Source: Chiloscyllium plagiosum (taxonomy: Eukaryota). From it: a DNA stretch of 64,000 nt. The translations under genes were made by a program, and so were the position numbers. This document shows, one piece after another, positions 1-64,000 of the stretch. Numbering within the stretch: the stretch's first letter is position 1; each line of letters begins with the position of its first letter. The notes beneath the pieces were generated by a model. The model did not search any database. It was not told the origin of the DNA and was given only the letters and a program-made list of their open reading frames with translations. The stretch is from positions 52,218,401 to 52,282,400 of the forward strand of contig NC_057728.1 in the NCBI RefSeq assembly GCF_004010195.1, given 5' to 3'.

Positions 1-253
1 CCCTCCTCTCTGACCTATCACCTTCATCCCCACCCCCATCCACCTACTGTACTCTTTGCTACCTTCTCCCCAGCCCCACCCCCTCCTACTTACCTCTCCG
101 CCCCAGAAGCTCCTTGCCTCTGTACCTGATGAAGGGCTTTTGCCCAAAACGTTGATTTTCCTGCTCCTTGAATGCTGCCTGACCTGCTGTGCTTTTCCAG
201 CACCACTCTAATCTAGACTCTGAATTCCAGCATCTCCAGTCCTCACTTTTGCC
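1..253 (+). mobile_element. Penelope-like element 3' end / pseudo-LTR (family A), decayed hammerhead at 126-153
   Basis: Same C-rich tract and terminus as 42170-42493, which is attached to Penelope coding sequence. Confidence 0.75.
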
Positions 254-439
254 CCGATCAGAATTGTGTTGAATGCCAATACCGAATATATGTTGACAAT
301 CTGGATCGTGGATTTAAATGTTCCAAATATTGACAGTACCATACAGATCAATTTCACAAACTGAATTTCAAATCAAATGCCTGTTCAAAAGTGTTATTCG
401 TGTAAGTTCAGTGTGTGCTGGGCAGTCTGCATGTGCAAA

Positions 440-1570
440 AGGAAATTAAAAAGTCCATAAATTGATGCTTAATATCCATTAATACCTTTGCTTAACAAAA
501 AATTATCTATCTTCGATTTAAAATTAATTGATCCAGCAACAACTTCCATTTGTGGAAGAGAGTTCCAAACATTGACCACCCTTTCTGTGTAGAAGTGCTT
601 CATAACATTTCTCCTAAATGGTCTGCCCTAATTTTTAGACTATGCCCCCTTGTTCTAGAATCACCAAACAATGGAAATATTTTTATCCGTCCTGTCTCTT
701 CCTGTTATTATCTTGAAGACTTTTATTAGATCAACCCCTAACCTTTGAAGAAATAGACCTAAATTATATAACATCTCCTCATAACTTAATCTCTTAAATC
801 CAGGTATCATTCTTGTAAAACTATATTGAACTCCCTCCAAGGCTAAATATATATTTCCTAAGGTGTGGTGCCCAGTTTGCTTCGTACTCCAAGTGAGGTC
901 TAGTCAGAGTTTTATATAACTTCTGCATCTTTGTGCTCTAGTCCTCTAGATATGAAAGGAACAATCTACCTGATGACATAGAAACATGACAGGACAAGGA
1001 CCAGCATGTAGCCATCACGGAACACATTTCCTGCGAACCCTTTTGGAATTTTCCACTGTACTGAATTTCACTCCATGCCAACATGCTATTAGTCTCCTTG
1101 ATTATTTTCTGCTCCTGTTTGTGGCATTTTGAAGATCTATGCATTGGAATTCTCCATTCTGCTTGGATATCAACTGCATTTAATTTTATACTATCTAGAA
1201 AATACCCTGATTTATCCCTTTTCAGTCCAACTTGCTTGCTCTGGAATCTATCCTCCACAATTTTACTCATTCACCTAATCTATCAATATCTGTAATTTTA
1301 TGCTCTCATCTACACAGTTTGCAATGCCACCTAACTTTGTGTCATCAGCAAATTTGTATATGTGATTTTCTATGCTATTATCCAAGTTATCAATAATGAA
1401 TGTGAATAATTGAGGCCTTTACACAGGTCCTGTGGGACATTACTAGTCACATCCTGCCAGTTTGAGTAATACCTATTAACCCCAATATGTCACCTGTCAC
1501 TCAACCAATTTCCCAGCTATGGGTCAGTAATTTGCCCTCAATTCTGTGTGCTTTTACCTCAGTTAACAGT
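440..1570 (-). mobile_element. Old CR1 LINE fragment(s)
   Basis: Decayed RT C-terminal and 3' CR1 sequence similar to younger copies in the window. Confidence 0.6.
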
Positions 1571-1767
1571 TTCTATTGGACAAAAGAAAATAATTATGCA
1601 TCCTTAGGAGGAAATTCTTATTGTCCTGTTCAACTCGTTGAATCACACCTCATCCAGGGAGCAGTACTGCACTGAAAGAAGGCTACAGTTTAAAGTGATT
1701 ATTCTCTTGACAACAAAATAGAAAATATCTTGCACAAGGATGATATTAGAGGTAAAGTATCGCATAC

Positions 1768-2016
1768 CTGGGTATAACGTTCACACATGTTTTTCTTGTT
1801 ACATTTATTGTCATCAAAGTTATAATACTTTTCTTCATCATACCATGCTTTCATGGCATCTTTAATAGTAAAGTCGCCTGATGCGACATATATGTTTTCT
1901 CCTACAGTTTCAAAAGTCGGATGGGCTTCTCCTTTTCTCTTCAGGTGTGGATTACGTTTAGAACTACAAGTCTTGCTCCATGCTCTTGCAGTTTTAGCCA
2001 GACCTGCATCCCAGCT
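1768..2016 (-). CDS. glipr1: GLIPR1-like CAP/SCP-domain protein, coding exon 2
   Basis: Acceptor ttttcacaaatctAG; open 249-nt frame SWDAGLAKTARAWSKTCSSKRNPHLKRKGEAHPTFETVGENIYVASGDFTIKDAMKAWYDEEKYYNFDDNKCNKKNMCERYTQ; donor GTATGC. Phase 0/0 fits exon 1. CAP motifs WD..LA..A..W, GENI, WYDE and YTQ are present. Downstream exons lie outside the window. Confidence 0.92.
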
Positions 2017-2841
2017 CTAGATTTGTGAAAAAAATATATAATGCCATAAGGCTACTTCATCTCATACATTACATTTTACAATAACTTTGTCAGTCCAGTG
2101 CACATAACCAATGCTAATAAACCTCAGTGATAATTAAGCCATTGGGATTTACTGATACTTTGTATTTTGCATTGTGTATTGTATATATCATTTCAGCAAT
2201 TTGGAAAACAAGAAGAAGTTTAATTATACCAAAAAAATGCTTAGCTACGTTTCTTAGTTCTTTTTAGAATTAATCATCTCACTCAATTGTAAGTTAAAGC
2301 ATGTGGGACGAAATCTTTCAAGTAGCTACTTTTCATAATGTAAATAGGAGCTCCAAAATGTTTGGACTGGAACCACAGCCTTTCACTGTACATAGACTTT
2401 AAAAGGTTATTTTGCCCATCTTGCCTGTGCCAGTGCCGTGAAAAGGATATCCAAACAGTCCCGCTTCCTGCTTTTTCCCAATACCCCTGCAAAATATTCC
2501 CCTTCAGATATTTATCTACTTATTTTTTGAATGAAGGAATCAAAAATTTTGATAATAAATTCAAAGGAATACTTAGTGTATATGGAAATAGGAAGTTACA
2601 AAGAAAGATAAGAAATAGGAGCAGGACAGAGTAAATGGGTGAGTGAGCCAATGGCATTTAAAGTTAATGAGAGGATGTCAAAGTTAGCCATTTCAAATCT
2701 ACAGCAAATTGAAACACTTTCTTAATGGTGAAAGATTAGGAACCGTGAAAAAAAAGTAATTTTGTTATTTTTACACTGAAAGACACAAAAAGTCAAAATA
2801 GAGTATGTAGATATACCTATAAATATATGGAAAATCTAGAC

Positions 2842-4625
2842 ATGTACACCACCACCATCACAGACTTCATTAGCACTGTGTACCAAAGAAGTCAATCAGA
2901 GTGTTCCCTAACCTGAAACCTTGGATGAACCAGGAAATCTACTCACAACTGAAATCTAAATGTGCAGTATTCAAGTAGGAGAACATAGACTCATACAGGA
3001 GATCCAGATAATGGCCTCCGCAAAGCAACCCAGGGATGCCAAGAGGCAGTACTGGACCACATTAAAGGCCCAAGCCAACCAGACTCTTGCTACCTGTGGC
3101 AAGGCCTAAACAACTTGAAGCAGAGCAGGATGGCAAACAAAGACACATCCCTCCCTTCAATGCTTTCTATGCTTGGTTCGAGCAGAATTCCAGCAGCGCG
3201 GTGTTACCTGTCCCAACAGCCCCAGGCACACTTGTGCCCACGGTCACCACTGCAGACATCAGATTGGTCTTTCTTGGGAGCCAACCCAAGAAAAGCGACA
3301 GGCACGGACAGAGTACCCAAATGAACACTTAGATCCTGTGTGGACCAACAGGCAGATGTAATCACCAACGTCTTCAACCTCTCCCTTCTACAAGCCAAAG
3401 TCCTCATCTGCTTCAAGAAGACCAATATCATCCCTGTACCTAAGAAAGCACATGAAACATGCCTTGATCACTACCACGCAGTGGATCTGACCTCTATCAT
3501 CATGAAGTGCTTCAACAGGCATGACCTACATCAATTCTAGTCTTCTTCCTCAAATCCATCCAATTTGCCTACTGACGTAACACATCCACATTTCCCTAGC
3601 CTTGCACTCCTCCCAAGAACATCTAGACAACAAGGACACCCACGTCAGACTCCTGCCCATTGTCTACAGCTCTGCCTTTAACACCATTATCCCCTCCAGA
3701 TTGATCTCAAAAAACTCCGAGACCTTGGTCTCAGTTACGTCCTCCACAACTGGATCCTCAGCTTTCTGACACAGACTGCAATAATTGAAGATTGATAACT
3801 GCACATCCTCCACAGTAACCCTCAACACTGGAGCATGGAATACAGAAAGGAGATAGAGGACTTGTTCACGTGGTGCAATAAGAACAACCTCTCTCCCAAC
3901 ATTGACAAAACTAAAGGCCTCATCATTGACTTCAGAAGGAAAGGAGCTGCCATCTACATCAAAGGAGTTGAGGTTGAGGGTAGGGAGAATCAGGTTCATA
4001 GGAGTGACGATAACTGACAATCTGTCCTGGACTTGTCATATAGATGTGACAGTCAAGAAGGCACAACGCCTCTTCTTCCTCAGGTGGCTCAGGAGATTTA
4101 GCATGTCTATAAGGACCCTCACCAACATCCACAGATGCACCACTGAAAGCATACTGTCTGAGTGCATAATGGCCTGGTATGGCAACTGCCCTGCCCATGA
4201 CCATAAGGAACTACAGAAGGTTGTGTGCACAGCCCAGACTATCATGGAAGCCAACGTTCCATCCAGAGACTCCATTTACATAGCTTGTTGCCGCAGAAAG
4301 GCTGCCAACATCAAAGACCCATAGCACCCTGTCAATGCTCTTCTACAACCTCTTCCGTTAGGCAGAAGATCCAGAAGCTTGAACACACGCACCAGCAGAT
4401 TCAGGAATACCTTCTTACCAGACTACTTAATGGACTATTTAACTTCAAATAATGCTGATCTTGCTAACATTGAACTTGCCAACATTGAATTTGCCTAGTG
4501 CACGTCGTCTAAGCTTTTTTTTCACCCAATGATCTATATGTCCTTACTTACTATGATCTGCCTGTACTGCTTATAAACAAAGCTTTTCACTGTACTTAGG
4601 TTCACATTACAATAAATAAAATCAA
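2842..4625 (+). mobile_element. Rex1/Babar-type non-LTR retrotransposon, decayed
   Basis: RT remnants FNLSL..FKKTNIIPVPKK and KKAQRLFFLRWLRRF..CTTESILSECIMAWYGNC; AATAAATAAA tail. Confidence 0.8.
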
Positions 4626-5431
4626 ACAAAGCTGGTGTCAACTGGTCATGCTCATCGCCACAGTTAGTGGTTTATTTTCAAAATCAACTGGTATTAGTTT
4701 ATATGAAGGATCACATTTATCAACATGTATGATAAGGTAAAAAGAGGTTAAAAAATAAGGTTAAAGAAAAATGTTCATGTCTCAGGATGGACTTTTTAAA
4801 ATTGTGCTGCTCAAAAAGTATGTTTTGTGAAGATTATAATGTAACAGCATAAGAAACAGGAGTAATCCAAACAGCCCTTTATATCTGATCTATCAGTTTG
4901 TAGGATTATAGCTGATCAGATTCTAGCCTTAACTCCACTTTCCTGCACTATACACACAGACATTAACAAATATCTATCAACTTCTGTCTTGAATCTACTC
5001 AATCATCCACAGCCCTCAGAGATGGCAAATACCAAAAAGCCCTTTGAATGAAGCAAAAAAAAAATCAACATTCACATCACATCCAGTTCATTGAATTGGC
5101 CCAACGTTTCACTACTTTTGATTTTTTTGATGCAGAATGCAGTGCAGAATGTATCTCTCTAACGTTGGCACAAATTTATTTACACTACTCAGATAAAAAA
5201 CAAATTCTGCAGCAGATTTCTTCATGATCATTCATGGAATCAGAAAGGTCAAACTTCATTCTAGTCAAACCATCTCAGAAAGGTGTTGAAAATACATTGC
5301 AACCCCAGCTCAATGCCTCAGGTCTCTGAGATGGCAATTGACTGTGCTGTCCATTCTGTGTATGAAGTTCATTTAAAAAATTTAAAAGCAATAAACTAAT
5401 TATTTAAATGAGTAATCAATTGACATACAAA

Positions 5432-5632
5432 TAAGAACTGCAGCTGCTGGAAATATGAAACAAAAACAGATTTACTGGAGAAACTCAACTGGTCTATCTG
5501 ACAGCATCTGGGGCAGTGAAAACAGAGTTAATGTTTCGAGTCCAGTGACCTTTCAAAGGACTCGACGTTAACTATATTTTCTGTCCACAGATGTTGCCAG
5601 ATCTGCTGTGTTCCTCCAGCAATTTTTGTTTT
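5432..5632. mobile_element. Inverted pair of older Penelope-like termini (family D)
   Basis: The two halves are reverse complements (ctggagaaac...cagcatctg / cagatgttg...tctccagc) with a hammerhead-like remnant ggtcactggactcgaaac. Confidence 0.5.
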
Positions 5633-5764
5633 TACTTGTATTTAATAGATACATGATGCCTTATGCACCACATCACTGACCTCTACAGTACCTCACCATC
5701 CTGTACATGCAAATCTGTGTTTGTTCAAAGGTTATGTTAACCTAAACAATTTTGGCTGATACAT

Positions 5765-6092
5765 GGAGTCGTTAAGACTACGGCCTCACAGCACGAAGGA
5801 CCTTGATTTGATTCCATCATTGGGTGACTGCATGGAGTTTGCACGTTTTCTGTGTGGGTTTGGTGCTCTGGCTTCCTTCCACAGAGAAATATGTGCAGGT
5901 TAAGTGTATTAATCATGCTGAATTGCCCCAGTACCCATGGATGTGCAGGACTAGGTGGATTAGCTGTGATAAATGTGGGTGATAGGATAGGGGTGGAGGG
6001 CAGGGTCTGGTTGGAATGCTCTTTGCAGAGTTGGTGCAGACACAATGAGTCAAATGGCCTCCTCCCTCCTTGCACTGGAGGGATTCTATAAC
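5765..6092 (+). mobile_element. tRNA-derived V-SINE (HE1-like)
   Basis: Central GGAGTTTGCACGTT V-domain-like sequence; CR1-like tail. Confidence 0.75.
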
Positions 6093-6189
6093 ATGAGCAA
6101 CCATTAAAGTAAAAGGTAAAGTTGCCATAATCCCAAAGGACTGCTCTGTCATTAGAAACAAGTGTGAGTTTAGTCCAAGGGTCACTACA

Positions 6190-8450
6190 CATAGAGTCAA
6201 ACAGTTATACAGAAACAGACCCTTTGGACCAACTTGTCCACGCCGACCAAGTTTCCCAAATCCAGTCCCACCTGCTTGTGGTCGACCCTTATTCCTCTTA
6301 ACCTTTCCTATTCATGTACTTATGCTTAGTTTTGAACTCATCGACTCTAGGGAAAAGACATCGGCCATTCACCTTTCTATACCCCTCATGATCTTATAAA
6401 CCTCTATAAGGTCACCCCTCAACCTTCTACACTCCAGTGAAAAATGTCCCAGCCTCTCTTTATAATTCAAATCCTCCAGTCCTGGTAACATTCTGGTAAA
6501 TTTTTCTAAACCTTCTCCAATTTAGTAATATTGTTTCTATAACAGGGTAACCATAACTCTACACAGTACTCCAAAAGTGGTCTCACCAATGTCCTGTACA
6601 ACCTCAACATGATGTCCCAACTGCTACATTCAGTGGTCTGAGCAATGAAGGCAAATGCATTAAACACCTTCTCATCCACCCTCTGTATCTGTTATGCAGC
6701 CATCAAAGAACTATGTACCCGAACCGCTAGATTTCCCTGTTCAACAACACTACCCAAGGCACTACCTTTAACTGTATTAATCATGCCCTTGTTTGTTTTA
6801 CCAAAGTACAATACCTGCATTTAACCAAATTAAACTCTTGTTGTGGTTCTGTTCGCCGAGCTGGGAATTTGTGTTGCAGACATTTTGTCCCCTGTCTAGG
6901 TGACATCCTCAGTGCTTGGGAGCTTCCTGTGAAGTGCTTCTATGATCTTTCCTCCGGCATTTGTAGTGGTTTGAATCTGTCGTTTCCGGTTGTCAGTTCC
7001 AGCTATCTGTTGCAGTGGCCAGTGTATTGGGTCCAGATCGATGTGCTTATTGATTGAATCTGTGGATGAGTGCCATGCCTCTAGGAATTCCCCTGGTGAG
7101 TTGTTGTCTGAGAGTGGCTGTTGGTTTGTGTGCTGTTATGAGTCCTAGTGGTCGCAGTAGTCTGGCTGTCAGTTTGGAAATGCTCTTGATGTATGGTAGT
7201 GTGGCTAGTCCTTTGGGTTGTGGCATGTCCTCGTTCCGTTGTCTGTTGCAACCACCCCAACACACACAAAAGAAGTTGCATCAAGACACTATTCAAAAAG
7301 GCCACAATATACTGCAGTACACCAGAACTGCAAAAAGAGGAAGAAGAACACCTATACAATGTATTCGCCAAAAACAGATACTCGCGCAATTTCATCAACA
7401 GATGCCTAAGGGAAAGACAACGAAATGAGGACATGCCACAACCCAAAGGACTAGACAAATCTTCTCACAAACTTTGAACAAATTAAACTCTGTGTCACTC
7501 CTCAGCTCATTGGCCCAATTGATCAAAGTCCCTTTATAACCTTAGGCAATCCTTTTCACTGTCAACTATAGCAGCAATTTTGGAGTCATTCACAAATTTA
7601 CTAACCACATGTCCTAAATTCCTATCCAAATCGTTTACACAAACTACAAACAAACGTGCACCCACCACCAATCACTGTGGAACACTACTGGTCACAGGCT
7701 TCCAGTCCAAAATAAAACCATCCAATACCAATCTCTGTCTCCTACCGTCAAGCCAACTTTGTGACCAATTGGTAAACTTACCCGGAATCCCATAACCTTG
7801 CTGCAGAGCCTTGTCAAAGGCTTTACTAAAGTCCATGTAAACAAAGTCTACTATTTTGCCCTCAATCTTTTTGGATACATCCTCTAAAGTTCAATCAAGT
7901 TTGACAGACATGATTTGCCAAGCACAAAGCTATGCTGACTATCCTTAATCAGTCCTTGCCTCTCCAAATATATGGAAATCCATCCTCAGAATGCCATTCA
8001 ACAACTTACTCACTACTGATGTCAAACTCACACGTCTATAGTTCCCAGTTTTCTCCTTTAAATAAAGAAACATTAGCCACCCTCCAGTCCTCCATCACCT
8101 CATCCATGGCTGTAAATGATAGGAATATCTCTGCTAGGGCCCCATCGATTTCTTCACTAACTTCCCACAATTTCCTGGGATACATGGAACATAGAAGATT
8201 ACAGCGCAGTACAGGCCCTTCGGCTCTCGATGTTGTGCCGCCTTGTCATACTAATCTGAAGCCCATCCCACCTACACTATTCCACGTACGTCCATTTGCC
8301 TGTCCAATGACGACTTAAATGCACTTAAACTTGGCGAATCTACTACCGATGCAAGCAAAGCATTCCATACCCTTACTATTCTCTGAGGATACACTTGGTC
8401 AGGTTCCAGAGATTTATCTACCTTTGTTTTTTAAGACCTCCAGCACTTCA
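6190..8450 (-). mobile_element. CR1 LINE fragment interrupted by Penelope and short CR1 tail insertions
   Basis: RT remnants on the minus strand (MDFSKAFDK); CR1 3' tail near 6200. Confidence 0.8.
6839..7478. mobile_element. Penelope-like element, family B, with internal inversion
   Basis: Penelope-type coding remnants (KRSCIKTLFKKA..; TLPYIKSIS..ARLLRPLG..HKP) on opposite strands; flanked by 13-bp duplication CAAATTAAACTCT (6826, 7479). Confidence 0.8.
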
Positions 8451-8454
8451 TATG

Positions 8455-8870
8455 ATTTGATTTATTGTTGTCACATGTACTTAAGTAGTGAAAAGTTTTG
8501 ATTTGCGTACAGTACAGGCAATTCATAACATACAAAGGACAAATAGATCAGAGAATGATTAGACAGACTGCACAGGAGGTGCACAAAAATAAAATCAACG
8601 TTAGATTTGAAACTAGAGAGGTCCATTCAGCAGTCTAAAAACAGCAGGTAAGATGTTGTTCTTGAACCTGTGTTTATGCCTGATGGAAGAAGTTGTAAGA
8701 ATGTGTAACAGGGTGGGAGGGGTCTTTTTTGAAGTTGGCGGCCCTTCCACAGCAATGAAAAGTGTAAATACTCCCTGGCTGGGAGGTTGGTTTGTATGCT
8801 TGTCTGGGCTCTGTAATTTCTTACAGTCCTGGGCAGAACAGTTGCCATGCCAAGCTGTGATGCTGTTCCT
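8455..8870 (-). mobile_element. Rex1/Babar-type 3' fragment
   Basis: ITAWHGNCSAQDCKKLQ; homologous to 4170-4600. Confidence 0.7.
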
Positions 8871-9344
8871 CTTCTCAGATAATTGGAAAGGTTGAGGTGA
8901 GTCCTTCACAACAAACTTGGCCAGTGTGGAATTTGAACCCATTCTGTTGGCATCGTTCTGCGTCACAACCCAAAGGACTCTTGTGGTGCAGTATCCCTAC
9001 TTTTAATCCAAGAGGCCTGAGTTCAAGTCTTACCTACTTCTGAGGTGTGTAATACCATCTCTGAACAGCTTGACTGGAAACGTTTTTTTTCCTTACAAAC
9101 TGACTGAGCTATTCGAACACCTAATTAACATTGGTAACATGTGGGACAGCGGTGAATGAATCCACTGCCAACCTCAATATGGACTATGCAAAGACCATGC
9201 ACTGAAATATTTAAAATAAGTGCCATGTCAATGAATCCACTTCAAAACGCAAGTAACTTCCTCATCACGATTCTGGGGTTTACTACGTGTTTTAAAAGAT
9301 CTCAAACCACTTAAATTTCAAGACTTATTTTATTTTTTAAAATT

Positions 9345-9700
9345 ATTCGCCCTTCAAAATTACAAAAGCGCGAAGAGGAAGCCAGTGCAATAATACGAAC
9401 TTCTCCAAACCGACAGCGACCTTGAAACCGCCCGATGGGCCCACGCGATTTCTTGGTCGAGGGTAGACTTGAAACCGCTTAACCTTCCATCCACGTCCCC
9501 GAGGGTGGCCTTGAAACCGCTAAAAGGTCCGCGCCTCATCTGGGGGAGGGTGACCTTGACACGACCTGACAGTTTCATCTTGGAGAGGGCACGGCGGTTT
9601 TTGCGCAGGCGCAATGTAGTCCCTAATGCAGCTTTTCGAAGACCGTTCCCGCCTTTTCACCCGTGCCCACCTTTACTTTTGCCCCATCAAACGTCTCCAT
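9345..9700. promoter_or_regulatory. Intronic CpG-rich element with four spaced 20-bp repeats and promoter-type motifs
   Basis: GAGGGTRRMCTTGAAACCGC-like units at about 9412, 9459, 9501 and 9546; TTGCGCAGGCGCAA (NRF1-like) and TGTAGTCC (ACTACA motif) at 9601-9622. Confidence 0.55.
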
Positions 9701-9703
9701 TTG

Positions 9704-10050
9704 ACGATGTGGAGGTGCCAGTATTGGAGTGGGGTGGACAAAGTTAAAAATCGCACAACACCAGGTTATAATCCAACAGATTTACTTGGAAGCACTAGCT
9801 TTCTGAGCGTTGCTGCTTCATCTGGTGGTTGTAGACCATAAGACGCAATTTATAGCAAAAGACTACAGTGTCATACAACTGAAATGATATATTGAACAAA
9901 CAATATTGTTGTGTGATTTTTAACCCTGGAAGAAGATTCCTGAAGAAGGGCTTATGCCCGAAACGTCGATTCTCCTGCTCCTCGGATGCTACCTGGCCTG
10001 CTGTGTTTTTCCAGCACCACATTTTTCAATTCTGATTTTTAACCCTCTCC
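9704..10050. mobile_element. Penelope-like termini, family C with nested family A piece
   Basis: Recurrent gatgtggaggtgcc..gttaaaaatc..ccaggttata terminus (also 15772, 17646, 38665, 41371) plus a family A terminus at 9935-10035. Confidence 0.65.
9932..9975 (+). ncRNA. Minimal type I hammerhead ribozyme motif, Penelope family A (intact)
   Basis: CTGAAGA-A-GGGC(TTAT)GCCC-GAA-ACGT-C at 9940-9967; flanks agattc/gattct can form stem I with one mismatch. Confidence 0.7.
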
Positions 10051-10125
10051 ATTTTAGAATTTCCCACAAACATTCTTATAAAATGTGTGATTTAAATGGA
10101 GTTTTTCCAATGTAATAAAGCTTAC

Positions 10126-10290
10126 CATGAAGTACATATTACTGGCTCCGGGCTTCACCTTGGAACGGTACTCGTTGTGCTCTTCCGTGCATTTCTTCAC
10201 AAATTGTGCGTCCATAGGGTACTTAAATGAGTCACCGGGTGACCAGAGGAAAAACAGTGATAGTAACAAAAAGAATACTGCCACCGCCAT
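10126..10290 (-). CDS. glipr1: GLIPR1-like CAP/SCP-domain secreted protein, coding exon 1 (signal peptide + CAP N-terminus)
   Basis: gccATGG Kozak at 10290. Encodes MAVAVFFLLLSLFFLWSPGDSFKYPMDAQFVKKCTEEHNEYRSKVKPGASNMYFM, resembling human GLIPR1 FIKDCVRIHNKFRSEVKPTASDMLYM. Donor GTAAG at 10125, phase 0. Which GLIPR1-family paralog is uncertain. Confidence 0.9.
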
Positions 10291-10699
10291 GGCCTGAAAT
10301 CGCAGGAGTGATGGTGGGATGAGGGTGGGGTGGGGCTCGTTGAGAGGGCGGGGCTCCTGAAGGGTGCAGTCTCAGCGGAGGGTCTGGATGGAAGGAGCTC
10401 TTTGTGTGTTCATGGTCTGGGGGAGGGGTGTAATATGGGTAGAAGGGGCAGAATGTAGGGGATGGAGTTTCAGAGAAGGGATGTTGTCTGTATAGATGGT
10501 GTGAGAGAGTAGGGTATCAGGCGGCCTTAGTCTCTGTAAAAGGAACATGGTGTGAAGTTAGGGTCTTCAGAGTTATAGTCTGTGCAGAAGGGGCAGGGTG
10601 TGAGGGTTGGATCTCAGCGGAGGGGAGGTGGCGTAGCCTGGGTAAAAGGGTCAGGGTGTGAGGGCAAGGTTTCAGGAGGGTGGGGTCTGAAGAAAAGAA

Positions 10700-11490
10700 A
10701 GGATCAACAACCATCTGCTTGAAAATATACATCACGTCCCACACCTCAGCATGCTTCTCGTGTCCAAGACCAACATTGATACAGAAGTATAACGTCATCT
10801 GAGCTGTGCCAGTGGATCCTGTGCCCGACTCAGAAGAAGGATGTTTGAAGACCACGACTGCAGGCCCAGACTAAACTTCTGGTCTACAAAGCTGTTGTCA
10901 TTTTCACACTGCTATATGGAGTTGAAATATGAATTACCTACAGTAGGCACCTTAAAGCACTGGAACAGGACCACCAGAGGTCCCAGTGAAAAATCCTGCG
11001 GATCACCTAGGAAGACAAGTGTACTAACACTAGCATCTTGGAGGAGGCCAACATTGCTAGCATAACCACCACCATAATTCAACAGCAACTCTGATGGACT
11101 GGCCATGTCATCTTAATGCCCAACTCACGCCCCACAAAACAGATCTTGTGCTCCCAGCTGAAGGAAGGTCAGCATTTCCCTGGTGGGCCAAAAGAAATGC
11201 TTCAAAGATAACATCCAGATGAACCTCAAGAAATTCCACATCAACATCAACAACTGGGAGGACATGGCTACAAACAGGAATCACTGGAGAAACATCATCC
11301 ATCTGTAAGCTATAAGCCCTGAAAATGATCTCTTCTGTGCTGCTGAACAGAAGCGACTCTTGCACAAGGATAGGCAGAACATGCCCACACTGCAATAGAA
11401 TCTGTGGATCCCTGATTGGCTTCTTCAACCACCTGAAGAGCCACAATTAGATGTTCTTATGGAGGACAATCATACTCAACCCGAGTGATT
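10700..11490 (+). mobile_element. RTE-clade LINE 3' fragment
   Basis: Decayed TKLLVYKAVV..TLLYG.E, HLKALE and GGPKKCFKDNI motifs and a terminal CPHC..C zinc-finger remnant. Confidence 0.65.
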
Positions 11491-11564
11491 GTCAATAAAT
11501 TGTGTGTGTAGGGGGTACTTTATATAAGAGGGTTAGCATTTTAACTGGTACAGTCATGGAGTAA

Positions 11565-14500
11565 TTAGAGTCATAGAGATGTACACATGGAAACAGACCC
11601 TTCGGTCCAACTCGTCCATGCCAACCAGCTATCCTAACCTAATCTAGTCCCATTTGCCAGCACTTGGCCCATATCCTCTAAATCCTTCCTATTCATATAC
11701 CCATCCAGATGCCTTTCAAATATTGTAATTGGACCAGCCTCCACCACTTCCTCTGGTATCTCATTCCGTACACGCACCATCCTCTGTATGAAGAGGTTGC
11801 CCCTTAGATCCCTTTTAAATATTTTCCCTCTCACCCTAAACCTATGCACCTCTTGGTCTGGATTCCCCCACCCTAGGGAAAAGAGCTTGTCTATTTACCC
11901 TAACTGCGCCCCTCATGATTTTATAAACCTCTATAAGGTCACCCCTCAGTCTCTGATGCTCCAGGGAAAACATCCCCAGTCTACTTAGCCTCTCCCTAAA
12001 GCTCAACTCCTCCAACCCTGTCAACATCCTTGTAAATTTTTTCTGAACCCTTTAATATTTCTCAACATCTTTCTGATTGGAGGGAGACCAGAATTGCACA
12101 TTGGAATATTCCAAAAGTGGCCTAACCAATGTCCTGTATTGCCGCAACATGACCTCCCAACTCCTATACTCAATGCCCTGACCAATAAAGGAATGGATAC
12201 CAAACGCCTTCTCCACTATCCTATCGACCTGAACCTGCACTCCAAGGTCTCTCTTTGTTTAGCAACATTCCCTAGGACTTTACCATTAAGTGAGTAAGTC
12301 CTGATAAGATTTGCCTTTCAAAAATGCAGCACATCGCATTCATCGAAATTAAACTCCACCTGCCACGCCTAAGCCCACTGACCCATCTGATCAAGATCGC
12401 GTTGTCCTCTGAGGTAACTTTCTTCGCTGTCCACTACACCTCCAATTTTGGTGTATTCCACAAACTTACAAACTATACCTCCTTTGTTCACATTCAAATC
12501 ATTGATATAAATGACAAAAAGCAGTGGACCTAGCACCGAATTTTGTGGCACACCACTGATCACAGACATCCAGTCTGAAAGGCAACCCTCCAGCACCACC
12601 CTGTCTTCTACCTTCGAGCCAGTTCTATATCCAAATGGCTAGTTCTTCCATTATTCCATGTATCTAACCTTGCTAACCAATCTACCATAAGGAACTCTGT
12701 CGAATGCCTTACTGAAGTACATAGGATCATGTCCATGCTCTGCCCTCATCAATCGTCTTTATTACCTCTTCAAAAAAACTCAATCAAGTTCGTGAGACCG
12801 ATTTCCCACACACAAAACCATGTTGACTATCCCTAATCAGTCCCTGCTGTTCCAAATACATGTAAATCCTGTTCCTCAGGAGTCCCCCAATAACGTGTCC
12901 ACCACTGATGTCAGGCTCACTGGTCTATAGTTCCCTGACTTTTCCTTATCACCCTTGTTAAATAGTGGCACCACGTTAGCCAAACTCCAGCCTTCTGGCA
13001 CCTCACCTGTGACTATCGGTGATACAAATATCTCAGCAAGGTGCCCAGCAATTACTTCCCGAGTTTCCCATAGAGTTCTCGAGTACACCTGGTCAGGTCC
13101 TGGGGATTTGTCCATCTCTATGCATTTTAAGACATCCAGCACCTCTGTAATATGGACATTTTTCAAGATGTCACCATCTATTTCCCTACATTCCATATCT
13201 TCCATGTCCTTCTCCACAGTACTGATGCAAAATACTCGTTTAGTATCTCCCCCATCTCTGTGGTTTCACACATTGGCTGCGTTACTGCTCCTTGAAAGGC
13301 CCCATTGTCTCCCTATTTACCCTTTGTCCTTGATGTATTGATAGAATCTATTTGGATTTTCCATATCCCTATTTGCAAAAGCTATCTCATGTCCCCTTTT
13401 TGCTCTCCTGATTTCCCTCTGAAGTATACTCCTACTGCCTTTATACTCGAAGGATTCACTCGATCTCTCCTGTTATATCTGACATATGCTTCCTTCTTTT
13501 TCTTAACCAAAACCTCAATTCCTCTAGTCATCCAGCATTCCCTACACCTACCAGCCTTTCCTTTCACCCTAACGGGAATATACTGTCTCTGTACTCTCAT
13601 TATCCCATTTTTGAAGGCTTCCCATTTTCCAGTCGTCCCTTGACCTGCAACATCTGCACCCAATCAGCTTTTGAAAGTTCTTGCCTAATGCCATCAAAAT
13701 TGGCCTCCCTCCAATTTAGAACTTCAAAATTTAGATCCAGATTATCCTTTTCCATCACTATTTTAAAACTTATAGATTTATGGTCGCTGCCCCCATTGTG
13801 CTTCCCCACTGACACCTCCATCACCTGCCCTGTCTTGTTTCTCAACTGTAGGTCAATTTTTGCAGTTTCTCTCATAAGTACATCCACATACTGAATCAGA
13901 AAATTTTCTTGCACACACTTAACAAATTCTTCTCCGTCTAAACACTTAACACAATGGCAGTCCCAGTCTATGTTTGAAAGTTAAAATCCCCTACCATAAC
14001 CACCATATTATTCCTACAGATAACTGAGATCTCCTTACAATTTTGTTTCTCAATTTCCCTGCTGACTATTGGGGGGGTCTATAATACAATCCCAATAAGG
14101 TGATCATCCCTTTCTTATTCCTCTGTTCCACTCAAGTAACTTCCCTGGATGTATTCCCAGGAATATCTTCCCTAAGTACAGCAACCCTTATCAAAAACAT
14201 CACTCCCCCTCCTCTCTCATGCTCCCCTTTCTATCCTTCCTATAGCATTTGTAATCCTAGAACATAAAGCTGCCAGTCCTGTTCATCCCTGAGCCATATC
14301 TCTGTAATTTATATGATATCCCAGTCCATTTTCCTAACCACGTCCTGAGTTCATCTGCCTTCCCTGTTAGGCCTCTTGCATTGAAATAAATGCAGTTTAA
14401 TTTATCTTGTTCTCTGCTTTGTTCCTGCCTGTCCTGACTGTTTGACTCACTCCTTTTCCCAACTATACCAGTCTCAGACTGACCTTTTCTCTTCACTATT

Positions 14501-15150
14501 TTCCTGGGTTCCACACACACTCATTTAAATCTCTGAAACAGCTCTTGCAAACCTCCCTGCCAGTATATTAGTCCCCTTCCAATTCGGTTGCAATCCGTTC
14601 TCCTTGTACATGTCACTTCTACCTCAGAAGAGATTCCAATGATCCAAAAAATGTGAACCCTTCTCTCCTGCACCAGCTCCTCAGCCACACATTTATATTC
14701 ACTATCTTCCTATTCCTACCCTCATTACTTCGTAGCACCGGCTGTAATCCAGATATTACTACCTTCAAGGATCACCTTTTTAAATTCCTGCCTAACTTTC
14801 TATATTCTCCCTTCAGAATCTCATCCTTTTCCTTTCCTATGTCGTTAGTTCCAATGTGTACAATGACCTCTGCTGGTCCCTCTCCCCTTTGAGAACATTC
14901 TGCGTTTTCTCCGAGACATTCTTGATCCTGGCACTAGGGAGACAACAAACGATTCTATTTTCTTTTGTTGCCGGCCACGGATACATCTGTCTGTGCCTCT
15001 GACAAGAGAGTCCCCTACCACAATTGATCACTTGGAACCTGATGTATCCCTCATTACATTAGAGCAGTTCTTGGTACCAGAAATTTGGCTGTTCTTGCTG
15101 CATTCCCCTGAGGGTCCACCACCCCCAACATTTTCCAAAACAGCATACAA
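11565..15150 (-). mobile_element. Near-full-length decayed CR1 LINE (esterase-like ORF1 + endonuclease/RT ORF2)
   Basis: ORF1 VCCLPSARI..VHIGTNDI; EN CIYFNARGL; RT DKSPGPD, NYRPVSLTS, SGVPQ.SVLGP; CR1 3' tail at 11570. Confidence 0.92.
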
Positions 15151-15914
15151 TTGTGGTTCAGAACTTTAGAACAATATGGTTTTCTTGCTTAACTGGAACC
15201 AGGTTCAGTTAGTGCAGAGTTGTGTATTTGTTTAACTGTTCTACTTTTCAGTCCCCATTTTTGATTCCTTTCACAGTAACACTGAGTATTATTCTGCGAG
15301 ACGATGAACAATTATGGTAGAAGGAGACATTTTAATGGACAGTCCAAGGTCATATCTTCACTTAGCAACTCAGGGCACATGACGTGTTCATGCTAGAAAA
15401 GCATTTTGATTTAGTCTTAAGACCAGGGAATGCACATGTATTAACAAGGCTCCAAAAGTCAATATCATACCTAATCTAAACAATAAAATGGGGTCAGGAG
15501 TATTTGATTCCAAAAATAATGAACAGCTGTAAATTTGTCCAATCAGTCGAAGACTTCCCCTGTAAAAATTATTCATTGACTTCCTATCCTTCCCCAAAAT
15601 GTGCTGGGATCAGTTGGGATGAAGGTAGAGGTGGGAGTTAGTAGTACCTCTCTGGTATGAAAAAAAAGGCCCTTCAGCTCATTATGTCTGTGCACTATTC
15701 TAATTCAATTTTCCAACATTTGACCCATACGCCTTGGCATCGCAAGTGCACATCTAAGTATTTTTAAAAGGTGATGTGGAGACTTTGGAGTTGGATTGGG
15801 GTGGACAAGGTCAAAAATCAAATGACACCAGGTGATACTTCAACAGGTTCACCCAAAACCTCAAGCCCCTGGATCCCAACTCTCCCTCAGGCATGAGGAA
15901 GCTGTTGAGGGCAT

Positions 15915-16160
15915 AGGTCAGGGTGAGAGGGGAAAGATACAAAAGAGACCTAAGGGGCAACTTTTTCACACAGAGGGTGGTACGTGTATGGAATGACCTG
16001 CCAGAGGAAGTGGTGGAGACTGGTACAATTGCAACATTTAAGAGACATTGGGATGGGTATATGAATAGGAAGGGTTTGGAGGGATATGGGCCGGGTGCTG
16101 GCAGGTGGGACTAGTTTGGGTTGGGTTATCTGATTGGCATGGACGGGTTGGACTCTATAA
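15915..16160 (+). mobile_element. CR1 3' end
   Basis: RGNFFTQRVVRVWNDLPEEVVE plus 3' tail. Confidence 0.85.
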
Positions 16161-16174
16161 CTCGGAGATAGTGA

Positions 16175-17082
16175 TGATTGCAGATGCTGGAGATTCAGAA
16201 TCAATAAAGTGTATCGCTGGAAAAGGCACAGCAGGTCAGAAAACATCTGAGAAGCAAGAGACTCTCTTGGTCTTCAGATGCTGCCTAACCTGCTGTGCCT
16301 TTTCCAGCGCCATACTCTACAGACCTCATGCAACTCAAGATTAAAGTGGTGCTGGAAAAGCACAGCTGGTCATGCAGCATCCGAGGAGCAGGAAAATCGA
16401 TTTTTGTCTGAAATGTTGATTCGCCTGTTCCTTGTGTGAGAAATAGAGAAGTATGTTGTTTTTACAGAAAGCTAATAATGCTGACAAACTAAGTATTGCA
16501 AGGGTAAAAGCTCAATTATTAAGCTTCTAGGTAGATAAGTATATGTGTGTACCAGAAAGAGGAACAATAAGCCCAGACATAACGCTGAGGACAGCTGCAA
16601 GGAGTGATAAGATGAGCAACCCTCTTGTGCAATTGGAAAAGAAGACCGATGCAAAACCACTAACTTAACACCACTAACTTAACATGTGATAGTGGTTTTG
16701 CAAGACGGTCACAGTGTATGTTCAAGAAAACAGAAGGGGAGTTTAATTTAGAAAAAGAGCAGTCACGTAGGGGCAATCAGGTCACAAGTTAGGCAGAGAA
16801 CAAGGGTAATTGGGTAATGTAGGAGTCAGGGGAGGTGACCTCACGCAGCTCAAAGGTATAACAGTATACTTGTTTCAATGCTCATTGCTCATTTGCTTAA
16901 CGCATTTGCAGCCCTTTCTTATAAGATTGTAAATAAATTTTCTTGTTTCTAGCTTTTGGTGGTCTCAGCTAATTTTGTTGAGTTTGTTTCCAACACTTGG
17001 ATGCTGCCTGACCTGCTGTGCTTTTCCAGCACCACTCTAACCTTGACTCTAATCTCCAGCATCTACAGTCCTCACTTTCGTT
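16175..17082. mobile_element. Cluster of inverted family A Penelope termini, split by a solo LTR
   Basis: gctggaaaagcacagcaggtcaggcagcatc and its reverse complement occur repeatedly; one copy is interrupted at 16434 and resumes at 16996. Confidence 0.7.
16435..16995 (+). mobile_element. Solo LTR (561 bp)
   Basis: TG...CA ends (TGTGAGAAA / TTTCCAACA), 4-bp TSD CTTG on both sides, TATA-like at about 16857 and AATAAA at 16932. Confidence 0.8.
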
Positions 17083-17264
17083 TGGATTTCATGCAACTCC
17101 CCAGCTGAAGTTTACCAAATGTCTTATACAAAATTTGAGCGAAAGTTAAAAAGAACATTTTGAAGAAGCTCAGAGGATCTGGTAACTTCCAGTAGGAGAA
17201 GACAGAGAGAGAAGTTCACATTAATTCTGCTCCTGAAGCCTGGATGTTGGGAAAGGGATTGAGT

Positions 17265-17640
17265 TTCGAAACGGTTGGTGCGGCACCTTCCAGCGGCGAT
17301 CCGTAGGAGGGCGGTGGTGGGAGGATTCCCGCACGGTCATGATAGGCCGGGCTGGGCCACAGCGGCCTGGACTGACCATGTCGCTCAGCCAGCAAGTGGT
17401 ACTGGCCCTGTGTCTCTTTATCTGTGTCTTTCTGGTGATTCCGAGAATGCTGGGGACTCCTGGCAGCGGGAAAGAGGCCGCGGGCCGGGCTCCGTCAGCG
17501 GGTCATCGTCCCCAAGGTATTGGCAGGGCGTGGGAGGTGAGGAGTGGGCACTCATCATGGAGGTGGGGTGGAGAGAGGGACAATGGCACCGACCTCGTCG
17601 GGTGGGGGGACGTAGGAAAGGGCACTGATCGTGGTGGGGA
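17265..17640 (+). promoter_or_regulatory. CpG island / promoter of the RIC3/CCDC107-family gene
   Basis: High GC and CpG density around the first exon; GGGCGG box near 17309. Confidence 0.7.
17378..17516 (+). CDS. ccdc107: RIC3/CCDC107-family protein, coding exon 1 (N-terminal hydrophobic segment)
   Basis: accATG in a CpG island; MSLSQQVVLALCLFICVFLVIPRMLG resembles the RIC3 N-terminus (QRVALASGLVLALSLLLPK). Donor G|GTATTG, phase 1. The symbol is a best match; orthology is unproven. Confidence 0.85.
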
Positions 17641-17947
17641 GCCATGATGTGGAGGTGCCGGTGTTGGACTGGGGTGGATAAAGTTAAAAATCTCACAACA
17701 TCAGGTTATGGTGCGGGAGGTCAGGATGGGCATTGGCGTGTGTATGGAATTGGCACTGACTGTGGCATGGGGAACATAACACTAATAGAGTGTGATGCAG
17801 ATACTCAGCAGCCCCTGAACACCAGCCCATATTACAGGGAGCACTGACTAAGGTGTAGATGCAATGACTAGAAGTTTGAATGCAGGCACTGAATGAGGTT
17901 GCCCCAAGAGGATTACGGACATTCGGTTTCAGTCTGTGGCTGACCCG

Positions 17948-18415
17948 TTGTCGATTTTCCTGCTCCTCGGATGCTGCCTGACCTGCTGTGCTTTTCCAGC
18001 ATTATACTCTCGACTCTGAGCTCTAGCATCTGCAGTCCTCACTTTCTCCCCATAGGCATTGTGTATCCAAAATCGAAAAGTGTGGCGCTGGAAAAGCACA
18101 GCAGGTCAGGCAGCTTGCGAAGAGGAGGAGAGTTGACGTTTTGTGCATAAGCCCTTTATTAGGAATGTGGTCATGAGTAACCAAGGCCAACATGGGAATA
18201 CTTCAGTGTTTTTCTTCAAATAGTGTCAGGGAATCCTCAATATGTGTAGATGAGGCTACAGGGTTTAATGTTTGATTGGAAATTTGGCAACTCTGCCATT
18301 AAAATATTCATCAGTGTTGCATTGACATTCCTGATGAAGAGCTTATGCCCGAAACATCGAGTCTCCTACTCCTCGGATGCTGCCTGACCTGCTGTACTTT
18401 TCCAGTGCCACACTG
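17948..18415. mobile_element. Family A Penelope termini in both orientations
   Basis: Three terminus copies with decayed hammerheads (18135-18163 minus, 18331-18358 plus). Confidence 0.7.
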
Positions 18416-18616
18416 TGCTGGTAGTGTCAGTCTGGATTTTCTGTCCATTCTGTGGATTGGAACCTGAATCTAAAAACTTCCAACTAAAAATGGCATGAAC
18501 TGAACTGTGTCTGATGCAATAAATGTTTGTTTTAATAGTCTGACCTGTGTATAATTCAATGATTGGTGAGGTTTTCTCCAACTTGCTGTCTTTTGAGACT
18601 ATCTATTATACACTAC

Positions 18617-18990
18617 GACCCACCCTCCCATCCTGGCACTTTCCCCTGCCACCGCAGGAACTGTAAAACCTGTGCCCACACCTCCTCCCTCACCTCCTTC
18701 CAAGGCCCTAAAGGAGCCTTCCACATCCAAAGTTTTACCTGCACATTCGCTAATATCATTTATTGTATCCGTTGCTCCCGATGCGGTCTCCTCTACATTG
18801 GGGAGACTGGACGCCTCCTAGCAGAGCGCTTTAGGGAACATCTCCGAGACACCCGCACCAATCAACCAAATCGCCCAGTGGCTCAACATTTCAACTCCCC
18901 CTCCCACTCTGCCGAGGATATGGAGGTGCTGGGCCTCCTCCACCTCGGATGCTGCCTGAATTGCTGTGCTCTTCCAGCACCACTGATCCA
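18617..18990 (+). mobile_element. Penelope-like element, GIY-YIG endonuclease fragment
   Basis: FPCHRRNCKTC..FTC...NIIYCIRCSRCGLLYIGETGRLLAERFREH: classic PLE GIY-YIG, joined to a family A terminus. Confidence 0.92.
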
Positions 18991-21249
18991 GTATCTATTA
19001 TACAGATTGAGTTTTCAAATAAGCAACTAACAATGTAATCTTACAATGCAGTGTTGAATATTCACTAACTTATGGACACCTTCACTTAAATTATCAATAT
19101 CAGTCCAATCAATGTTGTTGCTTTCTTATGACATTTCCTCATTTTGTGGCCTATTATGCTTTAATCTTGTTTCACTGACTCGCCTCTTTTCGGTACCAAA
19201 AATCCTCTTAGTTCTCTTGGCTTTGTTCCTCTAGCTAAAATTCAAACATCAGCACTTGATGTCTGAAAAATTAATTCAAATACATTTGCAAGGGATGTTG
19301 TAAGGTTAATTTTGAATGAGGCATTTTCATATTTGTTATGGTAATTTCCACAGCATTTGTCATTCTGTGTTGATGTAGGTTACACTTGGAGATTTTAATT
19401 ACTTTTGAGTTATGTGTAATTGTTGTGTGATTGGAATTTTGAATCACAGGCACTGACATTTCTGGGTTTGGAAAATACACACAACTTGCAAGCCATGACC
19501 AGGAATTTGACTTCCACCAAGCTCATTCCTGATGAAGGGCTTTTGCCCAAAATGTCGATTCACCTGCTTCTCTGAAGCTGCCTGACCTGCTGTGCTTTTC
19601 CAGCACCACATTCTCGACTCTAATCTCCAGCAATTGCAGTCCTCACTTTCACCTTGTTGACTGGCTCTTTAAGTTCAGAAAGAGGGGATCTCCTTGGACC
19701 TGTACTGGAATAGTAAATTCTGTAGTTTCCATTTATTGGTTTCTTTTGATGCAACACGTCATTTTCAAAATGTCTGTAGTTATGCCCAACTATTTGTACT
19801 TGAGCACAATTTTGTTCCGCTTAATTAAACCTAATGGAATCCCGGTGATGCGATGTTGGCCTGTATTGGTTACAGTAATTACACTTTATTCAACTCAGGT
19901 CACACTTACAGTATCTGGGTGATGGTTTTTCAAGAAATAACGTTGGTGTCTGAGTAAAAGTTGGATTATATAGAATTGCACTCTCTGACTGTAGCCCCTG
20001 GCCTGAGCTCTGGTGTTTCCTGAATTCTGCCTGAAATATTCTCACATCCTGTCAATTTGAATACCTTCTTATAATTCAAAACTACTGAATCTCATATATC
20101 AATCACTAGCTTACACTCATCATCTTTTTGTCCAAATTAAACAAATTCATTGTACACAATGTTCTGTAGCCTGGCTTTTGATCTTCTGCCTCCCTGACGT
20201 CATTTGCTTTTACTGTTGCAGCTGTTTACTTCTTGCATTATAGCCTTGTGGATTATGATACCTCTAAGGGGCATATCCAAGTACTTCTGATTTTAGTGAA
20301 GCATACACACCAGCATTCACTGATGATCTATGTAATCTAAAGTTATCAGTGCAGCTTTGGTAATACTAAGTAGTATGTCTTCGAACTGAAATAAATAAGA
20401 AAATTGATAACATTACTGTTGAAGGCTGCCTGCTTATCCCACGTTCCCTTGGAAATTTGGCTGCCTGTATGTTCTGGCCTTATTTTTCTTCAGTCATGGA
20501 ATGAGAGTGTCACCAGTTAGCTTCTAACTTGCATTTCCATTCCATACAACAATGTAGCATAGGTGTCACTGGCAAGGTCAGCATTGCAATGATCCCGAGT
20601 TAATTTTGAACTGATTGATTAGCATTTCAGAGGGCAGTTCAGGGTCAAGCACATTGCTGTGGAGTCAAATACAGATTTCCTCTCCTTTAAAGCAAAGGTA
20701 GATTTGTTGAACAGTAAAGAAAATAAGGGTTTTGGTGAGTGAGTGGATAGGTGGAGCTGAGTCTATAAGAAGATTCAGTTGTGATCTTGTTGAATGACAA
20801 GATCACAACTCGAGGGACCACATTTCCTACTTGTACTTCATATGTGTGAATCAAATAGATTTTTTATGATAGCAGACAATATTTACATGCCAAGTTATAT
20901 TGAATTCAAATTTCACCACCTGCTTTGATGAGATTTGAACCCATGTGTCCAGAACATTAGCCTGGGTTTTGGATTACTAGTCCAGTGATGTAACCACTAC
21001 ACACCACCTTATAGCCACAGTGTTTGTATAGCTGGTCCAGTTCAGTTTCTGGTCAATAGTAACTCCCAGAATTTTGATTTAAGATGTGTATGTGTGTGTC
21101 TGTGCATGCATGTGTGCCACTGCCTGACATGTGTGAGAAGAAAATGTGATTGCCATGTATTGGCCCAGGTGAGGACTTCTAATCTATCTGATAGCTGATT
21201 TGTTACATGAATAAACCAGGCTCACTTTAGTTTTCTTGAAATTGCTTTG

Positions 21250-22355
21250 CATTACCTTCTACATAGCAGATCAAATATAATGTGGGAAGATATGAGGTTA
21301 TGCACTTTGGCCAAAAGAATAGAGAAGCTGAATATTGTTTAAATGGAGAAAGACTGTTGTTGTGGTTCTGTTCGCCGAGCTGGGAACTTGTGTTGCAGAC
21401 GTTTCGTCCCCTGTCTAAGTGACATCCTCAGTGCTTGGGAGCCTCCTGTGAAGCGCTTCTGTGATCTTTTATGGGTGGGTTGCGCTTCGGCGGGGCGGTG
21501 TGGACTTGTTGGGCCGAAGGGCCTGTTTCCACACTGTAACTAATCTAATCTAATAATAGTAGTGTTGTCCCAGTCGAACTCATGTTGCTTGTCATTTGCA
21601 TGTGTGGCTACTAAGGATAGCTGGTCGTGTCGTTTCGTGGCTAGTTGGTGCTCATGGATGAGGATCGTTAGCTGTCTTCCTGTTTGTCCTATGTAAGACT
21701 TCAGAACCTACAGAACAGAGGGACTTGGGAGTCCTCCTTCATGAATCACCAAGGATTAGCATCCAAGTTTCGCAGGTGAAAGGAAAGGCGAATAGTCTTC
21801 CATTGGCCTTTTATTCCAAAGGAAATGCATAAAAGTAGGGAAGTTTTGCTGAAACTATATAAAGCACTAGACAGACTGAAAGGTATATCAACATTGGAGG
21901 CAATTCAGGGAAGGTTCACTTGGCAGATACCAGGTGTGGTGGGATTGTCTTATGAGGAGAGATTGAGTAGCTTGGGCGTGTACTCATTGGTTTATTGAAG
22001 AATAAGAGAGGGCCTTATTGAAATGTACAAGATTTATAAGGGACTTGATAGGATTGATGCGGAAAAATTGTGTCTGCTAGTTTTAAGAAACAATGTCAGA
22101 CTAAGGGGGTCACACATTTAAGAGTTGAGAGAAAATTTCTTCTATCAGAGGTAGTGAATCTGTGGAATTTCTTTACCATAGAGAGCCACAGAAGTTGGGT
22201 CAGTAAGTATATTCAAGGCCAAGTTAATTTTTTAAATCATTAGGGGAGTTGAGGGTTATGGGGAAAGAGTAGAAAGGTGGAGTTGAAGGTTGTCATGCCA
22301 TCCATGATCTCACTGAATGGCTAAATAGCCTGATTGGGCAACCTTTGCTCCTACA
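21250..22355 (+). mobile_element. CR1 3' fragment with nested Penelope family B / SINE piece (about 21356-21693)
   Basis: CR1 RT C-terminal remnants resume after the insert; AAGACT duplicated at both sides. Confidence 0.75.
21395..21434 (-). ncRNA. Minimal type I hammerhead ribozyme motif, Penelope family B (core intact)
   Basis: gca-CTGAGGA-T-GTCAC(TTAGACAG)GGGAC-GAA-ACGT-C-tgc; 3-bp stem I. Confidence 0.65.
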
Positions 22356-22650
22356 TCTGGTATCCCTGTTAACCTTCATTACTTTATAACTATTATCTGC
22401 AAGAGCTAGTGGGTTCCTGTGATCACAAAAAGAACAAGGCAACAATAGTTTAAGACATTCTAGCATTTACACATTGTGATGAAACATTCTTTGTAAGCAA
22501 TTAGCAGAGAGTATATGATTCTCAGGTAATCCTTCATTTTATATGATTGCATTTGACTGTTTCATTATATGATATAGCTTGATCCCTGAAGTACAGTATC
22601 ATATTGAATGACTTATCATATTGAATCTCTTCATTTGATGCATATTACAG

Positions 22651-22850
22651 TTCCTGGAAGAGGCCAGCCACTGGTTGCACAATCCAAATCCAATAATCCC
22701 AAAGGACAGCCTAATCTCAGGATGAAAAGTACAAATCAAAAGGAAATGAATAGTGACAAGACTCAGGGCAGAAACAAAGGATTTATTTTCCAGTTAATGC
22801 CACTTTATGCAATAGGAATAAGTGTATATGCAGTTTACAAACTTGTGCAG
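22651..22850 (+). CDS. ccdc107: RIC3/CCDC107-family protein, exon 2 (second transmembrane segment)
   Basis: Acceptor ttacAG. Ends GFIFQLMPLYAIGISVYAVYKLVQ (cf. RIC3 GLMGQIIPIYGFGIFLYILYILFK). Donor GTAAGT; phase 1 in, 0 out. Confidence 0.9.
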
Positions 22851-23149
22851 GTAAGTGCATTACTGTGGTGTACTTTACAAATAGAATAGCAATACATGAA
22901 TATTTTTGAATGCTGTTCACCTCTGACACTGGCAAAATATTGACAGTTTCCTCTTTCTAATATTTTCTAACCCCAGTATGACAGTAATACAGATTAAAAG
23001 AGGAGGCTTTGCAACTTATAATATATCGATCCGTTTGTGTAGGAATTTTCAGTTTGTGAATTTTTTTTTTCTGATGTTAAAAAATGTATTAATAATTTGA
23101 TAATGCAGTATTTAAACTTTGCAACCAAATGTATAATTTATTGCATACC

Positions 23150-24520
23150 ATAGACATAGGAGCAAAGTAGACTATTCAGCCAGACCTGACCTCTTGTCTT
23201 CCTTTTTTTTGTCATTTGTAAACTTGGTTATAGTCCATTGACTTCACTCCCCCAGGACATTAATATATATTATAAATAATTGTAACTTCGCACTGATCTC
23301 TTTGATTGTCCACTAGTTATTGATTGCCCACTAGTTATTGATTGCCATCCTGAAAATTCACCCCTTATCCAAACTGTGTCTTCTATTGGCTATCCAATCC
23401 TTTGTCCATGAATATACTGCCTCCAACACTATGAGCTGTTATCTTGTTAAGTAGCCTGAGGTGCGGCACCCTATCCAATACCTTCTGGAAATCCAAATAT
23501 ATTAAATCTATTGACTCTGCTTTATTTTTCTTATTACCCATCAAAGAATTCTAATAAATTTGCCAAGCATTACTTTCCCTTCATGAAGCCATTCTGAGTC
23601 TGCTTGATCATATTTTGCTTTTGTGAATACTCTGCTATTAATCCTTCATAATAGACTAACATTTTCCAATAGCAGATATTAACCTAACTGGCATTTAGTT
23701 ACCAGTCTTTTGTCTCTTTCCCTTTTTAAATAAAGGTGTTACATTAGTGTTCCAATCCTTCAATACTTTTCAATAATCTAATGATTTCTCTAAGATTGCT
23801 AACAATATATCTCTGTATACTTCTTCTGCTATTTTGGAACACTTTCCATCAAGTCCAGGTGACTTATTGGTCTTGAGCCCTATGTTTCTCAAGCACTCTT
23901 TCACTAGTGATCGCTATTGTATTTATTTTCTCTCCTCCTTTTGTCCTTTGATTATTTAGATATTTAAGAAAGCAATTCGTGTCTTCTACTGTGAAGACTG
24001 ACAGAACCCATTTATTTCAACTTCTCTGTCATTTCCTGGTTCCCCATTATAATTTAGTCAGCCCCATTCTCTAAGCAGCCATTACACTTTGACTTCTCTC
24101 TTCCTTTTTGTATATTTAAAGAAGCTCTTTCTGTATTGATATTTCTTGCATGTTTATCTTCACTTTATTTTCTCCCTCTTGTATTCTTGGTTGTCTAGTT
24201 TTTTGGTTTTTAAAACTTCTCCAGCCCTCTGGATTACCACCAATCTCTGCCACATTTTGTTTTTTCTTTCAACTTGATGCTGTCCTTAACTTCTCAGTTA
24301 ACTATGCTTAGCATACCGAAACGTCGATTCTCCTGTTCCCTAGATGCTGCCTGACCTGCTGCGCTTTTCCAGCAACACATTTCCATCTATGCTTAGCATA
24401 CCCCCTTCCTAGAGTACTTCTCCGTCACTATAATATATCTTTGTCTAAATCATTAACTATTTTCTTAAATATTTGCTCATGGATTCACAGCCATTTTTGC
24501 TGTTAGACCCCTTTTTCCAG
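23150..24520 (-). mobile_element. Old CR1 fragment with small family A insert (24316-24385)
   Basis: YLDFQK, KSPGLD remnants on the minus strand. Confidence 0.7.
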
Positions 24521-24748
24521 TTCTGGCTGTCCAACTTATGTTCACCCTTCAAATTGAATGTTATGGTCAATATTTCCTGTTGTTTTCATGCAAGAAGTAA
24601 AACAGGAAATAATCATGATACCACCAATGTTAACAGTCATAGACTTTCTCAATACATTTCTATATTACCATAGTGACTACATTTCAGAAACTGTCATTGG
24701 CTGCGAAATGTTCTGAGACATTTGTGCTTGTGAAAGCTGCTATATAAG

Positions 24749-24820
24749 GATATATTTTTTTAAAAATGTAGATTGGGTATAGTGATATATTTTTTTAAAA
24801 ATGTAGATTGGGTATAGTGA
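24749..24820. repeat. Perfect 35-bp tandem duplication
   Basis: GATATATTTTTTTAAAAATGTAGATTGGGTATAGT x2. Confidence 0.95.
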
Positions 24821-27266
24821 GCTTATTATCAAAATATGTGTGTGGCACAAAAGCAATTGTGACTATTCTTGAAGAGTAAGTGACTTCAGGAGAATGCAGA
24901 TCAATAAGTTGAGCATAAACATAGTGGGATGATAGAAACAGAATGGTAACAACATAGAATGTTTAATGGGGATGGTTGTGATGTAATACATTTTAAGAAG
25001 AAGATATCATTTATGGATGTCAATTTTTTAAAGAAAACCAGAGAGATTTAGGTTCAGATATTAGAAAAAGTTAGAGTGGAAATTCAGGTTGATAAAGTAT
25101 GGTTTGGTTTGATATGTTTGGGTTTCCAAACATATAAATAGAAAGCAGGAATCATCAGCAGTGCTTTGCCTGGAGGCCCACTGAAGATGTAACCTAGTAG
25201 GGTGATGAAACGTTTTAGCTCAGTGGGCAAACCTACATTCTGATAAAGTATATATTATCTTAGCCTTTAATTGTGAGCCACACAGTGTACAAAAACAAAG
25301 AAGTAATGCTAATCCCGTGCACACATTAGTTAGTTACTGATAAAATACTGTGTCCAATATTGCACATTGTACATTTGTAAGGGTATCAGGTTCATGGAGA
25401 TGGGAGAAGGTGACCTTAGAGCAGCGTTGGTGCATCCCAGTGTGACATCTAATTGTTCCATGTCCCCTGTCCTGTTCCTGATCAGGCACCAAAGTACAGC
25501 CAAATGCCACTCACCTGGGACTTTGTGCATTGTTTTTATCTCTGTTTATGACCGGGAATAGCCCATTCACCCATTTGAGCTTTCTCTGCCGTCATGACTG
25601 ATCTATACCTAAAATCCATATTCTCCCTTTACTCCATGTCTCAGGATGCTATTGTTCAGCAAAAGCGTATCAAACACAGTGCTAAACATCCCTGCCCTGG
25701 TCAGATGGTGGGACACTTCCTTGAGGTTGTAGTGGCTTGAGGGGCTTGCTAGGACAATTGGACAAATAAGTTGGTGTGAAACTGGAATCATGTGTAAACC
25801 ATACTTGGTAAGGCTGGCAAGTTCCTTCCATTAAAGGCATCAGTAAGCTAGTTTGTTTTTAAAAAAGACAATCTGACAGCTTGATAGTCACTTTTTTTAA
25901 ACTAGTGCCAACCTTTTAGTTTTGGATTTTCAAAACAACTGTACACAGGTTGGCAAAGTGATATGATCGATTTTGAACTCATGTTTGCTGCATTGTTATT
26001 TCAGGCCTTTGATAACTAGGCTACTTAAACCAACATTATGCCACCATACTTCAGCAAGTAAAGATGATTATTGTATCTAACTGAAATCCTGCTATCCTTT
26101 ATTTCAGTGGAATTATTGATAATAATAGGCTAATGAATTCTGCTGAAATGGTGTGGGCAAGGGTTGGCCAAATTATCTCAAATATTGGACATTAAAATAT
26201 CTTCCACAGTACAAGAAGAAAATAAGGACCTGCATTTGTACAATATCTTTCACCTTTCAAAGTCCTTTACAGCCAGTTAATTTCTTTCTAAAGTTAGAAG
26301 CAACTATACAAAAATGAATTAAAAGTAGAGTGGGCCGTTCAGCCCCTTAAGTCTGCTCTACTATAAGTTATGGTCATGGCTGATATTGTGAGCTCAACTC
26401 CACTTTCCAATCCACCATCTATAACTTTTGACTGGCTTGTCAATTAAGAATCTATCAAACTCAATAACCCAACTTCCACTTCATCCTGGAAAACAGAATT
26501 TCATAGATTAATGATTCGCTGAGGGAACGAAAATTGCCCCATCTGTGTGTTAATTGGAAGACCCCTTAGATTTAAACTGAACCCCTAGTTCTGGATTCTG
26601 CATTTTCTTGGCACCACCCTATGAAATCCCCTCAGGATCTTGTATGTTTCAATAAAATTACCACTCATTCTCCTAAACTCCAACAGATACAGGCCCAAGC
26701 GTCCAGCCTTTTCTTGTAAGACATATAAACTTCATCCCAGATTCCAGCTGAGGGAAATTTCTCTGAATCACATCTATTGCAATTATAGCCTTCCTTAAAT
26801 AAGGAGATCAAACTGTACAGAGTACTCAAGATATGGCCTCACCAATTCCCAATATAACTGTCAACTTGTGTGAGGCAAGGTTCCACAAACTGCAATGAGA
26901 TGAATAATAAAACAAAGAACTGTGGATGCTGGAGATAGGAAACACATATAAACAGAAATTCCTGGAGAAGCTCAGCAGCTCCTGCAGTATCATTGGAGAG
27001 AAAGCAGAATTAATGCTTTGAGTCTAGTGACCCTCATTCTGAACCCTCCTTCAGTAAGATGAGTGATCAGTTTCAATGTTGTTACTTGAGGGCTAATTGT
27101 TTCCTGGCTGCTCTTCAAATAATGCCATTGGAGCTCTTAACACTAAACTGAGTAAGGAATATTTTGGCCTGACCTAGATGAAAGAAAAGCTTGTACTTTT
27201 GTATAGGTTTTATAGAACTTACTGCGATACCTGTAATTGTTTGAAATATCTTTCCTGGCGTTCTAG

Positions 27267-27339
27267 ATAAAATACAATGAAAATGAAAAAATAAGCAAAG
27301 AGAAAAATAAGGAGATTGACAAAAAGAGGAAAAATACAG
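27267..27339 (+). CDS. ccdc107: RIC3/CCDC107-family protein, exon 3 (lysine-rich linker)
   Basis: ttctAG|IKYNENEKISKEKNKEIDKKRKNT(E)|GTAATA; 73 nt, supplies exactly the phase 0-to-1 bridge needed between exons 2 and 4. Confidence 0.8.
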
Positions 27340-27779
27340 GTAATACATTTAATAACGCAGTAAATTGTTGGAAAATGAAACCTTTCTGCAATGACTGCTA
27401 ATGCAGTTTGTCATTATAGTTTGATTCTGCTGAAATGCATACCAGTGGTTTTATAATGTCATTGTATGTTGGTGACTGTGTCCTTTCTTCCCTTAAACCC
27501 TAATTTGTCTGTTTCTCATTCTCCTAACTCTCCTGTACTTACTGAATTGCTTTGGTTCCTGGTCAAGGTATGTCTTGATTTTGAAATTCTCATCTTTGTT
27601 TTCATATCTCTCCATAATTTTGACCTTGCTAATTCTGTGGTCCCCTTCAACCATCTAAGATATCTGCACTCCTCTAGTTCTGGGCTGTTGAGCAACACTG
27701 ATTCTGGGATCTGAGCAGCATTTCTAGTTGAGCCTTCAGTTCAGTTCTGCCTAATCTCTAAAGTCTGAAATACCTTACC

Positions 27780-28200
27780 TGGATTTGAGCTATAGCGAGA
27801 GGCTGAATAGGCCGAGGCTGTTTTCCCTGGACTGTCGAAGGCTGAGGCGTGACCTTATAGAGGTTAATAAAATCATGAGGGGCATTATAAGGTAAATAGA
27901 CAAGGTCTTTTCCCTGGGTTGGGGGAATCTAGAACTAGAGAGCATAGGTTTAGTGTGAGAGGGGAAAAATTTAAAAGGGACTCTGACAACTTGTTCACAC
28001 AGAGGGGTGTATGGAATAAGCTGCCAGAAAAAGTGGTGGAGGCTGGTATAATTAAGCATTTAAAAGGCATCTTGATGGGTGTATGAATAGGAAGGGTTTG
28101 GAGGGATATGGGCCAAGTGCTGGCAAATGAATTTAAATTCGGTTAGGATATCTGTTGGCATGGACGAGTTACACCACAGGGTCTGTGGTGTACAACAGCT
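27780..28200 (+). mobile_element. CR1 3' end
   Basis: LSYSERLNR..LFSL..RRLRRDL; WNKLPEKVVEAG. Confidence 0.85.
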
Positions 28201-28829
28201 GTACAACACTAAGACTCAACACCTCTGTCTCTCAGTCTTGCTTGCTTCCTTTAAAAAACACTCCTTATAACATACTTCTGCTCAAAAGTTTGATAATCCT
28301 ACTTACTTTGTCTTTATGTATCTGGGTGTTATATTTTTTGTTCCTCTTGTGAAACCATGTGAGATGTTTTATTAGGTTAAAGTTGCTGTATTGTTCTTGG
28401 TGCTATTGCACATATAATATCATACAATTATAATGAAGTCAGATAATGTGTTTGGATTCTTCAGTGCTTGTCTTAATTTGTAATAATTATTTATTAGCTA
28501 CCCTACAGCAGAAAGGATATGGAGTAAGTTAATGATTGTGCCATATAAAGGTGCACAGGAACACCTGTGCCGCCTGAGTTACCCTCTGGGTCACATTCAG
28601 ACATATATTGATGTTTCTTTGTAGTTTGGTCACAATGCTAGAGCTCTCGATTTAACTGCGTAGATTGCAGGGCTTCAGGGAAGTGACCTATAACCATCTT
28701 GTGGAGGGCATCTAGGGATGTGCTGTTACCAGTACCTGCATCCTGAGAATGGAAATCTCTCCATTCAGTACTGAAATGTCACCCTACATAGTTCATTCAA
28801 GTCTGAATTGGGGCTTTTTAAAATTTATT

Positions 28830-29650
28830 CATTTTGTAGAGAAGGTAGGATTGAGCTGCCTTCTTGAGCCACTGTGGTCCACCTGCTGTGGGTTGACCCA
28901 CAATGCCATTAGGAAGGGAATTCCAGGAGGTTGACAGTAAAGGTATGGCAATATATTTCCAAGTTAGGATGGTGAGTGGATTGGAGAGTAACTTGAAGGT
29001 GGTGATGTTTCACATTTCTGCTGCCCTTGTCCTTCTAGATGGAAGAGGTCATGGGTTTGGAAGGTGCTGTCTGAGGATCTTTGATTAATTTTTGCAGTGC
29101 ATCTTGTAGAAAGTACACACTGCTGCTACTGAACGTTGGTAGATGCTTGCAGATGTAATGCCAATCAAGTGGACTGCTTTGTCCTGGATGGTGTCAAACT
29201 ACTTAAGTGTTGTTGGGGCTGTAGTTATCAAGGCAAGTGGAGAGTACTCCCTCACACTCCTGATTTGTGCCTTATAGCTGATGGACAAGAATTGGGGAGT
29301 CAGGAGGTGAGTTAATCCTAACCTCATACCTGCTCTTGTAGCCACTGTGTTTATGATGTGAGTTCAGTTGAGTTTCTGGTCAATGATAACCCTCAGGATG
29401 TTAATAGTGGAGGATTCAGTGATAGTAACTTACATTGAATATCAAGGGACGGTGGTTAGATTGTCTCTTATTGGTGATGGTCATAACCTGGCATTTGTGT
29501 GGCGTGAATGTTGTCAGCCCAAGCCTGGATATTGTCCAGAACTTGTTGCATTTGAACATGGACTGCTTCAGTATCTATGGAGTCGAGAATGGTACTGAAC
29601 ATTGTGCAATCATCAGTGAACATCCCCATTTCTGACTTTGTGCTTGGCCC
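28830..29650 (-). mobile_element. CR1/L2-group LINE 3' fragment (same family as 50470-53345)
   Basis: Reverse complement resembles 52440-53300. Confidence 0.75.
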
Positions 29651-29762
29651 TGTGGCTTGAATTGAGGCCAGAAAGCTACCAACTGAGCCAAGGTAATGTT
29701 AAGACTTAGACTGTAAACTGGTTTAGGCAATGTTTTAGTAACACAAGAAACTTTTGATCTAG

Positions 29763-29853
29763 AAAATCAGCTTTCTGAACTGGAGATACGTTTGGCACAG
29801 ACAGAGAGAATGCTGGACTCATTAGTAAAAGAATTAGATCCACTCACCAACTG
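29763..29853 (+). CDS. ccdc107: RIC3/CCDC107-family protein, exon 4 (coiled coil)
   Basis: ENQLSELEIRLAQTERMLDSLVKELDPLTN(C), cf. human CCDC107 EQQLAQLTQQLAQTEQHLNNLMAQLDPL. AG/GTAAGT flanks, phase 1 to 2. Confidence 0.9.
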
Positions 29854-32054
29854 GTAAGTGATTTGTTGCCCTTCTGCTGGTTTTTTAAAATATATTTTGT
29901 TTTTTCACACTAGATGTTGGTTTGATTTTCTTAAACATCCTTATTTGACAACCAGTAAATTAACCCACCTCAGCCTCTTGGAGTCTTTCATTTGACTGTT
30001 CCATCTTCCATTGTTGTTTTTTGTGGCTTAGCCCCTTTGCATCTGCTTTCGTGAGTGCTCTCAGTTTCTATTCCTCCTAGTTACCTGTTGCATTTTGTTC
30101 TCACCAATCTCCATTGCCTTCCACATCTCTCAACATGTTTTCTTTGTCAGTATCCATTTGTATGTTTGCTGTACCCTACCAAAATTGCAGCTCTACACAT
30201 TTGCTTGTCTGCTGTGCTGTTGTAAATTTGGACCATTGTTCCTTTCCCTACCTTCTCCCACCACTTAGAGCCCCCCCAACCCAAAATGCGTTGTTGGCAA
30301 ACAACTCCCATGGATGTCTCCTGGAGTTCCCTTATTTCATTTGTTTCTGCTTGGAAGAGTCTCTTTCTTGACCTTGCCTTTGATTTTCAATTTGTTTTTG
30401 TTTCTATTTTCTCCACCTACCACCTTCCAATAAACTGCTGCCATGTTAAGAAGGCTGTACAGTTGGTGTCATAGGACTCTTGTGGTGCAGTGGTAGTGTC
30501 ACTACTGCTGTACCAGAAGGTCCGGGTTTGAGTGCCACCTGTTGCAGAGTTGTTTTCATGTGTCTCAACAAGTTTAATTTAAAAATATCTACGGTTGCTG
30601 TCATCACAACTAGAAACAACTGGCCAAAGTCAATGATTCATATGGAACCTGCTCAGTGTGGAGAATGAAGAAGGGGTTCTCTAGGATTTCCATCATGTGC
30701 GCAATCCAATTAAATAGCTACCCAATTAATTTACACTTAACTGATCCACATTATGTTCTTCAAATGCCACTTTCTGACTTTATTTTTGTAAATCAAAATA
30801 AATAAAAAGTTGCGTGTTGACTAAAGACTGCTCTGGCTATTGAATAAGTTACATTTTATGCTCTGTGCATTGTACCTCTAGTTATTGTGAACATAGCACA
30901 GTACAGAATCGGAAAAGACTCTGCAGTCCTCCTGGCAGGTCCCACAGATAGTTATTAGGTAGGAAATTCTTAGTACTAAAACTGTTGTAAACTATCCACT
31001 TCGGGTTAGTATTAATCTGTAATTCTATAATCTATAATTCCATGTATGGATATCCTTTTTGTAAGCTGCTCTTGCCATCTTCTATCAGCCAGTTTTTGTG
31101 AGCAGAGAGGATCACAATTTTATCCTGTTTTAAAATCTGCTTGTATAATAAGAATTCTGAAGATGTGGTATCATTTCTAACTTGGCCTCAATACCAGATC
31201 ACTGAGATAGTTTATCTCCTGAATGGATTGATGTTTGTTAGCTTGAATCGAATATCTATCGGAACTTAATACAAGGAGCTCCAATAAAAGGAAGAGTTGG
31301 GGAGCTGGGAGCAGGTGTAAATTATGGATCTTTAGTGTGAATGGAGATTATCATAAATAACTTAACAACTTTCATACCTCCAACTGAATCTGTTCAACTG
31401 AAATTGAATCTGTGTGTGAACCTATATGAACATATTCAATGTGTGCACCAGGCATATGAAAAGCACCTGGACTAGTACAGTGAACAAATATTACTATTTT
31501 CAATATTGTAACAAAGTAAAATCATACTGATCCAGTGTTTGCTTAATGCAAAAGTGATGCAGGTATAAATCCTGTGAACATTATAAAATTTATCCTCTCC
31601 TGTATGTTACAAAAGAGTCAGTTGTGGGTGAGTAACATAAATTTGGGGCAGGTGAGGAGAAAGCACATGTGTACGGTGAAGACAAGTTGGAATGAGTAGT
31701 GGGGATGAGGAGGGTGCAAGAGATCTAAGAGTTGAGATGAAACAGTGGTGGGAGACGAGCAATAAAGTTGGGCTGTCGAGTGGATTTGACAGGCAATATG
31801 TTGGCAGCTTAGTTGCAGTTAAGGCAGGTAAAGATATTGAAGACCAGGACTGTCTTTTCATTGTTGCTCCATGTCCTTTACATGAAAATATAAAGGAAAG
31901 TTCAAATTGACATTTCACTGTTGCCATTGTTGTGAATTAACTTAAACCAAAGTAACAAAACTTTACCCTTTCTGTTTGGGACTAAGCTTACTGCAGGTGG
32001 AGATAGGAGCCAGTTGCTATTTATTTGCAATGCCAATGCAGGATTATTATAACA

Positions 32055-32225
32055 AGCAGGTTATGCAGCATCTGAGCAGCAGGAGAATCGACGTTTCGGG
32101 CAGGAGCCCTTCATTAATAAATGTTGATTCTCCTGCTCCCTGGATGCTGCTTGACCTGCCGTGCTTTTCCAGCACCACATACTCTCGACTCTGATCTCCA
32201 GCAAGTGCAGTTCTCACTTTCTTCT
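32055..32225. mobile_element. Inverted family A Penelope termini
   Basis: gcagcatc..caggagaatcgacgtttcgggc followed by gattctcctgctcc..gatgctgc. Confidence 0.7.
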
Positions 32226-32464
32226 ATTATAATGAGCAGCTAATCTTAAATTATCATAAATTATTCAATTTTATGAATTATACTTAATATATTTATCTTG
32301 CAATAAATTTTTGTTTAGAATTAACTGCTACAACTTATTGCAGAAGATGCATATAGTTACAAATTTTGTTTGACCCACAATGAAGGATTGAAAACAATTC
32401 TTATAGTCTGGATTTAAATATTAATTTGTATTCGTGAACTGTTGCTTTCAAAAAGATTGCAATA

Positions 32465-32683
32465 CAGTCAGTTCTGCTATAACACGGTAGTTCCATTCTT
32501 GTGCAATCCTGTGTTTTAAGAAAATTGTACAATAGCAGCATGATTTAAACTAATGGGGTCGGAATCACGTTCTAACCAATACACGCTTTAAAACTTCGCG
32601 CTTTAGAAACAGTGTCCTCAATTCGTCGATCGTGTTATGGCAAATTCGTGTTAACAAAATGCGTGTTGTAGCAGAACGAACTG
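32465..32683. mobile_element. Tc1/mariner-pogo (Tigger-like) MITE
   Basis: Terminal inverted repeats CAGTCAGTTCTGCTATAACACG / CGTGTTGTAGCAGAACGAACTG, flanked by TA on both sides. Confidence 0.8.
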
Positions 32684-32864
32684 TACTTTAAACACTAATT
32701 CTTGGCAATCCTTATTTTTGCAATTGGGTGCAACTTGAGCAATTGCAACTTGTACAGTATAGTGCTTAATTTGCAAAATAGGCGAAACAATGCTGAAGTG
32801 CTGTGATGTATAATACCTTGGACCCTGCTTAACTTCAGACTTTATTGCTTTACATTCAATTTAG

Positions 32865-32962
32865 TGTTGATGCCGTAGCCTCTGAGCAGAAGAATGAAAT
32901 TATGACACAGCTTCAGCAATTAAGGCAGCTGATGAAAGAGAGACAGGCACCCAATATCGTTG
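32865..32962 (+). CDS. ccdc107: RIC3/CCDC107-family protein, exon 5
   Basis: VDAVASEQKNEIMTQLQQLRQLMKERQAPNIV, cf. RIC3 AQTVTSDQEKRLLHQLREITRVMKE. tttAG/GTAAGA flanks, phase 2 to 1. Confidence 0.88.
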
Positions 32963-32982
32963 GTAAGATGTTTGGTGATTCC

Positions 32983-35345
32983 ATGTAAAGCATTGAGGTT
33001 TTGTCCGTTGTGTGCAGGAGAGTTTTCTGACACAGTGTGTAGACAGGCCAACAAGGGGCGAGGCCACATTAGATTTGGTACTGGGTAGTGAACCTGACCA
33101 GGTGTTCGATTTGGAGGTAGGTGAGCACTTTGGTGATAGCGACCACAATTCACTTTACTTTAGCGATGGAAAGGGATAGGCATACACCGGAGGGCAAGAG
33201 ATACAGCTGGGGGAAAGGCAATTACGATGCGATTAGAAAAGATTTAGGAAGCATAGGATGGGGAAGGAAACTGCAGGGGATGGGCACAATAGAAATTTGG
33301 AGCTTATTCAAGGATCAGCTATTGTGTGACCTTGATAAGTATGCACCTGTCAGACAGGGAGGAAGTTGTCGAGCGCAGGAGTCGTGGTTTACTAAACAAG
33401 TTGAATCTCTTGTCAAGAGGAAGAAGGTGGCTTAGGTTAGGATGAGATGTGAAGGCTCAGTGATGGTGATGGAGAGTTATAAGGTAGCCAGGAAAGACCA
33501 AAAGAAAGAGCTAAGACAAGCGAGGAGGGGACATGAGAATTTGTGGCGGGTAGGATCGGGGAAAACCCTAAAACTTTCTATAGGTATATAAGGGATAAAA
33601 GAATAACTCTAGTAAGATTAGGGCCAATCAAGGTCAGTAGTTGGAAGTTGTGCTTGGAGTCAGAGGAGATGGGAGAAGCACTAAATATTTTTCATCAGTA
33701 TTCACACTGGAAAAAGACAATGTTGTCGAGGAGAATACTGAGAAACAGGCTACTAGACTAGATGAGATTGAGGTTCACATGGAGGAGGTGTTAGAAATTC
33801 TGGAAAGTATGAAAATGGATAAATCTCCTGGGCTGTATGGGATTTATCCTAGGATTCTCTGAGAAGCAAGGGGGAAATTGCTGAGGCTTTGGCTTTGATC
33901 TTTATGTCGTAATTGTCTACAGGAATACTATCAGAAGACAGGAGTTTAGCAAATGTCCCCTTGTTCAAAAAGGGGAGTAGAGGCAACCCTGGTAATTACA
34001 GACCAGTGAGCCTTACTTGAGTTGTGAGTAAAGTTTTGGGAAAGGTTATAAGAGATAGGATTTATAATCATCTCGATAGAAACAAGTTGATTAGGGATAG
34101 TCAACATGGTTTTACGAAGGATAGGTTGTGCCTCAAACCTTACTGAGTTCTTTGAGAAGGTGACCAAACAGGTGGATGAGGGTAAAGCCATTGATATGGT
34201 GGAAATGGATTTCAGTAAGGCGTTTGATAAGGTTCCTCACTGTAGGCTACTGCACAAAATACGGAGGCGTGGGATTAAGGGCGATTTAGCGGTTTGGATC
34301 AGAAATTGGTTGACTGAAAGAAGGCAAAGGATGGTGGTTGATGAGAAATGCTCATCCTTGAGTTCAGTTACTAGTGGTGTACCGCAAGGATCTGTTTTGG
34401 GTCCACTGCGATCTGTCATTTTTATAAAAGACCTGGATGAGGGTGCAGAAGGATTGGTTAGCAAATTTGCAGACAACACTAAGGGCGGTATAGTTATGGA
34501 TCGTGCAGAAGGATGTTGTAAGTTACAGAAGGACATGGATAAGCTGCAGAGCTGTATTGAGAGGTGGCAAGTGGAGTTTAATGCAGAAAAGTGTGAAGTG
34601 AATCACTATGGAAAGAGTGACAGGAGTGCAGAGTATTGGGTGAATGGTAAAATGTTTGGTAGTGCAGATGAGCAGAGAGATCTTGGTGTCCATGTACATG
34701 GATCCTCAAAGTTGCCACTCAGGTTGATAGGGTTGCTAAGAAGGCATACGGTGTGTTAGCATTTATTGGTAGAGGGATCGAGTTTCAGAACCATGAGGTC
34801 ATGCTGCAGCTTACAAAACTTTGGTGCGGCTGCACTTGGAGTATTGTGTACAGTTCTGGTCACCGCATTATAGGAAGGATGTGGAAGCTTTGGAAAAGGT
34901 TCAGAGGAGATTTACTAGGATGTTGCCTGGTATGTAGAGAAGGTCTTATGAGGAATGGTTGAGGGACTTGAGGCTCTGTTTGCTAGAGAGAAAAAGGTTG
35001 AGAGATGAATTGAGACATATAATCAGAGTTAGATCGAGTGGACAGTGAGAGCCTTTTTCCTAGGATGGTGATGGCTAGCACGAGGGGGCATTGTTTCGAT
35101 TTGAGGGATGATCGATATAGGACAGATGTCAGAGATAGTTCTTTACTCCGAGAGTAGTAGGGCCGTGGAATGCACTGCCTGCAACTGTTGTAGACTCGCC
35201 AACTTTCCGGGCATTTAAATTGTCATTGGATAAGCATATGGATGAGAATGGAATAGTGTAGGTTAGATGGGCTTCAGATTGGTTTCACAGGGCGGCACAA
35301 CATCGAGGGCCAAAGGACCTTTCCTGCGTTGTAATGTTCTAAATT
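32983..35345 (+). mobile_element. CR1 LINE ORF2, 5'-truncated, decayed
   Basis: MDFSKAFDKVPH, SGVPQGSVLGP, SKFADNTK motifs; 3' tail at about 35340. Confidence 0.92.
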
Positions 35346-35954
35346 AATTAAAATGAACTAAAGTACATCACTACCTTAGTTGTGGCAGTGAGCTTCACTT
35401 TAATGCCTTGATCATGTTTTAGTTTGATGGTTTTGCTTTTATATTTCTTCTTGAAACCCACCTCTTTGATCAAGTTTATGATCACCTGTCCTATCTCATT
35501 GTTGCCTAGTTTAAAATTCCTGAAGAAGGGCTCATGCCCGAAACATCGATTCTCCTGCTCCTTGGATGCTGCCTGACCTGCTGCACTTTTCCAGCAACAC
35601 ATTTTCAGCTCTGATCTTCAGCATCTGCAGTCCTCACTTTTTCCTAGTTTAAAATTTCATCTGATATTGCACTTGAAGCACCTTAGAATGTTGCACTATG
35701 TCAAAGGCATTACATAAATTCAAGTTGTCCCCCAGAACATGATATTAATCTTTATATTTCTAAATGTGCATATACAGAAGCTTAAAATATTATTTTGAGA
35801 CAGTACTTGAGGAATTGAAGAGAACTTGGAAAAGAATTTTACATGAAAATGTTTTGACTTATGGAACATTAGTACTTTATTCCCAGTGATAGTTTAATAT
35901 AATTTCAACAACTATTTCTGTTTAGAATCATAATCTGTTTTCTCCCCAATTTAG

Positions 35955-36232
35955 AAAACGTAACACCTATCATTGAGGATGAAGACCGTGTCGAGGACAT
36001 TGAGATAAAGACACAAATGTCTGAAGATCTGATCTCTGCAGAGAGTGAAGAAGACATGCGAGATGATGTTGACCCAGTAATTGGCAAAGTACCATTTTGT
36101 GACGAGGTTGAGTTGAGTAGCATTTCCACAGCAGATGCTGAGAGCGATTTTGAAGTTGATGCAGATTTGCCAGAAACTCATGAACCCGTAGAGTTAAGAA
36201 GGCGCAATAAAATGAATGAGTTTGGGAAATAA
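35955..36232 (+). CDS. ccdc107: RIC3/CCDC107-family protein, terminal exon 6 (acidic tail)
   Basis: Polypyrimidine acceptor; acidic region ending ELRRRNKMNEFGK* (cf. RIC3 C-terminal LRKRN). The six exons sum to 879 nt = 292 aa + stop. Confidence 0.85.
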
Positions 36233-36670
36233 ATCGCTAATCATCCCTGTATATTCATATTTTATCCATTACCTGATTCACTTTGTTTATTGTGTGGTTT
36301 TATAGAAATATTATTTCCATGATACTTGTTACTATTTAAAACAGATTAAAATTGACATTGACCTAATATATTCAAAAGCATTGACACATCAGGAAATTGG
36401 TTTTAGTTAGTTAGGATTTACTTGTTCCATATAGTTATAATGACCTTGATTGTTTTTATATTAAAATCATTGTGAAATTAACATGGAGCATTGCATTATT
36501 TGGAATCTTGATCTATCTAAACTCATGTTAGTAAACTGAATGTTTGTTTAATTTGTGTGCATATAATTTTACTTTCTATCAAATACTGAACTCAACTCTG
36601 AAATGTTGTCATGCTTTTGTAAGTAAGAGTGTTGTTGTATTTAAGGATATACACATTTGTGTTTTTACAG

Positions 36671-36676
36671 AATAAA
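36671..36676 (+). terminator. Candidate polyadenylation signal of the RIC3/CCDC107-family gene
   Basis: AATAAA about 440 nt after the stop, ending an AT-rich, repeat-free putative 3'UTR. Other candidate signals exist nearer the stop. Confidence 0.45.
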
Positions 36677-37395
36677 TTACACCCAAATTTAATAAGGGAG
36701 GAAGAGTGCAAGAAAAAGACTACAAAATGTGTTCTTAGTGCTGATCTTTTAACCTGGTGAACTCAGTCTCAGCCTGCTGCCTTCCAGACAGAGCTCTGAC
36801 TTCACTTGCACTTGCTATCTAGCCTCACAGTCTACATCAAAAACTGCTGAAAGTATACCTGCAAAAAGAATGAATAGATTAATTATTTGAATTTGATTCT
36901 TCTTCAGAACAGGAGTCAAAATTTTAATTGTTAGGAGTTAACAGACCAGAATCTGCTCCTCAATTCAACAAGATCTCTTACTGAATCATTCACTTACTAA
37001 TCATTCACATCAACCTCACCTTCCTGAAATATCACCATATTTATTCCCCAACAATGCAACACATCTGTTGACCTATGTCTTGAATATACATCCCATTATC
37101 TAAAGAAAGATGTACTCGCATTGAAAACAGTCCAGAGAGCTGACATGGTTGATCCCAGGTATGAAGATCTTTTGAGGACAGGTGGAGTAGGTTGGGCTTA
37201 TACATATTGGAATTTAGGAGAATGAGGGGAGGCCTATTGAAATATAAGATTTTTAGGGGGCTTGACAGGGTAATTGTAGAAAGGTTGATTCCCCTTATAG
37301 GAGTAGAAAGTGAGGTCTGCAGATGCTGGAGATCAAAGTTGAAACTTTATTGCTGGAACAGCACAGCAGGTCAGGCAGCATCCAGGGAACAGGAG

Positions 37396-37431
37396 ATTCG
37401 ACGTTTCGGGCACAGGCCCTTCTTCAGGAAT
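37396..37431 (-). ncRNA. Minimal type I hammerhead ribozyme motif, family A, left arm of inverted element (intact)
   Basis: attc-CTGAAGA-A-GGGC(CTGT)GCCC-GAA-ACGT-C-gaat on the minus strand. Confidence 0.75.
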
Positions 37432-37592
37432 GAGCAGAGAGTGTTCAGCAGGAGAGAGGGAGGCAGAGAGCTTCTTCAAGGAAGGCATCCTTTTCTCCTC
37501 GAAGATTTCAACCTACTGCGAATCCTCTTACAAGAATGCCTTCCTTGAAGAAGCTCTCTGCCTCCCTCTCTCCTGCTGAACACTCTCTGCTC

Positions 37593-37628
37593 ATTCCTGA
37601 AGAAGGGCCTGTGCCCGAAACGTCGAAT
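37593..37628 (+). ncRNA. Minimal type I hammerhead ribozyme motif, family A, right arm of inverted element (intact)
   Basis: attc-CTGAAGA-A-GGGC(CTGT)GCCC-GAA-ACGT-C-gaat; perfect 4-bp stem I. Confidence 0.75.
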
Positions 37629-38756
37629 CTCCTGTTCCCTGGATGCTGCCTGACCTGCTGTGCTGTTCCAGCAATAAAGTTTCCCCTTATAGGAGTGCCT
37701 AGGACAAGAGGGCACAATCTCAGAGTAAGCGGTCACCCATTTAAAGCAAAGATGAGGATTTGTTTTAAAATCTGGATTTCTTCACTGCAGTGGGCTGTAG
37801 AGGGTGGGTTGTTAATTATATACAAAGCTGAGGTAGACACTATTAGTCAATAAGGATATCAAGGTTTATAGGGAGAAGGCTGGAAAATGGAGTTGAAGGT
37901 TATCGGATCAGCCATGATTACATTAAATAGAGGAGTAGCCTCGATGGACCAAATGGACTATTTCTGATCCAACATCTTAGGGTTATCAAATACTTGGGAG
38001 AGAATTCCTGCGAAGAGATTTCTCCTCAGTCTTACATTGCTGTTCCTGCACCTGCCTCTTGGTTGGTTGCCTGAACAGCATAAGTTAAAAATTACTCCTT
38101 TATTGTATTCTTTGAACAAATTTCTCATATCAGTCTTTTGCAATTTGGAGCCAAGAACAACTTACATTTTTATAATGCCTTTAACATTAATACCTGTAAA
38201 CTGATGACCACTTATATTTAAAAGGAAAAGGGCAGCAGATACATCAGAACACCAACACCACTTGCAAGTTCCTTTTCAAGCCCTCCACCATCCTGACTTG
38301 GAAATAAGAACTAGGAGCAGGAGGAGGCTGCCTGTCCCTTTGAGCCTGCTTCACTATCCAGTAAGATCATGGCTGATTTTTTTTCATGAACTCAGATCTA
38401 CTTACTCACGTTCTCACCATATACCTTAATTTCTTTATTGTTCAAAAAATCTTAGCTTTAAAAATTTTACTGAAGTAGCGTTAACTACTTCACTGGGCAA
38501 ACAATTCCATAGATTTACAACCCTCTGGGTGAAGAAGTTCCTTCTCAATTCAGTTCTAAATCTGTTCCCTATAATCTTGAGGCTATGCCCTCTTGTCCTA
38601 GTTTCACCTGCCAGTGGAAACATCTTCTCTCCTATCTTATCTATTCCCTTCTTAATTTTATAAGATTTGGAGATGCTGGTGTTGGACTTGGGTATACAAC
38701 ATTAAAAATCACACCAGGTTATTGTCCAACAGGTTCATTTGGAAGCACTAGCTTTT

Positions 38757-41370
38757 AGAACATAGAAAAGTACAGCACAGAAGAATAGGCCCTTTGGCCC
38801 ATGATGTTGTGCTGAGATTTAATCCTAATGTAAAATATAGTAACAAGCTACGCACCCCTCAACTCATTGCTATCCATGTGCATGTCCAGCAGTCTCTTAA
38901 ATGTCCCCAATTACTTTGCTTCCACCACCACAGCTGACAGCGCATTCCATACCCCTGACGTCTCCTTTGTACTTTCCTCCTAATATCTTCAAGCTATGAC
39001 TTCTCTTACCAGTCAATCCTGCCCTGGGGAAAAGTCTCTGGATATTGACTATTCCTCTCACTATTTTGTACGCCTCGATCAGGTCTCCTCTCTTCCTCCT
39101 CTCCAGAGAGAAAAGTCTGAGCTTATTCAACATTTCTTCATAAGGCAAGCCCTCCAATCCAGGCAGCATCCTGGTAAACCTTCTTTGCACCCTCTCTAAA
39201 GCCTCTTGTATCTTTCCTATAGTGGGGCGACCAGAACTGGACACAATATTCAAAGTGTGGTCTCACCAGGGACTTGTAGAGCTGCAGCAAAACCTTGCAG
39301 CTGTTAAATTCGATCCCCCTGTTAATGAAAGCCAAAACACCATGTGCTTTCTTACCAACCCTATCCACTTGGGTGGCAACTTTGAGGGATCTATGTACTT
39401 GCACACCCAGATCCCTCTGTTCCTCCACACTGCCAAGAATCCTGTCTTTAATCCTATTTTCAGCATTCGAGATCGACCTTCCAAAATGCACCACTTCGCA
39501 TTTATCCAGGTTGAACTCCATCTGCCATTTCTCAGCCCAGCTCTGCATCCTGTCTATGTCACGCTGCAACCTGCAGTAGTACTCTATACTATCAACGACA
39601 CCTCCAATCTTTGTGTCATCTGCAAATTTACTAACCCACCCCTCAACCTCCTCAGTCAAGTCATTTATAAAAACTACAAAGAGTAGAGGCCCACGAACAG
39701 TGCCCTGTGGGACCCCACTCAACACTGACCTCCAGGCAAAATACTTCCCATCTACAACCACTCTCTGCCTTCTGTCAGCCAGCCAGCCAATTCTGAATCC
39801 AGATAGCCAAATCTCTCTGTATCCCATACTTCCTGACTTTATGAATGAGCCTACATGGGGAACCCTATCAAATGCCTTGCTGAAGTCCATATGCACCACA
39901 TCCACTGCTCGACTGTCGTTGACCTGTCTTGACACCTCCTCAAAGAACTCAATAAGATTTGTGAAGCATGACCTGCCCCTCACAAAGCCATGCTGACTGC
40001 CTTTAATCACACTATGCTTTGCCAAATAGTCATAAATTCTATCCCTCAGAATTCTTTCCAAAACTCTGCTGACCACAGACGTAAGACTGACTGGTCTGTA
40101 ATTGCCAGGGATTTCCCTATTACCTTTCTTGAAAAGAGGAACAACATTCGCCTCCTTCCAATCCTCTGGTACGACTCCTGTGGAGAGTGAGGAGGCAAAT
40201 ATCCTTGCCAGCGGCTTAGCAACCTCCTTTCTCGCTTCACGGAGCAGCCTAGGATAAATCTGGTCTGGCCCTGGGGACTTATCAATCTTAATGTTTCCAA
40301 AATTTGTAGCACATCAATTTCATCAATCTTGATCTGGTCAAGACTGTATCCCAGCTTCTCTAAGTTTTCATTTACAACAATTTCCCTTTCCTTGGTGAAA
40401 ATCGAAGCGAAAAACTCATTTAGGACTTCCCCTATCTGCTCAGACTCCACACACAAGATCCCTACGCTATCCCTGATTGGCCCTACCTTCTCCCTGATCA
40501 TTCTCTTATTCCTCACATATGAGTAAAATGTCTTTGAGTTCTCCTTAATCCTTCTTGACAAGCCTTTTTCGTGCCCCATCCTGGCTCTCCTCAGTCCAGT
40601 TTTGAGCTCCTTTCTAGCTAGCCTGTAATCCTCTAAAGCTGTGCTAGATCCTTGCTTCCTCCACCTTACATAAGCTGCCTTCTTCCTTTTGACGAGAAGT
40701 TCCTCTGTTCTCATCATCCAAGGTTCCTTAACTTACCCGTTCTTACCTGTCTCAGAGGAACAAATTTGTGCATCACTTGCAACAACTGTTTCTTAGTCTC
40801 CATATGTCTGCTGTGCCCTTTCTGTGGAACAATTGCTCCCAGTCTGTACTTCCCAAGTCCTGTCTGATAGCGTCATAATTTCCTTTTCCTCAATTAAATA
40901 TCTTCTGTCAGTAACTGCTCCTTTCACTCTCCAAGTCTATGCTAAATGTGAGGCAGTTGTGATCACTTTCACCAAGGTGCTCTCCCACCGCGAGATCTGA
41001 CATCTGTCCTGGCTCGTTGCAGAGCACCAAATCCAAAATGGCCTCTCCCCTTGTTGGTCTGTCTACATACTGAGTAAGGAAACCCTCCTGAACAATCTGA
41101 CAAAAACGGCTCCATCCAAACCATCTGCACTTAGGAGGTTCCAGTCGATATTGGGAAAGTTGAAATCACAGTTGAAACTTTAACAACAACCCTGCTACTT
41201 TTGCATTTTTCCGGAATCTGCTCGCCTATGAGATCTTCAATCTCTCTACTGCTATTAGGTGGTTTGTAGAAAACCCCCAAGGTGATGGCTGTTCCCTTGC
41301 TGTTCCTAACTTCCACCCATACTTCCTCAACAACCTTCGTTTCTGTAGCTGTGATACACTCTCTGATTAG
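38757..41370 (-). mobile_element. Relatively young CR1 LINE ORF2 (frameshifted)
   Basis: 312-aa RT ORF 39138-40076 (SQHGFVRGRSC, DFSKAFD, SGVPQG, KFADDTK); EN remnant near 41300. Confidence 0.92.
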
Positions 41371-41407
41371 CACCTGATGAAGGAGCAGCGCTCCGAAAGC
41401 TAGTGCT
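41369..41407 (+). ncRNA. Minimal type I hammerhead ribozyme motif, family C (intact)
   Basis: agcac-CTGATGA-A-GGAGC(AGC)GCTCC-GAA-AGCT-A-gtgct; 5-bp stems I and II, AGCT palindrome. Confidence 0.75.
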
Positions 41408-41781
41408 TCCACATAAACCTGTTGGACTATAACCTGGTGTTGTGTGATTTTTAACTTAATTTTATATGCTTTGATAAGATTCCCACTCATTCTTCTGAAT
41501 TCCAATGAATATAATCCCAGTCTACTCAGTCTCTCTTCATTAGCCAACCCCTTCAACTCCGGAATCAACCTAGTGAGCCTCCTCTGCACTCCCTCCAGTG
41601 CCAGTACATCCTTTCTCAAGTATGTACATAGTACTCCAGGTGTGGCCTCACCAGCATTCTGTACAGCTGCAACATAACCTTCCTGCTTTTAAACTCAATC
41701 CCTTTAGCAATGAAGGGCAAAATTCCATTGCTTTGCTAATTACTTGTTGTACCTGCAGACCAACCTTTTGTGATTCATGCT

Positions 41782-42505
41782 GAAAATGTGTTGCTGGAAA
41801 AGCGGAGCAGGTCAGGCAGCATCCAAGGAGCAGGAGAATCGACTTTCCGCCACTTCCAAACGGACCCCACCACCAGGGATATATTTCCCTCCCCTCCCCT
41901 ATCAGCGTTTCAAAAAAACCACTCCCTCCATGACTCCCTTGTCAGGTCCACACCCCCCACCAACCCAACCTCCACTCCCGGCACCTTTCCCTGCAACCGC
42001 AAGAAATGCAAAACTTGCACCCACACCTCCCCCCTTACTTCCCTCCAAGGCCCCAAGGACCATAGCAACATGACGGCTGGAGGAAGAGTGCCTCATCTTC
42101 GGCCTAGGAACCCTCCAACCACAAGGGATGAACTCAGATTTCTCCAGTTTCCTCATTTCCCCTCTCCCCACCTTGTCTCAGTCCCAACTCTCGAACTCAG
42201 CACCACCTCCCTAACCTGCAATCTTTTTCCTGACCTCTCCGCCTCCACCCCCACTCCGGCCTATCACCCTCACCTTAACCTCCTTCCACCTATCGCACTT
42301 CCAAAACGCCTCCCCCAAGTCCCTCCTCCCTACCTTTTATCTTAGCCTGCTTGGCACACCCTCCTATTCCTGAAGAAGGGCTCATGCCCGAAAAGTCGAT
42401 TCTTCTGCTCCTTGGATGCTGCCTGACCTGCTGCGTTTTTCCAGCAACACATTTTCAGCTCTGATCTCCAGCAGCTGCAGTCTTCACTTTCTCTTAGAAG
42501 ATTTC
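41782..42505 (+). mobile_element. Penelope-like element (family A) with inverted 5' terminus
   Basis: SLHDSLVRS..GTFPCNRKKCKTC coding remnant; terminus with hammerhead-like motif at 42370; TGTGATTCATGCT duplicated at both sides. Confidence 0.85.
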
Positions 42506-44659
42506 TGTGATTCATGCTCAAGGACATCCAAATCCCTCTGCATAGCAACATGCTGCAACTTTTTACCATTCAAATAATAATCATTTTCACTGTTACTCCT
42601 ACCAAAATGGATGCCTTCACATTTATTAACATTGTATTCCATCTGCCAGATCTTTGCCTATTCACTCAAAGTATCTATGTTCCTCTGGAAAGTTTCACAG
42701 TCCTCTGCACACTTTGCTCTGCCACTCATCTCAGTATCATCCGCAAACTTTGACACACTACACGTGGTCTCAACTCCAAATCACCTATATAAATTATGAA
42801 TAATTGTGGTCTCAACACCGATCCCTGAGGCACATCACTCGTCACTGATTGCCAGCCCGAAAGCACTCATTTATTCCCACCTTTTGCTTCCTGTTAGTCA
42901 ACCAATGCTCTATCGATGCTAATACTTTACTCGTAATGCCATGCATGACCTGCCCTTCATGAACCCATGCTGCATCGGCCCAATGGGACAATTTTTATAG
43001 AGATGCCTTGTTATTTCTTCCTTGATAATAGATTCAAGCATCTTCCCCATAGAAGTTAAGCTATAATTATAATTAAGTTATAATTATAATTAAGCTATGA
43101 TTAAGTTATAATTCCCCATCTTTTGTCTACCTCCATTTTTAAACAGTGGTGTCACATTTGTTTTCTAATCTGCTGGGACTGCCCCAGAATGCAGCAAATT
43201 TTGGAAAATTACTACCAGTGTACATACTATTTCTCCCGCCATATCTTTTAGTACCTTGGGATGCATTCCATCAGGGTCAGGAGACTTGTCTCTCCTTAGC
43301 TCCATTAGCTTGCCCAACACTACCTCTTTCATAATAATGATTGTTTCCAGATCCTCACCTACCTTCATGTCTTTGTCAATTATTGGCAGGTTATTAGTGT
43401 CCTCTACTGTGAAGTCTGACACAAAATACCTATTCAGTGCCTTGGCCATTTCAGCATATCCCATAACTAAATGCCCCTTCTCCTCCTCTAAAGAACCAAT
43501 ATTTACTTTAGCCACTCTTTTTCATTTTATATATTTATGGATTTATAAATATACCAACATTCCTTCAGTGTGACTGGGTCAAAGTCCTGGCACTCTCTCC
43601 CCAATGGCATTGTGAGTGTACCTACACCACATGGATTGGTGTTAGAAGTCAGCTCACCACCACAACCTCAAGGGCAAGTAGGAATGGACAATAAATGCTG
43701 GCCTAGTCAGTGATAAATGCCATGAATGAATTTAAAAAAACATTGCAGGAACACTATCAAATAAACTTAACACTGGAAACACAAGCATATATTTGGACAT
43801 GTGGTCAAAAGTTAAATCATTTTTAAGGAACTTATTGAAGCTGTAGAGATTCAAAAAGACGTTGGGAAGGAAATTCTAACACTTAAAGGCCAGGCAGCTG
43901 AAAGTAGAGTTGCCATTCATTATGTGATTATGGATCATGCAAGAAGCCAGAACTGGACAATTGCAGATGTCTTTTGTAGAAGAGCTCTTATAGCGGTGGT
44001 GTCCTTACATCTAAGTCCCACATGCTCCACAGGTGTACAAAATTAATGTATTGATTGATTAAAAATATCTAGAAACTTTGTAGGGCTGGAGGAGGTTAAC
44101 AGAGACAGAGGACGACCATGGAGGGATTTAATAATAAAGACGAATATTGCTGGACTGGGGATTACATGCTCCAACTCATGTTTCTCTCTCTTGTCTAACT
44201 AGTTTGCTCTTTATGTAATTTACAGGATTAATTTCTGCATCAACTATGCATTAAGCAAAGATTGGACACTGGAACAGCAAATCTAACACAACTGATTATG
44301 AATGTTGCTGACAAAAGATATATTTAGTTAAAACCTTGTCTTTCACTCATGTGGACAATTCACAAGAAATACCAATATAAAAGGAAAATAGTATTTGATA
44401 CTGTATCACAGAATTGATATGGTACAGAAGGTAGCCATTATGTCTATCATATCGATAATGGCTTTCTGACCATTAGTGCCAATCACATATTTTTCCCCGT
44501 ACCCTCCATGCTTTTTCTGTTTAAGTAACTACTCAATGACTTCTTGAATGCTTCAATTGAACCTGCCTCCACTTCATGACAGTGCATTCGAAACTCAAAT
44601 AATTTATTGCAAGGTTTTCTCAACTCACCATTTCTTCTGATGAAAATATTTTAAAAGTA

Positions 44660-45195
44660 TTTTGGAATATTGTGTGCAATTCTTGTCTCCCTCCTATCTG
44701 AAGGATATTGTGAAACTTGAAAGGGTTCAGAAAGGATTTACAAGGATATTTCCAGGATTGGAGGATTTGAGCTATGGGGAGAGGCTGAATAGTCTGGGGC
44801 TGTTTTCCCTGGAGCATCAGAGGTTGAGGAGTGACCTTATAGAGGCTTATAAAATTATGAGGTGCATGGATAGGGTAAATAGACAAGAATGGGGGAGTCC
44901 AGAACTAGACAGCGCAGTTTTAGGTGAGAGGGGAAAGATTTAAAAGGAATCTAAGGGGCAATTTGCTCAAGCAGAGGGTAGCGCATGTATGGAATGAGCT
45001 GCCAGAGGAAGTGGTGGAGGCTGGTACAATTACAACATTTAAAAAGCATCTGGATGGGTTCACGAATAAGAAGGGTTTACAGGGATATGGGCCAAGTGGT
45101 GGCAAATGGAACTAGATTAATTTAGGATATCTTGTTGGCATGGACGAGTTGGACCGAAGGATCTGTTTCCGTGCTGTACATATCTATGACTATAA
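44660..45195 (+). mobile_element. CR1 3' end
   Basis: LEYCVQF.SP..KDIVKLERVQ; WNELPEEVVEAG. Confidence 0.88.
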
Positions 45196-46254
45196 CTGTG
45201 CCCTTTGGTTTTCAAAACTTTTATGAGGAGAGTGCTGATCGGTTAGAAAGTGGACTCTGATAGTTACTACTTAAGATTACTTACCAAGCAATCAGTACAG
45301 TCATACAGTATCCGATCACTGTCAACTACCTTAGTTGTTTGTCATCCAGAAATTTTTGACTCAAGCATCATAGCTCAGTTGTTAGAGTACTAGCCTTGAC
45401 AATGAGTGGTCATGTGTTGGTACCTTTCTGGATTTATATAACCTCTAATTAAAAACAAATGTATTGGAGGAAAGCAAACATTATAGCCCCTTGTGGTGAT
45501 GTGGTAGTGTCCCTGTCACTGGATCAACAGTCTGGGTTCATGTCCAATCTGCTCCAGAGATGCCATTATGTTTAAGCAGGTTATATTATTTTCTCACTTT
45601 TCAATTAGTACTTCTTGTGAATTGTTCTATTGCCATTAAGATGAGAAGCTTTGACAAAATGTCTTTTTTTCCCAAGAACGGTCAAGTTCTGTTCTCCCAA
45701 ATTATTATTTATACAACTGAATGTGATTTTTATTTTACTGCAGTCAGCCTTTTCTGACTCAACTTACCAGCCACTATCTCCATTAACATAGATCCAGTAT
45801 TCCAGACATCGCAGCAGTTTATTAATACCCTTTAACGAAACTTACGCACAGTGGATGAATTCCTGCTCTTGGAATGTACATTAAGCGGAGTCAATCACTG
45901 AAGAATGTAAAATGTTGCACAACTGAATGTAATTTTCATATGGTTTAATAATGTGTAGTCTGGGGGCCCTCTTGCTTCACAGTGATAGTACTCCTACCCC
46001 TGGTTTAAATCCCCAGGGGCGTGTAATAACATCTCGGAACAGGTTGTGTAGAAATATAGGTTTAAAAAAAAGTCCAGCCTTTCGCTACATTGCCTAATAG
46101 AGCAGTCATTAGAGAATTTTACTGCAAAAAAAAAGCCATTTAATCTTTGATCCAACTCTCCAATTAAAATTTTGTTTGCATTCATGAAATGGAAGTAAAT
46201 ATCGAGCAATTCTCATTGACCTTCCTGCCACAGGCAATCAATACAGCAATTCAG

Positions 46255-46430
46255 GAGCTTGCACATGCGCGTGCTGGTCCCCGGAAGTGTGGACGGACGC
46301 GGGCGGTCGTTATGGCAACGCGGGGTGATTGACGGGAGGGAAGCCGCCAGGTGAGCCATTGGCTAGCGACAGGTGAGTGCGAGGGTGGACCAGACCAGAC
46401 CAGGCCTGGCTCCACTTGACCAGGTAAGCT
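46255..46430 (+). promoter_or_regulatory. caps2: CAPS2 CpG promoter and non-coding first exon(s)
   Basis: NRF1-like TGCACATGCGC (46260), ETS CCGGAAGT (46281), GC box (46301), RFX X-box GTCGTTATGGCAAC (46306-46319); 5' splice sites at 46351, 46373 and 46424. Confidence 0.8.
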
Positions 46431-46572
46431 GGCACATCAGCTTGATCACCAAATTCCCTGACCAGTTTCAGAGCTTTCCGATGTTCGGTTCAATCTTTCA
46501 AAAGTCATTTTGTTCTTGCAAATGAAAAATCCCACTTAAACCGTTTGTAATGGCTTATTTTTACAGCTTTAA

Positions 46573-46638
46573 ATGGATCTGGAAGTTAAAGGCATCGGCA
46601 CAACATCAAGGCATTCGACACGCCAGAAGTCTGCACAG
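46573..46638 (+). CDS. caps2: Calcyphosin-2, first coding exon
   Basis: Acceptor ttttacAG at 46566. MDLEVKGIGTTSRHSTRQKSAQ matches the human CAPS2 start MDLEVKGVAATSRS. Donor GTAAAA, phase 0. Confidence 0.92.
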
Positions 46639-47221
46639 GTAAAACCCCAACAGGTGTCTAGATCCGAGTTGTTTCTTTCCGACTCCCCGGAATAAAATAT
46701 TTCCACATTAAAACTACTGTGGGGTCGCAATTTGTGTGGTCAGAGATCAAGCTGACAACTGGACTGTTTCTTGCCCCACTTTCATAAATCGGTGACTGGA
46801 AATTTTAAAACAAGCTTCTCGAGACTACCCAACAGGCCTCTGAAGAGAGAAGCAACAACAGTTTGTATTTACTTAGAATCTTGTAAAAAAGCTTCACAGG
46901 ACCATTGCCAGATTTAATATAGTCACTTGGCCACATAAGGATATTTTGCAACTAAGAACATAAATGACTCTGGCCTAGCAGCATCTGAAAAGAAAGGAAC
47001 AAATTTAATGTTTTGAGTCCAATGTAATTCTTTTGGATCTAAAGGGAGATGGAAATATGATGAGCTTTATGTTATTGTAAATGGCAGGAAGGTCAATGAG
47101 AATAAATAGGAATTTTAGAGGCAGGAGAGACTAAATAAAGGCAGAGCAAAGAGGAACAGTTATAGTTGAACTGAAGGAGCAAAAATTGATCCAAAGTAAG
47201 TATTAATGGCAGAATACATAA

Positions 47222-48970
47222 TGTGGGGAGACAGGAGGTGACTGGATTAGTAATTCTGAGACCCAAACTAATGTTCTGGGGACATAGGTTCAAATCCTGC
47301 CATGGCATAAAACACACAACAATACAGCGCAGTACAGGCCATTCGGCCCTCGATGTTGTGCTAACCTTTTATCCTACTCAAATCAGACTAACCCATATAA
47401 ACCTTTCATTGTACTATCTTTCATGTGCCTATCCAAGAGTCACTGAAATGTCCCTAATGTATCTGACTCTACAACCATTGCTGGCAGTGCATTCCATGCA
47501 CCCACCACTCCCTGTGTAAAGAACCTGCCTCTGACATCTCTTAACTTTTCTCCAATCACCTTAAAATTAAGCTTCCAAAATTAGGAAAATTTTAATTCAA
47601 TAAAATGTTGGGATTTAAAACCCATGTCAATGGCTATTGTGTCATTAAAAAAAATCTGGTTGACTCATGTCCTCCAGGGAAAGAAATAGAACCTAGAACT
47701 GTACAGCACAGGAATGGACCCTTCGGCCCATAATGTTGTGCCGAACATGATGCCAAATTAAACTAATCCCTTCTGCCTGTCCTTGGTTCATATCCTTTCA
47801 TTCTGTGCATATTCATGTGTTTATTGTAAAAGTCTCTTGAACGCTCTCTTGTATCTGTCTCCACAACCACCTCTGGCAGCATGTTTCATACTCCTATCAC
47901 TCTGTGTTTAAAAAAAAAACTTGCCCCTCATATCTCCTTTGAACTTTCTCCCTCTCACCTTAAATGCATTTCACCTAGTTTTAGACATTTTAACTCTGGG
48001 GGAAAAAGATTCTGACTGTCAACCCTACATGTGCATCTCATAATTTTATAAACTTTTATCATGTCTTCCCTCAGCCTTTGCCGCTTCAGAGAAAACAACC
48101 TGAGTTTTTCTTGCTTATCCTTATAATTCATACCCCCTAATCCAGGCAGCATCCTGGTAAGCCTTTTCTGCACCCTCTCCAAAGCCTCTTCCTGTAATGT
48201 GGCAACCAGAATTGAACGCAATACTCCAAGTGTGGCCTAACCAAAGTCTTATAAAGCCGCAACATGACATCTTGATTCTTGCACTCAATTCCTTTACCAA
48301 TAAAGGCAAGGATGCCATATGCCTACTTCACCACCCCATCTACTTACATGGCCACTTTTAGGGAGCTATGGACTTGAACTCCAGGATCCCTCTGTACATC
48401 GGTACTGTGCAGGGTCCTGTCATTAACTGTATACTTTTCCTTAACATTTGATTTCCCAAAGTGCAGGACCTCACACTTACACAGATTAAACTCCATCTGC
48501 CATTTCTTTGCTGATATATACAACTGATCTATATCATACTGTACCCTTTGACAACCTTCTATATGGATAGTGTATTTCCTCTCTTTAGTAACAACATTAG
48601 TTACTTGCCAGTTCTCTGGAATCTCTCCAAAGGCTAATGAGGATACAAAGATCTTGGTAAGGGGCCCCAGCAATCTCTACTCTTGCCTCTTTCAATAACC
48701 TGGGGTAGATACCATTGGGTCCTGGGGACTTATCCACCTTAATGCCCTTCTAGAGACCCATTACCATTTCTTTCTTGATCTCAAAATCTGTCATTCTTAT
48801 TTGCACTGGTCTCAATATGACTCCAGACCAATAGCAATGCGGTTGAACCTGAAGTGGCATCTGAAATGGCAAATGACTGAGCAAGTGTTCTAGTTCATGG
48901 GCCAATTAGGAACAAGAAATGCATTCTGGCCGAAGCAATGACCCCGCATCCCATAAAATGAATTAAAAGA
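47222..48970 (+). mobile_element. Deu-domain SINE (SacSINE1-like) split by two minus-strand CR1 insertions (about 47307-47575 and 47688-48783)
   Basis: tRNA-like head with GGTTCAAATCC B box, Deu-like middle (tgactccagacc..agcaatg.ggttga) and LINE-type tail (gggc.aattagg..catcccat.aaatgaatt). Confidence 0.65.
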
Positions 48971-49987
48971 AGAACTTCTCTATCCTTTCAGGAAAGCCTG
49001 AAGGCAGTAATATGAAAATAAGTTACAGTCTGGCACTTGACAGAAGGAAACAAAGTAGGAAATCGATTTCATGATCTGAAGTTGAACTTAACACTGAGTC
49101 CAGAAAGCTTTGAAGTATCAGAAAGCTGATGAGACGCTGTTCATCAAGCTATTATTGGGCTTCTTTGGAAAGCTGTAGTATGCTTAGGAAAGAAGTGCGA
49201 TGGTGTACTAAAACAGCAAGTGACTGAAGTCCAGTATCATGCCTGAAACTGAACCGAGGTGTTCTATAAAATATTCGGCATTTAGTGTTGAGTGTACAGC
49301 AGACAGCTCTGTGAGCAATGAATACAGAATACAAAACTGAAAAAAAGTACAAGCAAAGCACTGCTTCACCTGGAAGGAGTGTCTGGCTCCTTGGACAATG
49401 AGGAAAGAGGAGATGTTATTCCTCCTGTGATTCTATGGGAGAAGGAGCTAGTAAGTTAGGTGATCAAAGGCTTTGTCAAAAAGATAGATTTTAAAGGGGT
49501 AAGAGTTACAAAAATTAGGAAGGGAGTTTCAGAAGTTAGAGTCTAGCCAGCTTGCGTTTGACCATTTATGATAGGGTGAGAAAAATTGAATATTATGCCA
49601 GCAATTATCCCTCACCTAACAATACTAAAATAGATTATTTGCCAATTGTCATATTCATTTGACTGGCTGTAACATGTTTTAAAGACATACTTTTTTTGAA
49701 AAAATATCCTGTCCCAGGAGACCATAGATTCAAAGTGAATTTGGGGTATTCAAGAATGAGATAGATGCTTCAGATATTAAGGGGTATGGAGTAGAGCAAT
49801 GTGTTTAAAATCAAAAATGCAGAAATTGCCATGGACAAAAAAATTGGAGTGTACTCAATGGGTCAATCCCATTTCTGAGATTTTGTGAAATAAAGTAACA
49901 CAAAATTAAACTTTGTTGGTTAGTATTAGCTTTATAATTGAAAACAAAAACAATAGAGAGCAATGGAGTAATATTTAACCATTAAGG

Positions 49988-52900
49988 GAAGGTGATGGCC
50001 TAGCAGTATTATTGTTAGACTATTAATTCAGAGAGCTAGGTAATATTCTGGGGACTCGGGTTCAAATCCCACCATTGCAAATTTTAAAAATCTGGAATTA
50101 AGAATCTACTAATGACCATGAAACCACTGTCAATTATTAGAAAAAACAATTAATTTGAAAGAAATCTGTCGTCCTTGCCTGGTCTGTCCTAAATGTGAGG
50201 AGAAAGTGAGGGCTGCAAATGCTAGAGATCAGAGTTGAGAGTGTGTTGCTAGAAAAGCACAGCAGTTCAGGCAGCATCCGAGGAGCAGGAGATGGACGTT
50301 TCGGGCATAAGCCCTTCATCAGGTATCTCCTGCTTTGATTCTCCTGCTCCTCGGATGCTGCCTGACCTGCTGTGCTTTTCCAGCAACACACTCTCGACTC
50401 TGTCCTGCATGTGACTGTAGTCCCAAAGCAATGTGGTTCACAGTCATGTGCCCTCTGAAATGGCCTTGCAAGCCATTCAGTTATAACAATCTCTACAAAG
50501 TGTCAAAGGAATGAAACTAGACGGATCACCTGACAATAACCTGAAAAGACAATGGCAGAAATACCCCTGCAAAGTTCTCCTTACTAACATCTGGGGCTAG
50601 TGCCAAAACTGTGAGAGCTGTCTCACAGACTAGTCAAGCAACAGTCTGACATGGGTTATACTAGTGGAAACATACCTTACAGACAATGTCCCAGACAACA
50701 CCATCACTATTCCTGCATATGTCTTATCCAACTGGCAGGACAGCCCCAGCAGAATTGATGGCACCGTGGTATACAGTAGGGAGGAAGTTGCCCTAGGAGT
50801 CCTCAACATTGACTCTGGACCCAATGAGGTCTCGTAGCTTCAGATTAAGCATGGGCAAGGAATCTCCTGCTGATTACCACATCCTGTCCTCCCTTGGCTG
50901 ATGAATTAGTACTCCTCCATGTTGAACAATACTTGAAGGAATCACTGAGGATGGCAAGGATGCAAAATGTGTTCTGGGTGGGGATTTCAGAGTCCACTGC
51001 CAAGAGTGGCTTGGCAGCAGTATTACTGATCGAGCTGATCGGGCCCTAAAGGACATAGCTGCTAGACTAGGTCTGTGGCAGGTAGTGAGGGAACCAGCAA
51101 GAGGTTGAAACATACTTGACCTCGTCTTTACCAATCTCCCAGCTGTAGATGCATCTGTCCATGACAGGATCAGGAAGAGCGACCACTGCACAATCCTTGT
51201 GGAGATGAAGTCCTGCCTTCACATTAAGAATAACCTCCATAGTGTTGTGGGGCACTCTCATTATTTCAAATGGGACAGACATTACACAGATCTAGCAACT
51301 TAAGACTGAGCATCCATGAGGCATTGTGGAGCATCAACAGCAGCAGAATTGTACTCCAGCACAATCTGTAACCTCACAGCCTGGCATATCCCGCAATCAA
51401 CTATTACCATCAAGCCAGGCGATCAACTCTGATTCAGTGGAGAGTGCCAGGAACAGCACCAGGCACACCTGAAGATGAGGTGTTAACCTAGTGAAGGCAC
51501 CAAACAGGACTTCTCGCATATCAAACAGCAATAAGCAGCAAGCAACAGATCAGATCTAAGCTCTGCAGTCCTGTCACATCCAGTCGTGAATGGTAGTGAA
51601 TGATTAAACTGGAGGAGGAGGAAGCGCCACAAATATCCCCATCCTCGATGATGGAAAAGCCCAGCACATCAGTGCACAGGATGGGGCTGAAGCTTTTGCA
51701 ACAATCTTCAGCCAGAAGCGCTGAGTGGATGATCCATCTCCACCTCCTCCAGTGGTCCAGAGCATTACAGATGCCAGTCTTCAGTTAATTTGATTCACTG
51801 CACATGATATCAAGAAACATTTGGAGACACTGGATACTGCAAAGACTATGGGCCCGAACAACATTCCGGCAATACCATTGAAGACTTGAGGTATAAAACT
51901 TGCTGCTCCCCAAGTACAGGTACAGCACTGGTGTCTCCCCGGCAATGTGGAAAATTGCCCAAGTATGTCCTGTACGTAAAAAGCAGGATAAATCCAACTT
52001 GGCCAATTAACGTTCTGTCATTTTGCTCTCGACCATCATTAAAGTAATGTCATCCACAGTGCTATCAAGCAGCACCTACTGAGCAATAATCTGCTCAGTG
52101 AAACCAAGTTTGGGTACTGCCAGGACCACTCTATTCTTGACCTCAAACATGGACAAGAGAGTTGAATTCCAGAGGTGAGGTCAGAGTGACTCCTCTTGTC
52201 ATCAAGGTTGCATTCGACCAAGTGTGGCATCATGGAGCATTAGTAAAACTGGAATCAATTCATTTCAGGGGGAAATCTGTGCTGGCTGGAGTCATAGCTG
52301 ACACATAGGAAGGGGGTCGTGGTTGTTGGAGGTCAGTCATCTCAGCTCCAGGAAACTTTTGCAGGAGTTCAACGGGGTAATGTCCTAGGCCCAACCATCT
52401 GCAGCTGCTTCATCAATGACCATCCCTCATAAGGTCAGAAATGGGAATGTAGCCAATGATTGCACTATGTTCAGTACCATTCATGACTCCTTAGATACTG
52501 AAGCAGTCCATGTCCAAATACAACAAGGTCTGGACAATATCCAGACTTGGGCTGATAAGTGGCAAGTAACATTCGTGCCACACAAATGCCAGGCTATGAA
52601 CATCATCAATAAGAGACAATCTAACCAGCACTCCTTGATATTCAATGGTGTTACCATCACTGAATCCCCCACTATCAACATCCTGGGGTTATCATGGACC
52701 AGAAACTCAAGTTGTCTCACATCATAAACATAGTAGCTACAAAAGCAGGCCAGAGTCTAGAAGTACTGTGGTGAGTAACACATCTCCTGACTCCCCAAAG
52801 CCTGTACACCATCTACAAGGCACAAGTCAGGAGTGTGATGGAATACTCTTCACTTGCCTGGAAGAATGCAGCTCCAACAACACTCAAGAAGCTTAACCCC

Positions 52901-53348
52901 ATCCAGGACAAAGCAGCCCATTTGATTGGGACTACATCTGCAAGCATCCACTCCCTCTACCGCCAACATTCAGTAGCAGCAGTGTGTACTACTATAAGAT
53001 GTATTGCAGAAATTCACCAAAGATCCTTAGGCAGCACCTACCAAACCCATGACTACTTCCATTTGGAAGGTCAAGGGCAGCAGATATACTGGATCACTAC
53101 CACATTCAAGTTCCCCTCCAAGCCACTCACCATCCTGGCTTGGAAATATATTGCTATTCCTTCACTGTTGCTAAGACACAATCCTGGAATTCCCTCTCTA
53201 ATGGCATGATGGGTCACCGCACAGGAGATGGATCACAGCAGTTAAAGAAGGCAGCACACCACCTCTTTCTCAAGGGCAACTAGGGACTGGGAATAAATGC
53301 TGGTCCAGCCAGCGATGCCCAAATCCTACAAATGTATATTAAAAAAAT
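49988..53348 (+). mobile_element. CR1/L2-group LINE with SINE-like (tRNA + Deu) 5' end, decayed ORF2; family A inverted insert at about 50197-50402
   Basis: EN start NIWGLVPKL..ETYL; RT WKIAQVCPVRKKQDKSN and GV.RGNVLGP; tail gggcaactagggac..aataaatgctgg. Confidence 0.8.
50295..50322 (-). ncRNA. Hammerhead core, family A (core intact, stem I imperfect)
   Basis: CTGATGA-A-GGGC(TTAT)GCCC-GAA-ACGT-C on the minus strand. Confidence 0.55.
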
Positions 53349-53590
53349 TGCTGCCATCGTGAGAAGAACCCTTTTCACCCCACACTCTGCTTTCAGCCAG
53401 ACAGCCAAAAAGTGTCTTAACTATTAATTCAATTGCTCTGTCATTTTAATCTTTGAGAGTGTAGAAAGATATAACTGGTGCTTAAAGATTAAAATTTTGC
53501 TTGCTGTTTAAATTTTAAAAAAATCAAACTGTTCAAAGATGTTATTACAATAAAACCATACGACATAGGAGCAAATATTAGACCATTCAG

Positions 53591-54640
53591 GACGGATGCA
53601 TGGCAGATGCAGTTTAATGTGGATAAATGTGTGGTTATCCACTTTGGTGGCAAGAACAGGAAGGCAGATTACTACCTAAATGGAGTCAAGTTAGGTAAAG
53701 GGGCAGTACAACGAGATCGGCCCAACAAGACCACACCGACCTTCCGAAGAGTAACCCACCCCCGACTTATACACCTCACACTATGGACAATTTAGCATGG
53801 CCAATTGACCTGACCTGCACATTTTTGGAATGTGGGAGGAAACCGGAGCAGCCGGAGGAAACCCACGCAGACACAGGGAGAATGTGCATACTCCACACAG
53901 ACAGTCACCCGAGGCTGGAATCGAACTTGGGACTCTGGTACTGTGAGGCAGCAGTGCTAACCACTGAGCCACTATGCCGCCCCAACAATGAAGAAAGCTA
54001 ATAGCATGCTGGCCTTCATAACAAGAGGAATTGAGTAGAGAAGCAAAGAGTTCTTTCTGCAGCTGTACAGGGCCCTGGTGAGACTGCGCCTGGAGTATTG
54101 TGTGCAGTTTTGGTCTCCAAATTTGAGGAAAGACATTCTGGCTATTGATGGAGTGCAGCGTACATTCATGAGGTCAGTTCCCGGAATGGCGGGACTATCA
54201 TATGCTGAAAGTTTGGAGCGACTGGGTTTGTATATGCTTGAGTTTAGAAGGCTGAGAGAGGATCTGATTGAGATGTATAAGATTATTAAAGGATTGGACA
54301 CTCTGGAGGCAAGAAGCATGTTTCTGCTGATGGGTGAGTCCCGATCCAGAGGACACAGTTTAAAAATAAGGGGTAGGCCACTTAGAACAGAGTTGAGGAG
54401 AAACTTCTTCACCCAGAGAGTGGTGGGTGTATGGAATACTCTACCCCAGAAGGCTGTGGAGGCCAAGTCTCTGGAAACTTTCAAGAAAGAGTTGGATAGA
54501 GCTCTTAAGGATAGTGGAATCAAAGGTTATGGGCAGGAACAGGATACTGATTGAGGATGATCAGCCATGATCATAATGAATGGTGGTGCTGGCTTGAAGG
54601 ACAGAATGGCCTACTCCTGCACCTATTGTCTATTGTCCAT
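53591..54640 (+). mobile_element. CR1 3' fragment containing a minus-strand V-SINE (about 53718-53982)
   Basis: 158-aa CR1 C-terminal ORF 54078-54554; V-SINE with A/B boxes. Confidence 0.88.
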
Positions 54641-56490
54641 TATCAATCTGCTAAACCATTCAATCATGGCTGATAAATTTCTCAATCCCATTCTCTCACT
54701 TTCTCCCTGTAATCCTTGATACTCAGGAACCTATCTATCTCAGTCTTAATATACTCAATGACTTGTCCTCCACAGCCACTCTCTGGCTGAAGATGTTTCT
54801 CCTTGTCTCCATTCTATAAAGTCTTCCCTTTGTTCTAAGACCGCCCTCGGGTCCTAGTCTCTTCTGCCAATGGAGACATCTTCCCAACATTCACATTGTC
54901 CAGCAATTCATTATTCTGTATGCTTCAATTAGATCCCCCAACGTCCTTCTAAACTCCAATAAGTATAAGAAACCAGAGTCCTTTAAACGTTCCTCATATG
55001 TTAAGCTTTTCATTCGTAGGACCATTCTTGTGAACCTTCTTTGAACATGTTACAGGGCCAGTATATCCTTCCTGAGGTATGGGGCCCAAAACCGCGCACA
55101 ATACTCCAAATGTGGTCTGGCCAGAACCTTACAGAGCCTCAGAAATACATGCTTGCTTTTATTTTCAAGTCCTCTGAAAATAAATGCCATTATTGCATTT
55201 GCCTTCCTAATTACTGACTCAATGTGCAAGTTTACCTTGACAGAATCCTGGACTAGAACTCCCCAAGTCACTTTGCACTTCTGACTTCTGAATGTTCTCC
55301 CCATTTAGAAAATAGTCTATGCCTCTAGTCTTCCTACCAAGGTGCATGACCTCACACTTTCCCATATTGAACTCCATCTGTCATTTCTTTGCCCACTCTC
55401 TTAACCTGTCTAAATCCTTCTGCAGCCTCTCCACCTCTTCAGTGCTACCAGTCCCTCTACCTATTTTTGTACCATTTGCACATTAGCCAGAAGATACATC
55501 ACAAATGTATAAAGTGTAAAGTTGTGGTCCCAACACTGAGCATTACAGAACACCACTTGTCACTGGCTGCCATTCTGAGAAGGACCCTTTTATCCCCACT
55601 CTCTGCTTTCTGCTAGACAGCCAAGCTTCTATCATTGCTAGCACCTTGCCTCTGACACCATGGGACATTGTCTTACTAAGTAGCCTCCTGTGTGGCACCT
55701 TGTCAAAGGCCTTCTTGAAGTCCAGGTTGATAACATCCATTGGATCTCCTTAGTCTAATCTGGCCATTACTTCCTCAAAGAATTCTAGCAGATTTGTCAG
55801 GCATAACCTACCTTTGATTAAACCATGCTGACTTTGTGCCCTATTTTACCATACACTTCCAAGTATTCAGAAATCTTATCCTTCACAATGGATTCCAGGA
55901 TCTTACCCATGATGGAGGTTAGCCTAATTGGTCTGTAATTTTCTGTCTTTTGCCTTACTCCCTTTTGAAATGGGGGTATCATGTTAGCCATTTTCCAGTC
56001 TTCTGGGACCCTTTCTGATTCTAGCGATTCCTGAAAGATTACCACTAATGCCTCCACTATCTCTTCAGCTATCTCTCTTAGAACTCTGGGGTGTCGTCCA
56101 TCTGGCCCAGGTGATTTATCGACCTTCAGATCATTTAGTTTTTCTAGCACCTCCTTGGCGATGACCACCAAATCAGCTCTGCCCCCTCACTCTCTTGAAC
56201 GTTTGGAATATTTACTCGTGTCTTCCACTGTGAAGTAATTATTCAGTTCCTCAGCCATTTCCTTGTTCCCACTACTATCTCGCCAGTATCATTTTTCAGC
56301 AGCACAATATCTTTTGCCTCTCATTTGCCCTTTATATATCTAAAGAAACATTTACAGTCTTCCTTTATATCAATCTCATATTTAATCTTTTCCCTTCTAA
56401 TTTCTTTTTTTTCCCATTTATTGGCCTTTATAAGCTTCCCAATCCTCTGGTTTCCCTCTGCCCTTCGCCACATTATATGCTTTCTCTATT
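54640..56490 (-). mobile_element. CR1 LINE ORF2 fragment
   Basis: DKSPGPDG.HPRVL, NYRPI.LTS, LDFKKAFDKVPH. Confidence 0.9.
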
Positions 56491-56995
56491 ACACATTTCT
56501 GGAGCAGATGAGACTTAGAACTGGGCCTCTTGGTCCAGAGATAGGGACTCTGTGCTGCAAAGTCCCCAATGTTTTATTGGATATTATTAATGGACTTGTC
56601 CAGTGATGCTGTTACACATCTCTGGAGCACATGGGAATTGAACTCGGGCCTTTAGGCTCAGAGGTTTGGACATATCACCACACCACAAGATCTCCTACCT
56701 TTTTAATAATGTTTTTATATTATATTTTTGAATCAACCTGTTAAGAGGTGTTGTTACACATGTTTGAGCAGGTGGGCCTTGAACCCAAGTCTCATGGCTC
56801 AGAAATAGGGAATCTACCATTTTGCCACCATCTCCCCTTAAAATAATGAAGGAAGAGGGTAGTTTTATGAAACAACCTGTTACGATGCATCTCTGCAGCA
56901 GATTGGACTTGAACCCAAACCTTCTGGCTCAGATGCAGGAACACTACCACTGTGTTATTAGGAGCCTTACATTTTTTAATTTAGGCCAGAATCAT

Positions 56996-57205
56996 TTTCC
57001 GCAGTTTCAGTTACCCACGGTTTACTGCGGCCGGAACATATTATAGGGAACCTTCCAGAACCGGGAATCTTCCAGAACCAGGAACCAGGGGGCTGCAGGA
57101 AAGGTATATTTCCCATTGAAATGAATGGGTTCGCTCCTATCCATGGTTTCGGACTTCCGCAGTAGGTCCTGAAACGTATCCCCCACGGGTATTGGGGGAC
57201 TGCTG
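56996..57205. mobile_element. Truncated Tigger-like DNA transposon / MITE
   Basis: Right end GGGGGACTGCTG|TA resembles a pogo/Tigger TIR with TA target; CpG-rich. Left TIR not seen. Confidence 0.5.
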
Positions 57206-57298
57206 TACCGCTAACTCTTCACACCTGCTAATGCTTAATTTTTCTTACTGCTGCTGCATCACTAACTGCCTGCTTTCAGATCACTTTCAGTCTATCCA

Positions 57299-57427
57299 GT
57301 GACTTGGAAGGGAGCTAGGTGGTGTTCTCATGCTGCCCTTACATTTCAAGGTGGTTGAAGACATTATTAAGAATTGAAAATGCCATGGTGAATTATGTAG
57401 TGCAGCTGATATGTATTGTACATTGCA
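57299..57427 (+). repeat. 129-bp near-identical copy of 59191-59319
   Basis: One mismatch seen by eye; followed by short tandem gtttgctaagttattactgca repeats. Confidence 0.92.
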
Positions 57428-57987
57428 GTTTGCTAAGTTATTACTGCAGTTGCTAAGTTGTACTGCAGTTTGCTAAGTTATTACATTAATTGCTAAGCTT
57501 TTGTTCTCTTTGCTATCTCATGAATATTTTTGCATCAACTTATTCAGAGTTTCTGGATCAGGTGGGACTTAAACCCTTATGGTATGGTGATACTGTCCTT
57601 TCCTCTAAGCCAGAAGACCTGGGTTCAAGTTCCATCTGCTCCAGAGATATGCAATAACATCTTTGAACAGGTTGATTAGAAAATATCTGCTCTTTATTAG
57701 TAAGGGCTCTTGTGATGCAGTAGTACCATCTCTAGAAGGCTGGGTTCAAATCCGACCTACTCCAGAGGTGCATCATATATCTTTTCTGAACAGGCTGGTT
57801 AGAAAATATCTAAAGGCAGAAAGTGAGTGAAACTTAGCTGGTTTGGCATCATCAATGTGAAGACGTTTCACATTTTGAGTCCAGTTTGACTCTTGTTTGG
57901 AACACAGATTAATTTATGTAGACTGATAATGGTATTTTAGCTACCATGAATTGGTAATAATTGTTTTTATAAATTACCTTTTGTAAG

Positions 57988-58037
57988 CAGGGTTGGAGGA
58001 TACGTCCACGTGATGCTTATGGCCCTCGTCCTGATGC
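57988..58037 (+). CDS. caps2: Calcyphosin-2, second coding exon
   Basis: (Q)GWRIRPRDAYGPRPDA; NAGNAG acceptor (start 57988 or 57991), donor GTAAGT. Phase 0 to 2 fits the flanking exons. Confidence 0.75.
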
Positions 58038-58204
58038 GTAAGTATTTATTCTCCAATTTATTTTATATTAGGTTTATAGCTTGATCATAAGTTATAATAA
58101 AGGTGATTTTAACTTTTGCGGATAAGACTTCTCATCTTCATTTCCCTTTTAGGTGAGATGTTAAAATTGTTACATGTTGTGTTCCTTGCTTTCCTCTTAA
58201 CAGT

Positions 58205-58545
58205 TGATAAGAAGTGGGGTTGGGGGTTCCAAAACGAGAAGGCATAGTTTTAAGGTGAAAGGGGAAAGATTTAAGAAATACCTGAGGAGTAAACTTTTCA
58301 TGTAGATGATGGTATGTGTATGGAATGAGCTGCCAGGAGATGTGATGGAGGCTGGTACAATTACAACATTTAAAACATAGCTGGATGGGTCCATGACTAG
58401 GAAGGTTTTAGAGGGAAATGGGCCAAATGCTAGCAAAATGGGCCAAATGCTAGCAAAATGGGACTCGGTGAGATTGGGATGTCTGGTCTGTTTGGCGTGG
58501 ACAAGTTGAACTGATGGTCTGTTTTTGTGCTGTATGGCTTTATAA
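58205..58545 (+). mobile_element. CR1 3' end
   Basis: WNELPGDVMEAG; internal 21-bp tandem duplication. Confidence 0.8.
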
Positions 58546-59437
58546 TGCTTTGGTATATACAAAAAGGACAGCTTTATCTGCTCATTAAAGGCAGTTGTTG
58601 GTGTCACACTCTCATTGAGTCATTCAGTCTTTTGAGACTGACTGGTTGTTTTCTCTGAATTATTTATGAGTTTCGTCATATCTTTTGACACTCGGGATAT
58701 CTGCTTTGAATTTTTTAGCCATATTAAGCATTTGTTGTCTCTTGGACTCTCGTGTACTCTCACTTTCTTCAGCCATCTCTTTTCTTTCATCCTTTCCCTG
58801 AAAATGCTATGCCAAAGGGGTAAGCTTTAAAGTAAATAGGCTGAAACATATGCGTTAAATTTTTTTTATTTCTGCAGCCCCAATGAGGTTTGTGCCACTG
58901 CACTACAATGTTTATGATCTATAATAAGCCATCAATGTCACACATGGGGAATTGATGTGTGTATTTTATATTAACTCTAGTGTAATTGGCAAAGCTAACA
59001 TTTATTGACCATAACTGCCTGACCCTTGGCATAGTGGTTATTCTTCACATGGATTCGCTGCAGTCTGTGTGGCAAAGCTGCTCACACAATCTTGTAGGGG
59101 CAAGGAACATATACAGAACATAGAACAGCAGTTCTGGGATATTGACCCAGTGATAATTGAGATACTGTACATTCCAAGTTGGAACGGTATGTGACTTGGA
59201 AGGGAGCTAGGTGGTGTTCTCATGCTGCCCTTACATTTCAAGGTGGTTGAAGACATTATTAAGAATTGAAAAAGCCATGGTGAATTATGTAGTGCAGCTG
59301 ATATGTATTGTACATTGCAACCGCATTATGCTTGTGGTAGTGTGAGCAAAGTTTTTTTACAAGGTGCTGAAGATGCCCTCTGATTTGTACGGTAATTCCC
59401 CCTATTGAAAATTACAATAGGATTTTCTTCATTTCAG

Positions 59438-59483
59438 TGTCCCCGCATTAGACTTGAGGAGACTTGGTGATTCCGATGGTGAG
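59438..59483 (+). CDS. caps2: Calcyphosin-2, third coding exon
   Basis: VPALDLRRLGDSDGE, cf. human VPRLDLGSLVDSDDE. tttcAG/GTAAAC flanks, phase 2 to 0. Confidence 0.9.
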
Positions 59484-60264
59484 GTAAACTCTGACTCATA
59501 TTCTAAAATTGAATTTTTGAAATGCCATTGTGACTTTGAAACAGATTAAAAGTCTGGAATGAGATTTTGTTCTAAAATTTTGCCCAAATATGGATTGATT
59601 TTTAGAGCTCCAGTTCCAGATTCTAAATTCAGAATTTGCTTGATATTTAAAGAAAGCTGGTTTCTGAACTATATCTTTTCCTGATGTTCTGTAGTGGAGA
59701 AGTGTGAACACATAAAGAAAATGAGAATATATTGCTTCTCTGGAAATTTTGCTAGAATAATCTCCCTTTTTTGCTTTTCTTACATATTTTTGCAACGTTC
59801 TGCATTTTTCCTAACCTGAACATCATAATTTGTACAGCTGATGCATGCTCTTAGACTGTTGCAATATGAAAACAGGCCAGTGAGCACTGGTGTTTTAATC
59901 CATAGGCATCAATGTCCCACTCATGCACCGGAGGCTTTTAATATTCCTGTTTATAAAAAGAAAATAACTAACTTTAATAATGCATCTGAAATCTCCTTCA
60001 ACAGTGATTTATAGCATGGAATACCACATTCTTTGAAAGGATGCTCCTGTGAATTGCCTCAGGGAATGTTCTACTATATTAAAGATGTATTGGAGAGAAT
60101 TGAAAGGTTTAAATGGAGCTTTATGAGCTATTTGCCATTTAGCCCATATATCCAACAAATTGCATTAGTATAAACACTGCATGATAATTGCTATTTGACC
60201 ATGTAAATGCTCAACTTAATTGAGATTGCTGTTGATTAACACCTATACCAATTCTTCCTTGTAG

Positions 60265-60390
60265 AATGATTTATCTTATACACCTGTGATGAAAGAACAT
60301 CCTCGCTTAGCGTCTCCGGATTCTTCCTCGACTGTTAGCTGGGGTACACCCTTTCCAGCTCCGTTTCCCCATCGCCGCACCTACCGTGAG
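60265..60390 (+). CDS. caps2: Calcyphosin-2, fourth coding exon (gene continues beyond the window)
   Basis: NDLSYTPVMKEHPRLASPDSSSTVSWGTPFPAPFPHRRTYRE, cf. human DNFSYIPL..NSSSTLGWVTP. 126 nt with AG/GT flanks. Confidence 0.88.
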
Positions 60391-60579
60391 GTCTGTTTAT
60401 GATGTGAATGGTTGACTATTGATCAGAGAGTGCATATCCCAGGATGGTTTTCATTTTATCACGTACAAGCTGTAATAGAATTGTAACAACATACAGCACT
60501 GTTATAATTCCAGCTAATGGTAGTATTATCAAGTCAGATCCCAGAGTGAAACATGGCTCATTTGATAATAAACTTCATT

Positions 60580-63500
60580 TTTGTAAATTGTTTATTGTAT
60601 CTGAATGCACGTTATATAAGGAATAAGGTAAATGAGCTTGTGGCACAGATCAAAATTGGCAGGTATGACATGGTGGGCATCATGGAGACATGGCTGGAAG
60701 GAGATCTGGATTGGGAGCTGAATATTCAAGAATATACATCCTATCAAAAAGATAGGCAGGTGGATAGAGGGGATAGGGTTGCCCTATTAGTAAGAAATGA
60801 AATTAAATGAATAGTAAGAAATGAAGTAGGGTCAGATAGTGTAGAATCTGTGTGGGTAGAATTGAGTACCTGTAAAGGTAAAAAGCTTTTGGAGTCATGT
60901 AGAGGCCTCTAAACAGTAGTCAGGAGCTGAGGCACGAGATACACCAGGCGATAGAAAGCATGTGTAGGAAAGGCAAAGTTACAGTGATCATGGGGGATTT
61001 CAATACGCAGGTGGACTGGGAACATCAGGTTGGTAGTGGTTCACAAGAAAGGGAGTTTGTGGGATGTCTACAAGATGGCTTTTTGGAGCAGCTTGTGATG
61101 GAACCCACTGAGGAACAGGCAATACTGGATTTAGTGTTGTGCAATAAGGCAGACTTAATACGGGACCTTAAACTCAGGGAACACTTAAGAGGCTGTGATC
61201 ATAACATGATTGAATTTACTCTGCAATTTGACAGAGAGAAAATAGAATAAAAGGTAATGGTATTTCAGCTGAATAAAGGCAAATACAGAGGCATGAGGGA
61301 GGAACTGGGTTGAATTGACTGGGAGACGAGCCTAGCAGGAAAGATATTGGAACAGCAAAGGCAGGAGGTTCTGCGAGTAATTCAGAAGACACAGCAGAGA
61401 TTCACCCGAGGAAAAAGAAGCATGGTACAGGGAGAATGAGGTAACCACAGCTGACTAGGGAAGTCAGGGGTAGCATAAAAGCTAGAGAAAGCATACAATG
61501 CAGGGAAGAACAGTGGGAAACTGGAGGATTGGGAAGCTTACAAAGAGCAACAGAGGGCAATAAAAAAAGAAATAAGGAAGGAGAAGATTAAATATGAGGG
61601 TAAGCTAGCCAGTGGTATAAAGGAAGTCTTTGAGGTTCTTTAGAGAAATAATGGGCAGAAGAGTGGCAAAAGTGGATATTGGGCCACTGAAAAATGGCGA
61701 AGGAAAGTTAGTAGTGGGGAACAAAGAAATGGCTGAGGAACTGAATAATTACTTTGCGTCAGCCTTCACAGCAGAAGACACAAATAATATCCCAAAAATT
61801 CAAGAGTGTGAGGGGGCAGAGCTGAGTACGGTGACCATAACCAAAGAGAAGGTGCTAGAAAAACTGAATAGCCTGAAGATGGATAAATCATCTGAACTGG
61901 ATGGACACTCCAGACTTCTAAGGAAGATCGCTGAAGGAATAGTGGAGGCATTCGTGATAATCTTTCAGGAATTGCTAGAATCAGGGACGGTTCCAGAGGA
62001 CTGGAATATCATTAACGTAACACCCCTGTTTAAAAAAGGGCAGAAGGCAGAAGACAGAAAATTACAGACCGATTAGCCTAACCTCAGTCGTGGGTAAGAT
62101 CCTGGAATCCATTGTGAAGGATGAGATTTCTGAACACTTGGAAGTTTAGATTAGATTAGATTCCCTACAGTGTGGAAACAGACCCTTCGGCCCAACAAGT
62201 CCACACCGACCCTCTGAAGAGCAACCCATCCAGACCCATTCCCCTACACCTAACACTATGGACAATTTAGCGTGGCCAATTCACCTAACCTGCGCATCTT
62301 TGGCCTGTGGGAGGAAACCAGAGCACCTGGAGGAAACCCACGCAGACACAGGGAGAATGTGCAAACTCGACACAGACAGTTGCCCGAGGCAGGAATTGAA
62401 CCCGGGTCCCTGGCACTGTGAGGCACCAGGAAGTGTATGGTAAATATGACAGACCCAGCATGGTTTCATCAAGGAGAAGTCATGCTAAAGTTCTTTGAGG
62501 AAATAACGAGCAGATTAGACCAAGGAGAACCAGTCGATATTATCTGTCTGGACTTCAAGAAGGCCTTTGACAAGATGCCACACTGAGGTTACTGAGTAAG
62601 ATAAGGGCCTGTGATGCTAGAGGCAAGGTGCTAGCATGGATAGAAGCTTGGCTGTCTGGCAGAAAGCAGAGAGTGGGGATAAAAGGATCCTTCTCAGGAT
62701 GGCAGTTGGTGACAAGTGGTGTTCCACAAGGCTCAGTGTTGGAACCACAACTTTAGGCTTCATACATTAACGATCTAGATGAAGAAACCGTGAGCATTCT
62801 GGCTAGGTTTGCAGATGATAAAAATATAGTTCGAGGGACAGGTAGCACTGAGGAGGCAGGGAGGCTGCAGAAGGATTTGGACAGGGTTAGGAGAGTGGGC
62901 AAAGAAGTAACAGATGGAGTTCATCGTGGGAAAGTGAGAGGTTATGCACCTTAGTAGGAAGAATAGAGGCATGGACTATTTTCTAAATGGAGAGAAAATT
63001 CAGAAGCCTGAAGTGCAAAGAGACTTGGGAGTTCTAGTAAACTTGAGAGAGAAGTGAGGAAGGTAAATGCAGTGATGGCATTTATTTCAAGAGGACTTGA
63101 ATATAAAAGCAAGGATGTACTTCTGAGACTCTATAAAGCTCTGGTTAGGTGACATTGGGAGTAATGTGCACAGTTTTGGGCCCCATATCTCAGGAAGGAT
63201 GCACTAACTCTGGAGCGTGTTCAGAGGAGATGCACGAGAATGGACAGGAATGAACAACTTAACATATGAGGAACATTTGAGGACTCTTGGTCTACACTCA
63301 GTGGGGTTTAGAGGGATGAAAGGCAATCTAATTGAAACTGACAGAATACTGAATGGCCTGGACAGAGTGGATGTTGGGAAGATGTTTCCATTGGTAGGAG
63401 AGATTAGGACTCAAGGCCACAGCCTTAGAGTAAAGGGAAGACTTTTTAGAACTGAGATATGAAGAAACCTCTTCAGCCAAAGAGTGGTGAACCTATGGAA

Positions 63501-63640
63501 TTCACTGCCACAGAAAGCTGTGGAGTCCAGGTCATTGAGAGTATTTAAGATTGTAAAGGGGGTCAATGGTTAGGGGGAGAAAGCAACGTGAATGGATTTG
63601 TGAAACGTATCAGCCATGATTGAATGCTGGAGCAGACTTA
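60580..63640 (+). mobile_element. CR1 LINE ORF2 (EN+RT), decayed, with minus-strand V-SINE at about 62147-62427
   Basis: LYLNAR.IRNK..ETWL, MGDFN, LDLVL, DHNMIEF, DFKKAFDK, SGVPQGSVL. Confidence 0.92.
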
Positions 63641-63870
63641 GAACATAGAACATAGAACATAGAACAATACAGCACAGAACAGGCCCTTTGGCCCACGATG
63701 TTGTGCCGAACATTTATCCTAGCTAAGCACCCATCCATGTACCTATCCAATTGCCGCTTAAAGGTCACCAATGATTCTGACTCTGCCACTCCCACAGGCA
63801 GCGCATTCCATGCCCCCACCACTCTCTGGGTAAAGAACCTACCCCTGACATCTCCCCATACCTTCCACTC
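63640..63870 (-). mobile_element. Young CR1 3' end with (AGAACAT)n tail
   Basis: FFTQRVVGAWNALP on the minus strand; tandem agaacat terminal repeat. Confidence 0.85.
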
Positions 63871-64000
63871 AATTACTACCTCATCAGTCTACACTTGATC
63901 CATGCTATCAAGCAGCACTTGCTTAACAATAAACTGGTCATTGATGCTTAGTTTGGGAGAAAGCTCTCCATTAATTGGAGTCATACCTGGCACAAAAAAT

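What the first reader, a model, noticed from the sequence alone, without database searches (positions are those of the whole stretch)
126..50322. Dispersed minimal hammerhead ribozymes in three or more unrelated Penelope-like termini
Seen: the abundant short repeats contain the full hammerhead core in type I order. Family A is CTGA(T/A)GA-A-GGGC-N4-GCCC-GAA-ACGT-C (intact at 9940+, 37427-, 37597+, 50322-; decayed at 126, 18163, 18331, 19529, 32116, 35520, 42370), with a fixed stem II and variable loop (TTTT, TTAT, TCAT, CTGT, TCCT). Family B is CTGAGGA-T-GTCAC..GGGAC-GAA-ACGT-C (21431-; decayed 6912-, 25181+). Family C is CTGATGA-A-GGAGC-AGC-GCTCC-GAA-AGCT-A (41374+; decayed 9824-). The families differ completely in stems I and II yet keep pairing (attc/gaat, gca/tgc, cac/gtg), one extra base after A9, and a 4-nt palindrome in place of stem III (ACGU vs AGCU). 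That is structural covariation. Established: Penelope-like elements carry minimal hammerheads proposed to cleave as dimers, and metazoan retrozymes are hammerhead-bearing non-autonomous retroelements. Inference: about 15 motifs in 64 kb suggests a very large genome-wide ribozyme-bearing mobile system in this lineage. I cannot tell whether it has been described in sharks.
Basis: partly seen in the sequence, partly recalled or inferred. Interest (0 to 1): 0.85.

Follow-up and report, generated by a model that had tools for sequence, protein, structure and literature searches.

The report
Hammerhead ribozymes in Penelope retroelement ends
The short repeats are the cut-down ends of four families of Penelope-like jumping genes, each carrying a minimal self-cutting-RNA (hammerhead) motif; this pairing is already described in other animals, here it occurs about 230,000 times in the genome, and most copies likely no longer cut RNA.

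Summary
The motifs are real. All 16 listed positions hold a hammerhead core or remnant; 4 pass a strict descriptor (shuffles: 0.085). Genome-wide the core pattern occurs 231,352 times (control 1,100). They are minimal hammerheads in the terminal repeats of Penelope-like elements: longer copies run into reverse transcriptase and GIY-YIG frames, end at two sites about 36 nt apart and often form head-to-head palindromes. There are four families (25181 is separate), from three deep lineages: two Neptune-type, two sister Poseidon-type. Cervera and de la Peña (2014) described every structural feature listed; this scan already reported the system on other DNA of this genome. Corrections: 50322 lacks stem I; the dominant family-A subfamilies have an interrupted stem I; copies are not tandem, so not retrozymes. 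Copies start at the motif's front edge (54 of 122), not at the cut site (0 of 122), and decay sevenfold faster at CpGs, including catalytic G12. New here: family C carries a poly(A) signal just behind the cut site, and in one RNA run 906 reads show poly(A) tails about 30 nt past it. Cleavage itself is untested. Known kind, extreme copy number.

The parts
1..253 (+). Family A end fragment; core at 126-153 with G12>A (decayed)
6838..7063 (-). Family B (Poseidon-type) 3' fragment, core at 6912 with G12>A, GIY-YIG end motif 172 nt upstream; short inverted piece 6940-7063 on +
9711..9899 (-). Family C (Neptune-type) end fragment, core at 9824 with U4>A (decayed), with tail
9936..10038 (+). Family A stub starting 4 nt before the core; core 9940-9967 intact, stem I interrupted by U.U
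15787..15849 (-).
16164..16400 (.). Family A core-less pieces: head-to-head palindrome 16164-16318 and a further arm 16339-16400
16996..17079 (+). Family A tail fragment without core
17640..17712 (-). Family C tail fragment without core
17949..18050 (+). Family A fragment starting inside the palindrome
18076..18167 (-). Family A stub, core at 18162 with three core changes (decayed)
18326..18414 (+). Family A stub, core letters intact, palindrome broken (ACAT), stem II A.C mismatch
18563..18996 (+). Family A coding remnant: CX4CXXC linker and GIY-YIG (Pfam E 2.7e-05) joined directly to the end repeat downstream of the core
19518..19653 (+). Family A stub with tail; G12>A and palindrome broken
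21356..21469 (-). Family B end fragment; core 21398-21431 passes the strict descriptor (stem I 3 bp)
24316..24391 (+).
25126..25238 (+). Family D (Poseidon-type, sister of B) end fragment; core letters intact, stems decayed
32055..32222 (.). Family A head-to-head palindrome; minus arm with core at 32117 decayed
35516..35640 (+). Family A stub with tail; palindrome broken (ACAT)
37301..37683 (.). One young family A (CTGT) head-to-head insertion with 9-base target duplication; both cores (37400-37427 minus, 37597-37624 plus) pass the strict descriptor but are predicted to be paired in a long hairpin
38664..38755 (-). Family C fragment starting at the end of the core
41371..41457 (+). Family C stub starting 3 nt before the core; core 41374-41402 passes the strict descriptor (stem I 5 bp); poly(A) hexamer changed to CATAAA
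41779..42490 (+). 5'-truncated family A element: inverted partial end repeat (41779-41849, minus), linker and endonuclease remnant, 3' region, core at 42370 with broken palindrome, tail
50199..50413 (.). Family A palindrome; minus arm has an intact core (50295-50322) but no stem I; plus arm begins just after the cut site
17378..22886 (+). Host context: first exon (17378-17518) and an exon with a Pfam RIC3 match (within 22608-22886); copies from 17640 to 21469 lie between them

Best explanation
The motifs are the minimal type I hammerheads of the terminal repeats (pseudo-LTRs) of four Penelope-like retrotransposon families, scattered as short end fragments, and most copies are likely dead as ribozymes. 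Shown: longer copies continue upstream into reverse transcriptase and GIY-YIG frames; 3' ends fall at two sites about 36 nt apart downstream of the cut site; 5' ends pile up at the front edge of the motif and not at the cut site; 40-50% of copies have a head-to-head partner; copies decay fastest at CpGs. Inferred: the element's own protein nicks DNA and starts reverse transcription inside its RNA at one of the two downstream sites, using RNA that the hammerhead has not cut, and usually runs off near the front of the hammerhead, probably because the RNA starts there. Inferred: the motif is under selection only in the parent elements, where it would cut slowly and only with help (a second copy pairing through the 4-nt palindrome, the element's protein, or both). 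Inferred: after insertion, host CpG methylation destroys the C11.1-G12 step and the ACGU palindrome. In family C the end repeat also works as a polyadenylation site (shown in one run), so a cut would strip the poly(A) tail from the message (inferred).
For: Coding link: GIY-YIG in the window; RT, linker and GIY-YIG in one frame about 200 nt before a family A core (L098, L097, L093); repeat-ORF-repeat plus inverted repeat for family C (L043) and its endonuclease in other copies; B and D endonuclease ends 127-325 nt before the core. In eight unselected 100-kb blocks: 3' ends bimodal (A: 40 at +56..68, 56 at +88..104, 6 between, of 122; C: 18, 22 and 4 of 47); 5' ends at -13..+5 in 54 of 122 A and 15 of 47 C, within 2 nt of the cut site in 0 of 122 and 2 of 47; upstream flanks of 28 solo edge-starting copies unrelated (1 of 378 pairs similar) and 8 of 28 with a target duplication against 2 of 140 controls; head-to-head partner within 300 nt in 49 of 122 A (2.9 expected) and 24 of 47 C (0.4 expected). 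Selection in parents: the core letters are shared by lineages 25-35% identical in protein; the compensated A-U pair in family A stem II occurs 1,785 times against 54 expected from single changes. Decay: 77 of 340 CpG positions changed against 22 of 680 other core positions. RNA: 499 and 407 reads with poly(T) loose ends 32 and 29 nt past the family C cut site, and read depth continues across the site; hexamer AATAAA or ATTAAA in 25 of 38 matches; no A-rich DNA there in 62 of 62 copies. Literature: PMC4209133, PMC11167929, PMC8557442, PMC3846280.
Against: No cleavage was measured. That the RNA starts at the front of the motif is inferred from insertion ends only; the 3'-tag RNA library shows no pile-up of starts or ends. 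Ends come from local alignments to 8 natural reference copies and are uncertain by a few bases; 3 window pieces do start at the first base after the cut site. The compensated pair is one subfamily, so one event. The poly(A) evidence is one sample (its second run laid 0 reads) of a coded organism not shown to be the window's species, and may come from host transcripts that end in element copies. No single intact full-length element was recovered: long copies are broken or span assembly gaps. Neptune and Poseidon labels rest on the linker motif, without a tree of named references.
Confidence: 0.8

Rival explanations
1. The motif is kept in the parent elements as a structure or signal (protein-binding site, promoter or RNA start element) and no longer needs to cut; the catalytic look is inherited.
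For: The dominant family A subfamilies have only 2 contiguous stem I pairs: 4 of 68 sampled copies reach 3; 12,132 genome copies have the full form against 79,576 with the core. Family D copy L040 has 1 pair. In the anole element, catalytic mutants did not affect insertion in vitro (PMC11167929). Polyadenylated RNA crosses the cut site.
Against: All 11 catalytic letters, NUH and a palindrome are kept across three deep lineages while stems change; the palindrome switches from ACGU to AGCU and stays self-complementary; the anole motif does cut with protein.
Confidence: 0.12
2. The scattered copies form an active host-level system: same-sense copies in long host transcripts pair through their palindromes (A, B and D with each other, C only with C) and cut pre-mRNA, or remove poly(A) tails where family C ends a transcript.
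For: At least 12,132 complete family A motifs, 11,894 family C and 4,079 family B pattern matches; 66 cores per Mb; palindrome compatibility; used poly(A) site behind family C; precedent of the Clec2 3' UTR hammerhead as summarised in PMC6765202.
Against: The shared helix III is worth only -1.7 (ACGU) or -2.5 (AGCU) kcal/mol; in 8 of 9 context folds the first stem I pair has probability 0.06 or less; head-to-head copies are fully paired. No excess of same-strand neighbours (52 of 122 within 4 kb, 57 expected). Copies decay with a CpG-driven, neutral-looking pattern. Published minimal hammerheads cut weakly; 8 of 9 Xenopus dimers did not cut.
Confidence: 0.06
3. The short units are independent non-autonomous retrozymes that multiply through circular RNA.
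For: Most copies are non-coding and about 90-130 nt; animal retrozymes derive from Penelope terminal repeats (bioRxiv 10.64898/2026.07.22.740005).
Against: None of the 13 tandem-repeat rows in the window covers a motif; same-strand neighbours within 300 nt 2 of 122 (5.7 by chance) and 1 of 47 (0.9); 5' ends are not at the cut site; the same end sequences continue into coding frames in longer copies; no listed back-joined raw reads in run X21 (35 joints not shown).
Confidence: 0.04

Closest known systems
Minimal hammerheads (min-HHR) in the pseudo-LTRs of metazoan Penelope-like elements (Cervera and de la Peña 2014, PMC4209133; parts 1-2 of 4 read)
   Same: Type I order, no helix III, extra base between 9 and 10.1, G10.1-C11.1, palindromic 15.2-16.2, several covarying families per genome, mostly single truncated copies, some close pairs on opposite strands.
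   Different: Copy number: 231,352 cores here against about 4,000 (coelacanth) and 9,000 (Xenopus tropicalis), with different descriptors. Sharks are not named in the parts read or in the 2 supplementary files searched (file 1 not searched). Family A stem II is 4 bp rather than 6-8.
Neptune-clade Penelope-like elements (domain definitions from Craig et al. 2021, PMC8557442; passages read)
   Same: Families A and C: RT, CX2-5CXXC linker, C-terminal GIY-YIG with CCHH; partial tandems, adjacent inverted copy, 30-40-nt tail.
   Different: Not placed in a tree with named references. Family C has 500-700 nt between the endonuclease and the hammerhead and a used poly(A) site behind it, which I did not find described.
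Poseidon element of the green anole, PAc (Frangieh et al. 2024, PMC11167929; parts 1-2 of 4 read)
   Same: Families B and D lack the linker like Penelope/Poseidon; two 3' end sites bounding a tail, explained there by internal initiation of reverse transcription; hammerhead protein-assisted, not needed for insertion, no RNA-seq ends at the cut site.
   Different: In PAc the ORF starts inside the hammerhead; in family C (L043) the first ATG of the long frame lies about 100 nt past the cut site. A pile-up of 5' ends at the front of the motif is not mentioned in the parts read.
Animal non-LTR retrozymes (bioRxiv 10.64898/2026.07.22.740005; parts 1-3 of 5 read)
   Same: Non-coding units with a type I hammerhead derived from Penelope terminal repeats; one chondrichthyan genome was included and held both retrozymes and such elements.
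   Different: Retrozymes are defined by tandem units each with a hammerhead; the copies here are solo or head-to-head.

Membership tests
Minimal type I hammerhead of Penelope-like elements | CUGANGA and GAAA boxes with NUH in type I order | tested here: met
   10 of 16 listed copies have all 11 core letters; 231,352 genome matches against 1,100
Minimal type I hammerhead of Penelope-like elements | Extra base between 9 and 10.1, G10.1-C11.1 pair, palindromic 15.1-16.1 | tested here: met
   All four families; ACGU in A, B, D and AGCU in C
Minimal type I hammerhead of Penelope-like elements | Stem I of about 3-5 bp | tested here: inconclusive
   Met in C, B and A-CTGT; 2 bp plus U.U or U.C plus 1-3 bp in the main A subfamilies (4 of 68 reach 3 contiguous pairs)
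Minimal type I hammerhead of Penelope-like elements | Compensatory stem changes between families | tested here: met
   G-C 124,974, A.C 2,759, G.U 2,426, A-U 1,785 (54 expected) at one stem II pair; one subfamily, so one event; no R-scape-type test across families
Minimal type I hammerhead of Penelope-like elements | Site-specific self-cleavage (as dimer or with protein) | not testable with these tools
   3'-tag RNA reads cannot show the products
Endonuclease-bearing Penelope-like element | RT and C-terminal GIY-YIG in one ORF upstream of the repeat | tested here: met
   Family A in one frame (L093, L097, L098). C and B: RT and endonuclease seen in separate broken copies. D: endonuclease only
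Endonuclease-bearing Penelope-like element | Direct pseudo-LTRs in partial tandem with adjacent inverted copy | tested here: met
   L043, L101; head-to-head partners in 49 of 122 and 24 of 47
Endonuclease-bearing Penelope-like element | Optional 30-40-nt tail and short target duplication | tested here: met
   Bimodal 3' ends in all four families; duplications in 8 of 28 against 2 of 140
Neptune clade (families A, C) | CX2-5CXXC linker before GIY-YIG, CCHH motif | tested here: met
   definition
Penelope/Poseidon clade (families B, D) | CCHH GIY-YIG without the linker zinc finger | tested here: met
   L022, L051 translations
Neptune or Poseidon clade | Phylogenetic placement of the RT with named references | not tested
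   No named reference proteins were held
Animal non-LTR retrozyme | Tandem units each with a hammerhead | tested here: not met
   (window and 772 kb sample; not genome-wide)
Animal non-LTR retrozyme | Circular RNA joined at the cut site | tested here: inconclusive
   No such joint listed in one poly(A)-selected run, which would miss circles
Rfam hammerhead families | Score at the family threshold | tested here: not met
   0 matches at gathering score; no hammerhead among 16 matches at E up to 10

The most novel reading that the evidence does not exclude
These Penelope-like elements use their end repeat the way retroviruses use an LTR: the RNA starts at the front of the hammerhead and, in family C, is polyadenylated 30 nt behind it, so hammerhead plus 30 nt is a terminal repeat of the message. 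Reverse transcription starts inside the 5' repeat and runs off after 90-130 nt; these strong-stop-like products usually integrate on their own, giving the hundreds of thousands of hammerhead-headed stubs, and sometimes jump to the 3' repeat to copy the whole element. The hammerhead would be a protein-triggered switch that removes cap or poly(A) tail.
Probability: 0.12. Interest if true: 0.75.

Novelty: new member of a known kind. Interest (0 to 1): 0.3.

Why it matters
The pairing of minimal hammerheads with Penelope-like ends is established, so the finding is not a new system. Its value is as material: about 230,000 cores (some 25 times the largest published count I saw, by a different descriptor) give statistics on the open question of what the ribozyme does in the Penelope cycle. 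They show that inserted copies come from uncut RNA, that copying ends at the ribozyme's front edge, that the catalytic G12 sits in a CpG so that host methylation would disable copies on its own, and that in one family a working poly(A) site lies directly behind the cut site. Each is testable at the bench with short RNAs.

Tried and rejected
Rfam at both thresholds: no hammerhead; the weak microRNA matches are the long palindromes. The open frames of 800-1,900 codons listed are runs of N, not genes. Pfam gives weak or no matches for several element proteins (3 of 7 matched, 1 above cut-off); the ESM Atlas look-alikes carry HTH_animal, GIY-YIG and RVT_1 (lead only). Run search: no RNA holder on record; run X22 laid 0 reads; neither is used as evidence. 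Family A reads in X21 lie on both strands with no poly(A) site, no pile-up of ends and no listed back-joint. Cleavage-born templates: rejected by the 5' end counts. Reverse-transcriptase stalling at the hairpin: considered less likely, since a stall would leave ends on the 3' side of the structure, not in front of it (inference). Later exons of the host gene were not mapped. Lünse, Weinberg and Breaker (PMC5785218) is not held: I saw only its title and the summary in PMC6765202, so it may list shark examples. Searches for a shark report; for a poly(A) site; none found, in an open-access library only. Supplements of the bioRxiv preprint (species and element tables) were not seen and may bear on this.


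Full report
OBSERVATION. All 16 coordinates hold the motif or a remnant on the stated strand. Ten keep all 11 core letters; seven of these also keep the palindrome. A strict type I descriptor passes 4 (37427-, 37597+, 41374+, 21431-), against a mean of 0.085 in 200 dinucleotide shuffles. 37427- and 37597+ are the arms of one insertion with a 9-base target duplication. 25181+ belongs to a fourth family, D. Rfam reports no hammerhead.

SCALE. The window is G000:C19:52218401-52282400 of a 3.56-Gb assembly. Exact patterns give 79,576 (A), 11,894 (C), 4,079 (B) and 335 (D, narrow pattern) matches with 0 in reversed controls. A generic core pattern gives 231,352 against 1,100; its subset without G at the second stem II position, 42,271 against 840, shows further stem II variants. 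Eight unselected 100-kb blocks (771,794 non-N bases) hold 51 generic cores, 66 per Mb, which matches the genome count. Matches to the 410-nt end references cover 3.8% of that sample. Palindromic insertions count twice. Family A motifs with core, stem II, palindrome and 3 contiguous stem I pairs number 12,132.

WHAT CARRIES THEM. The window has a GIY-YIG remnant at 18563-18945 (Pfam E 2.7e-05) and a 5'-truncated element at 41779-42490. Elsewhere family A cores lie about 200 nt behind frames holding RT, a CX4CXXC linker and a CCHH GIY-YIG. Family C has a repeat-ORF-repeat unit with a third, inverted repeat (L043; endonuclease deleted in that copy, present in L114, L144, L015). B and D cores follow linker-less GIY-YIG ends. 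By the definitions in Craig et al. 2021 (PMC8557442, 12 of 34 passages seen) A and C are Neptune-type and B and D Poseidon-type; no tree was built. Protein identity is 25-35% among A, B and C and 66% between B and D: three deep lineages, not unrelated ones. No intact full-length copy was recovered; the very long frames are assembly gaps.

ANATOMY OF THE COPIES (772-kb sample; copies reaching at least 25 nt past the cut site; 122 A, 47 C, 6 B, 10 D). 3' ends are bimodal, about 36 nt apart, in all families (A 40, 6, 56 of 122 in the short, middle and long bins; C 18, 4, 22 of 47), the tail signature that Frangieh et al. 2024 trace to two internal start sites of reverse transcription (PMC11167929, parts 1-2 of 4). 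5' ends lie at -13..+5 from C3 in 54 of 122 A and 15 of 47 C, against 5 and 4 in the 47 positions upstream, and within 2 nt of the cut site in 0 and 2. Earlier notes of this scan gave me this lead; the control here shows unrelated upstream flanks (1 of 378 pairs similar; 28 solo copies, 25 with inverted partners and 1 with N left out) and target duplications in 8 of 28 against 2 of 140. Against it: ends are alignment ends, and 3 window pieces start at the first base after the cut site. Head-to-head partners within 300 nt occur in 49 of 122 A and 24 of 47 C (2.9 and 0.4 expected); same-strand neighbours in 2 and 1 (5.7 and 0.9 expected). Such inverted structures are typical of these elements (PMC3846280, passages).

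SELECTION AND DECAY. Across lineages the core, NUH and a palindrome are kept while stems differ. Within family A one stem II pair is G-C in 124,974, A.C in 2,759, G.U in 2,426 and A-U in 1,785 copies; independent decay predicts 54 of the last, so a compensated subfamily existed (one event). Among 68 A copies spanning the core, 45 keep all core letters, 28 also stem II and palindrome, 26 have 2 stem I pairs and only 4 have 3; for 29 C copies the numbers are 8, 5 and 3, with alignment gaps near the cut site lowering them. Five CpG positions, including C11.1-G12 and the ACGU palindrome, are changed in 77 of 340 cells against 22 of 680 at other core positions. Because G10.1-C11.1 and G12 are both conserved, the general base always sits in a CpG; methylation-driven decay is my inference.

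FOLDING. Monomers can form stems I and II only. The shared helix III of a dimer is worth -1.7 (ACGU) or -2.5 (AGCU) kcal/mol; A, B and D are cross-compatible, C is not. In sequence context the first stem I pair has probability 0.46 for 9940+ and 0.06 or less for the other 8 folds; the 37301-37683 insertion forms one long hairpin that pairs the whole core. These are predictions for naked RNA.

RNA. No indexed holder is on record as RNA. About 2% of one raw poly(A) single-cell run (X21, coded organism B, not shown to be this species) was laid on family C (L043:4400-5400): 4,130 reads, with poly(T) loose ends at 4931 (499 reads) and 4934 (407), that is poly(A) added 32 and 29 nt past the cut site, 12-15 nt behind an ATTAAA and before a GU-rich stretch; depth continues across the cut site and at least 280 nt upstream, with mixed alleles. 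The hexamer is AATAAA or ATTAAA in 25 of 38 sample matches (13 others, several of them offset or unrelated); the DNA is not A-rich there in 62 of 62 copies, and 0 of 47 copies end there. The second run of that sample laid 0 reads. Family A reads (2,859) lie on both strands with no poly(A) site or pile-up. This library cannot show cleavage products.

MECHANISM. Shown: origin in Penelope-like ends, end positions, arrangement, decay pattern, poly(A) site of family C in one run. Inferred: target-primed reverse transcription from an internal site on uncut RNA, run-off at an RNA start near the front of the motif (an internal promoter is known for Drosophila Penelope, PMC2377424, passages), slow assisted cleavage only in parent transcripts, and inactivity of most copies. 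Rivals: a non-catalytic signal (0.12), an active host-level system (0.06), retrozymes (0.04).

COMPARISON AND NOVELTY. Cervera and de la Peña 2014 (PMC4209133, parts 1-2 of 4) describe the same motif, its four extra features, mostly solo copies, opposite-strand pairs, low activity even as dimers, and 4,000-9,000 copies in coelacanth and Xenopus. A 2026 preprint links animal retrozymes to these repeats and includes one chondrichthyan (parts 1-3 of 5). Reviews were seen as passages (PMC6155905; PMC6765202). I found no shark report, and no report of a poly(A) site behind the ribozyme; the library is open-access only and one key paper was not held. This scan has 169 notes on this genome that fit the same words. 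Verdict: new members of a known kind at extreme copy number; interest 0.3.

Noticed in passing
window 17378-17518 and 22608-22886 (+): Host gene with a signal-peptide-like first exon and a Pfam RIC3 match (E 7.7e-14); the copies downstream probably lie in its introns. Later exons not mapped.
   Followed up: partly
L043:4931-4950 (-); window 41403-41457 (+): Family C end repeat holds A(A/T)TAAA 12-17 nt after the cut site, a used poly(A) site and a GU-rich downstream stretch; copies inserted in sense in host genes could end host transcripts.
   Followed up: yes
L053:2142-2147 (+); window 37673-37678 (+): The A-CTGT subfamily has AATAAA 49 nt after the cut site; the other four family A references do not. 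No poly(A) reads listed there in run X21.
   Followed up: partly
G000 matches listed: Further stem II variants (for example a 6-bp stem with a CUA-containing loop and B-like forms with a G-G or A-G mismatch) point to more than four families.
   Followed up: no
L054, L060, L073-L089: Assembly gaps sit inside long copies and between inverted arms, so full-length elements are under-assembled.
   Followed up: partly
window 39141-40313 (-) and 34091-34756 (+): Reverse transcriptase frames (Pfam RVT_1, E 7.8e-29 and 1.5e-17), probably LINE remnants unrelated to the finding; several element stubs are inserted into such repeats.
   Followed up: no
window 55022-56095 and 61904-63243: Long inverted pair of repeat copies, 80-89% complementary in several blocks, about 6-8 kb apart.
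   Followed up: no
window 3857-4321 (+): Pfam ALKBH8_N match (E 6.3e-06) in a short frame; possibly a retroelement C-terminal piece (recalled, untested).
   Followed up: no
window 20920-21006 (-): Weak tRNA-like match (22.5 bits, below threshold); could be the head of a SINE.
   Followed up: no
window 18940-18945: The GIY-YIG frame joins the end repeat downstream of the core across a short shared CCTC-rich stretch, skipping about 350 nt including the hammerhead; L043 shows a similar skip of the whole endonuclease.
   Followed up: partly

Follow-up and report, generated by a model that had tools for sequence, protein, structure and literature searches.

The 376-bp insert analysed here is almost certainly a non-autonomous, internally deleted Penelope-like element (PLE) in the known layout of EN+ PLEs. 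It lies in a 64,000-nucleotide stretch of Chiloscyllium plagiosum DNA (referred to below as the window; contig NC_057728.1, positions 52,218,401 to 52,282,400). The insert is real and of a kind already described, the EN+ PLE layout having been published. The best overall explanation, which we consider likely, is the single insertion of an internally deleted PLE with RT/GIY-YIG functions acting in trans, with both 3' ends of the target primed and the products joined head to head. The features discussed are as follows, in window coordinates.

35956..36692, + strand: last exon and 3' UTR of a RIC3-family gene (exon by eye; AATAAA at 36671; RNA end near 36692)
37165..37790, limits approximate, + strand: old LINE fragment hosting the insert; the empty-site frame is open across the TSD
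37289..37304, + strand: left TSD, 16 bp, exact direct repeat of 37681-37696; the empty site is an open LINE-like frame
37305..37340, - strand: Penelope 'tail', 36 nt, left arm only; family sequence in window copies, with no counterpart in the right arm
37341..37492, - strand: left (inverted) arm of 152 bp, differing from the right arm at one position (151/152)
37396..37431, - strand: minimal hammerhead of the left arm, predicted cut after 37400
37455, - strand: junction of the internal deletion as found in the left arm, mirrored at 37569 in the right arm; loose contig ends on both sides
37492..37531, + strand: spacer, made up of the tail's last 5 nt and parent-element sequence 3' of the tail
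37532..37683, + strand: right (direct) arm, tail-less, the final 3 nt common to the TSD
37536..37568, + strand: probable start of the parent PLE's ORF (11 codons), with a mirror copy in the left arm
37593..37628, + strand: minimal hammerhead of the right arm, predicted cut after 37624
37681..37696, + strand: right TSD, 16 bp, exact direct repeat

The first-pass annotation described a 376-bp insert with a perfect 16-bp TSD. Sequence comparison agrees, placing the insert at 37305-37680 between two exact TSD copies (37289-37304 and 37681-37696). The annotation also described arms of about 148 bp, identical around a 47-nt spacer. A core of exactly this kind is present (37341-37488 and 37536-37683 are exact reverse complements with 47 nt between, and 3 of the 148 positions lie inside the right TSD), but on alignment the homologous arms extend inward to 152 bp, with one mismatch (37489/37535) and a spacer of 39 nt. 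The extension is real homology, since family reads that run past 37492 continue as the reverse complement of the spacer. The alignment of the arms that had been suggested as a check thus gives 151/152. The loose end of an X7 contig before 37492 is tail sequence, and the same continuity is found in the window copy at 42488-42505.

The arms are arranged head to head with the hammerheads facing outward. To call the whole a two-arm palindrome is correct for the inverted arms, but not for the left end, where the 36-nt tail at 37305-37340 is absent on the right. In a MITE or fold-back DNA transposon, the inverted repeats reach both ends. This reading was considered and rejected because the tail is one-sided, leaving 36 nt of the left end without a partner; the arms are moreover retroelement sequence.

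When the insert and one TSD copy are removed, the empty site reads as a single open LINE-like frame, which supports a true insertion and not a chance arrangement. The LINE at the insertion site, which we take to be CR1-like, resembles by eye the ORF at 54039-54554, and its left part has three other matches in the window at 73-76%. The end of the left TSD (37300-37304) matches three of the four family bases 3' of the tail, a possible imperfect priming homology. A contig of run X1 matches 37243-37327 with 0 differences and so reaches 23 nt into the element, at a depth of 11.7 against 12.6 on the flank; its overlap falls short of the 31 letters required for bridging, and the assembly itself may have been built from X1. 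The contig shows no break at the TSD end, which would fit with there being no empty allele in the X1 sample, bearing in mind that contigs drop variants.

The left arm, used as a query, finds 22 family matches in the 64-kb window, 20 of them outside the insert, with identities of 77-91%. There are four further head-to-head pairs (16166/16277, 32055/32119, 41781/42346 and 50201/50337), and a clear TSD of 13-14 or 16 bp was found at 4 of the 11 other copies tested. Family ends adjoin a GIY-YIG frame at 18563-19030 (PF01541), whose best match is a predicted RT/EN protein of Chiloscyllium punctatum (90%), and protein searches identify the family homologues as RT + GIY-YIG proteins. A CX4CxxC linker is present in this frame and in that at 41740-42345, both of which are relatives of the insert and not the insert itself. 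According to PMC8557442, a CX2-5CxxC linker before the GIY-YIG domain is the mark of Neptune/Nematis PLEs. Judging by the linker in these two window relatives, the parent element appears to be of this type. The 376 bp of the insert contain no single ORF with RT and EN, the coding sequence being limited to about 11 codons of a probable ORF start. Among the 25 + 94 protein matches there was no full-length shark PLE ORF with its N-terminus, and a literature search, with subscription journals, Repbase/Dfam and supplements outside its scope, found no description of the shark family.

Several of the neighbouring elements are worth recording. An older PLE insertion at 41769-42518 has a 13-bp TSD and a tail-less inverted arm; its body retains the CX4CxxC linker but has lost the GIY-YIG core, and its direct end extends 13 nt beyond the tail. 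The GIY-YIG fragment at 18563-19030 lies within the RIC3-family gene and adjoins, at 18947, a piece of pLTR. Three solo family stubs (9914-10046, 24302-24402 and 35505-35656) have TSDs of 14-16 bp; two of them stop at the tail-less site and the third at the tail end, so that both classes of end seen in the insert are represented. An uninterrupted LINE reverse-transcriptase frame of 391 aa lies 1.4 kb to the right of the insert (39138-40313, - strand; PF00078, E 7.8e-29). A frame at 3857-4324 matches PF09004 (E 6.3e-6) and is presumably a LINE-derived fragment.

The two arms share one internal deletion junction. Family contigs diverge from the insert at 37455, with loose ends on both sides in runs X1 and X7 and on one side each in X5 and X21. 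Beyond this point, contigs that match the hammerhead side run on into a pyrimidine-rich 3' region resembling window positions 42322-42345, and those that match the inner side into other sequence. The peptide that begins with the ATG at 37536 was compared with PLE ORF N-termini, and its two copies took ranks 1 and 2 of the 1439 ATG-start 11-mers in the window. For this comparison, which was devised after the peptide had been seen, 16 long PLE ORFs were selected that carry a given motif at a set distance from their start. As the ORF start is joined to the 3' end in both arms, nearly the whole ORF has been lost by internal deletion. Neither arm can have been wholly copied from the other, because the tail is found on the left only and the spacer on the right only; the template was therefore probably already deleted. 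We infer that a deleted master element would have existed. No second copy with the same deletion junction occurs in the 64-kb window or among the 24 contig pieces listed (48680 others being unlisted).

The tail's final 5 nt open the right part and also close the left arm, so that left arm and right part become colinear as a tandem when the left arm is turned round. Carried out in silico, this gives a direct tandem of 372 nt with a period of 223 and 1 mismatch in 149, which contains two same-sense hammerheads and has the 5-nt overlap at the turning point. Applied to the four other pairs in the window, the same operation gave no colinear arrangement by eye.

On the basis of these observations, we propose the following mechanism. 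The deleted element would be mobilised in trans by the family's RT/GIY-YIG protein. Its template RNA would be built on a 223-nt unit consisting of post-tail sequence, the first 11 codons, the deletion junction, the 3' region, the minimal hammerhead and the tail. The element protein would make one nick in each target strand, at a distance of 16 bp from each other, and reverse transcription would be primed by both 3' ends, at the tail-less start site in one case (giving the right arm) and at the tail end in the other (giving the left arm). The two cDNAs would then be joined head to head and filled in, to leave the TSD, the outward-facing arms and the one-sided tail. On balance, we favour priming from two nicks. 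A purified Anolis PLE protein is reported to cleave and extend both target strands, with two start sites for reverse transcription that delimit the tail (PMC11167929). The Anolis protein is of the Poseidon type and starts without target homology, whereas the insert has 3 nt in common with the TSD at its right end. The central junction has a microhomology of 1 nt only.

If one tandem RNA served both primers, the process would be L1-type twin priming, of which the 5-nt overlap is a prediction. In this version the upstream unit's tail end, at which the first cDNA had stopped, would be the priming site for the second nick. Against it, we estimate the chance of a stop within 5 nt of the tail end at about 1 in 20 per 223-nt unit, and the arms are accounted for equally well by two separate RNAs. 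Since none of the other four pairs is colinear, the single-RNA version is not the rule in this family. One tandem RNA, in preference to two, is accordingly a possibility that we rate as somewhat unlikely. More speculative, and rather doubtful, is the suggestion that deletion of the ORF could have made a tandem 223-nt mini-Penelope master, that its multimeric RNA would let same-sense hammerheads pair in cis, and that the insert would be a twin-primed copy of it. Published accounts favour self-priming or endonuclease resolution (PMC3846280, PMC8557442), and our literature search, which had subscription journals, Repbase/Dfam and supplements outside its scope, found no twin priming described for PLEs.

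The insert as found matters little, its layout being published and its position being outside the neighbouring mRNA. Its interest is as a clean specimen, given that the origin of the inverted arms and one-sided tail of PLEs is still called undefined in the literature that we consulted; the shared junction and the tandem reading together give a specific prediction, testable genome-wide. If true, a master and its twin-primed copy would capture the transition from PLE to retrozyme, and some PLE palindromes would be inverted tandems made as in L1.

The arms of the insert (151/152) are more alike than those of the other inverted pairs in the window (67/71, 70/74, 46/54 and 33/41). With its TSD also intact, it is the youngest-looking of the five and would appear to be relatively recent, its youth being relative only. 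For the epaulette shark, a mutation rate of 7e-10 per base per generation is given (PMC10587355); at this rate a single difference across 152 bp corresponds to roughly 0.12-26 million generations, a wide interval calculated with a rate from another shark. The insert could be younger still if the single difference arose during copying. The insert had been presented as 'very young' and as a sign of recent Penelope activity. Its Penelope-like origin, its true insertion with a TSD and its place as the youngest-looking pair all stand; in absolute terms it may or may not be very young.

Both arms carry a minimal hammerhead motif, in which stems I and II are 4 bp each, the core is CUGAAGA followed by one extra A, and GAA-ACGU-C comes last, with no loop 3. 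All the marks of a min-HHR are thus found: the core letters, the short stem I, the extra base after A9, the palindromic 15.2-16.2 and the missing loop 3. Because ACGU is palindromic and there is no loop, stem III can form only between two copies, and a motif without loop 3 therefore needs a second copy of the same sense. Each strand has one sense motif. The description of an 'intact' ribozyme with a 4-bp stem I in each arm is therefore accurate for the core letters and stem I, and inaccurate for a monomeric fold. The 3' strand of stem I is GAAU at 37597, which pairs perfectly over 4 bp, and GAUU at 9940 and 35520, with one mismatch. Rfam gave 0 hits at the gathering score in the whole window, and no hammerhead family among the 17 matches at E<=5 in 37200-37800; the microRNA matches in this region are all below the gathering score and reflect the hairpin. 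By calculated folding energy, the hairpin formed by either strand lies at about -332 kcal/mol; about 68 kcal/mol would have to be spent on opening it before stems I and II could form. In the turned-round tandem, the double-hammerhead fold is 8.7 kcal/mol above the minimum, a difference that argues neither way.

The insert had been placed about 630 bp past the candidate poly(A) signal of a RIC3-family gene. The measured distance from the AATAAA at 36671 to the TSD is 618 bp, and the family is confirmed by PF15361 (RIC3) matches on two exon-bearing upstream frames (E 7.7e-14 and 3.8e-5). Run X21 is a poly(A) single-cell run, of which 2% was sampled. Its depth is 11-29 on the 3' UTR of the gene and below 0.3 at the junction bin, with 0 in all ten bins of 36728-37247, and no read-through from the gene was seen in it. 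An X5 contig ends at 36692. Together, the X21 depth and the end of the X5 contig indicate that the mRNA ends about 600 bp upstream of the insert. A contig of X7, a run of uncertain type, reaches 37129, past the poly(A) site. X5 and X7 were used as other individuals for a presence/absence comparison, but both resemble RNA runs (about 295 for the UTR contig and 3-16 for the X5 flanks), and among their listed pieces none crosses the insert junction (4 of 24 runs used, left half of the locus). Within the 3' UTR, 8 of 20 RNA reads have G>T at 36442, probably an allele.

The X21 reads on the arms have no pile-up of read ends, and their substitution spectrum is like that of the DNA runs. Most (934/1007) fit only partly, mostly coming from other loci, and the summed read depth on the arm, about five orders above the flank, is not a copy number. 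At 37333, T>C (A>G on the element's sense strand) is present in 159/283 X21 reads of one direction and in about 0.2% of DNA depth. As the reads come mostly from other loci, this is not taken as editing at the locus. It is probably due to one expressed copy elsewhere, with editing of family RNA as an alternative. We infer that the hammerheads at this locus are passengers and presumably inactive, lacking loop 3, masked by the other arm and lying outside the neighbouring mRNA.

The strongest competitor to two-nick priming uses the same element, in which the cDNA would copy itself by folding back (or an antisense RNA would prime itself), and an endonuclease would resolve the inverted intermediate and trim one tail at integration. 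Fold-back has been suggested for PLEs because of the palindromes found at their inverted junctions (PMC3846280) and endonuclease resolution has been proposed for the tail (PMC8557442); a single template would also explain the near-identity of the arms. We nevertheless consider it unlikely, as the insert has no junction palindrome, its spacer being 39 nt long and asymmetric and its microhomology 1 nt, and as a tail-less target-primed cDNA cannot supply a tail by self-copying, while the two start sites of reverse transcription seen in vitro do account for the tail (PMC11167929). A further option dispenses with the deleted master. A longer inverted insertion would have collapsed locally, with arm conversion or template switching spreading one deletion to both arms, and the locus would be older than it appears. 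Repair between inverted arms is established. Microhomology-mediated deletions are described as common in PLEs (PMC3846280), and the lack of a sister copy of the deleted unit in the window or among the 24 contig pieces listed would be expected. This scheme is, however, highly unlikely: it requires two further events, the TSD copies, which are beyond the reach of arm conversion, are 16/16 identical, and the tail and spacer match the family.

The remaining explanations concern function and assembly. The first-pass annotation suggested that a transcript with one ribozyme could alternatively fold into a hairpin that is a substrate for ADAR or Dicer and masks it, and that the DNA could extrude a cruciform. 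As weighed here, the switch would affect the transcript of the RIC3-family gene. Either strand does fold into the very stable hairpin, and the X7 contig does pass the poly(A) site. Nascent read-through past a poly(A) site would cross the insert, and is invisible in a poly(A) library. On the other side are the sampled X21 reads (2% of the run), with zero depth in the ten bins before the insert, no pile-up of ends and a DNA-like spectrum. In addition, the outward-facing arms mean that a transcript from either flank makes the complement first, which together with the one sense motif per strand and the cost of about 68 kcal/mol makes a switch unlikely; and the minimal type is reported as inactive in single copy (PMC4209133). 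The switch is thus not upheld. Cruciform extrusion is possible in principle, but in yeast breaks were reported to be down 80% already at a 9-bp spacer (PMC8053094), and the spacer here is 39 nt. We give the switch and the cruciform site together very little credence. Least credible of all is an assembly artefact, from a fold-back read or a collapsed repeat. No listed contig piece spans the insert, and the reads cover the left half of the locus. Such an error would not, however, yield a 16-bp TSD whose removal restores an open frame, nor the tail asymmetry of the family, and the X1 contig crosses the left boundary without differences and at flank-like depth. Insertion of a deleted PLE primed at both target strands is therefore retained as the preferred reading.

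EN+ PLEs are described as usually having a 5'-truncated copy next to them in inverted orientation and a tail of 30-40 bp on one side only (Craig et al. 2021, PMC8557442), and the one-sided tail of 30-40 bp appears also in PMC11167929. TSD-flanked examples, some of them internally deleted, are given by Arkhipova et al. 2013 (PMC3846280). The insert resembles these in its head-to-head inverted 5'-truncated copy, one-sided tail, TSD, pLTR hammerhead and internal deletion. It differs from the insertions described there in having no RT or EN coding sequence and in having one deletion junction common to both arms, and its TSD is 16 bp, compared with 8-10 bp in the rotifer examples (PMC3846280, PMC8557442).

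The hammerheads agree with the min-HHR of metazoan PLEs as described by Cervera and De la Pena 2014 (PMC4209133) in the 4-bp stem I, the extra base 9/10.1, G10.1-C11.1, the palindromic 15.2-16.2 and the lack of loop 3. The same source reports dual motifs on opposite strands 100-700 bp apart, a spacing like that of the insert. Stem II is 4 bp in the shark motif and 7-8 bp in the schistosome families. A single schistosome min-HHR is reported to give no cleavage, and dimers low cleavage (PMC4209133).

A non-coding, PLE-derived, hammerhead-bearing unit also recalls the non-LTR retrozymes (Cervera and De la Pena 2020, PMC7229834; Li, Clavereau and Pollet 2026, bioRxiv 10.64898/2026.07.22.740005), and the putative 223-nt unit falls within the monomer range of 150-450 given for them. 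Unlike these, the insert is inverted and not tandem in the genome, its hammerhead is minimal and not canonical, and its unit would be a product of ORF deletion that keeps the ORF start; there are no tandem same-sense hammerhead units at the locus, the tandem appearing only after the left arm is turned round in silico. Finally, L1 twin priming (Kojima 2010, PMC2912911) gives, as here, an inverted and a direct segment between TSDs. In template coordinates, the inverted segment's outer end there abuts the inner end of the direct one; in this one insert the two ends would likewise meet, with a 5-nt overlap. In contrast to the L1 cases described there, the insert has no poly(A) and its segments repeat the same sequence, so that a tandem template would be needed.
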